DNA of 64,000 bases from Ylistrum balloti (taxonomy: Eukaryota). Shown here piece after piece: positions 1 to 64,000 of this stretch. Where the stretch lies: positions 620,001-684,000 of the forward strand of contig NW_026782443.1 of the NCBI RefSeq assembly GCF_031769215.1, in the 5' to 3' direction. Under the pieces are notes generated by a model. That model was not told the DNA's origin and did not search any database. It saw nothing but the letters and a program-made list of their open reading frames with translations. The position numbers were made by a program, and so were the translations under genes. The first letter of the stretch is position 1. Each line of letters opens with the position of its first letter.

Positions 1-1253
1 GAACCCAGGTACCTGTTATTGTAGTGTGTTGTCATTTGTAGATGTCACAATAATTGCCTATATGAGGAGTAGCGAATTGTTATAAAATACTTAATAGTTG
101 TGGAACTCCTAATGAGGATGTTAGTTTACAATAGAACACAATGCTAACAGTTATCACCAGTGGATTAATGAATGTTACAATGTTCTGTTGTCTCTCTGCT
201 TTGAGGTTCCAAATTGCTCATGTTTTTTTATAAACAATTCTCTTTATTTGTTTACAAGTTAAACTCCACACCTTAGTCAATTTCTGCTGATTTCCTATGA
301 AAATGATGTCATTGATGCCCCATTTTCTTCTTTTTGTTGCCTCTCCGCTTTTACTTTGTAAAGGTGTCTTAATCTTTCTTTGTTGAAATGACTTCCCGCA
401 ATTGTCTTTTCGAGGATTGAATTGAAATCGTGAAAAGTAGAAATCTGGAGAAGAATATTTTAATGTAAGAAACGCGTAATGTTTTCTTGTTGCCAAAAAA
501 GTTTCTGTTTAACCCCGAAAGCTTCCACAGTTTACTTTTGATTTATTTCAATTAATGCCATTTCATGTGCATCTGGTATTGTAATTGAATGTAGAAAAAA
601 ATTAACCAGTATTTTATTGAGATAAATAATTACATTTTGACAAGAAGTGCACTCTATGATCCTTCTTGGGTTTGTAGGGTTAAACTTTGAGTGGAGTTTT
701 GCTATGAGTTACTATCTGAAAAGATTCTTTTTGTAAAGGTAAAGGTAGGATTGATCTTAGATTCTTGTCATCATGGTTACATACAAAGTCATACCTGCGT
801 GAAATGAAAGAGTTTAAAATAAACCAAGAAAATACCAACATGTCAATATAATCATACCAAAGTCAAGAAAACAAGGGCAAAATAGGAACAAAAATTTCGA
901 TCAAAAACCTGTTATTCTTATGCCTTGAAATCATACATTGACAAGATGAGAATTAATTCCAGTATCATGGAACTTAATGAATTGCCATAGAAGGACAAAG
1001 CAGCCAAGTGGACCAGTTTAATTTACCATCTATCTAAATTTAAAACTCTGTGTACATCAAAGGGCGTTACTAGACGACTGATCCTAGTATCACGGAACAG
1101 TCAAGTGGACCAGTTTAATTTTTATTACCTGTCTATATCTTTTGCATTGTTTATATCTAAGGGCGTTTTTCATTTGTCTTTGTACAATTTTCACTCCATT
1201 TTGGATTTGCTTGACTTGATCCCTAACTTTTTATTTCATTGCATCCATCACAG

Positions 1254-1334
1254 AGAGAAGAGGGAGTTGATAGGACACGCCATAGAGGATATGCTAATTT
1301 CCTGTAGCTTCAACGCACGGAAATGTTTCTCACA
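1254..1334 (+). CDS. DEG/ENaC exon (EKRELIGHAIEDMLISCSFNARKCFS)
   Basis: cacag acceptor, gtaagt donor, phase 2-2. Confidence 0.92.
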
Positions 1335-4300
1335 GTAAGTCTGCCTTTTTAATTGCAATATCAGTTGTGTTAAACAACGCAAACATGTATTTTTGTCAGG
1401 TTAGGAGAATAATGTGATTTGGGAGGACTAGTTTGTTTTGATACGCATTGTTTTTTAGACCATTTGTTTTCGAAAACAATGTAAGTTTGGTACCGTTTGA
1501 AAGCAATGTTTTTTCCGTAAATGTCAAAAGCGTTAGGAAGCAGATGGTGTTGTGCTGCTGGAAAGCTCAAATACGTTTAGTGATGTCAGTGACAGGTGTG
1601 TAAAAGTGGACATACTAGTCTTTGTATAATATTTGTAAAAGTGTTCATAGGCAAAAACATATTAACTAATAGATTTGATCTTGTTTATGATATAATGTGG
1701 TAATGAAATTTATTCAGCTTTACGATAGAAAGACAACAAAAACCAACATGTCATCGTAATCAAAATCCAAGCCAAAGTCAATAAAACTATGGTAAAGCAT
1801 GAAAAAAGGAAAGATTTACGCGGAGACTTCTAAAAAGTACAAGGAGAATTAAACCAGGGCCCGTATTCATGAAACCATTCTCATGCTCAAGCATAGATTT
1901 TGTGCTCAAGTAAACTTTTTTATAATTCACCCAAATCGTATTAAATAACTTTAACTTAAACAAGACATAAAGCTTGAGCACAAAATTCATGCTTGAGCAT
2001 AAGAATGGTGTCATGAATACGGGCCCAGGTGTTCCGGAAAAGTAAGCGTCTTCTGCTTCATCGACGACACCCGCCATGTTAAACCTGGTCAATACAAGCA
2101 AGTATTGTCACGTTCTTAAATGAGATCAAGGTATAGAACCAACACGTAAACTTATATATTTTACATATGTTTCAGTGACTTCACACGATTCCAAAGTTCA
2201 GAGTATGGAAACTGCTTTACGTTGGAGTCCTCTAACTATTTCTCTAGAATACCGGGTCCTCTAAATGGTAAATTAATTACTATGTGTCGTTTGTTTGAAC
2301 AACGAAAATTCGAATTGTTTTTATTGAAAAACAAATATAACACAACATCCCGAAATAAGAAGGTAATGAAAACAGTTATGCACTGAGATTATTCTTAGTA
2401 TTTCGCTATTAATGCAAACAAGAGTTCCCGAACGACTTAAATAAACAAATCAGGAAATAGTCATCAAGATCCCCTGCCCACATGCATTCGTAAAACATAT
2501 ACATTTAAAATGAGCGTCATGGAAAACTGGACAAATATCAGTCAATTACGTCACAGCAGCATCATTAAAAATGCGCGGAATTCGCCGTTAATCACACCTG
2601 AACAAGTGAATAAGGTAACAAGTGTACCAATCGAGTTTCCTCAAAATCCTACCAGTCTTTCATAAGATATCATGCGGAAAGCAGCATGCGAGAGTGATTA
2701 GAGAAACCTGCAAATCAGGTCACAGCAGCCTCATAAATTCTGCGCGAAAGTCGCTGTTAATCAAACTTGGGTAAGAGAGTGTATTAACCAAGTTTCATCC
2801 TATCAGTCCTTCAAAAGCAGCATCCGGACTGACGGAAGAATGGACGGACGGAACCCATTTTGATATACCCCGCCAACTTCGTCGGGCGGGGGATAATTAG
2901 GGCTTTATTAATTTGATCAAATCTTTTCTGAAGTATGCTTTTCAACATAAATACTCCTGTACATTTGTTATTAAAGTAATATTTTCAAAAAAACTAATGT
3001 TATTGATCTTTTCGCCTTTCGATGTCTTTATAAACAACAACAGAGTACATGGTAAACGCTTCCTGTGCAATAAATGATTATTTATTTCTTGCCTATTCAT
3101 CTATTTATCTGCATTGCTCTATTTACATATCAATAGCAGATATATGTATATTGATGTATTTTCAATCATTATTCTAAAAGGATTGTGGCTGACGCTGAAT
3201 CTAGAAATCCTGGAATATATTACCAACTTCGTCACTGGATATGGTATAAAGTTGTTAATTCATCAGCCAGGCACAGTAGTATTCCCTACAGTTGAGGGTA
3301 TTGTCCTCAGTCCGGGATATGAGACAAACATCGCCTTGAAGATGGTAAGTACGGATGACAAGTTGTGTATATTCAATATCGTTGTATGTTTTCCCTGTTT
3401 ATTCAATTATTTTGGTTAGCAATAATTATTTTACAAATATACCTACTGGCCAATACCGCCGTAATGATAGTATATTTTGATGAATCCGATCGACGATGAT
3501 CCATCAACCTTTCTAACTCAATGTCTAAAATAAATAGGCAGAATAGACTGCTTTTCGGAAACAATTACATACTCGATTCAGAAAGTAGGATTTCTTTTGT
3601 TTTTTGAAATGTGTGTATTAAACAACATCAACGAACGCGTATTCGATATATAGATTTGTCACATGACATACAGAATGTTGGTCTTCAAGGGAAATCCTTA
3701 AATGAGTAGAAAAAACTACACACTAATAATAGCGAAATTTGTTTTCATAAGATACATAAATAACTAAAAATCATCAATCAGTCTTTCTTATATATCTATT
3801 TTACATTAATATTTGCGTGAATACCGATATTAAATGAGACATTCATATAAACTTAGCCACTGAGAATTTACCTCTGATGGAAGGTATTTTACACTAAAGT
3901 CTAGCGACAAAATAAGGTTTGTCACTGCAAAATCAGTGATTTTCGCGGATGATTTATTTTCGTTATTTTCTTGGGTACTCCACACATTAGTATGTTTAAG
4001 AATCAATAGACTGTTCGAATAATTTAAAACATCTTTAAGATACTTTCTACCTATGAAATCAAGTGTCGACGAAATAGAATTCTTTAAAAACCCACGAGAT
4101 TTATGCCCCACGAATACCTATTTTAAAGCAGATCCTTGATACAAGTGTGTTTAATCTAGGTGACCGTAAACCGACTAGGACAGCCCCACGGAGATTGTAC
4201 AGAAGGGCAAGATTTCAAAAAGGCTTTCGGTATCCAGTACACCATTCCAGTAAGTAACCATGTCGTTGTGCAGGTATCGCTATTCACAGGGGCTTCAGAA

Positions 4301-7300
4301 ATGATGGATCGATCTGTTTATATCTAACATATCTCTGTATATGCAGTATACCTGTGAATACAGCTTTTCGTTATCCTAATCACGCTTAGTAATGGTTAGA
4401 TTTCAATATGACCACCGATTAGCAGCTTTCTAAAGATTAAAATTTTGATGTAGTGGTTTATTTTAGCATAAAGCTGTATTATTATAGCGAAGTAACTTTG
4501 AATCCAACATGCTCGTTAATTTGCTTGTTGGATCTTGTTACCCCTCTATGTTGCACTATCCTTATGTTATGTTATCCTTATGCACTAAGAAAATATTCCT
4601 CTTTGAATTTTTCCATGACATCCTCTACTGAGTCCACAAATCTAGTAAGATATTGTTCAATTCTTGCCATAAGTCCTCTGTATGTTTCCTTAGGTTCCCT
4701 TTGGGCTGTCTGTAATAGCTTGAAATATTGGTAGGGCCTTTTCCCGTACCTGTCCATTAGGGCTTTACAAAGTTCTTCAAATGACCCATGTGCTTGAATA
4801 GCTACCTCTCTGGCCTCACCTGTTAACAAGGTTCTCAGCTGTAGCATTTTTACTTCTTCTGTCCATCCAGCCTGTGTTGATAAAGCAGTAAACTCTGATA
4901 AGAATGTCACTATATCCTCACTTTCAGTATGAATATAAGGTTGAAGTTACAGTCTAAACGGCACAGGGTTAGAATTTGTCTCACTCCGTTCCTTTTGAAG
5001 TTTTGCTTTTTCAATCTCTAGTTCCAATTCTTTCACTTTCCTTTGATGTTCTCTTTCCTTTTCTTCGGCGTCCATTCTTATCTTTTCTCTTTCCACTTCC
5101 ATCGTCATCCTTTCTCTTTCGAAATTCATTTGGCGTTCTTTTTCCTCTTTCTCTGCTTGAAGTTTCTCTTTTTCTAAGTTCATTTGGCGTTCTTTTTCCT
5201 CTTTCTCTGCTTGAATTTCGAGTCTTCTTATTTCCAACTTTGTTTGTGCTGCCGTCATCTTCGCAGTTTCCGTTTCTTCAGGCGTTGACATATTGAACAG
5301 TTCTAATGAGCGTTATATCTTTGATAACGGAGTCCTTCTCCTTAGAATGATCCTTTACCGCTGCCACCAGAATATGTTAGCCCTCTATGTTGTACTATCC
5401 TTATGTTATACAAAAGACCAGCAACACCCGTTCTCAAGTACGAATGTTGAGTATTAACACAGGTTACAACAATGATAACATGTATGGCCTGAGTATCGAG
5501 CTTAACAAGTTACTCCTTCCACGGCCACACCAGGACTGACTCTATTTGCTGTGATCTTACAGTTTATCCTAAAGTAATTATAATCTAATTCTGATAGGGA
5601 AAGTGTCTTCTACTGATCTACAATTAAACCGTGAACAGTTAATGCCTCAATGGTGGAGAGCATGTCCAGCCAATGTTTCACGGCATGATTCTGACACTAA
5701 GGTGACCGCAATTAAACTATCTGTCTGATAAGCCAGCCGGTCACATTAAGATTTAACACAAATTATGTTCTACACTTGAGTGACAAATTTCACTATTAAC
5801 AGATCTATTTCTTATTTGAGAACGTGCCATTACTCACTTGGATCGATCAATGCTTTAGTACTTTGTCAGGAATCTGTATAAATTTTTCTGTTGCCAATAC
5901 TTTACCTTAGTTTTATGGAATTTGAATTTGGATTGGGATTATTGTGACATGTTGATATCTTACACCAAATAGATTGGGAAAAAGCATTTCGTACACTGGT
6001 GGGTTTCCTATTGAACGGAAATAGTCGTTTACTCTTCAATTGACTAAGATTATTATTATTATTTTAATCAACATTTTTATTCAGTATGAATAGTTATATC
6101 AATAAAGCGTATTAAAAACCTTTCATTGTCTTATGCTGTTGGTTATCGTGTTATTAATCAAATACGATATTCTGCTTGTAGGCGTGCATCAAGTTGTGTA
6201 AATATCATTGGGTAGTGAAAATGTGTGACTGTATTCCCGGACAGATTGAAGACTACACCTACAACTATTACTCCTACGACTATGGTATTCGCAAGTGTAG
6301 AACTAATAGTCCAGATGGTATGTATATCATATTCTTTTCATAAGGAAAATTTACATTTTCCGATTTTCCTTTATGAAACTTTTTTATCTTTAGTTTTTCA
6401 TAACTAATGAATACTCTGAAAGTATTCATATTTTACATTAAATCTAGGTTCATGATTCTTATAATTCTACATTTTTTATTATATCTTATGATTATTAATT
6501 GCTGTAGTTTTCTGTTTTATTATAAATATTAAGCCCTAGCTGAAATCCCGTGTAAAGACGGAAATGTTCACCGTTAATCTTCACTGAAGTGTTTTTTTGT
6601 ATTTGACCAACCTAAGTCTATATTCGCAAGTGTAGAACTAATAGTCCAGATGGTATGTATATCATATTCTTTTCATAAGGAAAATTTACATTTTCCGATT
6701 TTCCTTTATGAAACTTTTTTATCTTTAGTTTTTCATAACTAATGAATACTCTGAAAGTATTCATATTTTACATTAAATCTAGGTTCATGATTCTTATAAT
6801 TCTACATTTTTTATTATATCTTATGATTATTAATTGCTGTAGTTTTCTGTTTTATTATAAATATTAAGCCCTAGCTGAGAAATCCCGTGTTTTGAGTTAA
6901 AGACGGAAATGTCTCACCGTTAATCTTCACTGAAGTGTTTTTTTTGTATTTGACCAACCTAAGTCTATATTTCATTGTTCAAATTTACTTTTTGACTGGT
7001 CATCCTGTCTTAAAAGCAGTATATCTATAAATAACTGAGTAACATATCTATAAATAACTAAATAACATAAGTTACATAAATAAGTAACATATTCACAAAC
7101 GGCCCAGGCCACTTTTATCATTTCGGCCAGTCTTGACGCCCACTAAAACCTATTGTAATAGGATACTGAAAAGATGAGCAGATTCAATTAGTCAAGGCTA
7201 CCAATAAGCGTGATGTAACCGAGCATTACGGCTGCTTTGAGCAACTAATTTTTGTTACGAACCCGCACGTACATGTGAGCAATCTGAGCATGCGCCATGG

Positions 7301-10300
7301 ACTGGTCAGCCAATCGGGATCTCACCTTTCACGGACAGTTCCTTGAATTACTTGTATTTTCCCCTCTTATGTTCACTTATACTTGGGACGAAATAAAGTA
7401 AGATCAACTTAACAAGGTGTCTCCTTGCTGTTTCACAGGTCCTCATCTATCATTGAATCAGACAACAGCAAATACAACATAACAAACAAAACCATTACAC
7501 ACTCGGTGAAATTCAAACAATGCACACAAGTTTACCCTATTTTTATGACCGAGAAGAACAGATTGAGGGTTTAGCTGAAAAAGTAAAAACTAAATTTGCA
7601 TTACTATGTATTATACATTGTATTACTGTGTAATATATATTATGTTATATTCCATTTGGTAAACATATCATACTCATGTAATAGACTGATACTCAACAAT
7701 TACGTCAGGCTTAACTGATCCATAAAGATATGAATAAATTGATAAAAGATTACCGTGGCATCAACCCCTGAAAATTCATCATTTATAGTACCAGTAAAGC
7801 ATTCTTCTGTATTGCATTACTACCAGTATCAGTAAAATATTCTTCTATATGTATTCTTGAAAATTTCAAAAAGTATTAATTAACTTGTTTACGTTAATAC
7901 TTGTGCATTATATGATATAATAGTTTTCGTTTGGCTCAAAGGACTATCAAACGTAAAACACATAGTGGTGCTATAGCATCAAACAGCTTGGAATTTATCA
8001 CTGAAGTGACTTAGATTTGTAGGTTGTTCAATGTTCTGATAATAGTGCCTCAATTTTTTTTACTCTCTCTACAGACAAGCTGTGCCAGATAAAGGTAGAA
8101 GCTTTGTATATAAAAAAGTCTCTGGATTGTTCATGTGGTAGCCCGTGTAAGTAAGTAGACATCAACAAACTTTGCCTTGTGAATTTTTAGTTTCTGGATA
8201 GTAACATTCCTGTATCCCCAACCAATGACTTTAACATGTCGTAGTTGATTCGATATTCAAATCCCATTATCTTGATTTCTCGCCATACCTGTGGTATGCA
8301 GGTATTCTTTGAATTGTTGGAATATCGGTAATTTCTTTATTGTCTCTATAAGTGCGTATGAAATAAACCAATTATTTCATTTCTTTATTACAACAAAATG
8401 TTATTTTCATAAGGATAAGTTTCAGTATAGATATCAATTGTTACAAAACCTCAAAACAATTGTCAAACTACGACCTAAAGAGTACTCGAAAGTCTTTAAT
8501 TTTCGTGTGGTATTTATTTTCATCGAATGCGTGGATACTCTTAAGGCATGAATCCACATTTTCACCAACTACTAAAATAAGTATAAGATTGATTGGGCTA
8601 TATTTATCAACTTAATCAAATGTCCACGAAGTAGGATTTTTGCATGAAAATTGAGACCCATTTAAATGCATAAGTTTGCAGTATATCATGTAAGAATTCT
8701 TACATTCCTTAGAAATTACCATGTTTCATAACTCAAAATATTTTCACGACATTTCATCGAAGAGAGGTGAAGTACGAAAAGACGATATCGGGACGGCCAT
8801 GGCCAAATGATGTTTATCTTGTAAGTTGTAATTTTAAGATCTTGGTTCGGTTAATTCTTCAAGTTTAAAGAAGGAAATATACAACAGAGTGTAATAAAGG
8901 AAATTAATTCGACCGAACAAAACAATGCGAACAAGAAAATTAAATAACTCATATATGATTCTTTCAAACCTAGCCAGCTTATTTTCTGTAACTTAAATGT
9001 ATAAAGAAATATTTTGAAATTGAATCTAAATTAATGTACGTGTACAGTTCAGTAATTTCTAGTATAAATATGCCTGCTGATGTTCATGCTTTAGAGGGAA
9101 GTCGTGAAAAGTTGTAGAAAACATATATTAGAAAGTATGAATTATAAATTTGTTCACTGTTTGTGACATGTTATAGAAATATGCTCTGGTAAAAGAAATG
9201 TGTGCAGATAAAAACAAGACCAACACGAAGGAATTTTGTGCTCGTTATCTCAACAACAGCAAAATTGTCAACATTACCGAGTAAGTACTGTTACAGCGAA
9301 AGAGGCAAAATAACATTTATATTGAATTGTAGTGTTCAAACTACAAACATACATGTTGGATCTTAAACGATTTTTCATTTCATATGATATTTTTGAAATG
9401 AGACATAGAATTGTTTGTAAGCATTAGTTTTAATCATTGTCCGGCTCAAATGTATTCAACTCTTAGCCTATATTAAAAGGTGTTTTTCACTCATGTGTCT
9501 TTTGTACAATCTTTCATAGAATCTATGAAAAGGAAAGATATTGAAGATGGAGTNNNNNNNNNNNNNNNNNNNNNNNNNNNNNNNNNNNNNNNNNNNNNNN
9601 NNNNNNNNNNNNNNNNNNNNNNNNNNNNNNNNNNNNNNNNNNNNNNNNNNNNNNNNNNNNNNNNNNNNNNNNNNNNNNNNNNNNNNNNNNNNNNNNNNNN
9701 NNNNNNNTCTCTCTCTGTTACTGCGTTATTTGTTTTATAATTTTAGGAAATATGTAGCTCTTTTTTGCTTGACTCATCTTTGATACTTGCTTAATGAATC
9801 CATATTTAATATTATCTATATGAATCTATTATCCACTATTTAAGTCATGCTCAAATTTCATTTACAGAAACTGTTTTCCTGGATCATTTCTACATAATTC
9901 CGTATCATTGTCATTATTATCACATATCAATATATAACATATATTTATTGTTTTGCATATATATGTTTAGTAAAGAATCATCGATCCAACTAAATAGTTG
10001 ATCGAGGATATTTTTCATTATATTATAATGAAGTTCCGTTTTTAGAGCCCGAAGCAACTTCTTAAGGGCAGTGATTTATTATGAAGATATCAACTACGAA
10101 GTTATCACAGAAAGTCCTTTGTATGATGTAAGTATGTTATGACACAAAGTCCTTTGTATGATGTAAGTATGTTATCACAGAAAGTCCTTTGTATGATGTA
10201 AGTATGTTATCACAGAAAGTCCTTTGTATGATATAAGTATATTATCACAGAAAGTCCTTTGTATGATGTAAGTATGTTATCACAGAAAGTCCTTTGTATG

Positions 10301-11786
10301 ATATAAGTATAATATCACAGAAAGTCCTTTGTATGATGTAAGTATATTATCACAGAAAGTCCTTTGTATAATGTTAGTATATAAGTATATGTAAAATTGC
10401 ACCTTCCATTATTAGACTGTAATTTAGCTCTCTTTTTCAACACTTAAAAAACGAGTCGCTTCTACGAAGCATGTGATGCTTATGATCGCTGCCTCAACTC
10501 GCGACTATCATCTTTCCCGATTTTCCCGAATTTGCTTTTATCGCGAAATTCGTTATATGGATTTAAATTCGTTATCCAATAATAAGATGAAATCAATAGA
10601 TTGGCCAATAAATGAAGAAAACATGTATCTTGCAGATTACAATTCGATTTTGTCTGTGTCTGGTGAAAGCAGACTGGACATACGACCAAAGAGGTGTCTA
10701 GCTGAAGTAATTCAAGCATTAAAGCTAGGCAACACCAGAAATAGTATCCCATTCTGTCTCGCAATGCGAATAATTTTCGTTGCGTATCATCTCCAACTTT
10801 TTTTAGTAACAGAAATTAAAAAATATCAACATTCAGAACAACCAAATAGTATTTTTCTTACCAGGTTATTTCAAAAATTGTATTTTGAAGTAAATAAAAT
10901 TTGTTAGATTGGTTAAAACTGTAATCTTTGCTTTTGTTACATTTCAGTGTTAAACGCATGTTGCTTTTTTATCGTTCCTTATTTTAAATCAAGTTTTATT
11001 GACATACTAAGGGATGAACCATCTGTTTTTAGTGGAACGCGTTTTGACATGATTACTCGACCACAATTACGAAATAGGTCATCAGGATTTATCCGTAATA
11101 GCTAACGTAATATTATTATGCAACAGTACAATGCATGTCACCATATTCCATGTGTTGTCGAGGCATACCAACAATAACGGAAGGTACCCGTGCTACTTTG
11201 TCCTGCTGTGCCACCAAACTTGTCTCCGTACGAACAGCTTTGGGATGACATTTAGCGACTTCTGCGTCAGAAATCAAACACCCCTTCGACATTGGACTCA
11301 TACATTTTCGGAAATATGGCAGAACATTCCGATGCATTTGTGCGTAATTTGATCAGTTTTGGTGCAAAAAAAAATGTTTTTACGTATGAATCAAGAAACA
11401 GTCCAAATTATAATTGTATATAAACAATGCGTGTGTATGAGCGTGAACTTTTAAAGATGTTTTATCAAGTAATGATTGAATAAAATGCAGATAGAGAATG
11501 CAAAACGCAACCCTTAGACATTCCTGTTCCTTCAATTGTCTCGTTTAATGGTTACTATAAATACCTTGACTTGCAGGAGTTTCAATTCCTGTCCAACATA
11601 GGCGGAACACTTGGCCTCTTCTTAGGAGCATCTGTCCTCAGTGCCATGGAGATCATCCACTTCTTCATTGAGATCGTTATCTACTTTAGACGTCGTGTTC
11701 GTCATAGAAAGAAGATCGACCACATCAAAAACATTAGTGTTTTACCATATCCCAAGAAAGTGGAAAAGGATGTAGAAAAGTTGTGA
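1254..11786 (+). CDS. DEG/ENaC (amiloride-sensitive) sodium channel, FaNaC-related clade; 3' 10 exons: join(1254-1334,2176-2267,3181-3344,4160-4249,6182-6317,8075-8150,8763-8820,9177-9280,10046-10127,11577-11786), 5'-partial
   Basis: All introns GT-AG with matching phases. The joined ~363 aa carry family motifs GHAIEDMLISCSFN, YGNCFTL, GYETNIAL, a Cys-rich thumb, ISGRPWP, NFLRAVIYYEDINYE and TM2 LSNIGGTLGLFLGASVLS. Confidence 0.95.
1790..2140 (-). mobile_element. Penelope-associated 3' repeat, copy A (interrupted by the MITE)
   Basis: Core GGTGTTCCGGAAAAGTAAGCGTCTTCTGCTTCATCGACGACACCCGCCATGT is shared with 57560-57670, 62420-62600 and 63230-63600; the 62420 copy is contiguous with a Penelope RT C-terminus. 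Confidence 0.65.
1858..2025. mobile_element. PIF/Harbinger-like MITE, 168 bp
   Basis: ~55-bp imperfect TIRs starting GGCCCGTATTCATGA; 3-bp TSD CAG at 1855-1857 and 2026-2028. Confidence 0.85.
2176..2267 (+). CDS. DEG/ENaC exon (DFTRFQSSEYGNCFTLESSNYFSRIPGPLN)
   Basis: tttcag acceptor, gtaaat donor, YGNCFT motif. Confidence 0.94.
2416..2898. mobile_element. Helentron-type non-autonomous element
   Basis: AAACAAGAG end, (GACG)-type microsatellite, terminal hairpin CCCCGCC...GGGCGGGG followed by ATAATT. Confidence 0.65.
3181..3344 (+). CDS. DEG/ENaC exon (GLWLTLNLE...PGYETNIALKM)
   Basis: aaag acceptor, gtaagt donor, palm beta-strand motifs. Confidence 0.93.
3450..4120 (-). pseudogene. Possible very old Penelope-like RT relic
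   Basis: Weak motif resemblance only (SISSTLDF, LSLYE, ILDIELE). Confidence 0.3.
4160..4249 (+). CDS. DEG/ENaC exon (VTVNRLGQPHGDC...IQYTIP)
   Basis: ctag acceptor, gtaagt donor, phase 0-0. Confidence 0.92.
4578..5291 (-). pseudogene. gag remnant (coiled-coil N-terminus plus capsid-like region) with one in-frame TAA at 4947-4949
   Basis: ORFs 4947-5291 and 4578-4910 share a frame; LRTLLTGEAREV...LCKALMDRY...QREPKETY is typical of Gypsy gag. Confidence 0.85.
5357..5369 (-). promoter_or_regulatory. Primer-binding site complementary to tRNA-Leu 3' end
   Basis: TGGTGGCAGCGGT lies 5 nt inside the LTR end; matches ACCGCTGCCA-CCA of eukaryotic tRNA-Leu(AAG). Confidence 0.85.
6182..6317 (+). CDS. 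DEG/ENaC exon (ACIKLCKYHWVVKMCDCIPG...RKCRTNSPD)
   Basis: ttgtag acceptor, gtatgt donor, thumb cysteines. Confidence 0.92.
6286..6971 (+). repeat. Direct tandem duplication (335 + 347 bp) including an exon end and donor
   Basis: 6286-6620 is repeated at 6621-6967; TATT microhomology at the junction. Confidence 0.95.
8075..8150 (+). CDS. DEG/ENaC exon (DKLCQIKVEALYIKKSLDCSCGSPC)
   Basis: ctctacag acceptor, gtaagt donor, CxCxxPC motif. Confidence 0.92.
8157..8270 (+). pseudogene. Penelope-like RT C-terminal relic
   Basis: LVNF*FLDSNIPVSPT...*LIRY resembles IVNFPFLxSNIPxSPAYGVYxSQLIRY. Confidence 0.6.
8763..8820 (+). CDS. DEG/ENaC exon (EVKYEKTISGRPWPNDVYL)
   Basis: aag acceptor, gtaagt donor, S...WP motif. 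Confidence 0.9.
9177..9280 (+). CDS. DEG/ENaC exon (KYALVKEMCADK...KIVNIT)
   Basis: ttatag acceptor, gtaagt donor; phases 0 and 2 bridge the neighbouring exons. Confidence 0.88.
9554..9707. other. Assembly gap (154 N)
   Basis: N run. Confidence 1.
10046..10127 (+). CDS. DEG/ENaC exon (ARSNFLRAVIYYEDINYEVITESPLYD)
   Basis: tttttag acceptor, gtaagt donor. Confidence 0.93.
10101..10380 (+). repeat. 35-bp minisatellite x8 made of the exon 3' end plus splice donor
   Basis: Unit GTTATCACAGAAAGTCCTTTGTATGAT|GTAAGTAT; copy 1 is the real exon end. Confidence 0.97.
11060..11360 (+). pseudogene. Tc1/mariner transposase C-terminal relic
   Basis: MQQYNACHH...VLLCPAVPPNLSPYEQLWDDI*RLLR...EIWQNIP resembles QQDNARPH...WPAxSPDLSPIEHLWD; stops and frameshifts present. 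Confidence 0.7.
11577..11786 (+). CDS. DEG/ENaC terminal exon (TM2 with GAS filter, C-tail, stop)
   Basis: ttgcag acceptor, EFQFLSNIGGTLGLFLGAS, TGA at 11784-11786; AATAAA at 11963. Confidence 0.95.
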   Translation, partial: EFQFLSNIGGTLGLFLGASVLSAMEIIHFFIEIVIYFRRRVRHRKKIDHIKNISVLPYPKKVEKDVEKL

Positions 11787-12299
11787 AATCTGATTTTGAA
11801 CTTCGATGAATGATTTTTAGACGGAAGCCCTTTCGTGGATTTTCAAATAATTGTTGCAGTTTTTATGGTTATAATTTTGTTTAATTCGTTTTTTATCTTA
11901 AATAATGTACAATTAAAATGTGTCTCCAACATCGTCCTATCTTCTTCGATTTTCGTATTAGAAATAAAGTTAAATGTCTAGATAATTGCATGTGTCGGGA
12001 AAGAGAGACTTATATTGCGATTTTTTTCTACAATCAGACCAAAACTTTTATTTCAAAATTGTACAGATTTTTTCTCTTTGTAAGAAATGTTGTGAGTTTG
12101 ATGTTTCAAAGCAATACTTGAAAAAATAGTAATTAATAACTTACAGCATTAGACTTGTTTTGCGAGAGCAATCGGTTTTTACAGACATCCTAGCCTAAAG
12201 AGCCTAAATGAAAGTAAAGTTCACTTGTTCGTTTAAGACAAACCCCATGTGACAAACTTCAACTTCATTGTATTAATGGAACTGCCTCTGTCTCGATGA

Positions 12300-13095
12300 C
12301 TGAGATACAGCATTTCTATAAATTTTGTCGTTTGAGATACTGTAATTCTATAAATGATGTTATTTAAGATACAGTATTTCTATAAATGATGTTATTAAAG
12401 AGACGGTATTTCTATAGATGATGTTGTTTGATATTAATAGAATCTTTCCCTACCTTGAGGGTGTGACGGAGAGGGGTTGGAGATTTCTCTGTTACACCCT
12501 CAAGGTAGGGAATGATTATTTTTCTTCCATCATACTTTTTCTCAGAGAGCCTTAGCTTCGGTGATAATCAGCTTGTAAACAAACAGGTAAAAAATACTGT
12601 TCATGCTTTGCTGCACTAACTATTTCGCCAGTGTCAGTCATGTGGACTTTATACATCATATAAGTTCCTTTAAGGCGAAAAGTGTCAATAATCTTGCCCT
12701 TCCTATCTTCATATCCTATGCTGACAGTGTCTCCTATTTCAAACATGGTTTTGAGCTATTGGTAAATTCGTACATGTGTACTTGTTTATATACATGTAGC
12801 AGACAACTTGTGTAGAAGTAGTTGCGGTTCACTTCCGGTGCACGCGCTATCTGTCATACCCTGGAGGTTGACAGAGCAATTATACCCTAGGGGATGACAG
12901 AGAAATCTTGAACAAGTAAAATTGGTTACAAGCCTGTGGATGGTGGGAGAAATTGTATTTCCATAAATGATATTGTTTGAGATACTGTTTTTCTATACAT
13001 GATGTTGTTTCAAATACAATATCTCCATAAAAGATGTTTAACATACATTTCTGTAAATGATGTTTGAGATACTGTTTTTCTATACATGATGTTGG
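12300..13095. repeat. Degenerate ~31-bp tandem repeat split by an insertion
   Basis: GAGATACTGT(A/T)TTTCTATA(A/C)ATGATGTT units at ~12300-12430 and ~12955-13095. Confidence 0.75.
12431..12950 (-). mobile_element. Non-autonomous element with subterminal hairpins (Crypton-like candidate)
   Basis: 22-bp stem at 12446-12512, second hairpin at 12850-12901, shared inverted ACAGAGAAATCT motif, ETS site and 64-aa ORF inside. Confidence 0.5.
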
Positions 13096-13099
13096 TTGA

Positions 13100-14355
13100 G
13101 ACTGATCCTTTGATCTGGTCCCTGATTCTTCTCTGTGTCTGGTTTGTATGTTATTCAGCGTCCATCTGCTGACTGATCCTTTGATCTGGTCCCTGATTCT
13201 TCTCTATGTCTTGTTTGTATGTTATTCAGCGTCCATCTGCCGACTGATCCTTTGATCTGGTCCCTGATTCTTCTCTGTATATAGTTTGTATGTTATTCAG
13301 CGTCCATCTGCTGACTGATCCATTGATCTGGTCCCTGATTCTTCTCTATGTCTGGTTTGTATGTTATTCAGCGTCCATCTGCCGACTGATCCTTTGATCT
13401 GGTCCCTGATTCTTCTCTGTGTCTGGTTTGTATGTTATTCAGCGTCCATCTGCTGACTGATCCATTGATCTGGTCCCTGATTCTTCTCTATGTCTTGTTT
13501 GTATGTTATTCAGCGTCCATCTGCCGACTGATCCATTGATCTGGTCCCTGATTTTTCTCTGTGTCTGGTTTGTATATTATTCAGCGTCCATCTGCTGACT
13601 GATCCATTGATCTGGTCCCTGATTCTTCTCTATGTCTTGTTTGTATGTTATTCAGCGTCCATCTGCCGACTGATCCTTTGATATGGTCCCTGATTCTTCT
13701 CTATGTCTGGTTTGTATGATAATCAGCGTCCATCTGCCGACTGATCCATTGATCTGGTCCCTGATTCTTCTCTATGTCTTGTTTGTATGTTATTCAGCGT
13801 CCATCTGCCGACTGATCCTTTGATCTGGCCCCTGATTCTTCTCTGTGTCTGGTTTGTATGATATTCGGCGTCCATCTGCCGACTGATCCTTTGATCTGGT
13901 CCCTGATTCTTCTCTGTATATAGTTTGTATGTTATTCAGCGTCCATCTGCCGACTGATCCATTGATCTGGTCCCTGATTCTTCTCTGTATATAGTTTGTA
14001 TGTTATTCAGCGTCCATCTGCCGACTGATCCATTGATCTGGTCCCTGATTCTTCTGTGTGTCTAGTTAGTATGTTATTCAGCGTCCATCTGCCGACTGAT
14101 CCATTGATCTGGTCCCTGATTCTTCTGTGTGTCTAGTTAGTATGTTATTCAGCGTCCATCTGCTGCCTGATTCATTGATCTGGCCCCTGATTCTTCTCTG
14201 TGTCTGGTTTGTATTTTAATCGGCGTCCATCTGCCGACTGATCCTTTGATCTGGTCCCTGATTCTTCTCTGAATCAAGTTTGTATTTTAATCGGCGTCCA
14301 TCTGCCGAGTGATCCTCTGGTTTGTATGTTACTAAGCATCTATCTGCCGACTGAT
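13100..14355. repeat. 71-bp tandem repeat, ~17 copies
   Basis: Unit GACTGATCC(T/A)TTGATCTGGTCCCTGATTCTTCTC...CAGCGTCCATCTGC. Confidence 0.97.
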
Positions 14356-14519
14356 ACTGGGAGCTCCTGGTTGAGTTATTCTAAACGCCTAGAAAAATGG
14401 CAAACATCGACTACACTTGCCATTTAAATCTTGCCACCAAGTAATGTCGAATTTTCAAACGAGAATGAACCAACAAGCAATCTTGTGAGCATCAGACATT
14501 TCCAGTTCCAAATCACACA

Positions 14520-14985
14520 AATAAATATATCCATATTATGACGTAAGACTTGTCCATACTTTTCATCAACCTACACCGACTTCTTGCATGAAAATCGTGG
14601 TCATTGGATCAGGTACTTGCATACCGAATCAACTGCGACATGTAAGGCAATAGGTTGGAGATGCAATGTTGTTATCCGGAAATGGAAATTTCACAATAGA
14701 GACATTGAAATCATCACATTTATCATACAGCTTATTGTAAAGCTACCGGTGTTGATTTCGAGATAAGCGGCTGATGATTAGTATATACGATGGACGTGGT
14801 CAAGAAGTCTCCTGTTATTAAAGACAAGAGGTCTTCACTATACTTGAAAGTGAAAATGTCTTTGATTTTCAATTCTATATTAAAAGTATATACGATGATA
14901 ATGTCAACGTGGTCAAGAAGTCTCCTGTTCAACACATTAAAGACAAGAGGTCTTCACTATACTTGAAAGTGAAAATATCAACACA
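14520..14985 (-). pseudogene. Penelope-like RT relic (motif 5 to C-terminus)
   Basis: IFTFKYSEDLLSL (YxDD degenerate, locally duplicated), KLYDKCDDFNVSIVKFPF, QLIRYA. Confidence 0.8.
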
Positions 14986-14986
14986 C

Positions 14987-16722
14987 GACATCAATGAACT
15001 GTCATTAATCAACAGTCGACATAATTTAGATTTGAAAGTACTATGTCATTAATCAACAGGACATCAATGAACTGTCATTAAGACAACATCAAGTGTATAT
15101 TAAAAGTTGATTAAGACCCCCGACATCAATGAACTGTCATTTATCAAAAGACCCCCGACATCAGTGAACTGTCATTAATCAACAGACCTTTGACATTAAT
15201 GAACTGACATTAATCAACAGACCCCGACATCAATGAACTGTCATTAATCAACAGACCCCTGACATCAATGGACTGTCATTTATCAACAACAGACCCCCGA
15301 CATCAATGGACTGTCATTAATCAACAGACCCCCGACATCAACGAACTGTCATTAATCAACACACCCTTGACATCAATGAACTTTGTCATTAATCAACAGA
15401 CCCTCGACATCAATGAACTTTGTCATTAATCAACAGACCCCCGACATCAGTGAACTGTCATTAATCAACAGACCCTTGACATCAATGAACTGTCATTAAT
15501 CAACACACCCTTGACATCAATGAACTGTCATTAATCAACACACCCTTGACATCAATGAACTGTCATTAATCAACAGACCCTTGACATCAATGAACTGTCA
15601 TTAATCAACAGACCCCCGACATCAATGAACTGTCATTAATCAACAGACCCTCGACATCAATGAACTGTCATTAATCAACAGACCCCCGACATCAATGAAC
15701 TGACATTAATCAACAGACCCTTGACATCAATGAACTGTCATTAATCAACAGACCCCCGACATCAATGAACTATGTCATTAATCAACAGACCCCCGACATC
15801 AATGAACTGACATTAATCAACAGACCCCCGACATCAATGAACTATGTCATTAATCAACAGACCCTCGACATCAATGAACTGACATTAATCAACAGACCCC
15901 CGACATCAATGAACTATGTCATTAATCAACAGACCCCCGACATCAATGAACTATGTCATTAATCAACAGACCCCCGACATCAATGAACTGTCATTTATCA
16001 ACAGACCCCCGACATCAGTGAACTGTCATTAATCAACAGACCCTTGACATCAATGAACTGTCATTAATCAACAGACCCCCGACATCAGTGAACTGTCATT
16101 AATAAACAGACCCCCGACATCAATGAACTGTCATTAATCAACAGCCCCTCGACATCAATGGACTGTCATTTATCAACAACAGACCCCCGACATCAATGGA
16201 CTGTCATTTATCAACAACAGACCCTTGACATCAATGGACTGTCATTAATCAACAGACCCCCGACATCAACGAACTGTCATTAATCAACACACCCTTGACA
16301 TCAATGAACTGTCATTAATCAACAGACCCCCGACATCAATGGACTGTCATTAATCAACAGACCCTTGACATCAATGAACTGTCATTAATCAACAGACCCC
16401 CGACATCAATGAACTGTCATTAATCAACACACCCTTGACATCAATGAACTGTCATTAATCAACACACCCTTGACATCAATGAACTGTCATTAATCAACAC
16501 ACCCTTGACATCAATGAACTGTCATTAATCAACACACCCTTGACATCAATGAACTGTCATTAATCAACACACCCTTGACATCAATGAACTGTCATTAATC
16601 AACACACCCTTGACATCAATGAACTGTCATTAATCAACACACCCTTGACATCAATGAACTGTCATTAATCAACAGACCCTTGACATCAATGAACTGTCAT
16701 TAATCAACACACCCTCGACATC
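14987..16722. repeat. 35-bp tandem repeat, ~48 copies
   Basis: Unit GACATCAATGAACTGTCATTAATCAACAGACCCCC. Confidence 0.97.
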
Positions 16723-16749
16723 ACTCTTTTCCAGCGACTATGTTTCCAT

Positions 16750-17160
16750 TTCTTCTACCCCTCCTTACGTAAGGGTTAGGGTTAGTAATCATTTGTCAGT
16801 ATGTATGTTCGTCCGTCCGTGCATTCCTACGTGCGTCCGATCAGATAACCAAGGTCTACACCTCGTTGAGTTTTAATCGTCATCGCTTAAGGTTAAAGGT
16901 CAAAGATTACCATTGACCTCTCTTTTAAATAATATGCTATTGTTAAAGATATCTCCTGAAATTCTACACCGTTTTCATATACACAACATAGTTCCGAATA
17001 TGATCATACTGGTCATCGATGCATATTAAAGGTCACTGCTGACCACCTTTGAAATAAAAATTTGTTAATAGAATATTACATAAAGGCCTGAATAGGTCAA
17101 CCTCTCAAAAGATTCAGATCAGAAATAAAAGATGAAGGTCGGCGAATATATTTATATGAG
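16750..17160. mobile_element. Helentron-type non-autonomous element
   Basis: T-rich start, subterminal hairpin, (GTCC) microsatellite, TGACC-rich body. Confidence 0.5.
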
Positions 17161-18131
17161 TCCCTACACGCTTTGTTTTTATTATGAAAAAGAAAAAACA
17201 TGTTTAATTTAACAAACCTCATAAACTTTACGATTTGTTTTCCTAATGTTTTACTTGATTAAGGCGTCGAAATATACACTTTTACTCAAAACTACTACAA
17301 CTGTTCACAAAACATTTTGTAATGGCTAATTGTACTGTAGTTTCGTAGATTCCATGGTAGAAGGTCACACAGGTAGAACATTACACATTAAACAACACAT
17401 TTCTTTGTTAACCCTCAGTCTGCATGACTAAAATATCAACAATTATAAGTATATACCAGCTTTCCAGCATGCTCGCTAACCCGAAACAATAGCTTACTGA
17501 TGTTGGTAGGTTTGTAATTACCTCTAGTGCAGCAGTAAACAAACGCATGCCTGAAGGATGTGTATGTGTGTATTCTACTTACAATTTATCCGTCATAGGT
17601 CGATGTAGGTGCGTTATTTTCAACAGAAAGTAAACTTTAAAACAGTGTCTAGATGTCAAAATAATACAGACTAAATAGAAACCAACCTTTGTTCAGTATA
17701 GATTCGTCAACAATTAACTCGCTGCTTTACAGGTATTTTCTTGGTAGAATTTTATTTTTAATGTTTTTATTTATCTTTTTCTGTTTTTTTGTTTGTTTTT
17801 CGTTACTGTTGTTGCAAAGAATGAATCAACTTTTTTAAGCATTTAAAATAGCACTGTGTAAAATAAAAGAAGAGAACTACATACACATTCGTGTCTATAT
17901 GAATGAGATGCAGATATACTATTTCATGTACAGTTTTGGGCATATACTTATAAACGTACACAGCTGCCATACTTTTACTATTGAATAGAACCAGAGTAGT
18001 AGAAAATACTTTTGATTTAAAGTTTTCCCCTCCAGCGACTCTTTAAGTTTATAGCTATACAGGCCCAGTAGAGCGATACATTAAACACGGTCTGGTACGT
18101 AGTATGTGAAGACTCTCTATATGGCACAAGA

Positions 18132-18776
18132 GTCAGAGAGCTAAGATAAGAGTTTGAGCAGTATAAAATCACAGAGTCCGGAGAGCTAATATAAGCGCTA
18201 AGGCAGTATAAAATCACTGAGTCCGGAGAGCTAAGATAAGCGTTAAGGTAGTATAAAATCACTGAGTCCGGAGAGCTAAGATAAGCGTTAAGGCAGTATA
18301 AAATCACAGAGTCCGGAGAGTTAAGATAAGCTCAGTATAAAATCACTGAGTCCGGAGAGCTAAGATAAGCGTTAAAGCAGTATAAAATCACTGAGTCCGG
18401 AGAGATAAGATAAGCTCAGTATAAAATCACTGAGTCCGGAGAGCTAAGATAAGCGTTAAAGCAGTATAAAATCACCGAGACCGGAGAGATAAGATAAGAG
18501 TTTGAGCAGTATAAAATCACTGAGTCCGGAGAGCTAAGATAAGCGTTAAGGCAGTATAAAATCACTGAGTCCGGAGAGCTAAGATAAGCGTTAAGGCAGT
18601 ATAAAATCACTGAGTCCGGAGAGTTAAGATAAGCGCAGTATTAAATCACTGAGTCCGGAGAGCTAAGATAAGCGCTAAGGCAGTATAAAATCACTGAGTC
18701 CGGAGAGCTAAGATAAGCGTTAAGGCAGTATAAAATCACTGAGTCCGGAGAGCTAAGATAAGCGTTAAGCCAGTAC
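18132..18776. repeat. 45-bp tandem repeat, ~14 copies
   Basis: Unit CAGTATAAAATCACTGAGTCCGGAGAGCTAAGATAAGCGTTAAGG. Confidence 0.97.
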
Positions 18777-19175
18777 AGGAGCCTTGTTTTTGTATCAATG
18801 TTTCAGTAATGTGATCCAGATTCATGTATATTTCTCCCGTTTTAACAATGACTATAGTGTTGTGTGTAGCAAAATGAGTAGTAAAAATATAATATAGATC
18901 AAAAATTAAAGTACAATAGGTATCTTTTGTAACTCATGTAACCACACGTGTCAGATTTTATTATACAATATGTGTGACATTCAAAAATACTCTCAATTCC
19001 AAATTACTGTGTTCAGGAATCAACCGAAAATCTTAAATTAGTTCCTAAGTTTTCTGCTATATTGTTTTTCGTTATCTAATTACGAAGCTGTTGTTGTTTA
19101 CTGCGTAACTACAGATAACATCTTCATTCCTTAGGATATTGAGAAGCGGATTTTTGTCTTATTACGTAATAATTG

Positions 19176-19766
19176 CAGCTGGTGTAGATTTCCTCGACGT
19201 AATCCGCGAAAATATTGATACTAATTACAAGTTATCAAAGTAACACAAGCACATCCCAACCCAATGGTCATCTGCATCAGCTGGGGACCTGGAAACTCTC
19301 TGCCAAGTGTTCTAACGACCAGCTGTGAGTCGTCTGTAGCCATGTACACAGTCGACCTGACCAGCTGAGTTTATTTACACATGAACTGGATAAGTTATAA
19401 GTATACACCTCTGTCACACACGGTGCAGTAGTGCGGAAACTACCGCCGAAACAGAAGCCCTGTGTGCTCTTCATCATTAATGTGGGTGTGTACTTACTTC
19501 TGGCACCTCGTCAAAACACTCGTCTTTTTTTCTTCTGAATAGCATCGCCATTACAAAACGAACAAAACACAGAAGGGGCTTAGTGATTATGTGTGGAAAA
19601 TATTCAAGTCAGTTGTAAAGGAATAGTTTCATATATACATCACCGGGAGGTATTTCTGAGGTATATTTAAGATATCTCAGCATAGAGCCTTATATCTTCA
19701 CATGATACACAGACGATACCAGCACGTGTAAAATCCATCTAAACACTCGGCCGGTAAATGCACGTG
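19176..19766. promoter_or_regulatory. E-box cluster upstream of the KY-like ORF
   Basis: CAGCTG at 19176, 19278, 19320, 19362; CACGTG at 19723, 19761. Confidence 0.4.
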
Positions 19767-19897
19767 AACAACAAACATTTCATGATATGCGCAGTTATAT
19801 CTAACTTTTTGAGGCACATACAAGTCTAAAACACGAGAAGATTTATTACGAGATTTTGTGTCAATTGTTCTGTGTATCATCGCCTTCATTACGAAAA

Positions 19898-20575
19898 ATG
19901 GCAGGGGCTGTGGAACTTCCTAGACTGACCGAGGGCTATCTTGGACCTCAGGCCAAATTCTTCCCCTACGGTCTGACTACCTTGACCCATCCGGAACCGG
20001 TCATCCATTCCGATTCCAACAGAATTGAGATTATCATCGGGACATGTGAAAAGATGCGATGCATGACGAAACTGCTCGGGGTGAATCCTAAAGGAGAGTG
20101 TAACCAGTTTGTGTTTACACAAACTGATGATGCAGGGTTCCATTTTATTATTGCAGTACCCAGAACTGGATTTTTTAAGTTACAGATATATGCCCTGCCA
20201 AATAATGAGGCTGGACCGAATATGATAAACGTTTACAATTATTTACTGAATATCCAGCAGATAGATAACTACGTGGAATCGTTTCCGAAGCAGTACCCAC
20301 TCTGGAAACAGGAGGGCTGTTACCTGTACGAACCTTTCATGATCATGAAGGGCAATCGTGACCCTGTCAAGTTCCGTTACTTGATACCACGTGCTGTAAA
20401 CGTGCAGATGAAGGTTGGGGAGGATTGGAATGAACTGGAGAAGGTGGACGACAGCGGTATTTATGAGGGTGTCGTTGACTTTAGTCAAGGCTATCCTGCA
20501 GGCACAAAGGTCAGACTTAATGTGAAATCGGGACGGAGTCACAAATATGACATTCTTCTGGAGTACACTATTTGA
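19898..20575 (+). CDS. KY (kyphoscoliosis peptidase)/Hillarin-like protein, C-terminal repeat domains only, 225 aa, single exon
   Basis: AAAAATGG start context; YGLTTLTHPEPVI, PRTGFFKLQIYA, FPKQYPLW..GCYLYEP, YDILLEY motifs; AATAAA at 20664. Confidence 0.85.
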   Translation: MAGAVELPRLTEGYLGPQAKFFPYGLTTLTHPEPVIHSDSNRIEIIIGTCEKMRCMTKLLGVNPKGECNQFVFTQTDDAGFHFIIAVPRTGFFKLQIYALPNNEAGPNMINVYNYLLNIQQIDNYVESFPKQYPLWKQEGCYLYEPFMIMKGNRDPVKFRYLIPRAVNVQMKVGEDWNELEKVDDSGIYEGVVDFSQGYPAGTKVRLNVKSGRSHKYDILLEYTI

Positions 20576-22131
20576 GATTTGAAATGGTTTTTGGGACGTA
20601 CATTGTATAATACAGATATTTTAACTATATACATCCTTGTCAGGTTGGACGACTATCAGTGCTAATAAAAGTGCAAAAATGCACGTGCATGCTTGACGTC
20701 AAAACGGATTATGGAGTGCATAGACGATGTTGGCTTTATTACACACATTTTCTCGTGAAATAGAGCTCGGAATCTGTTCAGAAGGAATTCTGACGCCCCT
20801 GTACATAACACAGGTAGATATCCAGTCTTCCCTATCTCTGGTGCCACTACAATATATGACTTTTTCACTGTCTGTGTGTCACCTGTTTTCGGCATGACTC
20901 GCGATCTAAATTTTGTATAAAGAGCAGCTGCGTGACGAGTTATTTATCGATAAGCCTTTGGATGTCTTGGTTAAGCCTCAAAGAGTTTGCACATACATTT
21001 TCAGAATAAAAGTAATGACAATTATTAGGTTTTGAGTTTCTATCCGCTTTCCTGTATTTATGCTGAGTATTCTCGTGTCAGTATGAGTTCCATGTAGCGA
21101 TTTTTTCCTTTGATTTGTATATTTATATATTTCGCTGTACCACTGGAAAGTTTTAAGTGTTAACAACCAACACACGTCGGTGAAACTGGTTGATGTTTGG
21201 ATTTACGGACAGTTGGCGACACAAGTACAGCTCATAGTTTACGTGAATATTCTGTTATTGCAAATTACGTGCAGACTGGCATCACTGACACATCTGTTAA
21301 TTTGTCGAATGCTTGTATAAATTATATAGATATCAGTTTGTGTTTTTTAGTTTATCGATCAATGAGTTGTTTTAAAAATATGTAAAACATGATGAATGAG
21401 TTCCATTTTGTGTCTAAGTGACATATAAACAGGTCTATTGTATTTTAATGACCTAACGACACTGGTTATATTCTGGCAAGCATTTAAGGGGAAACAATTT
21501 GTGAATAAGTTTTCAAATAAGCACTTTGTTAATATCAAGCTTCATGTATGTACAAAAGGCAGCTTAATATATACTTTTGGCATTGAATTGCAGTCATAAC
21601 TAATATGAATGTCACATAAATTGTCATCAGGAGTATATCAAAATTATTCTGCAATGCTTGTATACATTTTGAATTCTGTATTTAGTTCATATGACTCTTT
21701 GACAGGTAAACCAGACAATTTCAATACGTCATATGCAGCTATTGAGGACATACCGCGGCGCGCATGCGCGGATTTCTCGCTCCGAGTAAACGGTATTTTT
21801 ACTATAGATTATATAGTGCCATTTCAGAAAAATATTAATATATCGTTTTGTAGATAAAAAGTCCAAAATATATGCCTCTAATCAGTAAATATAAACTTTC
21901 TTCGTCTGTTCGTTACAAATATATATTTTTTTTCAAATTTTTAGATGAAAATTTGTGTCATTTTTTAGTTGAAACTTACACATGATTATCCTACTTAGTC
22001 TTACCAAATTTTAATGTGAAAACAAAGCAACAATACGAAAAAAAAATCTTTAAATGTAGGCCTTACCGGGTGTTCTTTTTTAAGAATATGATAACACAAC
22101 TACAAAATGTCGGCCATGGGTTTCTAAAGGC

Positions 22132-23750
22132 GATACTAGACTTATGATAGAAGTAATTGTGATGCTGTGGTAACCTCGGGTCTCTATAGACGATACTAGA
22201 CAAATGATAGAAGTAGTTGTGATGCCGTGGTAACCACGGGCCTCTATAGATGATACTAGACTTATGATAGAAGTAGCTGTGATGCCGTGGTTACCACGGG
22301 TCTCTATAGACGATACTAGACTTATGATAGAAGTAGCTGTGATGCCGTGGTTACCACGGGTCTCTATAGACGATACTAGACTTATGATAGAAGTAGTTGT
22401 GATGCCGTGGTAACCACGGGCCTCTATAGATGATACTAGACTTATGATAGAAGTAGCTGTGATGCTGTGGCAACCTCAGGTCCCTAGTTTTGTTGCCGTG
22501 GTAACCTCGGATCTATGTAGACAATACTTTAAGAAGAGGGATGTAGATGCCATACTGTTGTCTCCAGAATCTGTGGAATTGTGAATACGACTGCAGTCGA
22601 CTGAAAGATACATGTATATAATCGTGTACCTACAAACATACAGCTGTTCCTGTGCATTAAAAGTTCGTGGCTTCATGGAAAAACGGACTGGATTTGGATT
22701 CAGAAGACTCATACATGTACATCTGTTTTGTTATCAGAACCAGTTTCTAAAAACTACATTGTAGAAAAATACAGTATATATGTAACGACTCTGAAGGTGA
22801 CTGACTATTTTGATAGATATGTTTGGATACGTCTCTATACAAGTATTGGTCACACCATTACTCAGAAGTATTGGTCACACCATCAGTCAAAGGTATTTGT
22901 CACACTATTAGTCACAGGTATTTGTCACACCATCAGTCACAGGTATTGGTCACACCATCAGTCACAGATATTGGTCACACCATCAGTCAGAAGTATTGGT
23001 CACACCATCAGTCAAAGGTATTTGTCACACTATTAGTCACAGGTATTTGTCACACCATCAGTCACAGGTATTGGTTACCACGGGTCTCTATAGTCGATAC
23101 TAGACTTATGATAGAAGTAGTTGTGATGTCGTGGTTACCACGGGTCTCTATAGACGATACCAGACTTATGATAGAAGTAGTTGTGATGTCGTGGTTACCA
23201 CGGGTCTCTATAGACGATACCAGACTTATGATAGAAGTAATTGTGATGCTGTGGTAACCTCAGGTCCCTAGTTTGGTGCCGTGGTAACCTCGGATCCATG
23301 TAAACAATACTTTAAGAAGAGGGATGTAGATGCCATACTGTTGTCTCCAGAATCTGTGGAATTGTGAATACGACTGCAGTCGACTGATAGATACATGTAT
23401 ATAATCGTGTACCTACAAACATACAGCTGTTCCTGTGTATTACAATTTCGTGGCTTCATGGAAAAACGGACTGGATTTGGATTCAGAAGACATGTACATC
23501 TGTTTTGTTATCAGAACCAGTTTCTAAAAACTACATTGTAGAAAAATACGGTATGTATGTAACGACTCTGAAGGTGACTGACTATTTTGATAGATATGTT
23601 TGGATAAGTCTATATACAAGTATTGGTCACACCATCAGTCACAGATATTGGTCACACCATTAGTCAGAAGTATTGGTCACACCATCAGTCACAGGTATTT
23701 GTCACAACATCAGTCACAGGTATTTGTCACAACATCAGCCACAGGTATTG
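22132..23750. repeat. Compound duplication: 60-bp array / ~365-bp unique block / 25-bp array, present twice
   Basis: 60-bp arrays 22132-22475 and 23073-23258; unique blocks 22476-22843 and 23259-23620; 25-bp arrays 22844-23072 and 23621-23750. Confidence 0.9.
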
Positions 23751-23754
23751 GATA

Positions 23755-25525
23755 GGAATCAATAACTGTGTATATCTATGGCTGTGATCAGAGACACCGG
23801 GACTTACGAATCAATAACTAGGTATATATGAGTCTAATCTGCGACACAGGGACCTTCTGATCAATAACTACGCATATCAATGGCTGTGATCTGGAACACA
23901 GGGACCTAGGAATAAATATCTAGATATATATGAGTCTGATTAGAGACTCAGGGACCCAGGAATCAACACCTAGGTATATCTTTGGCTGTGATCTGGAACA
24001 CAGGGACCTAGGGATCAATATCTAGATATATAGGAGTCTGATCAGAGACTCGGGGACCCAGGAATCAACACCTAGGTATCTCTTTGGCTGTGGCTTTGAA
24101 TACAGGGACCTAGAAACCAACAAGAGGCCCTTATCGCTCACCTGGATCTTTATGACCTACAGTACTACATCTGTGCATATGTTCCACGTTTAACACATTT
24201 GACTCCTGTGACCTTGATTATGGGTCAAGGTAATTTCTTTTTGCAAACTTTCTGGGACTTCATAAAAGGAACATACTGGCTAAATATAATGATTCTAGGC
24301 TTCTCGATATTTCAGAAGAAATTGTTTAAACGTTTTAACACATTTGACACCTGTGACCTTGCAGATTGGTCAAGGTAATTTCTTTAAGCAAACTTTGTAG
24401 GACACCATAAGAGGAACATAGAAGCCTAATATAATGATTCTAGGCCTTCCGGTATTTGGGGAGAAGTGGTTTAAAGGTTTTAACATATTTGACCTCTGTG
24501 ACCTTGAATATGGGACAAGGTTATTTTTGTTTTTGCAAACTTTGTTAAGCTTCATCAAAGGAACCTTCCAGCCAAATATAATGATTCTAGGCCTTCCAGT
24601 ATTTTGAAAGAAGTCGTTTAAACTCTGTGACCTTGAATATGGGACAAGGTTATTTTTTTTCGCAAACTTTGTTGGGCTTCATCAAAGGAACCTTCCAGCC
24701 AAATATAATGATTCTAGGCTCCCGGTATTTTGAAAGTAGTCGTTTAAAGGTTTTAACATATTTGACCTCTGTGACCTTGAATATGGGTCACGTTCATTTC
24801 TTTTCGCAAACTTTGTTGGGCTTCATCAAAGGAACCTTCCAGTCAAATATGATAACTCTACGCCTTTTGGTATTTCAGAAGAAGTTGTTGAAATGAAAAG
24901 TTGATGGACGCAGGACGGACGGTGAGCTTATAACTGGGTATATCTATGACTGTGGTTTTAAATACAGGGACTTAGAAATCAATAACTGGGTATATCTATG
25001 GTTGTGATCTCAGACACAGGGGCCTAGAAATCAATAACTGGGTATATTTTTTGGTTGTGATCTCAGACACAGGGGCCTACGAATGAACAACTAGGTATAT
25101 CTTTGGCTGTGATCTGAGACAGAGACCTAGAAATCAATAACTGGGTTAATCTATGGTTGTGATCTCAGAAACAGGGGCCTATGAATGAAGAACTAGTTAT
25201 ATCTTTGGCTGTGATCTGAGACACAGAGACCTAGAAATCAATAACTGGGTATATATATGAGTCTGATCTGAGACAGAAGGACCTTGTTATCAATAACTAG
25301 TTAGATCTATGGTTGTGATCTAAGACAGGGGGACCGAGTAATCAATAACTTGGTAAATCTATGGCTGTGATCTAAGACACAGGGACCTAGGAATCAATAA
25401 CTGGGTATATCTATGGCTGTGATCTAAGACACAGGGACCTAGGAATCAATAACTGGGTATATCTATGGCTGTGATCTAAGACACAGGGACCTAGGAATCA
25501 ATAACTGGGTATATCTATGGCTGTA
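23755..25525. repeat. 52-bp tandem repeat interrupted by a Helentron-type element
   Basis: Unit CTATGGCTGTGATCTAAGACACAGGGACCTAGGAATCAATAACTGGGTATAT on both sides of 24119-24930. Confidence 0.9.
24119..24930. mobile_element. Helentron-type non-autonomous element carrying ~5 copies of a ~145-bp internal repeat
   Basis: AACAAGAGGCCC and GGACGGACGGTGAGCTTA ends, no TSD; TGACCTTG-rich monomers; related copy at 48825-49145. Confidence 0.75.
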
Positions 25526-27218
25526 TCTGGTTTCTATTCTAGATTTACCACAGTAGACAAGGATGAATGCTCCTAGGTAAATATTGTGATCATTTAGACA
25601 TTAGGAGAGGTGTAAACTTATTTGTTTAGCTGACTGATGATCAGGTCCATGTATCATCAACATTAAAATCTACTGACCTCTGCTGCTCACCCCTATAGAC
25701 ATAAGATAAATGCTAAATTATTTACATTTTTATTGAAAATTACCATGATGTATCTGTCTATGTAAAATGTTAAAATGGCAAAACAAGAAATTAAAAACAT
25801 ATATATTCATCTGTTAATGAATGTAGACTGGTCCTCAAGCTGATAATACATACAGACATATATATGAAATAGTGAATAAAACATCAACTTTGTCAAGCCT
25901 AGTCAACTTACAACCATGTATATCTTAAATCCTATATCAACCATTATCTATAGAAATGATTTGTCAGACAGATGATGCTAGTCTAAATAAAGTATTTATA
26001 TTTCAATTAATCACTCACTTTTATCCTACACAAAAGTATATGATTTCATAAACAGTCTGAAAATAAAGAGAAGTTCTTGATAAACCTGAAATGATACAAA
26101 TTTCATATGTACAGGATTTGAGATCAAGATTAAAGTAATGGGTGTTTGTACTATTATGTCTTTCTGTTGTATCCATGTACTTTTTCTCTTCATTATGATA
26201 AATTTCCTTTTAAGCAAGACAGTGATATGAGTAATGATTTGACAAATCGGCGTAAATTTTGTTAAATTGTTGAATGATTATATAATGCTAATTTCACACA
26301 GAATATTTCATCATCAATGTGAAAATAACTACATTCAAATTGATTCATGCCATCCAGTCAGCTCAGCAATATAATTAAGTTTATTTCAATAACTAACATC
26401 AATACGAATCCCCATAAGGTAGTAGATATATACAACCTTAAGGAAAAAGAATAAAAATTACAACTAATATTGGCTTCTAACACAGGATTGCAACGACGGT
26501 ATCAAAATTCTTCTCAAAAAACAAAATTCATGAAAAAAAATCTGTTTTAAAACAACAATCAACGAAATTCTGTCACAACCAAGAGTAAAATGTGTAACAA
26601 TTTAACAAATAAAAAGTTTACATAAAAGTTGATATTCTCCATGCTTAGTCACTCAACAATAAAATACAGCCAGACTAGGATATTTGACCCTGGTCTGATC
26701 AATAAACTTGAGGTGTGTATTATTTCAGTATTCTAGACAGAATTTTCAATGATATACAGTAGAGGAAGATTTTCAGGATTGCTGTATAAAAACAAGCAAA
26801 AAGAGAAAAAAATACTAAAATTACATTATATGTAAATTTCAAATTTGTATTATATTAGTCTAACACTACAAACATGTATGAAATGTACACCTTGTAGTTA
26901 AAATATTGCTAATTATTGTTCTGTTTAGACTGACTTAAGATATTCTGTCCAGTAAGCAGAAATAACATGTATTATCACAGTCAGTCTGCTTAAAAGCTAA
27001 TGGTTGATGTATCTATAAGCAAAACAGATTTTTATCTTTTTATCTATTTAAGCTCCAATTTATATTTGAAGACCAGCTCCAACTCAAAATTGGATTTATT
27101 GCTGTAGCTGTTTTCAAAGTTAGATATATTAATGCAGGTTGGTAACTGATGTGAAGTGAAATGAGGTCACCTACTGTGAACGAATTCAGTTTTCCCTAGG
27201 TACTCTTGTTTACTCTTA

Positions 27219-27403
27219 TATTAAGACCCAAATACAATTTCATCCAAGCCAACAAGAATAATCAATACCAGGGTAGAATCACTTGTTTTGTAAGTGTTGT
27301 AAAACCAATCAAGTTTGTTAAACTCATTATATTAAGACCCAAATACAATTTCATCCAAGCCAACAAGAATAATCAATACCAGGGTAGAATCACTTGTTTT
27401 GTA
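27219..27403. repeat. 111-bp-period tandem duplication
   Basis: TTAAGACCCAAATACAATTTC...TTGTAAG at 27221 and 27332. Confidence 0.9.
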
Positions 27404-28160
27404 AGACCAAGGATTAGTCCAAGGATCAGACCAAGGATAAGTCCAAGGATCAGACCAAGGAACATTCCAAGGATCAGACCAAGGATTAGTCCAAGGATCA
27501 GACCAAGGATTAGTCCAAGGATCAGACCAAGGAACAGCCCAAGGAACAGTCCAAGGATCAGACCAAGGAACATTCCAAGGATCAGACCAAGGAACATTCC
27601 AAGGATCAGACCAAGGATTAGTCCAAGGATCAGAGTCCAAGGAACAGCCCAAGGATCAGACCAAGGATAAGTCCAAGGATCAGACCAAGGAACATTCCAA
27701 GGATCAGACCAAGGAACATTCCAAGGATCAGACCAAGGAACAGCCCATGGATCAGACCAAGGAACAGTCCAAGGATCAGACCAAGGAACATTCCAAGGAT
27801 CAGACCAAGGAACAGTCCAAGGATCAGACCAAGGATAAGACCAAGGAACATTCCAAGGATTAGTCCAAGGATCAGACCAAGGAACAGCCCAAGGAACAGT
27901 CCAAGGAACAGCCCAAGGATCAGTCCAAGGATCAGACCAAGGAACATTCCAAGGATCAGACCAAGGAATATTCCAAGGATCAGACCAAGGAATATTCCAA
28001 GGATCAGACCAAGGAACATTCCAAGGATCAGACCAAGGGTTAGTCCAAGGATCAGACCAAGGGTTAGTCCAAGGACCAGACCAAGGATCAGTGCGACAAT
28101 TAGTCTAAGGATCAGTCTGATTATCAGTCCTAGGTTCAGTTAAGGTTCAGTGAAGGATCA
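27404..28160. repeat. 12-bp minisatellite (CCAAGG + variable hexamer), ~60 copies
   Basis: CCAAGGATCAGA / ATTAGT / AACATT / AACAGC variants; decays rightward. Confidence 0.97.
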
Positions 28161-30286
28161 GTCCAATGTGTAACAACTATATAACACTACTGACTACTAT
28201 GACTAGGTCCAGCGTCTCTACTGAGATTCTAAAATATACAAATAAACAGCATGTTCCGTTATATTCCCTAAAAATATATATATATATCTGCACAACATGT
28301 TTCAATGGCAAATTGACATGATGTCTATACGTTCCTCATGTATAAAATTATGTACAAATTAATGACCTGTAACAAAGTGTATGAAGCATCTTCATGCAAT
28401 ACTGTATCTCTGAGACTTAATTTGTGAGGATTTCAATAGCATGTGTTTCAAAGGGTAGAGATACAAACAAGTGATACTTTTATTCACAATCTTACACAAC
28501 CTCTGAAAATACTTCTAAGTTTGCCCTTTTTAATGTTAAAAAAAAATGCGGCTTTGCCAAAAATTTGAACATATAGGAACTCACTTCAAGTAAAATTATA
28601 AAATGAATTGTGATTTTTCAGACTGATCTTATTTTTTCTAAAATCTGTATTTTTCCACTTTATATCTATCCAAAATTAGTGAGATAATGATCTCCATTTA
28701 CATCCAAAAGCCTATGATAAATTTACAGTACAGATATATTAAAAGTTGATACAGGATTTCTGACCGATTTCTAACCAACATGTTTCCATTTCTAGTGCCA
28801 CCAATGTGTACATGTCTGGATCTGGTTACATATCCTATATATAGCACTTTTTAATTGTCAACCATATCAATTATATAATAAATCTATTTCACCGAATATG
28901 AAAATATTTCAAATATAAATTGAAAAAAAATCATGGAAATACACTTGATATGGACGTAGCCTAAAATCAAGTAAAGGAGAAAAACTTTTGTGTATGTATA
29001 TTGCTGATGGAAATGATTTTCACTTTGAGTGAAGGGAAAAATGCTAAAAAAAAAACCACCAAAATTATGTCATACTCAAATCTATCAAAAAATAAATGCT
29101 GCAGAAATATCTTTGACCATCTAAGTACATTATATTGAGGAGCGAGATATCTAGTAAACATCGCAGGTTTCCTAGTGATATGATTTAGTGATATGTGGTC
29201 AGATCCCAGGTGTATTTACCTATATTCAATCTTACAATTCATAAATTCCAGACGAAAATTTAAAATATTTCCATGAATTTGATATCATAGTGATATTACT
29301 GGACAAAACAGGAGTAAGACTTTTCATTAATCCTTTTTCATTCAGATTCAAATTCAGGAAAATATATATTCATTTAAGCACAACTTGAAGTCAAAGTATT
29401 AAAAATCCATGATTTACAGTTTTGTGCCATCACAAATGAACAAGAAAATCTGATGGGTCACTAGATATAAAGTTACTAACTTAAAATTTTACGGTTTTCC
29501 TCAGAAGGTTTATTCTCAACTTTTTACCAATCAATGGCATAAAACCGTAAATCAAATTTATCAAAATAAAATCTAATTAAAATTAGACATGCAGTAATTT
29601 AATTAGATTGATCAAAATTAGACCCCGTGATGGACAAGCACTATGCAGCATTTAAGACATAATAAACTTAAATTCTGCACAGTAATGGCAGTATACGATA
29701 TGATGAAAGTAGATAAACAACATAACAACACTTACCCATGTGACAACAGAAGCAAGGTCAGAAAGATGTCACATGCAGATGGTGGGCACATCAACATGAA
29801 TGGAGATAATATTAATTTAACAGGCAGTTATGTATTATAATCTGTGAATACTTTCATGCATATTCAATATAATTCTCTATTACTGATAACACACAACCAT
29901 TTCCTGCTGTTGGCATCATAGTCACATGATCATCAACACAAATTCCAATCCACAACCTTGTTGATACATCTTGCCACAGTGTCAGATCCCAAACAAAATT
30001 TTGTACTCATCTTTCAAAACTGTCACAGTGGCAGATCTCAGACAAAATTTTATACTCATCTTTCAAAATTGTCCTTTCATTGTGGCTTTTCCAAGACAAA
30101 GTTTTATACTTGTCTTTCAAAACATTGATACATCTGAAAACATCAGATCAGCAAACAACTGACCACAACATCCCATCTTAACAAATAATCCACTCAATAT
30201 CTTCAGAGAACTCCTGAAATTTCCACATTCATAAGTCATTCAAGCTTAAACAATTTGCGTCTCAAGTCCAAGATTTAGTAAAGCTA

Positions 30287-30457
30287 TTAGCACGCGCTGT
30301 CAATATTTAGTTCTGAAAATTCGCTTAGTTCCTTCACAGGTTCAATTTTCTTCTTTGGTGCACTCTTGCGTATTTTGCCGCGAATGTCACGTGGATTTTC
30401 TTTCATGACCAATGGTTTCTTCTCTGGTGCTTTCATCTTCCACATAACCACGGAACT
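30287..30457 (-). CDS. CTNNA: alpha-catenin terminal exon (SSVVMWKMKAPEKK...DSAC*)
   Basis: ttacag acceptor, TAA stop. Confidence 0.96.
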   Translation of the reverse strand, partial: SSVVMWKMKAPEKKPLVMKENPRDIRGKIRKSAPKKKIEPVKELSEFSELNIDSAC

Positions 30458-33400
30458 CTGTAAAAGATATTGATTATAATAACAAGACAAGTACCAATGG
30501 ATAAATGCAAATCCAAAAAAGGCTAATTGTGCGAAAATTTTAGTATGAAAAAAAAACCAAGGGCAATAACTCCTAAATATTGCAAAAGAAAGTTATGATT
30601 CTTGTACAATACACTTTTCTTTATCAATCTATAAAGTTTCATGTTTATAGCTCATATACAATATACAAGATCATGATGGAAAGAGAGACCAACCGGTAGA
30701 CAAAATGGCGACTATATGCCCTCCTTCACAGAGCATAAAAATATGATCTAGTACAAAGGACCAACTTTGTTTAAATTATCTAACACTAACATTGAAAAGA
30801 AATTCCATTAGATAACAAATGATGGTTTTGTAAAATAAAGATAACTTTTCAAAGCATGATTTCATCAGGATATTTATTTTCCTGGCACAAAATTTACATT
30901 AATTCAAATGATTCCATGACCTGGTGTGCCAGCTCCATTAGTTATTAAATATGTCCAATAAAGTATGTGCTAAATAACTCACCTTTGATCCAGCCATCTT
31001 GTACTGAAAAGTTAATTAAAAGATCATAAGAATACAGGTAATCAAATGAAAATTGTTTAAAAAGATGATCATTTGCTATTCAACAAAACTTAACACTAAC
31101 ACGACAGTAAAATAAGATGAATTTCTGTTCATCTCGGATATTTCTGTCCAATATAGCAATATCATAGTTTATCTTTGATGCTTTGAGTTTACTTGGCACC
31201 AATTTACAACAACAGGGCTAGAAAAAAAATATTTTCAGCTACTCGTCTGTCGGGCAAGTGAAACTTGAAATGCACTTGCCTGAATTCAATATTCACTCAC
31301 CCGAAGAAAAAAGGCAACAAAACATAATTTATTATCAAATTTTATTATCAATTTCTATATTAAATGTTTAAACTCAACACTTGCTTTTAATGTTTTACTC
31401 ATTTCTGATTCACTGTTAACACGAGCAAGAACATCAACTTTTTGAAAGTATCTATGTACAAAAAACAACCTTCTTTACAACATTTGTGGTGACGCAATAG
31501 GTTTCCGCGTAGTCTGGATCAGCCCGAATCTTGACACATGGTGTAAACAAGGATACTACATCGATGCATTTGATCGACTATCAGTGAATTTCAATTAGTT
31601 TTAAGAGTGATTAAGTTGATAAACGTCATTTATTATGGAATATTCAATAGTCAGAACTACAAATTTCACTCGCCTGCAGGACAAGAAGCTGAAACAAATC
31701 ACTCGTCTAGATGAGCGAACGAGTGGATTTTTCTAACCCTGCATCAACTTCAAAATAATTTTTTATCAGTTTGAACTGGGATACTCAGCTATATGATGAA
31801 TTTGTGTGAATAACTAAGTGTTCCTCTCATTGTTCCAAACATCACAGAGTTACATCCCCTTTCTGTTACACAATCATCAATCAGAATCACATCAGGAATT
31901 AATTAAACTTCAAGTAACACCAGCATACCATCAAACTTGTTTATTAGCCTTTTCAATACTGAAACTTTTAACTTTAATTCTTTTTTTAATTTAGATACAA
32001 ATTTCTGATTTTGGACCCAAAAAATCAACAGCTTGATTCTTACCTTGGTGGAGGCTACATAGCAGGCCTTCACTGTCAGTACAACGGCATTCATCAGGTT
32101 CTTGGCTGCCTGGATCAGAGATGTCGCACTGTCCAACTGAAAGTAAAAACATTGATCATAAACATTAACTCAAAACAAAGAAAATAACATCATATGTTGC
32201 TAAATTCTTCGTTACGAAAATAATAAAAATGACGTTAATTGGTAGAAATATCAATAAGAATAACAACTGAACGATGTTTGTACGACTGTATAGCTAGTTA
32301 TACACCTTGTAACTAAAAGACAATGTTTATACAACATTTAGCACCCGACTCGCTATACACTGTATAGCTAGTTATACAACATGTAACTAGAAGACAATGT
32401 TTATACAACATTTAGCACCCGACTCCCTATACACTGTATAGCTAGTTATACAACATGTAACTAGAAGACAATGTTTATACAACATTTAGCACCCGACTCC
32501 CTATACACTGTATAGCTAGTTATACAACATGTAACTAGAAGACAATGTTTATACAACATTAAGCACCCGACTCCCTATACACTGTATAGCTAGTTATACA
32601 ACATGTAACTAGAAGACAATGTTTATACAACATTTAGCACCCGACTCCCTATACACTGTATAGCTAGTTAAACAAAGTGTAACTAGAACATGATGTTTGT
32701 ATGACATTAAGCATCTCACTCATTATATACTGTATAGCTAGTTATATATTAATTTTTTAGCATCTAATTCTCTCGTTTTAAAGGAATATCGTTAAGAAAA
32801 AAATAGTCACTTGCTATAATAACCAATACTAGCTGAGATAACATTTTACATGTGAAATGTAACCAAAAATGTGATGGACATACATGGTGCATACTGACAT
32901 GTGACAGACAAACCAGTAGTTACTGACAGTACTCCTATGTAACTCTATTCTACTGCATTATGCAAGAACATGCTTACAACAAATAATTTACTAAGATTTT
33001 ACATGATAAACTTTTCAAAATGGCTGAAATGATGACTGACTTACCTCAGACCTAATGACCCCCATTTACCCAAGACAATGACACCTGACTTATCCCAGAT
33101 ACAATGACACCGGACTTACCCCAGATACAATGACACCGGACTTACCCCTGATACAATGAGCTCTCCGCTGACACTCTGGACGTCGGCTTTGACCTTGCTG
33201 GTAATATTAAGCTGGTGACAGTATAAGGCGATCCTCTGGAGGTACGCCAACAGGTCCTTTTTGGATGCTGAGTCAGGACACTATTACATAGATATTCAGA
33301 TTTAGCAACTTAATGATTTATCAGAATAGTGTATTCAGAGGGAACCCTGGGATTGATTCAGTACACACTGGGCATAAATCGCTTCTAAAGTCAAGATGAA

Positions 33401-36400
33401 AATTCATGAAAATTGAACGATTTGTATCTGCAATGTAACTTCCAAGGAAATCATCAAAATGATATCCCCCACTCCACCTATATGGACCCCCATTTCATCT
33501 TATCACTTGAGGTGGTTGTTGTGGGGGTGGGAAAGGGGGAGTTATTATTATTAAATAGATGGTTTAATCCTTCAGTTTATATGAAAGCAAAGCATATAGA
33601 TATAACATCCTCATATATCTGATATCTTCTGGTATATAATACATATCAGCAATGACTTATTCCATATAATGAAAATTTCAACAGGAATAAATATAGAATT
33701 TTATATTTCTGAGCTCTGTATAAAAACATTAAATTCCGGTTATATAGTGTAATGAAGAAATACATAATACTTTCACATATATAAGTAATTCTGTTACAAT
33801 CATTGTCCTAACAGCAATTAGTTCCAGCACATCATTCTAAGAAGAGGCCCATGGGCCTTAATGATCATCTGACTACAAAAACTTTCAGCAGGGAGAAGGG
33901 TTATCTTTACAACTAAGAATGAAACCTTACTAAGAAGCTGTTTTCCATGATGCAGATGGTTGTTTTGATGAGGAGTAGGTAACTGTAACAAGTGTTACCT
34001 ATTTCTGACAGTAAAATTTCAGCTCAATCAACATTCAAACATACCCGAAAAATAACAACACTTGGTCAAGACAATCTCAGGATCATTTCAGACAAGTTGG
34101 AGCTCAATCCAACTGGTGGAACTTGAGAAGTTTTAAATAGGTGATGCTTAGGAAAACCATGATTGCACAATCATGTTACAACTTGGCCTCCCTGGCTGCT
34201 GTATCACAGTTTTGACAAGGTCGAAAAATAACAACACTTAGTGGCTACCTTTCCTTATCATTCCCACCAATTTTTAGCTCAATGGCATCAGTGGAACAGG
34301 AGAAGTTTAAAATATGTTTTTCAAGATGGAGGCTATCTTGGATTTCAGACATACCCAAAAAATAACAACACTTGGTCAATCAAGACCATCTCAGGATCAT
34401 TTCAAGCAAGTTGGAACTCAATCCTACTAGTGGAACTTAAGAAGAACTTAGGACAATGACTGACGAAGTTATAAAAATTCTAAAGTCACAATATTGAACA
34501 TAATTATTCAGGGTTTGCTAGTTTCTTTCTTAAATTGAAATCTCAATCCTATTAATGATTGAATCAAAGCCACAGTTTGCTTCATCTGACTAAGAATGTC
34601 GAGTATCAAATGACGAGTTAAGGAAGACCAAATGGCTGTACAATGACCACGAATACTGTTTAACTGTTACTGCTTAAAATAAAACCAATATTGGTAAAGA
34701 AGACTGGTATACACCAATACTGTAGTAAAGCTTAATGATTCAAAACTAAAGAGACTGTTATAAATCTAATATTGTTCTGCTCTTATTCTGTCAAAAAGTC
34801 TCCTGACTGTGTTATTGCAGTCTTGGCTCCTATGATATGATCATGATACTTACATCGGCATACAGCTAAAATTCAGACCGTGAATCACCATTAGTATTAC
34901 ATAAATGACTTGTACAGGATTGTACAAAGGTAATTCAACAGTTAGATGTACATTAGTAACATCACCTGTGTTTTTGTGGTACGAGTCAGACCTCAAGTTG
35001 ACAGCTTACCATTCTGGTGTTTTACCCACACCTAAAAGGAACTCTCAGCAAGATCAGATAAAAAAGGAAAAACAAAGTTGCAGTAAGTGATAATTACAAA
35101 CTACATAACAGGATGATTATAAATAAGGATTTTGACTTGATGAAATCATCCTCCAATACAGTACTATTTTCTGACATGTGTACCTACCTGATCAGCGATA
35201 GATCCAGCAAGTTTGTCAAGACCAGTTCCAGCCTCCGAGATTTTCTTGGCAGCGTTGATGACATGCATGGTACTCTTCAGTGGTCCTCGTCCCCTGTAAA
35301 ACAAAACACAGTGATGAAAGTTGTTTACTCATAGGACGCTTTAACACCAATGTAACCACACTTGGTCTCAGATACTTGGGTGAAAGACTTTTATAGGTAA
35401 GAAGCCAAGTAAAGATTTTTTAAACTAGCATTTTTAATTTTTTGTGTAGCCTAATTTTTTTCACAAATCAAAGACTTAAACACAACATCTGCTCTAATTC
35501 AACATCTGCTGTAACTCAAAACCTTCTGTAACTCAACACCTTCTGTAACTCAACATCTGCTATAACTCAACATCTGCAGTATCTCAACTTCTCTTTTAAC
35601 TCAACATCTGCTTAAACACACCATCTGTTACAACTCAACACCTGCTGTAATTCGGCATCGGCTTTACCTTGACATCTGCTGTAATTAAGTAAGATGCATC
35701 TCCTGCTACTAAACATCTGCTGTAACTCAACATTTGCTGTAACCCAATATGTCCTGTAACTCAACATCTTTACCTCGACATCTGCTGTAATTAAGTAAGA
35801 TGCATCTCCTGCTACTAAACATCTGCTACAATGCTGTAACACATTTCCTATACGACAGCTGTCCACCTACCTGGTGAAGTCTGTCATCTCCATCATAATC
35901 ATACACATCTCTTTTGCCATGACAATGATATCATTGCCACTGTCATCCCACTTAGCCACCTCGTAGTCAAGCTTGCGACGTTCAACTTGGAACTCCTGAA
36001 CATGCTGTTGGATTTTCTCCTTAGCATCCTCCGGCAGATGACGCATCATCCATCGTTCATTGTTCTGGTCGTCCTGCTCAGTCTTGTAACTCGCTACAAT
36101 AGACAAGGTCATAGCTGACAACAATCTACATGAGCTTCAAAGTTACTTTTACATTCTTTGGTTTACAATATAACAACCATCTCCCCTACAATAAACCTAT
36201 AGCTGCTTATAGGACCACACTTATAAACAACTATTTGACAATAAAATGTTACTTCCAGCATAAGTCCACCCCCTGAATCAGACTTTTTAAGTCCCTGGAG
36301 AAAAATATCAACATCATACCGTTTAGCCAGTTATTTTCACAGGCAAAATTGTACAAAGAAATTTTGTGATGTGGCATTTACTAGAAATAAAATTTTCCCA

Positions 36401-39400
36401 AATGGACGTAAAATGTTTTGTACAGTTTTGCAGCGTTATGTTGTTGTGCTCTCATGTGATTGTTTATTTCACGTATATATAGGAATGCTACCTAAACTTG
36501 TGTCAAAATCATACCAACTGTCAAATCATACCATCATTATGGAAGAAGCTAAAGCAGGTTAGTACTGACTTCATTACTACGAGAAGTTTGTCAAGACACA
36601 ACAATGTTTTCAACATCAAATATTGCCGACAATATTTCCATGCGTCTTGATATTTCAGGGATCAAATTTCATAACAAAAGTGACCCTCAAAAAATCATCC
36701 CCATGACAATAATTGGCTATATGGTATATAGAATCATGAAAGTTTTTTTACAAGAGGCCCACTAGGCCTGAACAACACACCTCTTCTGCTGCTTACAGAG
36801 AAGACATTGTAGGTTCCTTAAGTCAAATTCTGCAAACTTAAACCTTATTCCTAAACAATGCTACTACATATACCATGGCCCTGGGGGCATTGGTTCATAA
36901 GAAGAAGAGGTTTAAAGCTGTTGACACATACAACTCATGTGATATGGAAAATCAAGGTGACTGATTGAATCATTGGTAGCTATTCATCCCAGGATGCTAC
37001 CATTCAAATTCAGTGCCCTAGATGTTTTGGTTATTGAGAAGAACTTGCTTAATTGGAAAAGATAACAGCCACAAGACCATGGATGCTGTGCCATTCATCA
37101 TTATCGGGATTTTGCATACTTTACACAACACCATTGTGGACAGTGTTTCAAGGATTTTAATCGTTAGAAATAAAGAAAACATAACAAATTTCACTAAAAA
37201 CAAAAGTGCATCTGCTATAAAATAAACATCTTATGTCTTCAAATAAAATTTGCTTCTTAAGAGATAATTTTATCACGCTGCAAACATATCCTTTCTGATG
37301 AGGTGAACAAATAAATAAAGGCACACAGAAAAAACTCACATCTACTGATGGATTCATCTCTGTTCTCATCATAATCCACCTCTGTATCTGTCTCAATGTC
37401 TTCAGGATTCTACAATAAATTATACATAGTAGTATCATTGTCACCCTGTTCTCTAGATTTCATATTCAAAATGCAGATTGTGACAATTTTCCCCCTGTCC
37501 TCTAGATTTTACATTTAAAATGTACAGATTTTTTAGGATTTTTGCCCTGTCCTCTAGATTTTATATTCAAACCATGCATATTAATGTAATGTCCTTCTCG
37601 TCAAGTAAAAATTCCAAATCAGTAAATATTACAAATCTTCATAAATATTTCTTTTGAGAATATGACCATTGCATCAGAAATTGGCAATAACACTCTTGAA
37701 ATCCCACGCTGAATCCTAAAGAATATCTGAGGTAAGTTACTGGGTTAGGAAGTTGGTTTACTTTGAACAGTTGAACTCACTTAATGTGATGTCTGTGAAT
37801 GTCTCTTTCAGGTTAGTATCATGTTTTCTTGAAACACCAGTTTTTTCCCTATACACATTATATGTAATCCAACATGTGATAATGTCACTTATTTTCATGT
37901 GGGCAACACTTAATATCACTTCATTTTGCTGACTATCACAAAAAAAACCCATGATTATTATACTTAAGTTCTACTAACAATAACCATAATCTTCTGACTT
38001 CCTTAGGCCAAGCATTAGTAAATATTTACTAGTAAACATAACTAAACCCAAATCATGACAACATGAGAATAGCAGATCATGTTTTTAACTACTGATACTG
38101 TGTGAAACTTCAGCTCAAATACGTACCCTGTTCATTAGCACTGCCTGTCGAATGTCTCGCACTCCGTCATAAACCAACTGGGATGCGTCATAAAACTCGC
38201 TCTCATCAGGGTCACGTGGGGGATTACTGCTAAGTGCATCCACAGCCATTTCTACCTTCTCCGCGAAGTTAGGCATTACTATGCGTAAAATAACACAAGT
38301 CAAACAAATTCACAAATTAAAAATGACATGAGATAGGCAATTTTTGATTGATGTAGCACAAGTTAGGCCTCCATGTCTACAGAACAATGACACTGAGTAA
38401 GCAACAGAATGGTCGATGTTTTCAATAATAAAGAATTGGATAAAATATTTACTTACAGCTTGTTTTTCCCCCTCTTTTATGCATTTTTTGCAACTGTGTA
38501 TAGAGAGCTAGCTTCACATTAATTTTTTGTGTAATCAAGCATTTTACTGACCTTGATCTCGAAGCATTGCAACAGCTTCCATGACCCTGTCAGTGTATTG
38601 ACCATTCTCATAGTTGTCCATCTCGGCCGACACCACATTACATACTCGCGCTGACCGTCCACGAATGGCCCCAGCTGTTCGGTCGAGTGTGTCAGCGTCT
38701 CCCTCCTGTAGGGCCAGTACACACTTGTTCACATCCTCCAGGATATGACTTTCTGTAAAAGGAAGACAACTCTGAATAGAAAACTGACGTAATTTTAATA
38801 TCTGACAAAACGCACCAACATGGACTATTGACATTCATAAAATCTTATCTTAATAACATGATTTTCAAACTTTAAACAACAAAGAAGAATACTTCATCGT
38901 TTTATGGTCTTGAAATATAAATTCTTAAAACACAGCAAGTTGAGCGAAGTAAAACACGGGTAAGATTGTGATATTGTTTTCCCATTATCATTTATTAAGC
39001 TTTTCACACCTAACTTATTGCCACAAATGAAAATGTTTACGTTTAAACAAGAACATGTGTTATAAATATTCTACATCATCATTAAGGATTGTCACATACT
39101 GACACAGGATGCTGATGTGTTAACATACCTGACACTGCAAGGAAGTCATCGATGGTTGTAATATCGTCCACAGCATCAGTAAGAATCCTCACCTGACCTT
39201 CCCATGTATCCTTGAAAACATCCATGTTCTCCTGTGCAACCTTTGACCTTGGACGACTTGCCAAAATGCGAGCAGCATTTATGACCTTTATGAAATAAAT
39301 GATTAGATCAACATCTCGACATCCTGACAAATATACCAGATAAATAAGTACAGGGGAGTGGAACTGTTGCCTCAAATCCCGACCATCTGAAATTTTCTTG

Positions 39401-42400
39401 ATATATCTTTTAACAACCAATTTAAGTCCTTTAATTCACAAAAAAATATCATGCTAGCATTCCCCATCACCCAATCCCAGCTCTTAAACCCTTTCTAGAA
39501 TAGCTCACTAGGGTCTCACCTGTGGGCAAAGACTCTCTATCTGAGCCGCAGACATGCGGACAAGCTTCACGCCCTCCTCGTTACTGGACATAGAGCAGGC
39601 AAGTCTCGCCACCTAGAATTCATGATAAACACAAATAACTATACACATATATAACTAAACTCAGCGTTTTAATGACAAATTAATGGATACAACTCTTATC
39701 AATTCAAAAGGTATGTAAGACAAACATATTCATATCTTAGATCAGAATCAATGCTGTGTTCAGTGTTTTGTGATCATTATAAGGAAAAAATCTTCAGTAA
39801 CTAAATTCTTCTTTGGGTAAACACAATTTGACACAAAATGAAGTCACTGACATTGACAAGAAAATTGAACAGATCCAAGCAAAGTGTAAAACTACATGAT
39901 TGTCTTGATTAAAACAATGAACAGAAAATATGAAATCCAGTGCTTGATAATAAGATCTAATATTATTCTAAAAACCACCAGAAGACCTATACCTCCACAA
40001 GCTTGTTGGCGTGTTCCTCAAACACCTTAGCATACTCCTCCACACCTTTCTCGTCTCCTGCCTTGGCTGCCTCGATAAGGACCAGTAATGGTACATTTGT
40101 CTCCAGGAAGGAGTCGGACACATGGTCCACCACAGCTTTCCTCAACTATTGAAAATGGATATTACAGCAATTAATAGGAGTTATATACAGACTCACTTAG
40201 ATTTGTTTTGTGAAACAAAAATATTCTATTTACAATAAGAAACAACATGAATCTTTTCAGTCGTCTGCTATCAGTCAAATTTCCCAGTCAAAACTGATAC
40301 CAAGATTGATATTGAAACTGAATGCTTAATGATACCTGATACCTCACTTTTTCTAAAATACGCTGTTAACATTTCATTGTCTCCTTGTCATAGTTAAATA
40401 ACATACATCCTTAAGTATTCTTGCCAAAGTAAAATAACATACATCCTTAAATCTCCATGTCATAATAAGGCAGCATACATCCTTAAGTTTTCTTGTCATA
40501 GTAAAATAACATACATCCTTAAGTCTCGTTGTCATAATAAAATAACATACATCCTTAAGTCTCCATGTCACATTTAAGTACTAACTGTTTTACCTAGAGA
40601 ACGAAAGTAAAAAGTTGGAAGGTATATATCAAAATATCATAAACACTGAATAAATAGGAAATTGTGTGTAGCATGGTTACCTGATCAAGTCAAACTGTCT
40701 GACAAAAAGTATTCACTTGGTTTTCTTCACATTAGATGTATTACAACTTCTTACCTGTCTACGCAAGTCCTGCGTTTTCTTCTGCATGTTTTCTATTGCT
40801 TGTTCCAGTCCTTCACTTGGCTCACTGCGTCCCGTCTAAAACACACCAAACACAAAGTGATTCCTCTTATCTTTATATAGTAAACATATAGAGAGCTCTA
40901 AATACTGACTGTACAATGTAAATCTCAAATCAATATCAAATGATAATGGGAAATACACCACCAACATTTCTAATCTTCCTAACTTCATGTCAGTCATAAG
41001 ATTATTAGCATGGCTGGAATTTCAAGACACCCAACAGCTTTGTAAACCCGAATAAACCAACTAATCATGTTATAAGACTTCACATTGCTGTTTCATTACT
41101 AAAGTTACAGATTCCTCATATCACAAACAACGTAACAATTACCCATATAGCAATACAGAAATTAATATTGGAAAAAAAAATCAAAAAGGATACTTTGGAA
41201 AGTGAATTTTAATCCAAATTTCAGACATTATATCTGTACACAGTACAGAACAGTTCTTTTTTAATTTTCATCCAAAAAGTCACTCTTTTTGAGGTAAACA
41301 ATTATTGAGTTCCCATAGCGATATACATGTTTCTATTTCCATCTCAAGATTCCTCTACCATGCATATGTTTAAGGTTTTGGTGATATCACAGACCTGTGA
41401 TCTAAACTAGTGAGTGAGCTCTACTGTATAAATGATAACGTACACCTGAGTACCTGAAAAATCTATATATAGCTAGCCCACTACCATATATTACATACTG
41501 TAAAATAATCAGTTTTTGTGGGGTTTTATTTTCATTTTTTCGGTGGTAAACAAGGAATCCGTATGTGCATAGACTATTTAACAGTTAATATTTTACATCA
41601 CAATATAGCATTCAGTATTTTGTGGGCACTGTAAGAATATGTTAATGAAAAGCTATGAAAATTTGAGCCCCAAAGAAATTAATTATCATACAGTATTAAC
41701 AAGTACACTCTTACAAAAATGGAAATTGACAGTCATGGTAATACTCAAGATATATTAACTTACTTTGACTGGTACATACATTTAATTAAGACATGAAAAC
41801 TTTGTCATTGAAAAGGTCATTTAGTAGTCTTCAATTAACACATTAAACTAGTCAAGAAAACTTTATCATTGGAAAGGTCATCTGATTGTTGCGTGAACCC
41901 CGAATTAAAACTGAATTATGACGTGAGAATTTTGTCCTCAGAAAGGCCATTTAATTGTCTTCAATTTACATATTTAACTACGAACACTTTATCACTGGAA
42001 AGGTTGCTTGATTGTCTTGAAATTTCATCAAATATGAAATAAAATGAGCAGCATTATACAGTTCTTAATTAACAAACTACTGATGAAAACATGTCTTCTT
42101 TACAGTTCTTTATAAATACATTTTATACAAGAACTTCTACACAGGCATTCTAATATCAAACAGATTATGACAAATTTGATTCTACCGATCAAAATTTCTC
42201 TTTACATGGAGTTGTCTCCCTTATATCGTCACACAGCAGCAGACCACAGATCATGCAAAACAGGAGACATGCATTGATAACCACTTCATTTAAAAAGAAA
42301 TCTTAGCAACAAAAAAGTTCAAGATGAACAAAATGATGAATATAAAACAATACTTGCATGTAAAACACAACCACAATGTATCTATCTCAGTGTTGCAGAT

Positions 42401-45400
42401 AAGCCTTGTATTTTACCTTCCAAAACTGATGTAATATGCATTGATAACATACCAGTCAAGCAGACATATTTTCATTTGGCTATCAATGCTTAATGACATA
42501 AGTTCAAGAACAGGACTTTCCCCAGCATCCTTTCTAACTTTGTACTATCAAAAACCCTATTATATGAAAGGCTTTTCCCATTCTAGACCTGCTTAATCGA
42601 CTCCTATTGTAAATAAGAAAATTTCAATTTTCTAATCACATCTCTACCAGTACCTGAATAAACAGTGAAGTAGAAATGGAAATTCATCTAGGAATTGACA
42701 GTTATTTGAACTCGATTTTATTTCAAGATCTAATTTGTATCTATATCCATCAAACAATTTTGTCAAACTGGTCATAAGTAGTTGGTTGTATTTGTGATAA
42801 GAAAATATATAAACAGAATTTGTACTGCCCAAGATTTCCACAAATATTATCAAAACTTGAACAAATATGGAGAGTGGAATGTTTCTAAATAGTGTTCTGT
42901 CACCAAGTCACACCATTTCTCACACTACAACTTCAATAAAAAACCGAAAAACTCATTCTGTTCAAAAATTGTTGACTGAAAACAAAAAACAGGTAGAATA
43001 CACTAAACAATAGTCCCATGGGTCGCAACGGTCATCTGACTTCAAAAAAGTCAGTAAAGTTTCAGCTCAACCAACATTCAAACATACCCCAAAAATAACA
43101 ACACTTGGTCAAGACCATCTCAGGATCATTTCTGACAAGTTGCAGTTCAATTGCAATGGTGAAACTTGAGAAGAAGTTTGAAATAGTTGTTGCGTAGGAA
43201 AACCATGATTGTGCAATGTCACCAAATGGCCTCCCTGGCTGCCGTATCAAAGTTTTGACCAGGTTGGAAAATATTAACACTTTGTTGGCTACCTTTCCTT
43301 AACATTCAAACCAATTTTTAGCTCAATGGCAATGGTACAACTGGAGAAGAAGAAGTTTAAAATATCTTTTTCAAGATGGTGGCCATCTTGGATTTCAAAC
43401 ATACCCGAAAAATAACAGCACTTGGTCAGGACCATCTCAGGATAATTTCATGCAGGATCATTTTCATGCACGATGGATATAGGTCATCATGACCCTTCAG
43501 ATGACCCAAAAAAATCAAAACAACAACAATTTTCAACCAAAAATTGAGAAAACAAACTTGTCTACAACAAATGTCTACAGCTGCTTGAGCCCTGAAGATG
43601 GAGGTGTTAAATGCGTTAATGTTACAAGATATTTATTCTTAAATCCGGTTATGAAATGTTAATTTATCATACATGAATATGTATGATACGTATAATGAAT
43701 ATGCATGACTGGAAAACACGAACATGAATATGCACGATCATGAAAATGACCCAAATTTGCATATGCAGTAATAGGAGCACACATTGCTGTTTGACAAAAA
43801 CTCGGCAAGAACTTTAGCATTCCATGCCAAGAAAGATTGAAATTTTACTGGAAAGCCAATGACTTGCTGAACCACGGAGGGGTTCAACTTTCCATACAAG
43901 GAAGCTGGTACGTGACACTGTGATGGACAAAAAAGTAATATACAGAGGTATCAGTTAGTTAACAACACATCCGATGGTGGATATTGTAAGCATGTAAGCA
44001 TTTAAAACACTGATTAGAAAGTTATCTTAGAAGTATAATTATGATGAAACTTGGCTTCTCATTTCAGTAATTTTTTTAAAAATACAAATTGGTTATCTGT
44101 TAATTCCATTTAACCGATGTGAGAAAATTTGTTATTTTCATGTTAAAAAGTGATTTATAAAGAAAGCTTTATTACTGAATTAAATATTAGTATAATGTCT
44201 CTTTCATATCCTTTAATTCCATCTGTGTACAAAAATCTTTCTCATCAAAAAGGAAACATCTGTCTTCAAACACAAAGACAGTCCCAACAATCTGCTCACT
44301 TCTACCTGTATATAAAATGTATTCACAATAATACAGAGAAAAAATAAATAAAAATTAACACTCTGGAAAGTCAAAAACTGAATACAAATGTACAAAACCA
44401 TTACTATATACAAACGACCAACTAAAAAGAAAAACACCAATATTTTTATAATATAAACAAACAATTATCCATTTCATATGTAACCCCAGTAAAATACTAG
44501 CTGCAATATACCACACGCATAGAGAAAATTTCTCTTGATCTTGATCGGTTGAGCGTCTAAACTAGTAAACCTGAAGGTCTGGGTTCAAATCCAAGTTGAG
44601 GCATTGATATAAATAATGACTTGTCTTACACATATTAAAAATAACAGATATATTTTTGCTGAAAACTTTTGAAAAAACATTTTCAATATTTAATTCAAAT
44701 TTAATAATGTAAAGCTGGTTGGTTGCCTTCTCAATGGCATCTAGGATGAGAAAATTGGTATCTAGGGCGAAAGAATTGGTATCTAGGGCGAGAGAGTTGG
44801 TCTCTATGGTGAAATTGGTATCTAGGGTCAGAGAATTGGTATCTAGGGTGAGAGAATTGGTATCTTGGGTGAAGGAATTCAACAGATTTTCAACACTCAC
44901 ATTATTCATGTATTCGGAGAGAAGATCTTGAAGTGCCTGTCTAACATTGTTACATTCTCGTACAATCTTTTCTCGGCGATCGTCACGAGTACAGGAGGAA
45001 TCGGCCATCAGGGCAGCACCACTGATGATACTTTCCAACCTCTCCTCTAAGGACTGTCGTGTTCGTACTTCATTATAAGATAACGGATCCATGATGATCT
45101 TTTGCTGAAAATTACAAAGAGATATTCAAAAGAATTTCATAATTAAGACGACCATTGCGTAAAAAAATAAAAATGTACAATGAAACACACCAAAAAGTTA
45201 CAATTAAAGAACATGTCATAATAAATGTAAGACATAAGAAACGAAACAACACACAACCCCATCGTACCATGAGTTCATCAAGTGCAGCAGCCAGTTCTCC
45301 AGCCCCATCATAAGGATGAGCATCAGAAGCACCAGACGCCTGGGCTACGCCGGAGATCGTGTTGACAGCGTCTAGGAGCTGACGGTAAGAAAAGTCGCGA

Positions 45401-48400
45401 TTCTCTCGAGCAGGAGCCAGTTCTGGGTGACGAATATAAGCCTATCAGAAAAAATACAAATGAATTAAAGTAACATATGAAAGGCTTAGCGGCCTTGACG
45501 GTCACCCGAGGTAAGCAATATTGAAAATAAAGGTTAAAGGAAAGTTATTAAGTGTTATGAAACAGAAATTGTGATACTGAATACAGTAAGCCAATGTCAA
45601 TACATGTATACCATCAAAACTCTCATCCTATACTGATAATTTTTATATAGTTATTTACAGTGGGAAATAACCAACGTTATGCTCAAAAATGCAATTTTTC
45701 TATGAAAATTACAGTGAAGTCTAAAAAATATATTCCTCTCCAGGATGAAATGTAGGAATCATTTTGGTAATTTAAAGCACCCTAAGATCATATCTGGATG
45801 TTGAGAAGAAGATAATTGAAATTTAAGTCAATTTCACCCCTTTTTGCCCCGCCCATCAGCACCTAGGGGTCAGTCAGGATCAAAACGGGCATACCATCAA
45901 TCCATCATCCTTCACTCATAATTCTAACCAAGTTTGAAATATTTCCAAGGGAAATTAAACAAATTATGCTCAAAAACCTAGTTTTCCCATATCAACTATA
46001 TTAAACTTTACCTCTCCCCATTGGGGAAATTTCAGACCCTTGGGCCATGAATTTCACAGTTTTGGTAAAGCAATCTGGGTCTTTAGATTAAGATTTTTGA
46101 AATCCTAGTCAATTTGACCACTTTTGGTCCTGCCTCTCAGGACCCAGGAGGGAAGGGGACTGTATAATTCACAATTTTGGTTTATCTAAGGTCAGGGAAG
46201 TTTTCTGCAAAACTTCAATGAAATCGGATCAGTGGTTTTGTAGAAGAAGTCAAAAATGTTAAATTGTTCACAGATATGACATCGGAAGAAGGTGATTAGA
46301 ATAAGTCACCATGAGACTTCTCAGGTGACCTTTAACTTTTTAGTGCCATGTTGTTTCCATAACTAATCATTAATACATATTTTGTAGCATTTAGTAGTTC
46401 TTACAGAGGAGAAATATTGACACTATATAGAATATCAGAAATTAACATTACCTTGGAAGCTGTTAGTAGCATCATACTATTTTTCTTGAGGACAGCCCGA
46501 GCAGCTGCAATTTCATCCCGTCTACGAGGATCCTTCAGATCCTACAAAAACACATCATGTCACAATTATCACTGCTGTTTGTTTTCACATCAAACATGTG
46601 AGTAAAATCTATACTTCAAATTTTTTTTATTTAAATCGATGACCTCCCTAGTGACATCATCACATGTGCTTATTTCTCGTTTATTATTATCCTGAAACAT
46701 AATATCAAAACATTTCAACATTTTCATTAAATTTATTACCTAAACCTGTCTTATACGATTAGATTTAAAATACTTAACTATGTTTAGCTGGTAGTACTCA
46801 TTGAGAATATAGTTTAGCTATATTCTGGTCAATAAAGGCAGTGTTAAAAGTCAATAAATATGAAGTAAACATTTCTACAATCAAACAAAATTTCGGAAAC
46901 ATCTGTGATGCTTGTACATAAGGACATCAGTTCTTAGACATAGAGGAAATTTAACGCTCCTGAATTAACACAAACTGTGACAACTGCAAAATATTAGCCC
47001 TGCGAAATTCAACAAACAGTATATGATACTACTAAAACCTGTGTATTTCCTGAACTAACACAAACTGTGACAACTGCAAAATATTAGCCCTGCGAAATTC
47101 AACTAAACAGTATGTAACACTACTAAAATCTATGTATTATTAACACATGTTCATCATTGAAGGGATATTCTGAGCAAGTAACTATTTAAATAGATACTGT
47201 TTTATCAAAATTGTACATCATGGGCTTTTTTCCAGTTACCTGTGTTTCTACTGTTTGGAGCGTACATCATGCTTCTCATTTGATTTCAAAAATAGTCATG
47301 TGATAAATTTGCTACATTTAGGTCTAATTTTGAATTGTTCAGGTATGTCTGTATCAATTTTGTTTGTCTGACACTTGAAAGAAGTTTTGGTGCTGACAAC
47401 ACATAGAAGGCACTGAACATTATAATTCCATACTTGTAAACCTGTTTATTATGAAAACTTGCCTACATATCTTATATATGACGTCTGAACTTACATTTTG
47501 TCTCTGTTGAGCCTTAGCTGCTAAGTCAGCCAGACTTTCTCCCAAGTCTTTGAAACCTTCCATGAGCTCTTGCTGGCTAGCAGCATTCCTCACACGGTCA
47601 AGGTCACCCTCCACCTACACAGAGAGATGTATATGTTCAGTATGAATCATGCAATGTTACCTACAATGACACTTGAGTCACAAGGATATAAAAAATTAAC
47701 AATAATATTTTTTTTGAATTTTTTTCAGACAAATGTTAATTGAAAAATTTTTGTCTTTTCCATAAAAAAGATAACTGTGAATGCCATCCCCAGTATAAGT
47801 AAGTCCAATTACAGGCATACATATGTACAGATGTGACAACGTCATATCTGCCTCAACGAGTCCAACTTACCAGTCGAAGAGATTTCATTAACAGGTGAAC
47901 ATCCACCATGTCAGCCAAGATAAGGAGTCTGGTGACAGCTGATAGGAGAGCTCGGGCAGCCCGCACCATGGCACCCCGTTTCATGGAAGAACAGGGATCA
48001 GCAGCAAAGTCCTGGGAGGCATCTCTCATCTCCTCTCCTGCAATAAGGATAAAATCAAAATCTGTGAATAGATGAGTAACTGTGTCAGATAAGTTTCCTG
48101 ACAATTTTCTGTTGGTTTCCCAAGTATACTACACTAGACCCCACATTTCTGTAGTAAATAGTGTTTCCCTAATGTTAGAGCGACATGGCATATTGAGTCA
48201 ACTGCATATTTTACTGAGTAACTTTGCTTTGCCCCCTCCCCCCCAAGTGATATAACCCCCATGTGTCTGTTCTTCAACTGCTGTCAAATGTAATGTTGCC
48301 ATCAACCATTCACCAACAACAAAATGTATGACAGCAAAACGTACAAAAACAAAATGTTCGACAGCAAAACGTACAAAAACAAAACATACAACAACAAAAT

Positions 48401-50322
48401 GTTCGACAGAAAAACTTACAACAACAAAACGTTCGACCGAAAAACGTACAAAAACAAAACGTACAAAAACAAAACGTACAAAAACAAAATGTTTGACAGC
48501 AAAACATACAAAAACAAAATGTTCGACAGAAAAACATACAACAACAAAACGTTCGACAAAAAAACGTACAAAAACAAAATGTACAACAACAAAATGTTCG
48601 ACAGAAAAACGTACAACAACAAAACGTTCGACCGAAAAACGTACAAAAACAAAACGTACAAAAACCAAAAACAAAGCGTACAAAAACAAAACGTACAAAA
48701 ACAAAATGTTCGACAGAAAAACATACCACAACAAAACGTTCCACAGAAAAACATACAAAAACAAAACGTACAACAACAAAATGTACCACAATGAAATGTA
48801 TGACAGCAAAACATTCCACAGTACAAGAGGCCAAATGGGCCTGCAGCAATCACCTGGTATATATATCACCCAAATATCATGCCTCTAGGCCTTTTAGTTC
48901 ATGAGAAAAAGTTGTTTAAATATTTTAACAAATTTGACCACTGTGACCTGGAATATAAGTCAAGGTCATTTCTTTTCACAAACTATATCAAGCTTCATCT
49001 GAGGAAAATACCATCCAAATATCAAAATATTTTGTCCATTGGTTATTGAGAAGTTGTTTAAAGAAAAAAGTTGACGTTGGTTAACGGACAACGCACCATG
49101 ACAAAATATTTAAACTTACTTGGCCCTTTGGGCCGGATGAGCAAAAAATGGAGTTTCTTGTCACATGACAGCCATTGTTTATCTAGCTCTATTAGGACCT
49201 TATTTCACACATGGTAAACATTCCTGTAGAGATAATAGATTATTCGTCTATACGTCAGCTTTATAACTATCATATGGAAATAGTACTTCTATCATCATCA
49301 TCTTGAAACTCTCTCTACTTACCTGTTTTCTTAACTTCCTCCAATGCTGCGATAAGATCAGCTCTGATATCCGGGTTCTCATTGGCGATTTCCTGTCCCT
49401 TGGCTATGAAGTTTTCTGTAGCTCTCTGTACAGCAGCACTGAGGATGTGCGCTTTCTTGGATCGTCCCTTCTTTTTATTGGATGGGCTTTTTTGATTCAC
49501 CAATGTTGTCACCTGTAAAATGACCAGTTGGTATTTCGTCTTTATGTTGCATTTTTTGGGGTCAGTCATGATCAATATGAGCAAAACAACAAGCAATCAT
49601 CCTTCACTCATAATTCTAACCAAGTTGGAAATATTTCCAATAGAAATTCAACAAATAATGCTCAAAAATCTAGTTTTCCTACATAAACTATAGTAAACTT
49701 TAACCCCTCCGCATGGGGAAATGTGAGACCCTTGGACCATGAAATTCACAAGTTTGGTAAAGCACCTTAAGATGCTCTTATTCATGAAGGGTGTTTGATT
49801 ATACCATATCTGGGTCTTGAGACTAAGATTTTTGAAATCTGAGTCAATTTTATCTGTTTTGGCCCCACTCCACAGGGGCTTGAGGGACAGGGCCAAAATG
49901 GATCAAATTGACACAGATTTCAAAAATCTTAATCTCAAGACCCAGATATGGTAGAATCAAATACTCTTCATGTATAATTCGCAATTTTGGTTCATCCTAG
50001 GCAAGAGAAGGTTTCTGCAAACTTTTATTGAAATTGGATCAGGGGTTTTTGAGGAGAAGTGGAAAATATTCAATTGTTTGTGGATGCACAATGCTGGATA
50101 AAGGTGATTGCAATTGACTTTGGAAAAAAAAGGAAATTTCTATCATTAGCAAACTCAAATAATAATTAAACATTCAATTGTTATTCATGTGTGCACCAAT
50201 CTTACCTGTGTGACCAAGGGCTCCAGTGTTTTTTCTACTGATTTGGTACGAATCTCCAAATTTTTGGGATCCCATTTAATCTGTAGGGTCCCCAAACCAT
50301 TGGGGCTTAGGGTACTCATCAT
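30287..50322 (-). CDS. CTNNA: alpha-catenin, complete, 905 aa: complement(join(50206-50322,49323-49512,47871-48037,47495-47614,46452-46541,45268-45441,44901-45104,40755-40835,39993-40145,39520-39612,39129-39285,38552-38752,38127-38278,37340-37409,35871-36093,35188-35293,33146-33280,32044-32136,30983-31003,30287-30457))
   Basis: 20 GT-AG exons sum to 2718 nt in one frame; near-identity to alpha-catenin motifs (KWDPKNLEIRT, SLEERLESIISGAALMAD, KWDDSGNDII, LDSATSLIQAAKNLMNAV, WKMKAPEKKPLV). Confidence 0.97.
30983..31003 (-). CDS. CTNNA: alpha-catenin 21-nt microexon (YKMAGSK)
   Basis: cttttcag acceptor, AAG|gtgagt donor, phase 0-0; aligns with YQK.. after ASTK in vertebrate orthologues. Confidence 0.8.
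31213..31741. mobile_element. hAT-like MITE in an alpha-catenin intron
   Basis: 14-bp TIR CAGGG(C/T)TAGAAAAA at both ends; no recognisable 8-bp TSD. Confidence 0.6.
32044..32136 (-). CDS. CTNNA: alpha-catenin exon (LDSATSL...VASTK)
   Basis: tttcag / gtaaga. Confidence 0.96.
32285..32750. repeat. 74-bp tandem repeat, ~6 copies
   Basis: GCACCCGACT recurs every 74 bp. Confidence 0.95.
33038..33160 (-). repeat. ~26-bp repeat x5 made of the exon end plus donor
   Basis: Minus-strand unit CATTGTATCTGGG|GTAAGTCCGGTGT; first copy is the real exon end. Confidence 0.9.
33146..33280 (-). CDS. CTNNA: alpha-catenin exon (CPDSASKKDLL...GELIVSG)
   Basis: aatag / gtaagt. Confidence 0.96.
33838..34475. mobile_element. 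Helentron-type element; same family as 43007-43515
   Basis: AAGAGGCCCATGGGCC end; shared AAACATACCC(G)AAAAATAACAACACTTGGTCAAGACCATCTCAGG monomers. Confidence 0.7.
35188..35293 (-). CDS. CTNNA: alpha-catenin exon (GRGPLKST...SIADQ)
   Basis: ttacag / gtaggt. Confidence 0.96.
35480..35840. repeat. ~17-bp degenerate minisatellite
   Basis: AACTCAACATCTGCTGT units. Confidence 0.85.
35871..36093 (-). CDS. CTNNA: alpha-catenin exon (SYKTEQDD...MEMTDFT)
   Basis: ttgtag / gtaggt. Confidence 0.96.
36750..37020. mobile_element. Helentron-type element fragment
   Basis: ACAAGAGGCCCACTAGGCC end. Confidence 0.5.
37340..37409 (-). CDS. CTNNA: alpha-catenin exon (acidic linker NPEDIETDTE...SISR)
   Basis: ttgtag / gtgagt; phases fit. 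Confidence 0.92.
38127..38278 (-). CDS. CTNNA: alpha-catenin exon (VMPNFAEK...AVLMNR)
   Basis: catag / gtacgt. Confidence 0.96.
38552..38752 (-). CDS. CTNNA: alpha-catenin exon (ESHILEDVNKC...MLRDQ)
   Basis: ttacag / gtcagt. Confidence 0.96.
39129..39285 (-). CDS. CTNNA: alpha-catenin exon (VINAARIL...DDFLAVS)
   Basis: taaag / gtatgt. Confidence 0.96.
39520..39612 (-). CDS. CTNNA: alpha-catenin exon (VARLACS...SLCPQ)
   Basis: tctag / gtgaga. Confidence 0.96.
39993..40145 (-). CDS. CTNNA: alpha-catenin exon (LRKAVVDHVSDSF...NKLVE)
   Basis: caatag / gtatag. Confidence 0.96.
40377..40572. repeat. 36-bp tandem repeat, ~5 copies
   Basis: ATAACATACATCCTTAAGT core. Confidence 0.9.
40755..40835 (-). 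CDS. CTNNA: alpha-catenin exon (TGRSEPSE...DLRRQ)
   Basis: ttttag / gtaaga. Confidence 0.94.
43007..43515. mobile_element. Helentron-type element
   Basis: Homologous to 33838-34475; ends with GGTCATCATGACC hairpin and A-run. Confidence 0.7.
44735..44880. repeat. 21-bp tandem repeat, ~7 copies
   Basis: GAATTGGTATCTAGGG(C/T)GAGA units. Confidence 0.9.
44901..45104 (-). CDS. CTNNA: alpha-catenin exon (QKIIMDP...LSEYMNN)
   Basis: tttcag / gtgagt. Confidence 0.96.
45268..45441 (-). CDS. CTNNA: alpha-catenin exon (AYIRHPEL...GELAAALDELM)
   Basis: gatag / gtacga. Confidence 0.9.
45470..46335. mobile_element. Helentron-type element; same family as 49586-50120
   Basis: Shared CATCCTTCACTCATAATTCTAACCAAGT... 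body; terminal GGTCACC...GGTGACC hairpin. Confidence 0.65.
46452..46541 (-). CDS. CTNNA: alpha-catenin exon (DLKDPRRRDEIAAAR...TASK)
   Basis: tttgtag / gtaatg. Confidence 0.95.
47495..47614 (-). CDS. CTNNA: alpha-catenin exon (VEGDLDR...AQQRQN)
   Basis: tgtag / gtaagt. Confidence 0.95.
47871..48037 (-). CDS. CTNNA: alpha-catenin exon (EEMRDAS...MKSLRL)
   Basis: ttgcag / gtaagt. Confidence 0.96.
48318..48820. repeat. 15-bp compound minisatellite
   Basis: AAAACGTACAAAAAC / AAAATGTTCGACAGA / AAAACGTACAACAAC variants. Confidence 0.95.
48825..49145. mobile_element. Helentron-type element related to 24119-24930
   Basis: ACAAGAGGCC end; one TGACC...CAAGGTCATTTCTTTTC monomer; terminal GGCCCTTTGGGCC hairpin. 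Confidence 0.7.
49323..49512 (-). CDS. CTNNA: alpha-catenin exon (VTTLVNQK...EVKKT)
   Basis: ttacag / gtaagt. Confidence 0.96.
49586..50120. mobile_element. Partial Helentron-type copy containing an ~83-bp-arm hairpin
   Basis: Homologous to 45900-46300; inverted arms 49783-49865 and 49890-49972. Confidence 0.7.
50206..50322 (-). CDS. CTNNA: alpha-catenin coding exon 1 (MMSTLSP...LEPLVTQ); exon starts at 50339 with 5' UTR
   Basis: gacag acceptor, gtaag donor. Confidence 0.93.
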
Positions 50323-51567
50323 TCAACTATAATCCCAACCTGTCAATCAAACAAAATCAACAATATCAAATTATATAAGTTCAACACTCAGGAAAATATA
50401 CATGGATATAACTAGTAGGGCACTTTTCAATGTAACAAGTTAAAATAAGCTTCTCATTTTCAAAAAAGCCAACCACTTAGTACGGAATACTATGTTTACA
50501 TGTACATCCCATTATTGAAATCAGTTCTTGTTGGCATGACATCAGTGAGATAATGCAAAGTTACAGGAAGAATTGTGGAAACAACCGTAAGTCAGTTACA
50601 TGCCCATATTACATCTCTTAGTAATGGAACTCATCAAATTTTTGGAATTGGTGTTTTAGACTTGCCTAAAATAAAACCCACAAAAATCAATGCTACTTTG
50701 TCGCTTTTTTCAAATACAGATCAAAAATAAAGAAATGTCATTTGATTTTAGCATTTAACATGATTTACGCTGATCATGAATTGGCTAATATCAGACTGAC
50801 CAAACAAAATCAGGCTAGTTGGCTACATTGAATTTTCTATCACATCATATTTGTGTTACAACCCTGTATCATTATTACAGTACTTGTCTCCTTATAATCA
50901 AGGGACTTAGTAAGTTCTTGTAACAATAACATAAAATTCACTTTCAGTATGTTTACACTTAAAGATCAGCAACAATTACATTCACATTTAAAATCTAGAC
51001 AGTCAATATTGATTTAAACTGTCAGAAGCACCATATTTTATTTCAAAACATTTTTCCCAAAAATATTAGTGGTCAGTGCAAACAGATAGCCCCCATTAAA
51101 AGACAAATGGAAACGAACACAAAATTTGATAAACCAGAGCTTGTGATAAAGATGGTTCATATTATATCACACTTGATAGGGGGTGATGCAGAATTACTAG
51201 GGTTCTAGGCTGCCGCTGGTAATTCAGTAATAACCTGGCCTAAGGTCTTCGTGCATTTATTAAACAGGTTGTTGATAAAAACAAGAAATGGTTATCAGTT
51301 TTCCGAATCCATATGTACTATAATGTTAACGAGGAAAGTGGTGAAACCATCAAATCAAAATGACGGGGCCCAGAGTGACCCCTCCCTCAAAACCGATGAA
51401 TTAAAAAGACTGTCGTTATCTACTTCTCAAGCACCGGTTGACCAATCGGGTGATATCTTCGTCTTACACCTGCTCCCAAATCGTCTTATTAACACACGAC
51501 ATTTATGCTGTGTATTGTTGATGTACCAAATCTAACTTCAATCCGTAAAAATACCTTATTAATTTAC

Positions 51568-51640
51568 CTTTCTCCCTGTTAAGAGTTCCACGGAAGTCGA
51601 CCATTCAATACCAAAACAGTGACTAACCCTACTTCCGCTT
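51568..51640 (-). promoter_or_regulatory. CTNNA: Putative alpha-catenin core promoter and non-coding exon 1
   Basis: ETS-type GCGGAAGT (51631-51638), TTAGTC initiator-like motif near 51624, AAG|gtaaat donor at 51567. Confidence 0.5.
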
Positions 51641-52722
51641 TTCTAAAATGCACGCAATATTGGTCAAAATTTGATATTACTTACACATTTGAAGTTTTTT
51701 CTTGAATTTGTTTTGAAAATTTATTATTAATTTATTCAAAGATTTGATTAATATACGTTGACTTAATTTTTATTTAGCTGAGATGTATAAGTTTATAAAC
51801 AGATCGTCTTATTACACCATGCGACTGGATGTATAGAACAGCCTTTGGAATGTGGTGACTGTTACAAATGCTTCAGGGGGCGCAACTCCTACTGACCTGC
51901 GGGTAGATAGTATCTGCTTTGTGTTAAATCATATGATAGATTACTCTAGCATGTTTCGTCTTGATTTTGTAACTGTGCTATTTCAAATGAAATTTGAAAT
52001 GAAGATTTTAAAAAAAAAATCATCATTTAACTACAATATCTGATTTAATAGATTATGTATCCCCTACAGTCAATATAGGATATTTTTTATGACTATATAA
52101 TTTAAAGAAATTAAAATTTTCGCAAACCTTAGTGAATTAAAAGTTCGAGTTTCAGACTTGACGTTCATAATGTGTGTTTATTTATTAATTCGTTTGATTT
52201 ACAGGGTGGCAGTATGATATAATAATAAACAATTATAAACAAGTTTTGAGAGAAAGGGAGACAGAGGAGGTGTATAACACGTTACTATATTTAGAATACT
52301 TTGTATATAATGAATAAATAAAAAGGTTAAGGTATCCATTAAGTCGACGAAACAACATTATTCGTTGCTTGTTTCTAGTGCACTGAAAGTGTCATATTTT
52401 GTGTTTAATCAGTTATTTTAGTTTTGAGGTACATCATTCTGTGGCCATTTTCCCGGTTTGTTTGTTTATTTTATTTTGTCTTCTGTAGTGTTTGTTTGTT
52501 GTTTGTTTTTACATCTTTTAGTATTTTATCCCAGTTCTTTTAGTGTTGTGGTACAGTTTATGTGTGTATTTTATTCAAGTTCGCCTGGCCCGAAGGTTTC
52601 GTCTGTCTATCTGTCTGTCGGTATACATGCTTACGTGTTTAGTATGTCGAGTTGTGTTTGATTTGAATCTAATTTGTGTGAATATCCTAATATACCGTAA
52701 ATTACAATGTGTTTTTAACATT

Positions 52723-52896
52723 NNNNNNNNNNNNNNNNNNNNNNNNNNNNNNNNNNNNNNNNNNNNNNNNNNNNNNNNNNNNNNNNNNNNNNNNNNNNNN
52801 NNNNNNNNNNNNNNNNNNNNNNNNNNNNNNNNNNNNNNNNNNNNNNNNNNNNNNNNNNNNNNNNNNNNNNNNNNNNNNNNNNNNNNNNNNNNNNNN
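52723..52896. other. Assembly gap (174 N)
   Basis: N run. Confidence 1.
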
Positions 52897-53237
52897 GGTT
52901 TAATATAAGATATGAAGGTAGTTATTAAAACTGCAGTTATTTATGTTCCAATCACTCGCAGATTAAAAAAGTAACCTCTCTGCTCATTGTTATTCACTTT
53001 TTTATAATATGTAGTATCTGATCTAGGATAGACCGGAATTATCGGGTAAAATCTGATTTGCATATCTAAATGACTCATTAAAATATGTTGTACAATTTAG
53101 ACATAGTGACGTTTAAATGTTCCATTTTGAGACAAAGACACTACCACCGTCCTCCCTTAGGTGTATTTCTCGTATTGTTTTCCTGAGGTCGTGTGTGTTG
53201 GTGTGACTCATTCCCGGAACACCAACTCTGCCAACTT

Positions 53238-54724
53238 TTTATTATTATTATTAAGAGATTAGCGTCCTCTATTATGGCCTTTCGGCCTTTCAGAGGACGA
53301 GAAAAGATAGGAGTGAGTAGAAAGGGTACAGTTTGTAGAAGACTGGAAGGGAAAGGGAGGTAGAGAGGGGGGAGTCGCCTGTACCTAACTCCTAACTTAG
53401 CGTCGCGTAACTATAAATTTGAAAGGCGACTTGGGGGGGCCTAAAAAGTCATTAACCGATGGTGCGACCTATGGTCTGCTTCCGGTGATCCGGTTATCTT
53501 CGCTGTGCGTTCCGTCTGGATTTGGAGAGGAGGTGGGGATGATAAGGGAATTATTTGGGGGATCCTTTTATGGCCTATGTTATTAATCCAAATATTGTGT
53601 CACCTCTAGATAGGGGTGATTGACTTAATGAGCCAATCCTGAGGGTCTTACGACTGCCCGGAGGCGCTGGCCCTGGGGATTTATTTAGATATAAAATGTT
53701 TGAGGAACATGTTTAATTGAGGTGCACTTCTAATTTTTAATTCTGATGCTATCCTATTTAGTTTTATGGTCTTAATTAAATCATCAAGGTTATATAGTAG
53801 TTTCTAGCCTATACTGGTACCTGTGCTAGCCTTGATGATATGTTACTGAAAAAGTTGTGCATAGCGCACTTAATCTGGTGAATTCCTATTCTACACGCGT
53901 TGATTCCGCGGGAATCAAAAAAATAAAAATATAATTTGGAAGGTCTGTCCAAAAATGACATTATCCCTAACTTAATCTTACCTACTAGTCTAGCTAGAGC
54001 CCCTGGACCGGCTTGCAATAAGCCTTCTCTTTTACGAAAAGTTCAGGGGGATCTTTAGCGTGCAAAGGTGGCCCCTCCTTCACACGGGACCCGACATTTT
54101 TAAGTCCCATCCGACGGACTGTATATTAGTGTTAGTAATTAGTGCAGGTGCAATTTATTTTTGTTGTCCAATCATATCTCTTGACTTGTGCTTCCTCCTT
54201 CCGATGCTCTTTCAATTCTACACAAATGTCCTCGTTCACAATATACCACTCCAAGCCATCAACTATTGTTCCACTCGACATTTTTAATTTTTATAGTGAA
54301 AGTGCTTGTTAATGGTTATGATAGGGGCGGTAAGGAGGTCCTAGAGTAAATGTGCTGGGGTTTACCTATATTGGGCGAGTGGTCTTCCATTCGTTCTATA
54401 TTACGTTCTTTATGTATCTAGAGGGATGATGGGTGGGATGGGAGCGAGGCTAGTCTTTTATTTTTATACTGAATTTTGTTCTGAGTAGTATGTGTTTTAT
54501 TAATTTAGTTAGATTTAATTCAATAGCACCGCCGGAACCGGAAGCACTACAGGAGCCACGTCGGGTGGCCGGACTCCCCGCCTGAGACCAGAACAAAGAC
54601 GTTGTAGTACTCCCTTTTCCAGTGGGTACTATATTATTGAAATCACATAGATTTAAAAAGGGGGTAAATTCTGTTTTGTGTGGTTGTATGGTCGGGTTCT
54701 GCGGTTTTGTATATTTACGTTATA
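53238..54724 (-). mobile_element. Non-LTR retroelement insertion, 1.49 kb
   Basis: 11-bp TSD TCTGCCAACTT (53227-53237 and 54725-54735); (TAA)n tail; 3' stem-loop at 53263-53299. Confidence 0.8.
53995..54122 (-). mobile_element. V/Meta-type SINE core-like segment
   Basis: GTCCGTCGGATGGGACTTAAAAATGTCGGGTCCCGTGT...AAAGATCCC resembles the recalled V/Meta-SINE domain; no tRNA head visible. Confidence 0.5.
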
Positions 54725-55250
54725 TCTGCCAACTTGAAAGGAAGGTGTTTATATAGGGAATCCTTTGAAGCTTAAGTTATAGTCTGTTTCAACTAAGAAT
54801 GGCAACTTATTTTGTAATTAGGATACTATCAATAATGAAATAGATACAGTTTCTATTTGTCTTAATTAATTGTAAAACAATTTTTATCACATAAAAGTAT
54901 TATAAAATAGTTATTTAATATTAATATTTGATATTATTATTCATTATTTAATGTTTATCATGTAAGATTATGTTTAATTAATAAATAAAATTAATTATGT
55001 CACATTGATATACTGGAGTCAGCAATTAGATTGAATTTATATTCATATATGTAATAGTGAATCAATATGCGCATTTTAGCACTAAAATACACTATAATTT
55101 AAAATAAACAGTAAACCCCTAAATGGAGCTGAATTAGCACTGACTCGTTTATCTATGACAATACATTATCCTCTTTATCTAGATATACTGTCCTTTTGCA
55201 ACCTTTGATGGTCAAGTACTAGATAAGTCTCTACTAGAAAACACAAAACA

Positions 55251-55561
55251 CTATCCAAGATGGAGAAGCTCGAGTGCTGAATCAGCGTAGGTCATCAGGT
55301 CGATCGTCTCAGTCTGATAACGGTCCTTCAAGGTGACCAGGCATCTGTTGGCGTATTTCTTCTTCCATTCCTGTTCTATATGTCCTTAAGCGTCTGGATG
55401 CTGGTGTAGATGTTGGGGTGGGCATGAAATACCTTCTTCAGTCTCCAGAATGTCCTGTTGCCGTTCTTTCGAATCTGTCTGTAGATGAATCCATTATGCG
55501 AAAGGTTCTGTCCGCCTTTTCTGTTGGAGATGAACTTAAGGTTGATCTGAGTGTTAGCCAT
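55251..55561 (-). pseudogene. MULE transposase deletion derivative (FLYWCH start fused to C-terminus)
   Basis: LKFISNRKGGQNLSHNGFIYR...TFWR joined in frame to LKKVFHAHPNIY, then frameshifted WKKKY...LMTYADSALELLHLG*. Confidence 0.7.
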
Positions 55562-57559
55562 CCTGTACTTGTATCAAACCACACAGATAATAATATCACT
55601 CAAATTAAACACACCTTACACTAAGCTGAAAAAGTACTAGATTAACTAACATATTTGTGACAAAAGTTAAATGATAGACCAAGCAATGAGAAATAGATGC
55701 TTCAAAGTGCAGATTGGAATATTACCTGTACAACAGTTCTGCACCAGACTATAACTCACTATCATCACAACTGGCCTATGTAAACATGTTGTCAGAGGCA
55801 GTCATTAGCATACACGGTGCTGTTCCGATTAAAATTCAATGCAACGGATAAAAGCAATCCATTGATAGGTGTTCTAGTTTTTTTTTTAAAAAAAAACCCA
55901 ACAAAGTAGCAGTATTTCCGCAAAGCAAGTAAAAGGAAAAACAAAGCTGAAACATTCTTGAAAATTAATAGCAAGAAGTTGAACAGATACGGAAACCGAA
56001 TTTGATTATCGGGTATGGGATTTTGGTAAGTTGGTTTTTTTTTTTCTGTTTCCAAGGGTATGACCATTTTGTAAGTGAGTTTATCTGTTTCCAAGGGTAT
56101 GGACATTTGGTAAGTGAGTTTATCTGTTTACAAGTGTATGGACATTTGGTAAGTGAGTTTATCTGTTTCCAAAAGCAATAACATTTGGTAATTGAGTTTA
56201 TCTGTTTCCATGGGTATGAACATTTTGTCGTTTTTACCAAATTGTGACATTACATGAAGTTCTATAGTAAGTATGTGACTACAATATCATGGTCTCTTTC
56301 CCCTCCCCCTCCTCCTCCTCTCCTTCCTTCCCTCTTCCTGCCTACACCCCATCTCCCCCTCCTCATTCCCCTTGCCTTCAACCTCCTTTTCCTTACCCGC
56401 TCCTCCTCCCCACCCTCCTCCTCCCCCACCTCCTCGTCACCAGCGGTTATTTAATATCAGTTGATAAATTGGATCCAGTAAATATCACCAGACAATCTAA
56501 TCAAGCAGAATTTCATCATTTGTCTTAAATACGATTATTATAGAAATAAACGAAGCCATGTGATATCATTCCTTCAATCAAAATGAAAAATATGTTTGTT
56601 TTGTTTTATATTCTTCTTCATGCCCTAATAAATATGTTTTGATTTGAAATGTATTGGTCACCTTGCGGTAATGAGATGGTATCTGTTTAAATAGTGTTTT
56701 TCTAATTGACCCATTAAATCTTTTTATGCATGCTTTAACACAAAGTTTGGGCACCTGCCAGTTATATACACAAACATATTACGATAACATCATATCTGTT
56801 ATCGGGGTTAAGTATTAATCTAAATTTAATATAAATGACTAATTATAGTATCATTAAATTGTAAATATTTCATCGGCCATTCATAGATTTTTACAAAAAT
56901 ACTGACTGCTATATCTGTTGATATAAGATACCAGAACTGAAATACAGACAATTGGAATTCGTTAAAGAATGACGAAAACTATTATATAAATATATAACCA
57001 TGCACGTGAGATGTAGGGGCCTCACTCGTAGAATGGGGATGTCACAATAGTTTTTTTGGGGTAGTGCTTTGGATGGAAATAACGACTGCATTATCATACA
57101 TCTTGATTCAGGATAATGACAGGTACATGGTTCATCGTGCCTAAACAACACGTGTGTAATTATTGTACAATACACTACACTTGGGGTTAGTAAACCTGAT
57201 ACTCTATGTCAGGTTTTTGTAATAACTGACACGAAGAATTAATTACAACATTCCATTTAGTTCGGTCACTTGATTCAGAACTGATATTTCCAGTAATGTT
57301 TTCAGCTTTTTGTGTTTTGCATTATATTCTGGAATGTTTTTGCCGATTTTTTCACGCTGATTAAGTGTTGTTGTTCATTAAATGTTTTGACTGAAATCTG
57401 TCCTGAATATCACTGTTATGAACATACGCTTCGATATCTATTCAGACGGTGCAACTGTTATCTGAAATGTTCAACACATTCAGACAACAAAGAAAATAAG
57501 GTTACATAATCTTAATTCGACTTGTATCCCATGGAACTTGGTCCAACTATGACCAGAAG

Positions 57560-57670
57560 AAAGATTTACACCGAGATGTCTAAAAAGTGACAGGATGCAA
57601 GTGTCTTCTTATTCATCGACGACACCCGCCATGTAAACCTTGGTCAATCCACGTAAGTAATGTTACGCTA
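57560..57670 (-). mobile_element. Penelope-associated 3' repeat, copy B (partial)
   Basis: TTCATCGACGACACCCGCCATGTAAACCTTGGTCAAT core. Confidence 0.65.
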
Positions 57671-57714
57671 CCAAATCAGATCAACAACAAAACCACCAGG
57701 CAAACTGACGAACA

Positions 57715-59540
57715 TCCAACCCTTCCATTCTATCACTAACCTAACCTACACCAAACCCGTCCATTCTATCACTAACCTAACCAACACCAAACCCGTCCAT
57801 CCTATCACTAACCTAACCTACACCAAACCCGTCCATTCTATCACTAACCTAACTAACACCAAACCCGTCCATTCTATCACAACCTAACCAAACTCACCCA
57901 TTCTATCACTAACCTAACCAACACCAAACCCGTCCATCCTATCACTAACCTAACCAACACAAAACCCGTCCATTCTATCACTAACCTAACCTACACCAAA
58001 CCCGTCCATTCTATCACTGACCTAACTAACACCAAACCCGTCCATTCTATCACTGACCTAACTAACACCAAACCCGTCCATTCTATCACTGACCTAACTA
58101 ACACCAAACCCGTCCATTCTATCACTGACCTAACTAACACCAAACCCGTCCATTCTATCACTAACCTAACCAACACCAAACCCATCCATTTTATCACTAA
58201 CCTAACTACCACCAAACCCGTCCATCCTATCACTGACCTAACTAACACCAAACCCGTCCATTCTATCACTGACCTAACTAACACCAAACCCGTCCATTCT
58301 ATCACTAACCTAACCAACACCAAACCCGTCCATTCTATCACTAACCTAACCAACACCAAACCCGTCCATCCTATCACTAAACTAACCAACACCAAACCCG
58401 TCCATTCTATCACTAACCTAACCAACACAAAACCCGTCCATTCTATCACTAACCTAACCAACACCAAACCCGTCCATTATATCACTAACCTAACCAACAC
58501 AAAACCCGTCCATTCTATCACTAACCTAACCAACATCAAACCCGTCCATCCTATCACTAACCTAACCAACACCAAACCCGTCCATTCTATCACTAACCTA
58601 ACTAACACCAAACCCGTCCATTCTATCACTAACCTAACCAACACCAAACCCGTCCATCCTATCACTAAACTAACCAACACCAAACCCGTCCATCCTATCA
58701 CTGACCTAACTAACACCAAACCCGTCCATTCTATCACTGACCTAACTAACACCAAACCCGTCCATTCTATCACTAACCTAACCAACACAAAACCCGTCCA
58801 TTCTATCACTAACCTAACCAACACCAAACCCGTCCATCCTATCACTAAACTAACCAACACCAAACCCGTCCATTCTATCACTAACCTAACCTACACCAAA
58901 CCCGTCCATTCTATCACTAACACAACCAACACCAAACCCATCCATTATATCACTAACCTAACCAACACCAAACCCGTCCATCCTATCACTAACCTAACCA
59001 ACATCAAACCCGTCCATCCTATCACTAACCTAACCAACACCAAACCCGTCCATTCTATCACTAACCTAACTAACACCAAACCCGTCCATTCTATCACTAA
59101 CCTAACCAACACCAAACCCGTCCATCCTATCACTAAACTAACCAACACCAAACCCGTCCATTCTATCACTAACCTAACCAACACAAAACCCGTCCATTCT
59201 ATCACTAACCTAACCAACACCAAACCCGTCCATTCTATCACTAACCTAACCAACACCAAACCCGTCCATCCTATCACTAACCTAACCAACACCAAACCCG
59301 TCCATCCTATCACTGACCTAACCAACACCAAACCCGACCATTATATCACTAACCTAACCAACATCAAACCCGTCCACTCTATCACTAACCTAACCAACAC
59401 CAAACCCGTCCATTATATCACTAACCTAACCAACACCAAACCCATCCATTTTATCACTAACCTAACTACCACCAAACCCGTCCATCCTATCACTGACCTA
59501 ACCAACACCAAACCCGACCATTATATCACTAAACTGACCA
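57715..59540. repeat. 36-bp tandem repeat, ~50 copies
   Basis: Unit CATTCTATCACTAACCTAACCAACACCAAACCCGTC. Confidence 0.97.
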
Positions 59541-59779
59541 ACAGCGCGTGGGTTACAGGGTTTTGTATTATGGAAATATTCGAATATTCCGATGTACACA
59601 AATAAAAAAAACCCCAAAATGTTATCAGTATTAGGTGAACAAATACTGTCGTCATGTCATCCATTTTCGAGGTTATATCAAACATGTCTATATAGACTAA
59701 TGTGAATGATATCTATACTTAGTGTCCCAAGATCATACCATATATCGACTTGATGCAATTTACGCTAACTAATCAAAAA

Positions 59780-60408
59780 TAAACGTCCATACCCTTGGGC
59801 ACAAATAAACCTACTTAAACTTAAAAACATATTACTCACTTAAAAGTCATACCACTTAGGAAACAGATAAATCTATTTACCAAAAGTCCATACGCTTAGA
59901 AACATATCTACTCACTTACTAAATGGTCATACCATTGGAAACAGATAAATCTATTTACCAAAAGTCCATACACTTAGAAACAGATCTACTCACTTACTAA
60001 ATGTTCATACCCTTGGAAACAGATAAATCTATTTACCAAAAGTCCATAACTTAGGAACATATCTACTCACTTACCAAATGGTCATACCATTGGAAACAGA
60101 TATATCTATTTACCAAAAGTCCATACACTTAGAAACATATCTACTCACTTACCAAATGTCCATACCCTTGGAAACAGATAAATCTATTTACCAAAAGTCC
60201 ATACACTTAGAAACATATCTACTCACTTACCAAATGTCCATACCCTTGGAAACAGATAAATCTATTTACCAAAAGTCCATACACTTAGAAACAGATCTAC
60301 TCACTTACCAAATGTCCATACCCTTGGAAACAGATAAATTTATTTACCAAATGTTCATACACTTAGAAACAGATAAACTCACTAACCAAATGTTCATACC
60401 CATGGAAA
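59780..60408. repeat. 39-bp array with 78-bp dimeric higher-order structure
   Basis: Alternating AAACAGATAAATCTATTTACCAAAAGTCCATACACTTAG and AAACATATCTACTCACTTACCAAATGTCCATACCCTTGG. Confidence 0.93.
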
Positions 60409-62419
60409 CAGTTCTGAATCAAGTGACCGAACTAAATGAATGTAGTAATTAATTCGTGTCAGTTATTACAAAAACCTGACATAGAGTATCAGGTTTACTA
60501 ACCCCAAGTGTAGTGGTTTGTACAATAATTACACACATGTGTTGTTTAGGCACGATAAACCATGTACCTGTCATTATCCTGAATCAAGGTGTATGATAAT
60601 GCAGTCGTTATTTCCATCCAAAGCACTACCCCAAAAAAGCTATTGTGACATCCCCATTCTACGAGTGAGACCCCTACATCTCACGTGCATGGTTATATAT
60701 TTATATAATAGTTTCCGTCATTCTTTAACGAATTCCATTTTTTTTTATAAAAATCTATGAATGGCCGATGAAATATTTCCAATTAATGATACTATATTTA
60801 GTCATTTATATTAAATTTAGATTAATACTTTACCCCGATAACAGATATGATGTTATCGTAATATGTTTGTGTATATAGCTGGCAGGTGCCCAAACTTTGT
60901 CTTAAAGTATGCATAACAGATTTAATGGGTCAATTAGAAAAACACTATTTAAACAGATACCATCTCATTACCGCAAGGTGACCAATACATTTCAAATCAA
61001 AACATATTTATCAGGGCATGTAGAAGAACATTAAATAAAACAAAAATATCTGTCATTTTGATTGAAGGAATGATATCACATGGCTTCGTTTATTTCTATA
61101 ATAATCGTATTTAAGACAAGTGATGAAACTCTGCTTGATTAGATTGTCTGGTGATATTTACTGGATTCAATCTGTATATATTATTAAATAACCGCTGGTG
61201 ACGAGAAGTGGTTGGGAGGAGGAAGGGGAGGAATGGGAGGAGGGAGAGGGGGAGGAGCGGGGAGGAGGAGGGTAGGGAGGAGAAGGAGGAGATGGGGAGA
61301 AGGAGGAGGAAGAGCAAGGGTATGAGGAGGAGGGGGAGATGGGGAGTGGGGAAGATAAGGGAAGGAAGGAGAGGAGGGGGAGGAGGGGGAAGAGACAATG
61401 ATATTGTGGTCACATACTTTCTATAGAACTTCATATAATGTCACAATTGAGTAAAACGACAAAATGTTCATACACTTGTAAACAGATAAACTCACTTACC
61501 AAATGGTCATACCCTTGTAAACAGATAAACTCACTTACCAATTGTCCATACGGTTGGAAACAAATAAACTCACTTACACACCAACTGCGACAATGAAATA
61601 TAAAGAAAATGAAAATTAAGCGGAAAGAAGACATTGAAACAGAAGTATAAATGATCTATGGGCTAACCCAGAAAAGTTTAGACAAACTGATTACCAGCAT
61701 TAAATAACATACGTATTGTTTACGATCATTTATTTGTTTGTTTACTTCATTTTCGTCTTTTATATCACTGAAAATCCACAAAGGCAAGTATTAGTACACA
61801 CGTACCTAAAACTATGAAGGAGATGTTTGTAAGCGGTTTAGTACTGGCGTTGTACCGATCTATTTTCTACAATTTGACACCCACTTGTTTAGGAGGTATA
61901 AGATTAGCATCCGTCTTTAACATAAAAACCGGATAAGGTTTTATTTACAATATCTACCGAAGTGGATAACTTGAACTGATAGTTATGTAGGCAAACCTGG
62001 ACTTAAGGAGGTTTCATTGTTGACAGGGAGTTTTATGTCGATGAACTGACATTTACAGTACCTCATCAAGTAACGTGATATGATATTAAAATAGTTGTAA
62101 TAAAGATACGTTTTGATTTACAATTTGATTCTCTTCACCTTTCAGGTAAATACAGTGTCACCCTGATAGATAGTTAATATAAAACACGACATTATTTTTC
62201 ATTGTCTTTAGGAAGAATCCAGTGTGAAATATGTTTCTTATCTTTGCGATTACAGAACTGACATTAAGAATTTTTTTTATAACAAAAAATATTGGAAACT
62301 TTATATTTAACATTTGCACGGTTATAAAACTTTATAAACTAACCGGAGAGAAGTATAATAACAAAAACATTTTTCAAAAAATACAAAAATGTCAACATAA
62401 TCATGCAAATTCAATAAAA

Positions 62420-62875
62420 TGAGCGCAAAATAAGAACAAAAAATTCACGTGGACTCCTACAAAAGCACAAGAAGATTAAGACCAGGTGTTCCGAAAAAGT
62501 AAGCGTCTTCTGATTCATCGACGACACCCGCCATGTAAACCTTGTTCAACATAAGTGATGTCACGTTCTCAAAATAGAAAAAAGGTATACAACAATGGGA
62601 CCAACAAGCAAACTAAGAGCACCAAACACGCCCAGCATCATATCATTCAAAGATCTAAAATATTTCTCAATGAGATCATCATGACGGCTGTAAAACTTCC
62701 CAATAATCTTCATCAACCTACGTCTTTTGAATATGTTGAAAATTGGTCGAAAGCTCATGCTATTAATGTCACTTCTAGAATAAACACGATAAGACTGTAA
62801 CAAAGATTTGACAGTGCTAAGAATGGTAGTTAGTCGTTGGTAGTTCGACGAAAATTAAATTTACAATTTTTTCAT
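62420..62875 (-). mobile_element. Penelope-like element 3' portion: RT C-terminus plus 3' repeat (copy C, empty MITE site)
   Basis: SYRVYS...RLMKIIGKFYSRHDDLIEKY resembles SYGVYIS...KFYxRHxDLIxKY; continues into the shared 3' core. Confidence 0.75.
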
Positions 62876-63286
62876 AACATTGACATTTCGTGTCAACTTG
62901 GGGCACCGGAAGTTGCCCTTGAAAAGAACACTGAGAGGTCGACAAAATAAGGAATATTGTTATTCAAAAGAAATACTTTTCATGACTGCACATCGAAGTG
63001 CATCGGCAAAAGGGTGTTCTCTGAAAAGAAAGAAACCAAACACAGCTTTGCAAGCAAACATGATATCGCGTGCTCTTCAATACTGAAACTGACAAGGAAA
63101 AGAAAATTTGATTAAGATAAAGTAATGTAAACTTCTTATTGACAGAAGGTTATCAAAGATAAACTAGTCGGATTTAAAACATATCAACATGTCAACAAAA
63201 AATCAAACCTAGATTCAACGAAACTAGAACAAAAAACGAAACAAATGAAAAACACACATGAAGCTTTTAAAGGAGAGTAAGACCCG

Positions 63287-63514
63287 GCCCCACATCTCAA
63301 CTTGAGATTTCCTCAAGCCCAGATTTTCCTCAGCTAATATCTCCTTGAAAATATCTTGTATGAAAATTCCTCAAGGAATTTCAGGACATCCTAGCCGATG
63401 ACTTCCTCCTGTTCCTTGAGAAAATTTTATACAAGCCGTTTTTGAGGAGATATCAGCAGAGGAAAATCTCGACTTGAGGAAATCTCAAGTTGAGATGTTT
63501 TATACAAGTGGGGC
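63287..63514. mobile_element. Harbinger-like MITE, 228 bp, inside Penelope-associated repeat copy D
   Basis: TIR GCCCCAC...CATCTCAACTTGAGATTTCCTCAAG (11-bp deletion in the left arm); CCG duplicated at 63284-63286 and 63515-63517. Confidence 0.82.
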
Positions 63515-64000
63515 CCGGTGTTCCTAAAGTCTAAACATTTCCTGTTTCGTCAACGACATCCGGCATGAAATTATGGGTCAATACAAGTAAGCAATGTCAT
63601 GTTTCATAAGGTTTACCGGACAATTTGAGGAGAATCGAACACAACTAACTTTAGAGTGCACAAGGAAATAGGATATTTACAATGTAAATAGATTATGGAG
63701 GGTTACACTTCCTCATTACTATCATTAACCGACATCTCTCTATACCTTGTGAGTTTAACGACAACAATCGTCTGTACCTTTCCTATATCGAGATGTAAAA
63801 CTTAACTTTAAAATATTGTGTCAAACTTTTGTTTCAATAAATGCAAGAGGTCACGTAAATATCCACCAACATCACATTGTCTCGGGTGTACGCCTTCGTG
63901 ACGTGTCAGGTGTACATTTCACGGTCTTGGATTATATCGATCACGGCATATATCAATTACGGAGTAGAATTGGTGGCCATTACATCCGGTCCATATCAAA

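Follow-up and report, generated by a model that had tools for sequence, protein, structure and literature searches.

Two unrelated Harbinger-type MITEs at one base of a Penelope-like retroelement tail in Ylistrum balloti, probably guided by an extended palindromic target

Two unrelated MITEs are inserted at the same base of two copies of one repeat within a 64,000-nucleotide stretch of the Ylistrum balloti genome (contig NW_026782443.1, positions 620,001 to 684,000; hereafter the window, with positions counted from its first letter). The coincidence is real and is mostly explained by a known target preference. We hold with good confidence that two non-autonomous NuwaI/Harbinger3-type elements inserted independently into old copies of one retroelement tail and came to lie at the same base through an extended target preference.

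In copy A of the repeat, the host sequence runs ...TTAAAC-CAG (1855-1857), is interrupted by a 168-bp MITE (GGCCCG...CGGGCC, 1858-2025) and resumes with CAG (2026-2028)-GTGTTCC. Copy D reads ...AAGAC-CCG (63284-63286), followed by a 227-bp MITE (GCCCCAC...GTGGGGC, 63287-63513) and CCG (63514-63516)-GTGTTCC. Copy C is empty at the homologous site and passes without interruption through ...AAGAC-CAG (62483-62485)-GTGTTCC, and the target site of a fourth copy, B (~57550-57680), is deleted. Host flanks are homologous on both sides of the insertion point. All three junctions read as a preliminary description of this DNA had claimed, with A and D occupied at the same base and C empty; the 228 bp it gave for the MITE in copy D correspond to 227 bp here (228 in its own frame). 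Likewise, the MITE bodies are unrelated and alike at the tips only, with a best blastn match of 16 nt (E = 0.015). Four public short-read runs, drawn from two studies, gave contigs that span both MITE-D junctions and the empty site of C, which are thus not assembly artefacts; one run may be the assembly's own sample. The occupied form of the MITE-D insertion was present in the contigs of all four runs; rare variants get dropped from contigs, so an empty allele may exist. Assembly gaps lie at 9554-9707 and 52723-52896, each more than 3 kb from any copy, and copies B, C and D share a single gap-free block. The distance from A to the others, previously given as 61 kb, rests on estimated gap lengths, and no claim made here needs continuity across the gaps.

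The host repeat, earlier called Penelope-associated, is best read as the 3' end of a Penelope-like retroelement (PLE) of Naiad type, truncated on its 5' side. All four copies lie on the minus strand. Copy A comprises the 3'-most part of the tail (1734-1857, matching host consensus positions 3-129 by blastn and ending with the left CAG) and an upstream part (2026-2139, beginning with the right CAG and 5'-truncated at consensus 240). Copy B (57550-57680) adjoins a 36-bp satellite; copy C (62351-62838, 488 bp) includes the degenerate end of a reverse transcriptase (RT) open reading frame at ~62600-62854; and copy D consists of a 3'-most part (63178-63286, ending with CCG) and an upstream part (63514-63603, beginning with CCG and 5'-truncated near consensus 215). 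Across the genome, the repeat has a constant 3' end, copy lengths of 295 to 1,211 bp and at least 3,795 candidate copies, and target 11-mers are in excess by ~4,300. Frequent 5' truncation, high copy number and no canonical hammerhead fit a Naiad-type element: no known RNA, hammerhead included, gave an Rfam match at the gathering threshold over the whole window, or at E up to 5 within 62350-62950. Pfam searches of the degenerate reading-frame pieces of the repeat returned nothing meaningful, and a word-index protein search with the repeat returned unnamed fragments only. Full-length relatives were reached by a profile search of a large protein library; an N-terminal GIY-YIG endonuclease and a C-terminal reverse transcriptase were seen only in these database relatives of the host reading frame (P0088, P0140, P0208), at weak Pfam scores (GIY-YIG 18.7-22.7 bits, cut-off 22.6; RVT_1 under its cut-off). 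Heavy 5' truncation, the lack of a canonical hammerhead and thousands of copies in a bivalve also feature in the account of the Naiad clade (Craig et al. 2021, PMC8557442), compared with which the copies seen in this genome are truncated, degenerate 3' ends only.

Both insertions are MITEs in that they are short (168-264 bp in family A, 227-239 bp in family D) and non-coding, with inverted repeats, a flanking duplication of a few bases and a high copy number (522 and 712 first-look candidates genome-wide, respectively). MITE-A, whose terminal inverted repeats measure 53 bp and whose tips read GGCCCGTATTCATGA, has an internal deletion; the full length in its family is ~264 bp. MITE-D is a long foldback with arms of ~100 bp; its family consists of 239-bp elements of 98-100% mutual identity, and the window copy lacks 9 bp near the left tip. 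Neither element is assigned a strand. GC-rich tips and CWG flanks are common to both families, and CWG stands on both sides of 320 intact family D elements. Flanks with a central S (CCG, CGG) are rare, and copy D of the window, with CCG instead of CWG, has such flanks, a point against the reading favoured here. By sequence alone, a 3-bp and a 1-bp flanking duplication look identical. In a test of whether the outer bases of the flanking trinucleotides move with the element, ~330 family D copies showed 11-12 outer and 7 inner variants, both at about the level expected from ~1% point mutation. A 5-bp (CCWGG) duplication was ruled out, as 35-42% of insertions have T ahead of CWG. The two flanks of an element often differ in the middle base of CWG, in keeping with the published mPing model, in which staggered cuts fall inside the flanking duplication (PMC4561436, PMC2836001).

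Both MITEs bear the hallmarks of the CWG-flanked NuwaI/Harbinger3 group of the PIF/Harbinger (PHIS) superfamily. A single CAG is present in empty copy C and in 30 further empty copies, and CWG is present on both sides when the site is occupied. HARBINGER3_DR, the same element as NuwaI-2_DRer, has a CWG TSD and DDE_Tnp_4 and Myb_DNA-bind_5 proteins (PMC4482050), and NuwaI families are known in the bivalve Crassostrea gigas (Han et al. 2015, PMC4482050). The elements described here resemble Harbinger3_DR/NuwaI in CWG flanks, GC-rich terminal inverted repeats, non-autonomous derivatives and a long palindromic target; the Harbinger-type assignment of the preliminary description is supported. Terminal inverted repeats in the NuwaI group measure 12-61 bp and usually start with GGG (PMC4482050), whereas GGC or GCC follows CWG here (GGCCCG in A, GCCCCAC in D), and the G of CWG has to be included to obtain GGG. 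MITEs of the Tourist-like type, such as mPing (moved by Ping/Pong), are also small and non-coding, with terminal inverted repeats, a GGCC-type tip and a palindromic 3-bp flank, but differ in having TWA flanks, no long target consensus and a plant host (PMC4561436, PMC2836001). Which transposase moved the MITEs is a matter that we infer. Open reading frames of at least 170 aa in the window and the retrieved loci included no transposase. DDE_Tnp_4 was matched at least 150 times in the genome, often in open frames of 340-444 aa, and at four loci (C955, C627, C991, C101) Myb_DNA-bind_5 lies 0.6-2.2 kb from DDE_Tnp_4 in convergent orientation, making these candidate autonomous elements.

Outside the repeat, the insertions share the target A-n-A-C-CWG-G-T-n-T, a palindrome centred on CWG that matches the published target of zebrafish Harbinger3_DR. 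Among 59 non-host insertions (118 half-sites), A occupies position -4 in 52% and position -2 in 67%, with C (54%) or T (35%) at -1. In family A, 62 half-sites outside the repeat, tallied by hand in genome order, gave A at -4 in 68%, G, A or C at -3, A at -2 in 68% and C (53%) or T (42%) at -1. The half-site logo before CWG is A-(G/C/A)-A-(C/T). Zebrafish Harbinger3_DR integrates into AAACACCWGGTCTTT, according to the passage of PMC3016246 that cites Sinzelle et al. 2008, and the site of the repeat, GGAACACCTGGTCTTAT, agrees with this target at 13 of 15 bases. On the plus strand of the window, the host site reads AAGAC-CAG-GTGTT, a perfect copy of the motif. Perfect 11-mers hold 17 of the 320 family D elements, a ~44-fold enrichment over what CWG sites would give, which number ~12 million by genome composition; at ~5% of family D in perfect 11-mers, the preference looks looser here than the 15-bp zebrafish consensus as that passage gives it. 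Since the same palindrome is found at insertions outside the repeat, the transposase need not recognise another transposon, and this part of the preliminary description lacks support in the form in which it was put.

The motif ANACCWGGTNT occurs 15,042 times in the genome (control 5,466), and the host-type AGACCWGGTGT, with 4,758 occurrences (control 446), makes up 32% of these perfect target sites. The site had been described as recurrently targeted, and dozens of further insertions do share exactly this base of the repeat. Ends at exactly this base account for ~8% of family D and about one quarter to one third of family A, the remaining ~92% and ~67-75% lying outside the repeat; in neither family are most copies confined to one host sequence. 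A comparison of the repeat with other perfect sites gave a divided answer: host-type sites took 15 of 19 perfect-site insertions of the older family A (odds ratio 8.1, p = 3e-5), but 5 of 17 in the young family D, which is no excess over availability. A rough calculation with an independent-position model (four bases on each side of CWG) under-predicted the family A repeat share ~tenfold. Together with the excess, this shortfall indicates that something beyond the 11-mer mattered for family A, with more intact host sites during its activity, wider or cooperative recognition, and better survival in dead retroelement tails as candidates; some room is left for a host-specific effect. Genome-wide, occupancy of the perfect sites in the repeat is below ~1%, so that two occupied copies in one window are locally a rare event. 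Given ~100 or more occupied sites across ~10,000 windows, about one doubly occupied window is expected somewhere in the genome.

Within the repeat, the target falls inside a conserved Naiad 3'UTR element, which in copy C lies at 62470-62545 on the minus strand; there, an invariant loop, GCTTACTCTTCCGGARCACCYG, is shut by a stem of 5 bp that covaries (AAGAC/GTCTT). The MITE target, AACAC-CTG-GTCTT, reaches from the end of the loop over the 3' strand of the stem. The loop, with the left half of the target in it, is invariant in five Naiad lineages; the right half is a lineage-specific strand of the stem, and the full palindrome is therefore absent from other Naiad lineages. Deep conservation of the whole 11-mer across Naiad tails was ruled out, as the left half alone is conserved and more distant lineages lack CCWGG there. 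The element is probably under functional constraint in active master copies. The stem-loop was not found in the excerpted account of the Naiad clade (PMC8557442).

These data bear on whether the transposase lineage specialised on the PLE tail beyond the short motif, so that its insertions land in harmless, constantly renewed DNA. Such dedicated safe-harbour targeting would accommodate the family A odds ratio and repeat share, the invariant loop around the left half-site and a zebrafish target with the same motif, Naiads being present in fish too according to PMC8557442; it is nevertheless unlikely, given the lack of an excess in family D, the location of most insertions of both families outside the repeat with the same half-site logo, the lack of the full palindrome in other Naiad lineages and the low occupancy of host sites. 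A dedicated adaptation is not needed for the pattern. We would likewise give little credence to the broader idea that the long NuwaI/Harbinger3 target, of which zebrafish AAACACCWGGTCTTT would be an instance, mirrors the constrained Naiad stem-loop (loop ...GGAACACCYG, then stem strand), with retroelement tails long used across animals as a self-renewing, harmless landing pad. A chance meeting at a generic CWG or CCG trinucleotide, without extended preference, is highly improbable: the trinucleotide is short and common, but the enrichment of perfect 11-mers among family D insertions, the clear half-site logo and the dozens of other insertions at the identical base all contradict it. Least credible, and refuted, is composite amplification, in which a retroelement master already holding a MITE would have spread repeat and MITE together, leaving several copies occupied at exactly the same base, for MITEs compared in pairs are 0.82-0.95 (A) and 0.98-0.99 (D) identical against 0.62-0.79 for host flanks, the MITE can lie either way round in the host (9 against 6 in family A), and the site is occupied by two unrelated families, once in a nested A-plus-D arrangement. 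The occupied host copies also differ in their 5' truncation points, and the independence of the two insertions, as originally proposed, stands.

Under the extended target preference that we favour, two MITE families, whose insertions are independent events, would have entered two old copies of the tail by cut-and-paste. A transposase, presumably with a Myb-like partner protein, would prefer A-n-A-C-CWG-G-T-n-T, and the same base would be chosen because the Naiad-type tail carries a perfect copy of this palindrome. As the motif lies within the conserved 3'UTR stem-loop, each new retroelement copy would deliver a fresh target, and retroelement copies now provide about one third of the genome's perfect target sites. 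That the tail of another transposon is the chief source of perfect sites sets the case apart from Harbinger3_DR/NuwaI.

Repeated insertion into a multi-copy sequence at a single nucleotide is familiar from R1/R2 in rDNA, Tx1L in Tx1D and Pokey in 28S, all of which are essentially restricted to their target. Here, in contrast, most insertions are found outside the repeat, which is used according to its share of motifs, at least in the young family.

The long target shared by a bivalve NuwaI/Harbinger lineage and zebrafish Harbinger3_DR suggests an ancient specificity, a property of practical interest where transposon vectors are to be targeted. Two further results may outweigh the original claim in worth: the conserved, covarying stem-loop in 3'UTRs of Naiads, a clade reported to lack hammerhead ribozymes, and the non-matching flanking trinucleotides in natural element populations, which bear on Harbinger-type excision and insertion. 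Overall, the coincidence becomes a measurable case of sequence-directed integration, in which a single abundant retroelement can come to dominate the targets open to a DNA transposon, biasing MITE accumulation and mimicking safe-harbour behaviour.

Re-reading the sequence at three of the four window copies of the host repeat gave the same junctions as the preliminary description. In copy A, a CAG (1855-1857) is followed by a 168-bp element (1858-2025), a second CAG and then GTGTTCC; in copy D, a CCG (63284-63286) precedes a 227-bp element (63287-63513), a second CCG and GTGTTCC; and copy C holds the empty site, with one CAG at 62483-62485. The site-bearing segment is missing from copy B (~57550-57680). 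MITE-A and MITE-D, the elements in copies A and D, have only their GC-rich tips in common. Both junctions of MITE-D, and likewise the empty site in copy C, are bridged by contigs of four public runs. Two assembly gaps (9554-9707 and 52723-52896) are distant from every copy of the host repeat, their effect being limited to the stated distance of copy A from the other copies. Tandem arrays are abundant in the window (57700-59600, 13000-14400, 15100-16800, 27300-28100 and 48270-48850, with units of 36, 71, 35, 12 and 15 bp), and the 36-bp-unit array begins immediately next to copy B of the retroelement tail.

Genome-wide, members of the older family A have a full length of ~264 bp and are 92-95% identical to the window copy used as query, itself a deletion derivative, and those of the young family D have a full length of 239 bp and 98-100% identity to the window query, in which 9 bp near one tip are missing. 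Both families show CWG flanks and tips reading GGCCCG... or GCCCCAC.... Han et al. (2015, PMC4482050) use CWG flanks to delimit the NuwaI group within PIF/Harbinger, place HARBINGER3_DR in it as NuwaI-2_DRer and count four of its families in an oyster; the original Harbinger call was right. DDE_Tnp_4 has at least 150 matches in the genome, many with open frames; intact transposase genes of 440-444 aa lie on C281, C332, C521 and C570. At four places a Myb_DNA-bind_5 gene and a DDE_Tnp_4 gene point toward each other at a distance of 0.6-2.2 kb (contig positions G000:C955:80534-83376, C627:93674-96027, C991:10309-13060 and C101:2401906-2403083). The open frames of these pairs, 349 aa and 214 aa, have Harbinger3_DR-like sizes, with stop codons in some, and the four loci are candidate autonomous NuwaI elements.

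The host repeat is represented by at least 3,795 candidate copies of 295-1,211 bp in the 648.5-Mb assembly. One end is common to all copies and the other is variable, as expected for a 5'-truncated retroelement with its sense strand on the window minus strand. Longer copies carry a degenerate reading frame on that strand, ending ...KFYGRHSDLIEKY..., which received no name from Pfam or a word-index protein search and found ~29,000 relatives in a profile search of a large protein library. Rfam detected no hammerhead in the repeat. Craig et al. (2021, PMC8557442) describe the Naiad clade of Penelope-like elements as dominant in bivalve genomes and as being without canonical hammerheads; judged by its protein relatives and the lack of an Rfam hammerhead, the host repeat fits this clade, making the earlier label "Penelope-associated" a reasonable one.

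Target preference was profiled from the best 40 hits per family, with those within the host repeat taken out. Across 59 insertions outside the repeat, the half-sites before CWG had A at -4 in 52%, A at -2 in 67%, and C or T at -1 in 54% and 35%, respectively. A second sample, a hand tally of family A ends in genome order, gave 68%, 68%, and 53% and 42% at the same positions, with G, A or C at -3 and T rare there. The target therefore reads A-n-A-C-CWG-G-T-n-T. On the sense strand the host repeat's site is GGAACACCTGGTCTTAT, 13 of whose 15 bases agree with the published Harbinger3_DR target, and family D insertions show a ~44-fold enrichment of perfect sites (ANACCWGGTNT) as a class. A different flank, ...CAGATGAGT(C/T) ahead of CWG, recurs at several family A ends (contig positions C27:744999, C249:1726072 and C320:1480765/1483046), which suggests repeated targeting of a second repeat family. 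Minisatellites with 35-48-bp units also carry the target motif in each unit (AAGACCAGGT...), at loci L054:1297-1752 and L073:1281-2008 and, in pattern lists, at C5:107388-107594, C18:857115-857297 and C213:184174-185760. The two arrays examined, L054 and L073, match the retroelement's tail region, and two of the target-motif arrays contain MITEs of both families.

Perfect sites occur 15,042 times genome-wide (control 5,466) and the host-type site AGACCWGGTGT 4,758 times (control 446), so the host repeat is the source of 32% of perfect sites. Among insertions in perfect sites, 5 of 17 in family D (29%; odds ratio 0.9) and 15 of 19 in family A (79%; odds ratio 8.1, p=3e-5) are at host-type sites. 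Enrichment in the host repeat over other perfect sites thus holds for family A and fails for family D: the young family is in line with plain sequence preference, the older one not fully. With diverged host copies included, ~8% of family D ends and ~1/4-1/3 of family A ends lie at this base, which is indeed recurrently used. Exact patterns found ~20 occupied sites versus 4,758 empty ones, and the genome holds at most ~200 AGAC-CWG junctions with such MITE tips, which puts occupancy below ~1%; the presence of two occupied copies in the same window is locally rare, and is to be expected about once when many windows are scanned.

The family A excess may reflect a larger number of intact host sites while that family was active, and the perfect 11-mer is still present in only 10 of 30 empty host copies. 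It is also possible that the transposase had a wider or cooperative recognition, or that insertions in dead retroelement tails survive better. Amplification of repeat and MITE as one unit is refuted by the occupied copies themselves: MITE-to-MITE identity is 0.82-0.95 (A) and 0.98-0.99 (D) and that of the host flanks 0.62-0.79, truncation points of the host parts differ, MITEs lie both ways round with respect to the host (9 to 6 in family A), and one locus is nested. At this locus, L080 (G000:C19:26881-27125 plus flanks), the site was occupied by a family A element when a family D element inserted at the CTG between it and the retroelement tail, so that a MITE tip plus CWG forms a usable target again. 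The divergence, truncations and orientations bear out the initial view of the two window insertions as independent events.

In a share of elements the central base differs between the two flanking trinucleotides, with CAG on one side and CTG on the other. Genome-wide pattern lists contain 12 such cases among 50 family D elements (24%) and 8 among 19 family A elements, and an earlier sample of canonical CWG pairs gave 6/27 and 7/15, respectively, placing family A at ~42-47%, both shares being far higher than mutation would give; loci L062-L064, L070, L071 and L083 are among them. Point mutation is ruled out as the source in the 98-100%-identical family (p=2e-10). For PIF/Harbinger elements, including mPing, excision has been proposed to proceed through staggered cuts inside the flanking duplication (Gilbert et al. 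2015, PMC4561436). If a single strand of each donor flank stayed on the excised element and was ligated into the target DNA, the flanks would mismatch wherever donor and target differ at W; such carry-over would yield exactly the pattern seen.

The 3'UTRs of five Naiad lineages, obtained via database relatives, have the block TGGCGGGTGTC in common and contain an invariant stretch, GCTTACTCTTCCGGA(A/G)CACC(T/C)G. The element (window 62470-62545, minus strand; loci L113:1846-1920, L116:1368-1442, L118:1076-1150, L120:1224-1298 and L121:838-912) comprises an invariant loop, GCTTACTCTTCCGGARCACCYG, closed by a 5-bp stem in which five bases on the upstream side of the invariant stretch pair with five on its downstream side. 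Pairing holds in all 30 cells, with compensatory changes in 5/5 pairs and a covariation score of 1.25 versus 0.44±0.12 in shuffles; slid controls pair at 27-50%. Directly upstream of the stem-loop lies a short perfect palindrome of 8-10 nt that is lineage-specific (for example, TCATCGATGA, CTACGTAG and CCTGCAGG). The element has no matching Rfam family. In the Ylistrum balloti (scallop) lineage the stem is AAGAC/GTCTT. In the MITE target, GTCTT makes up the right half, and the left half, AACACCTG, forms the last part of the invariant loop. With the target split in this way between invariant loop and lineage-specific stem, active retroelement masters would retain the motif, and more distant Naiads, with stems differing in sequence, would be without the full palindrome.

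Overall, the observation is confirmed. Although the eightfold bias of the older family A toward host-type sites remains beyond it, an ancient, already known preference for a long palindromic target, together with an abundant retroelement that bears the motif, accounts for most of what was seen, and the safe-harbour reading offered at the outset is not required.
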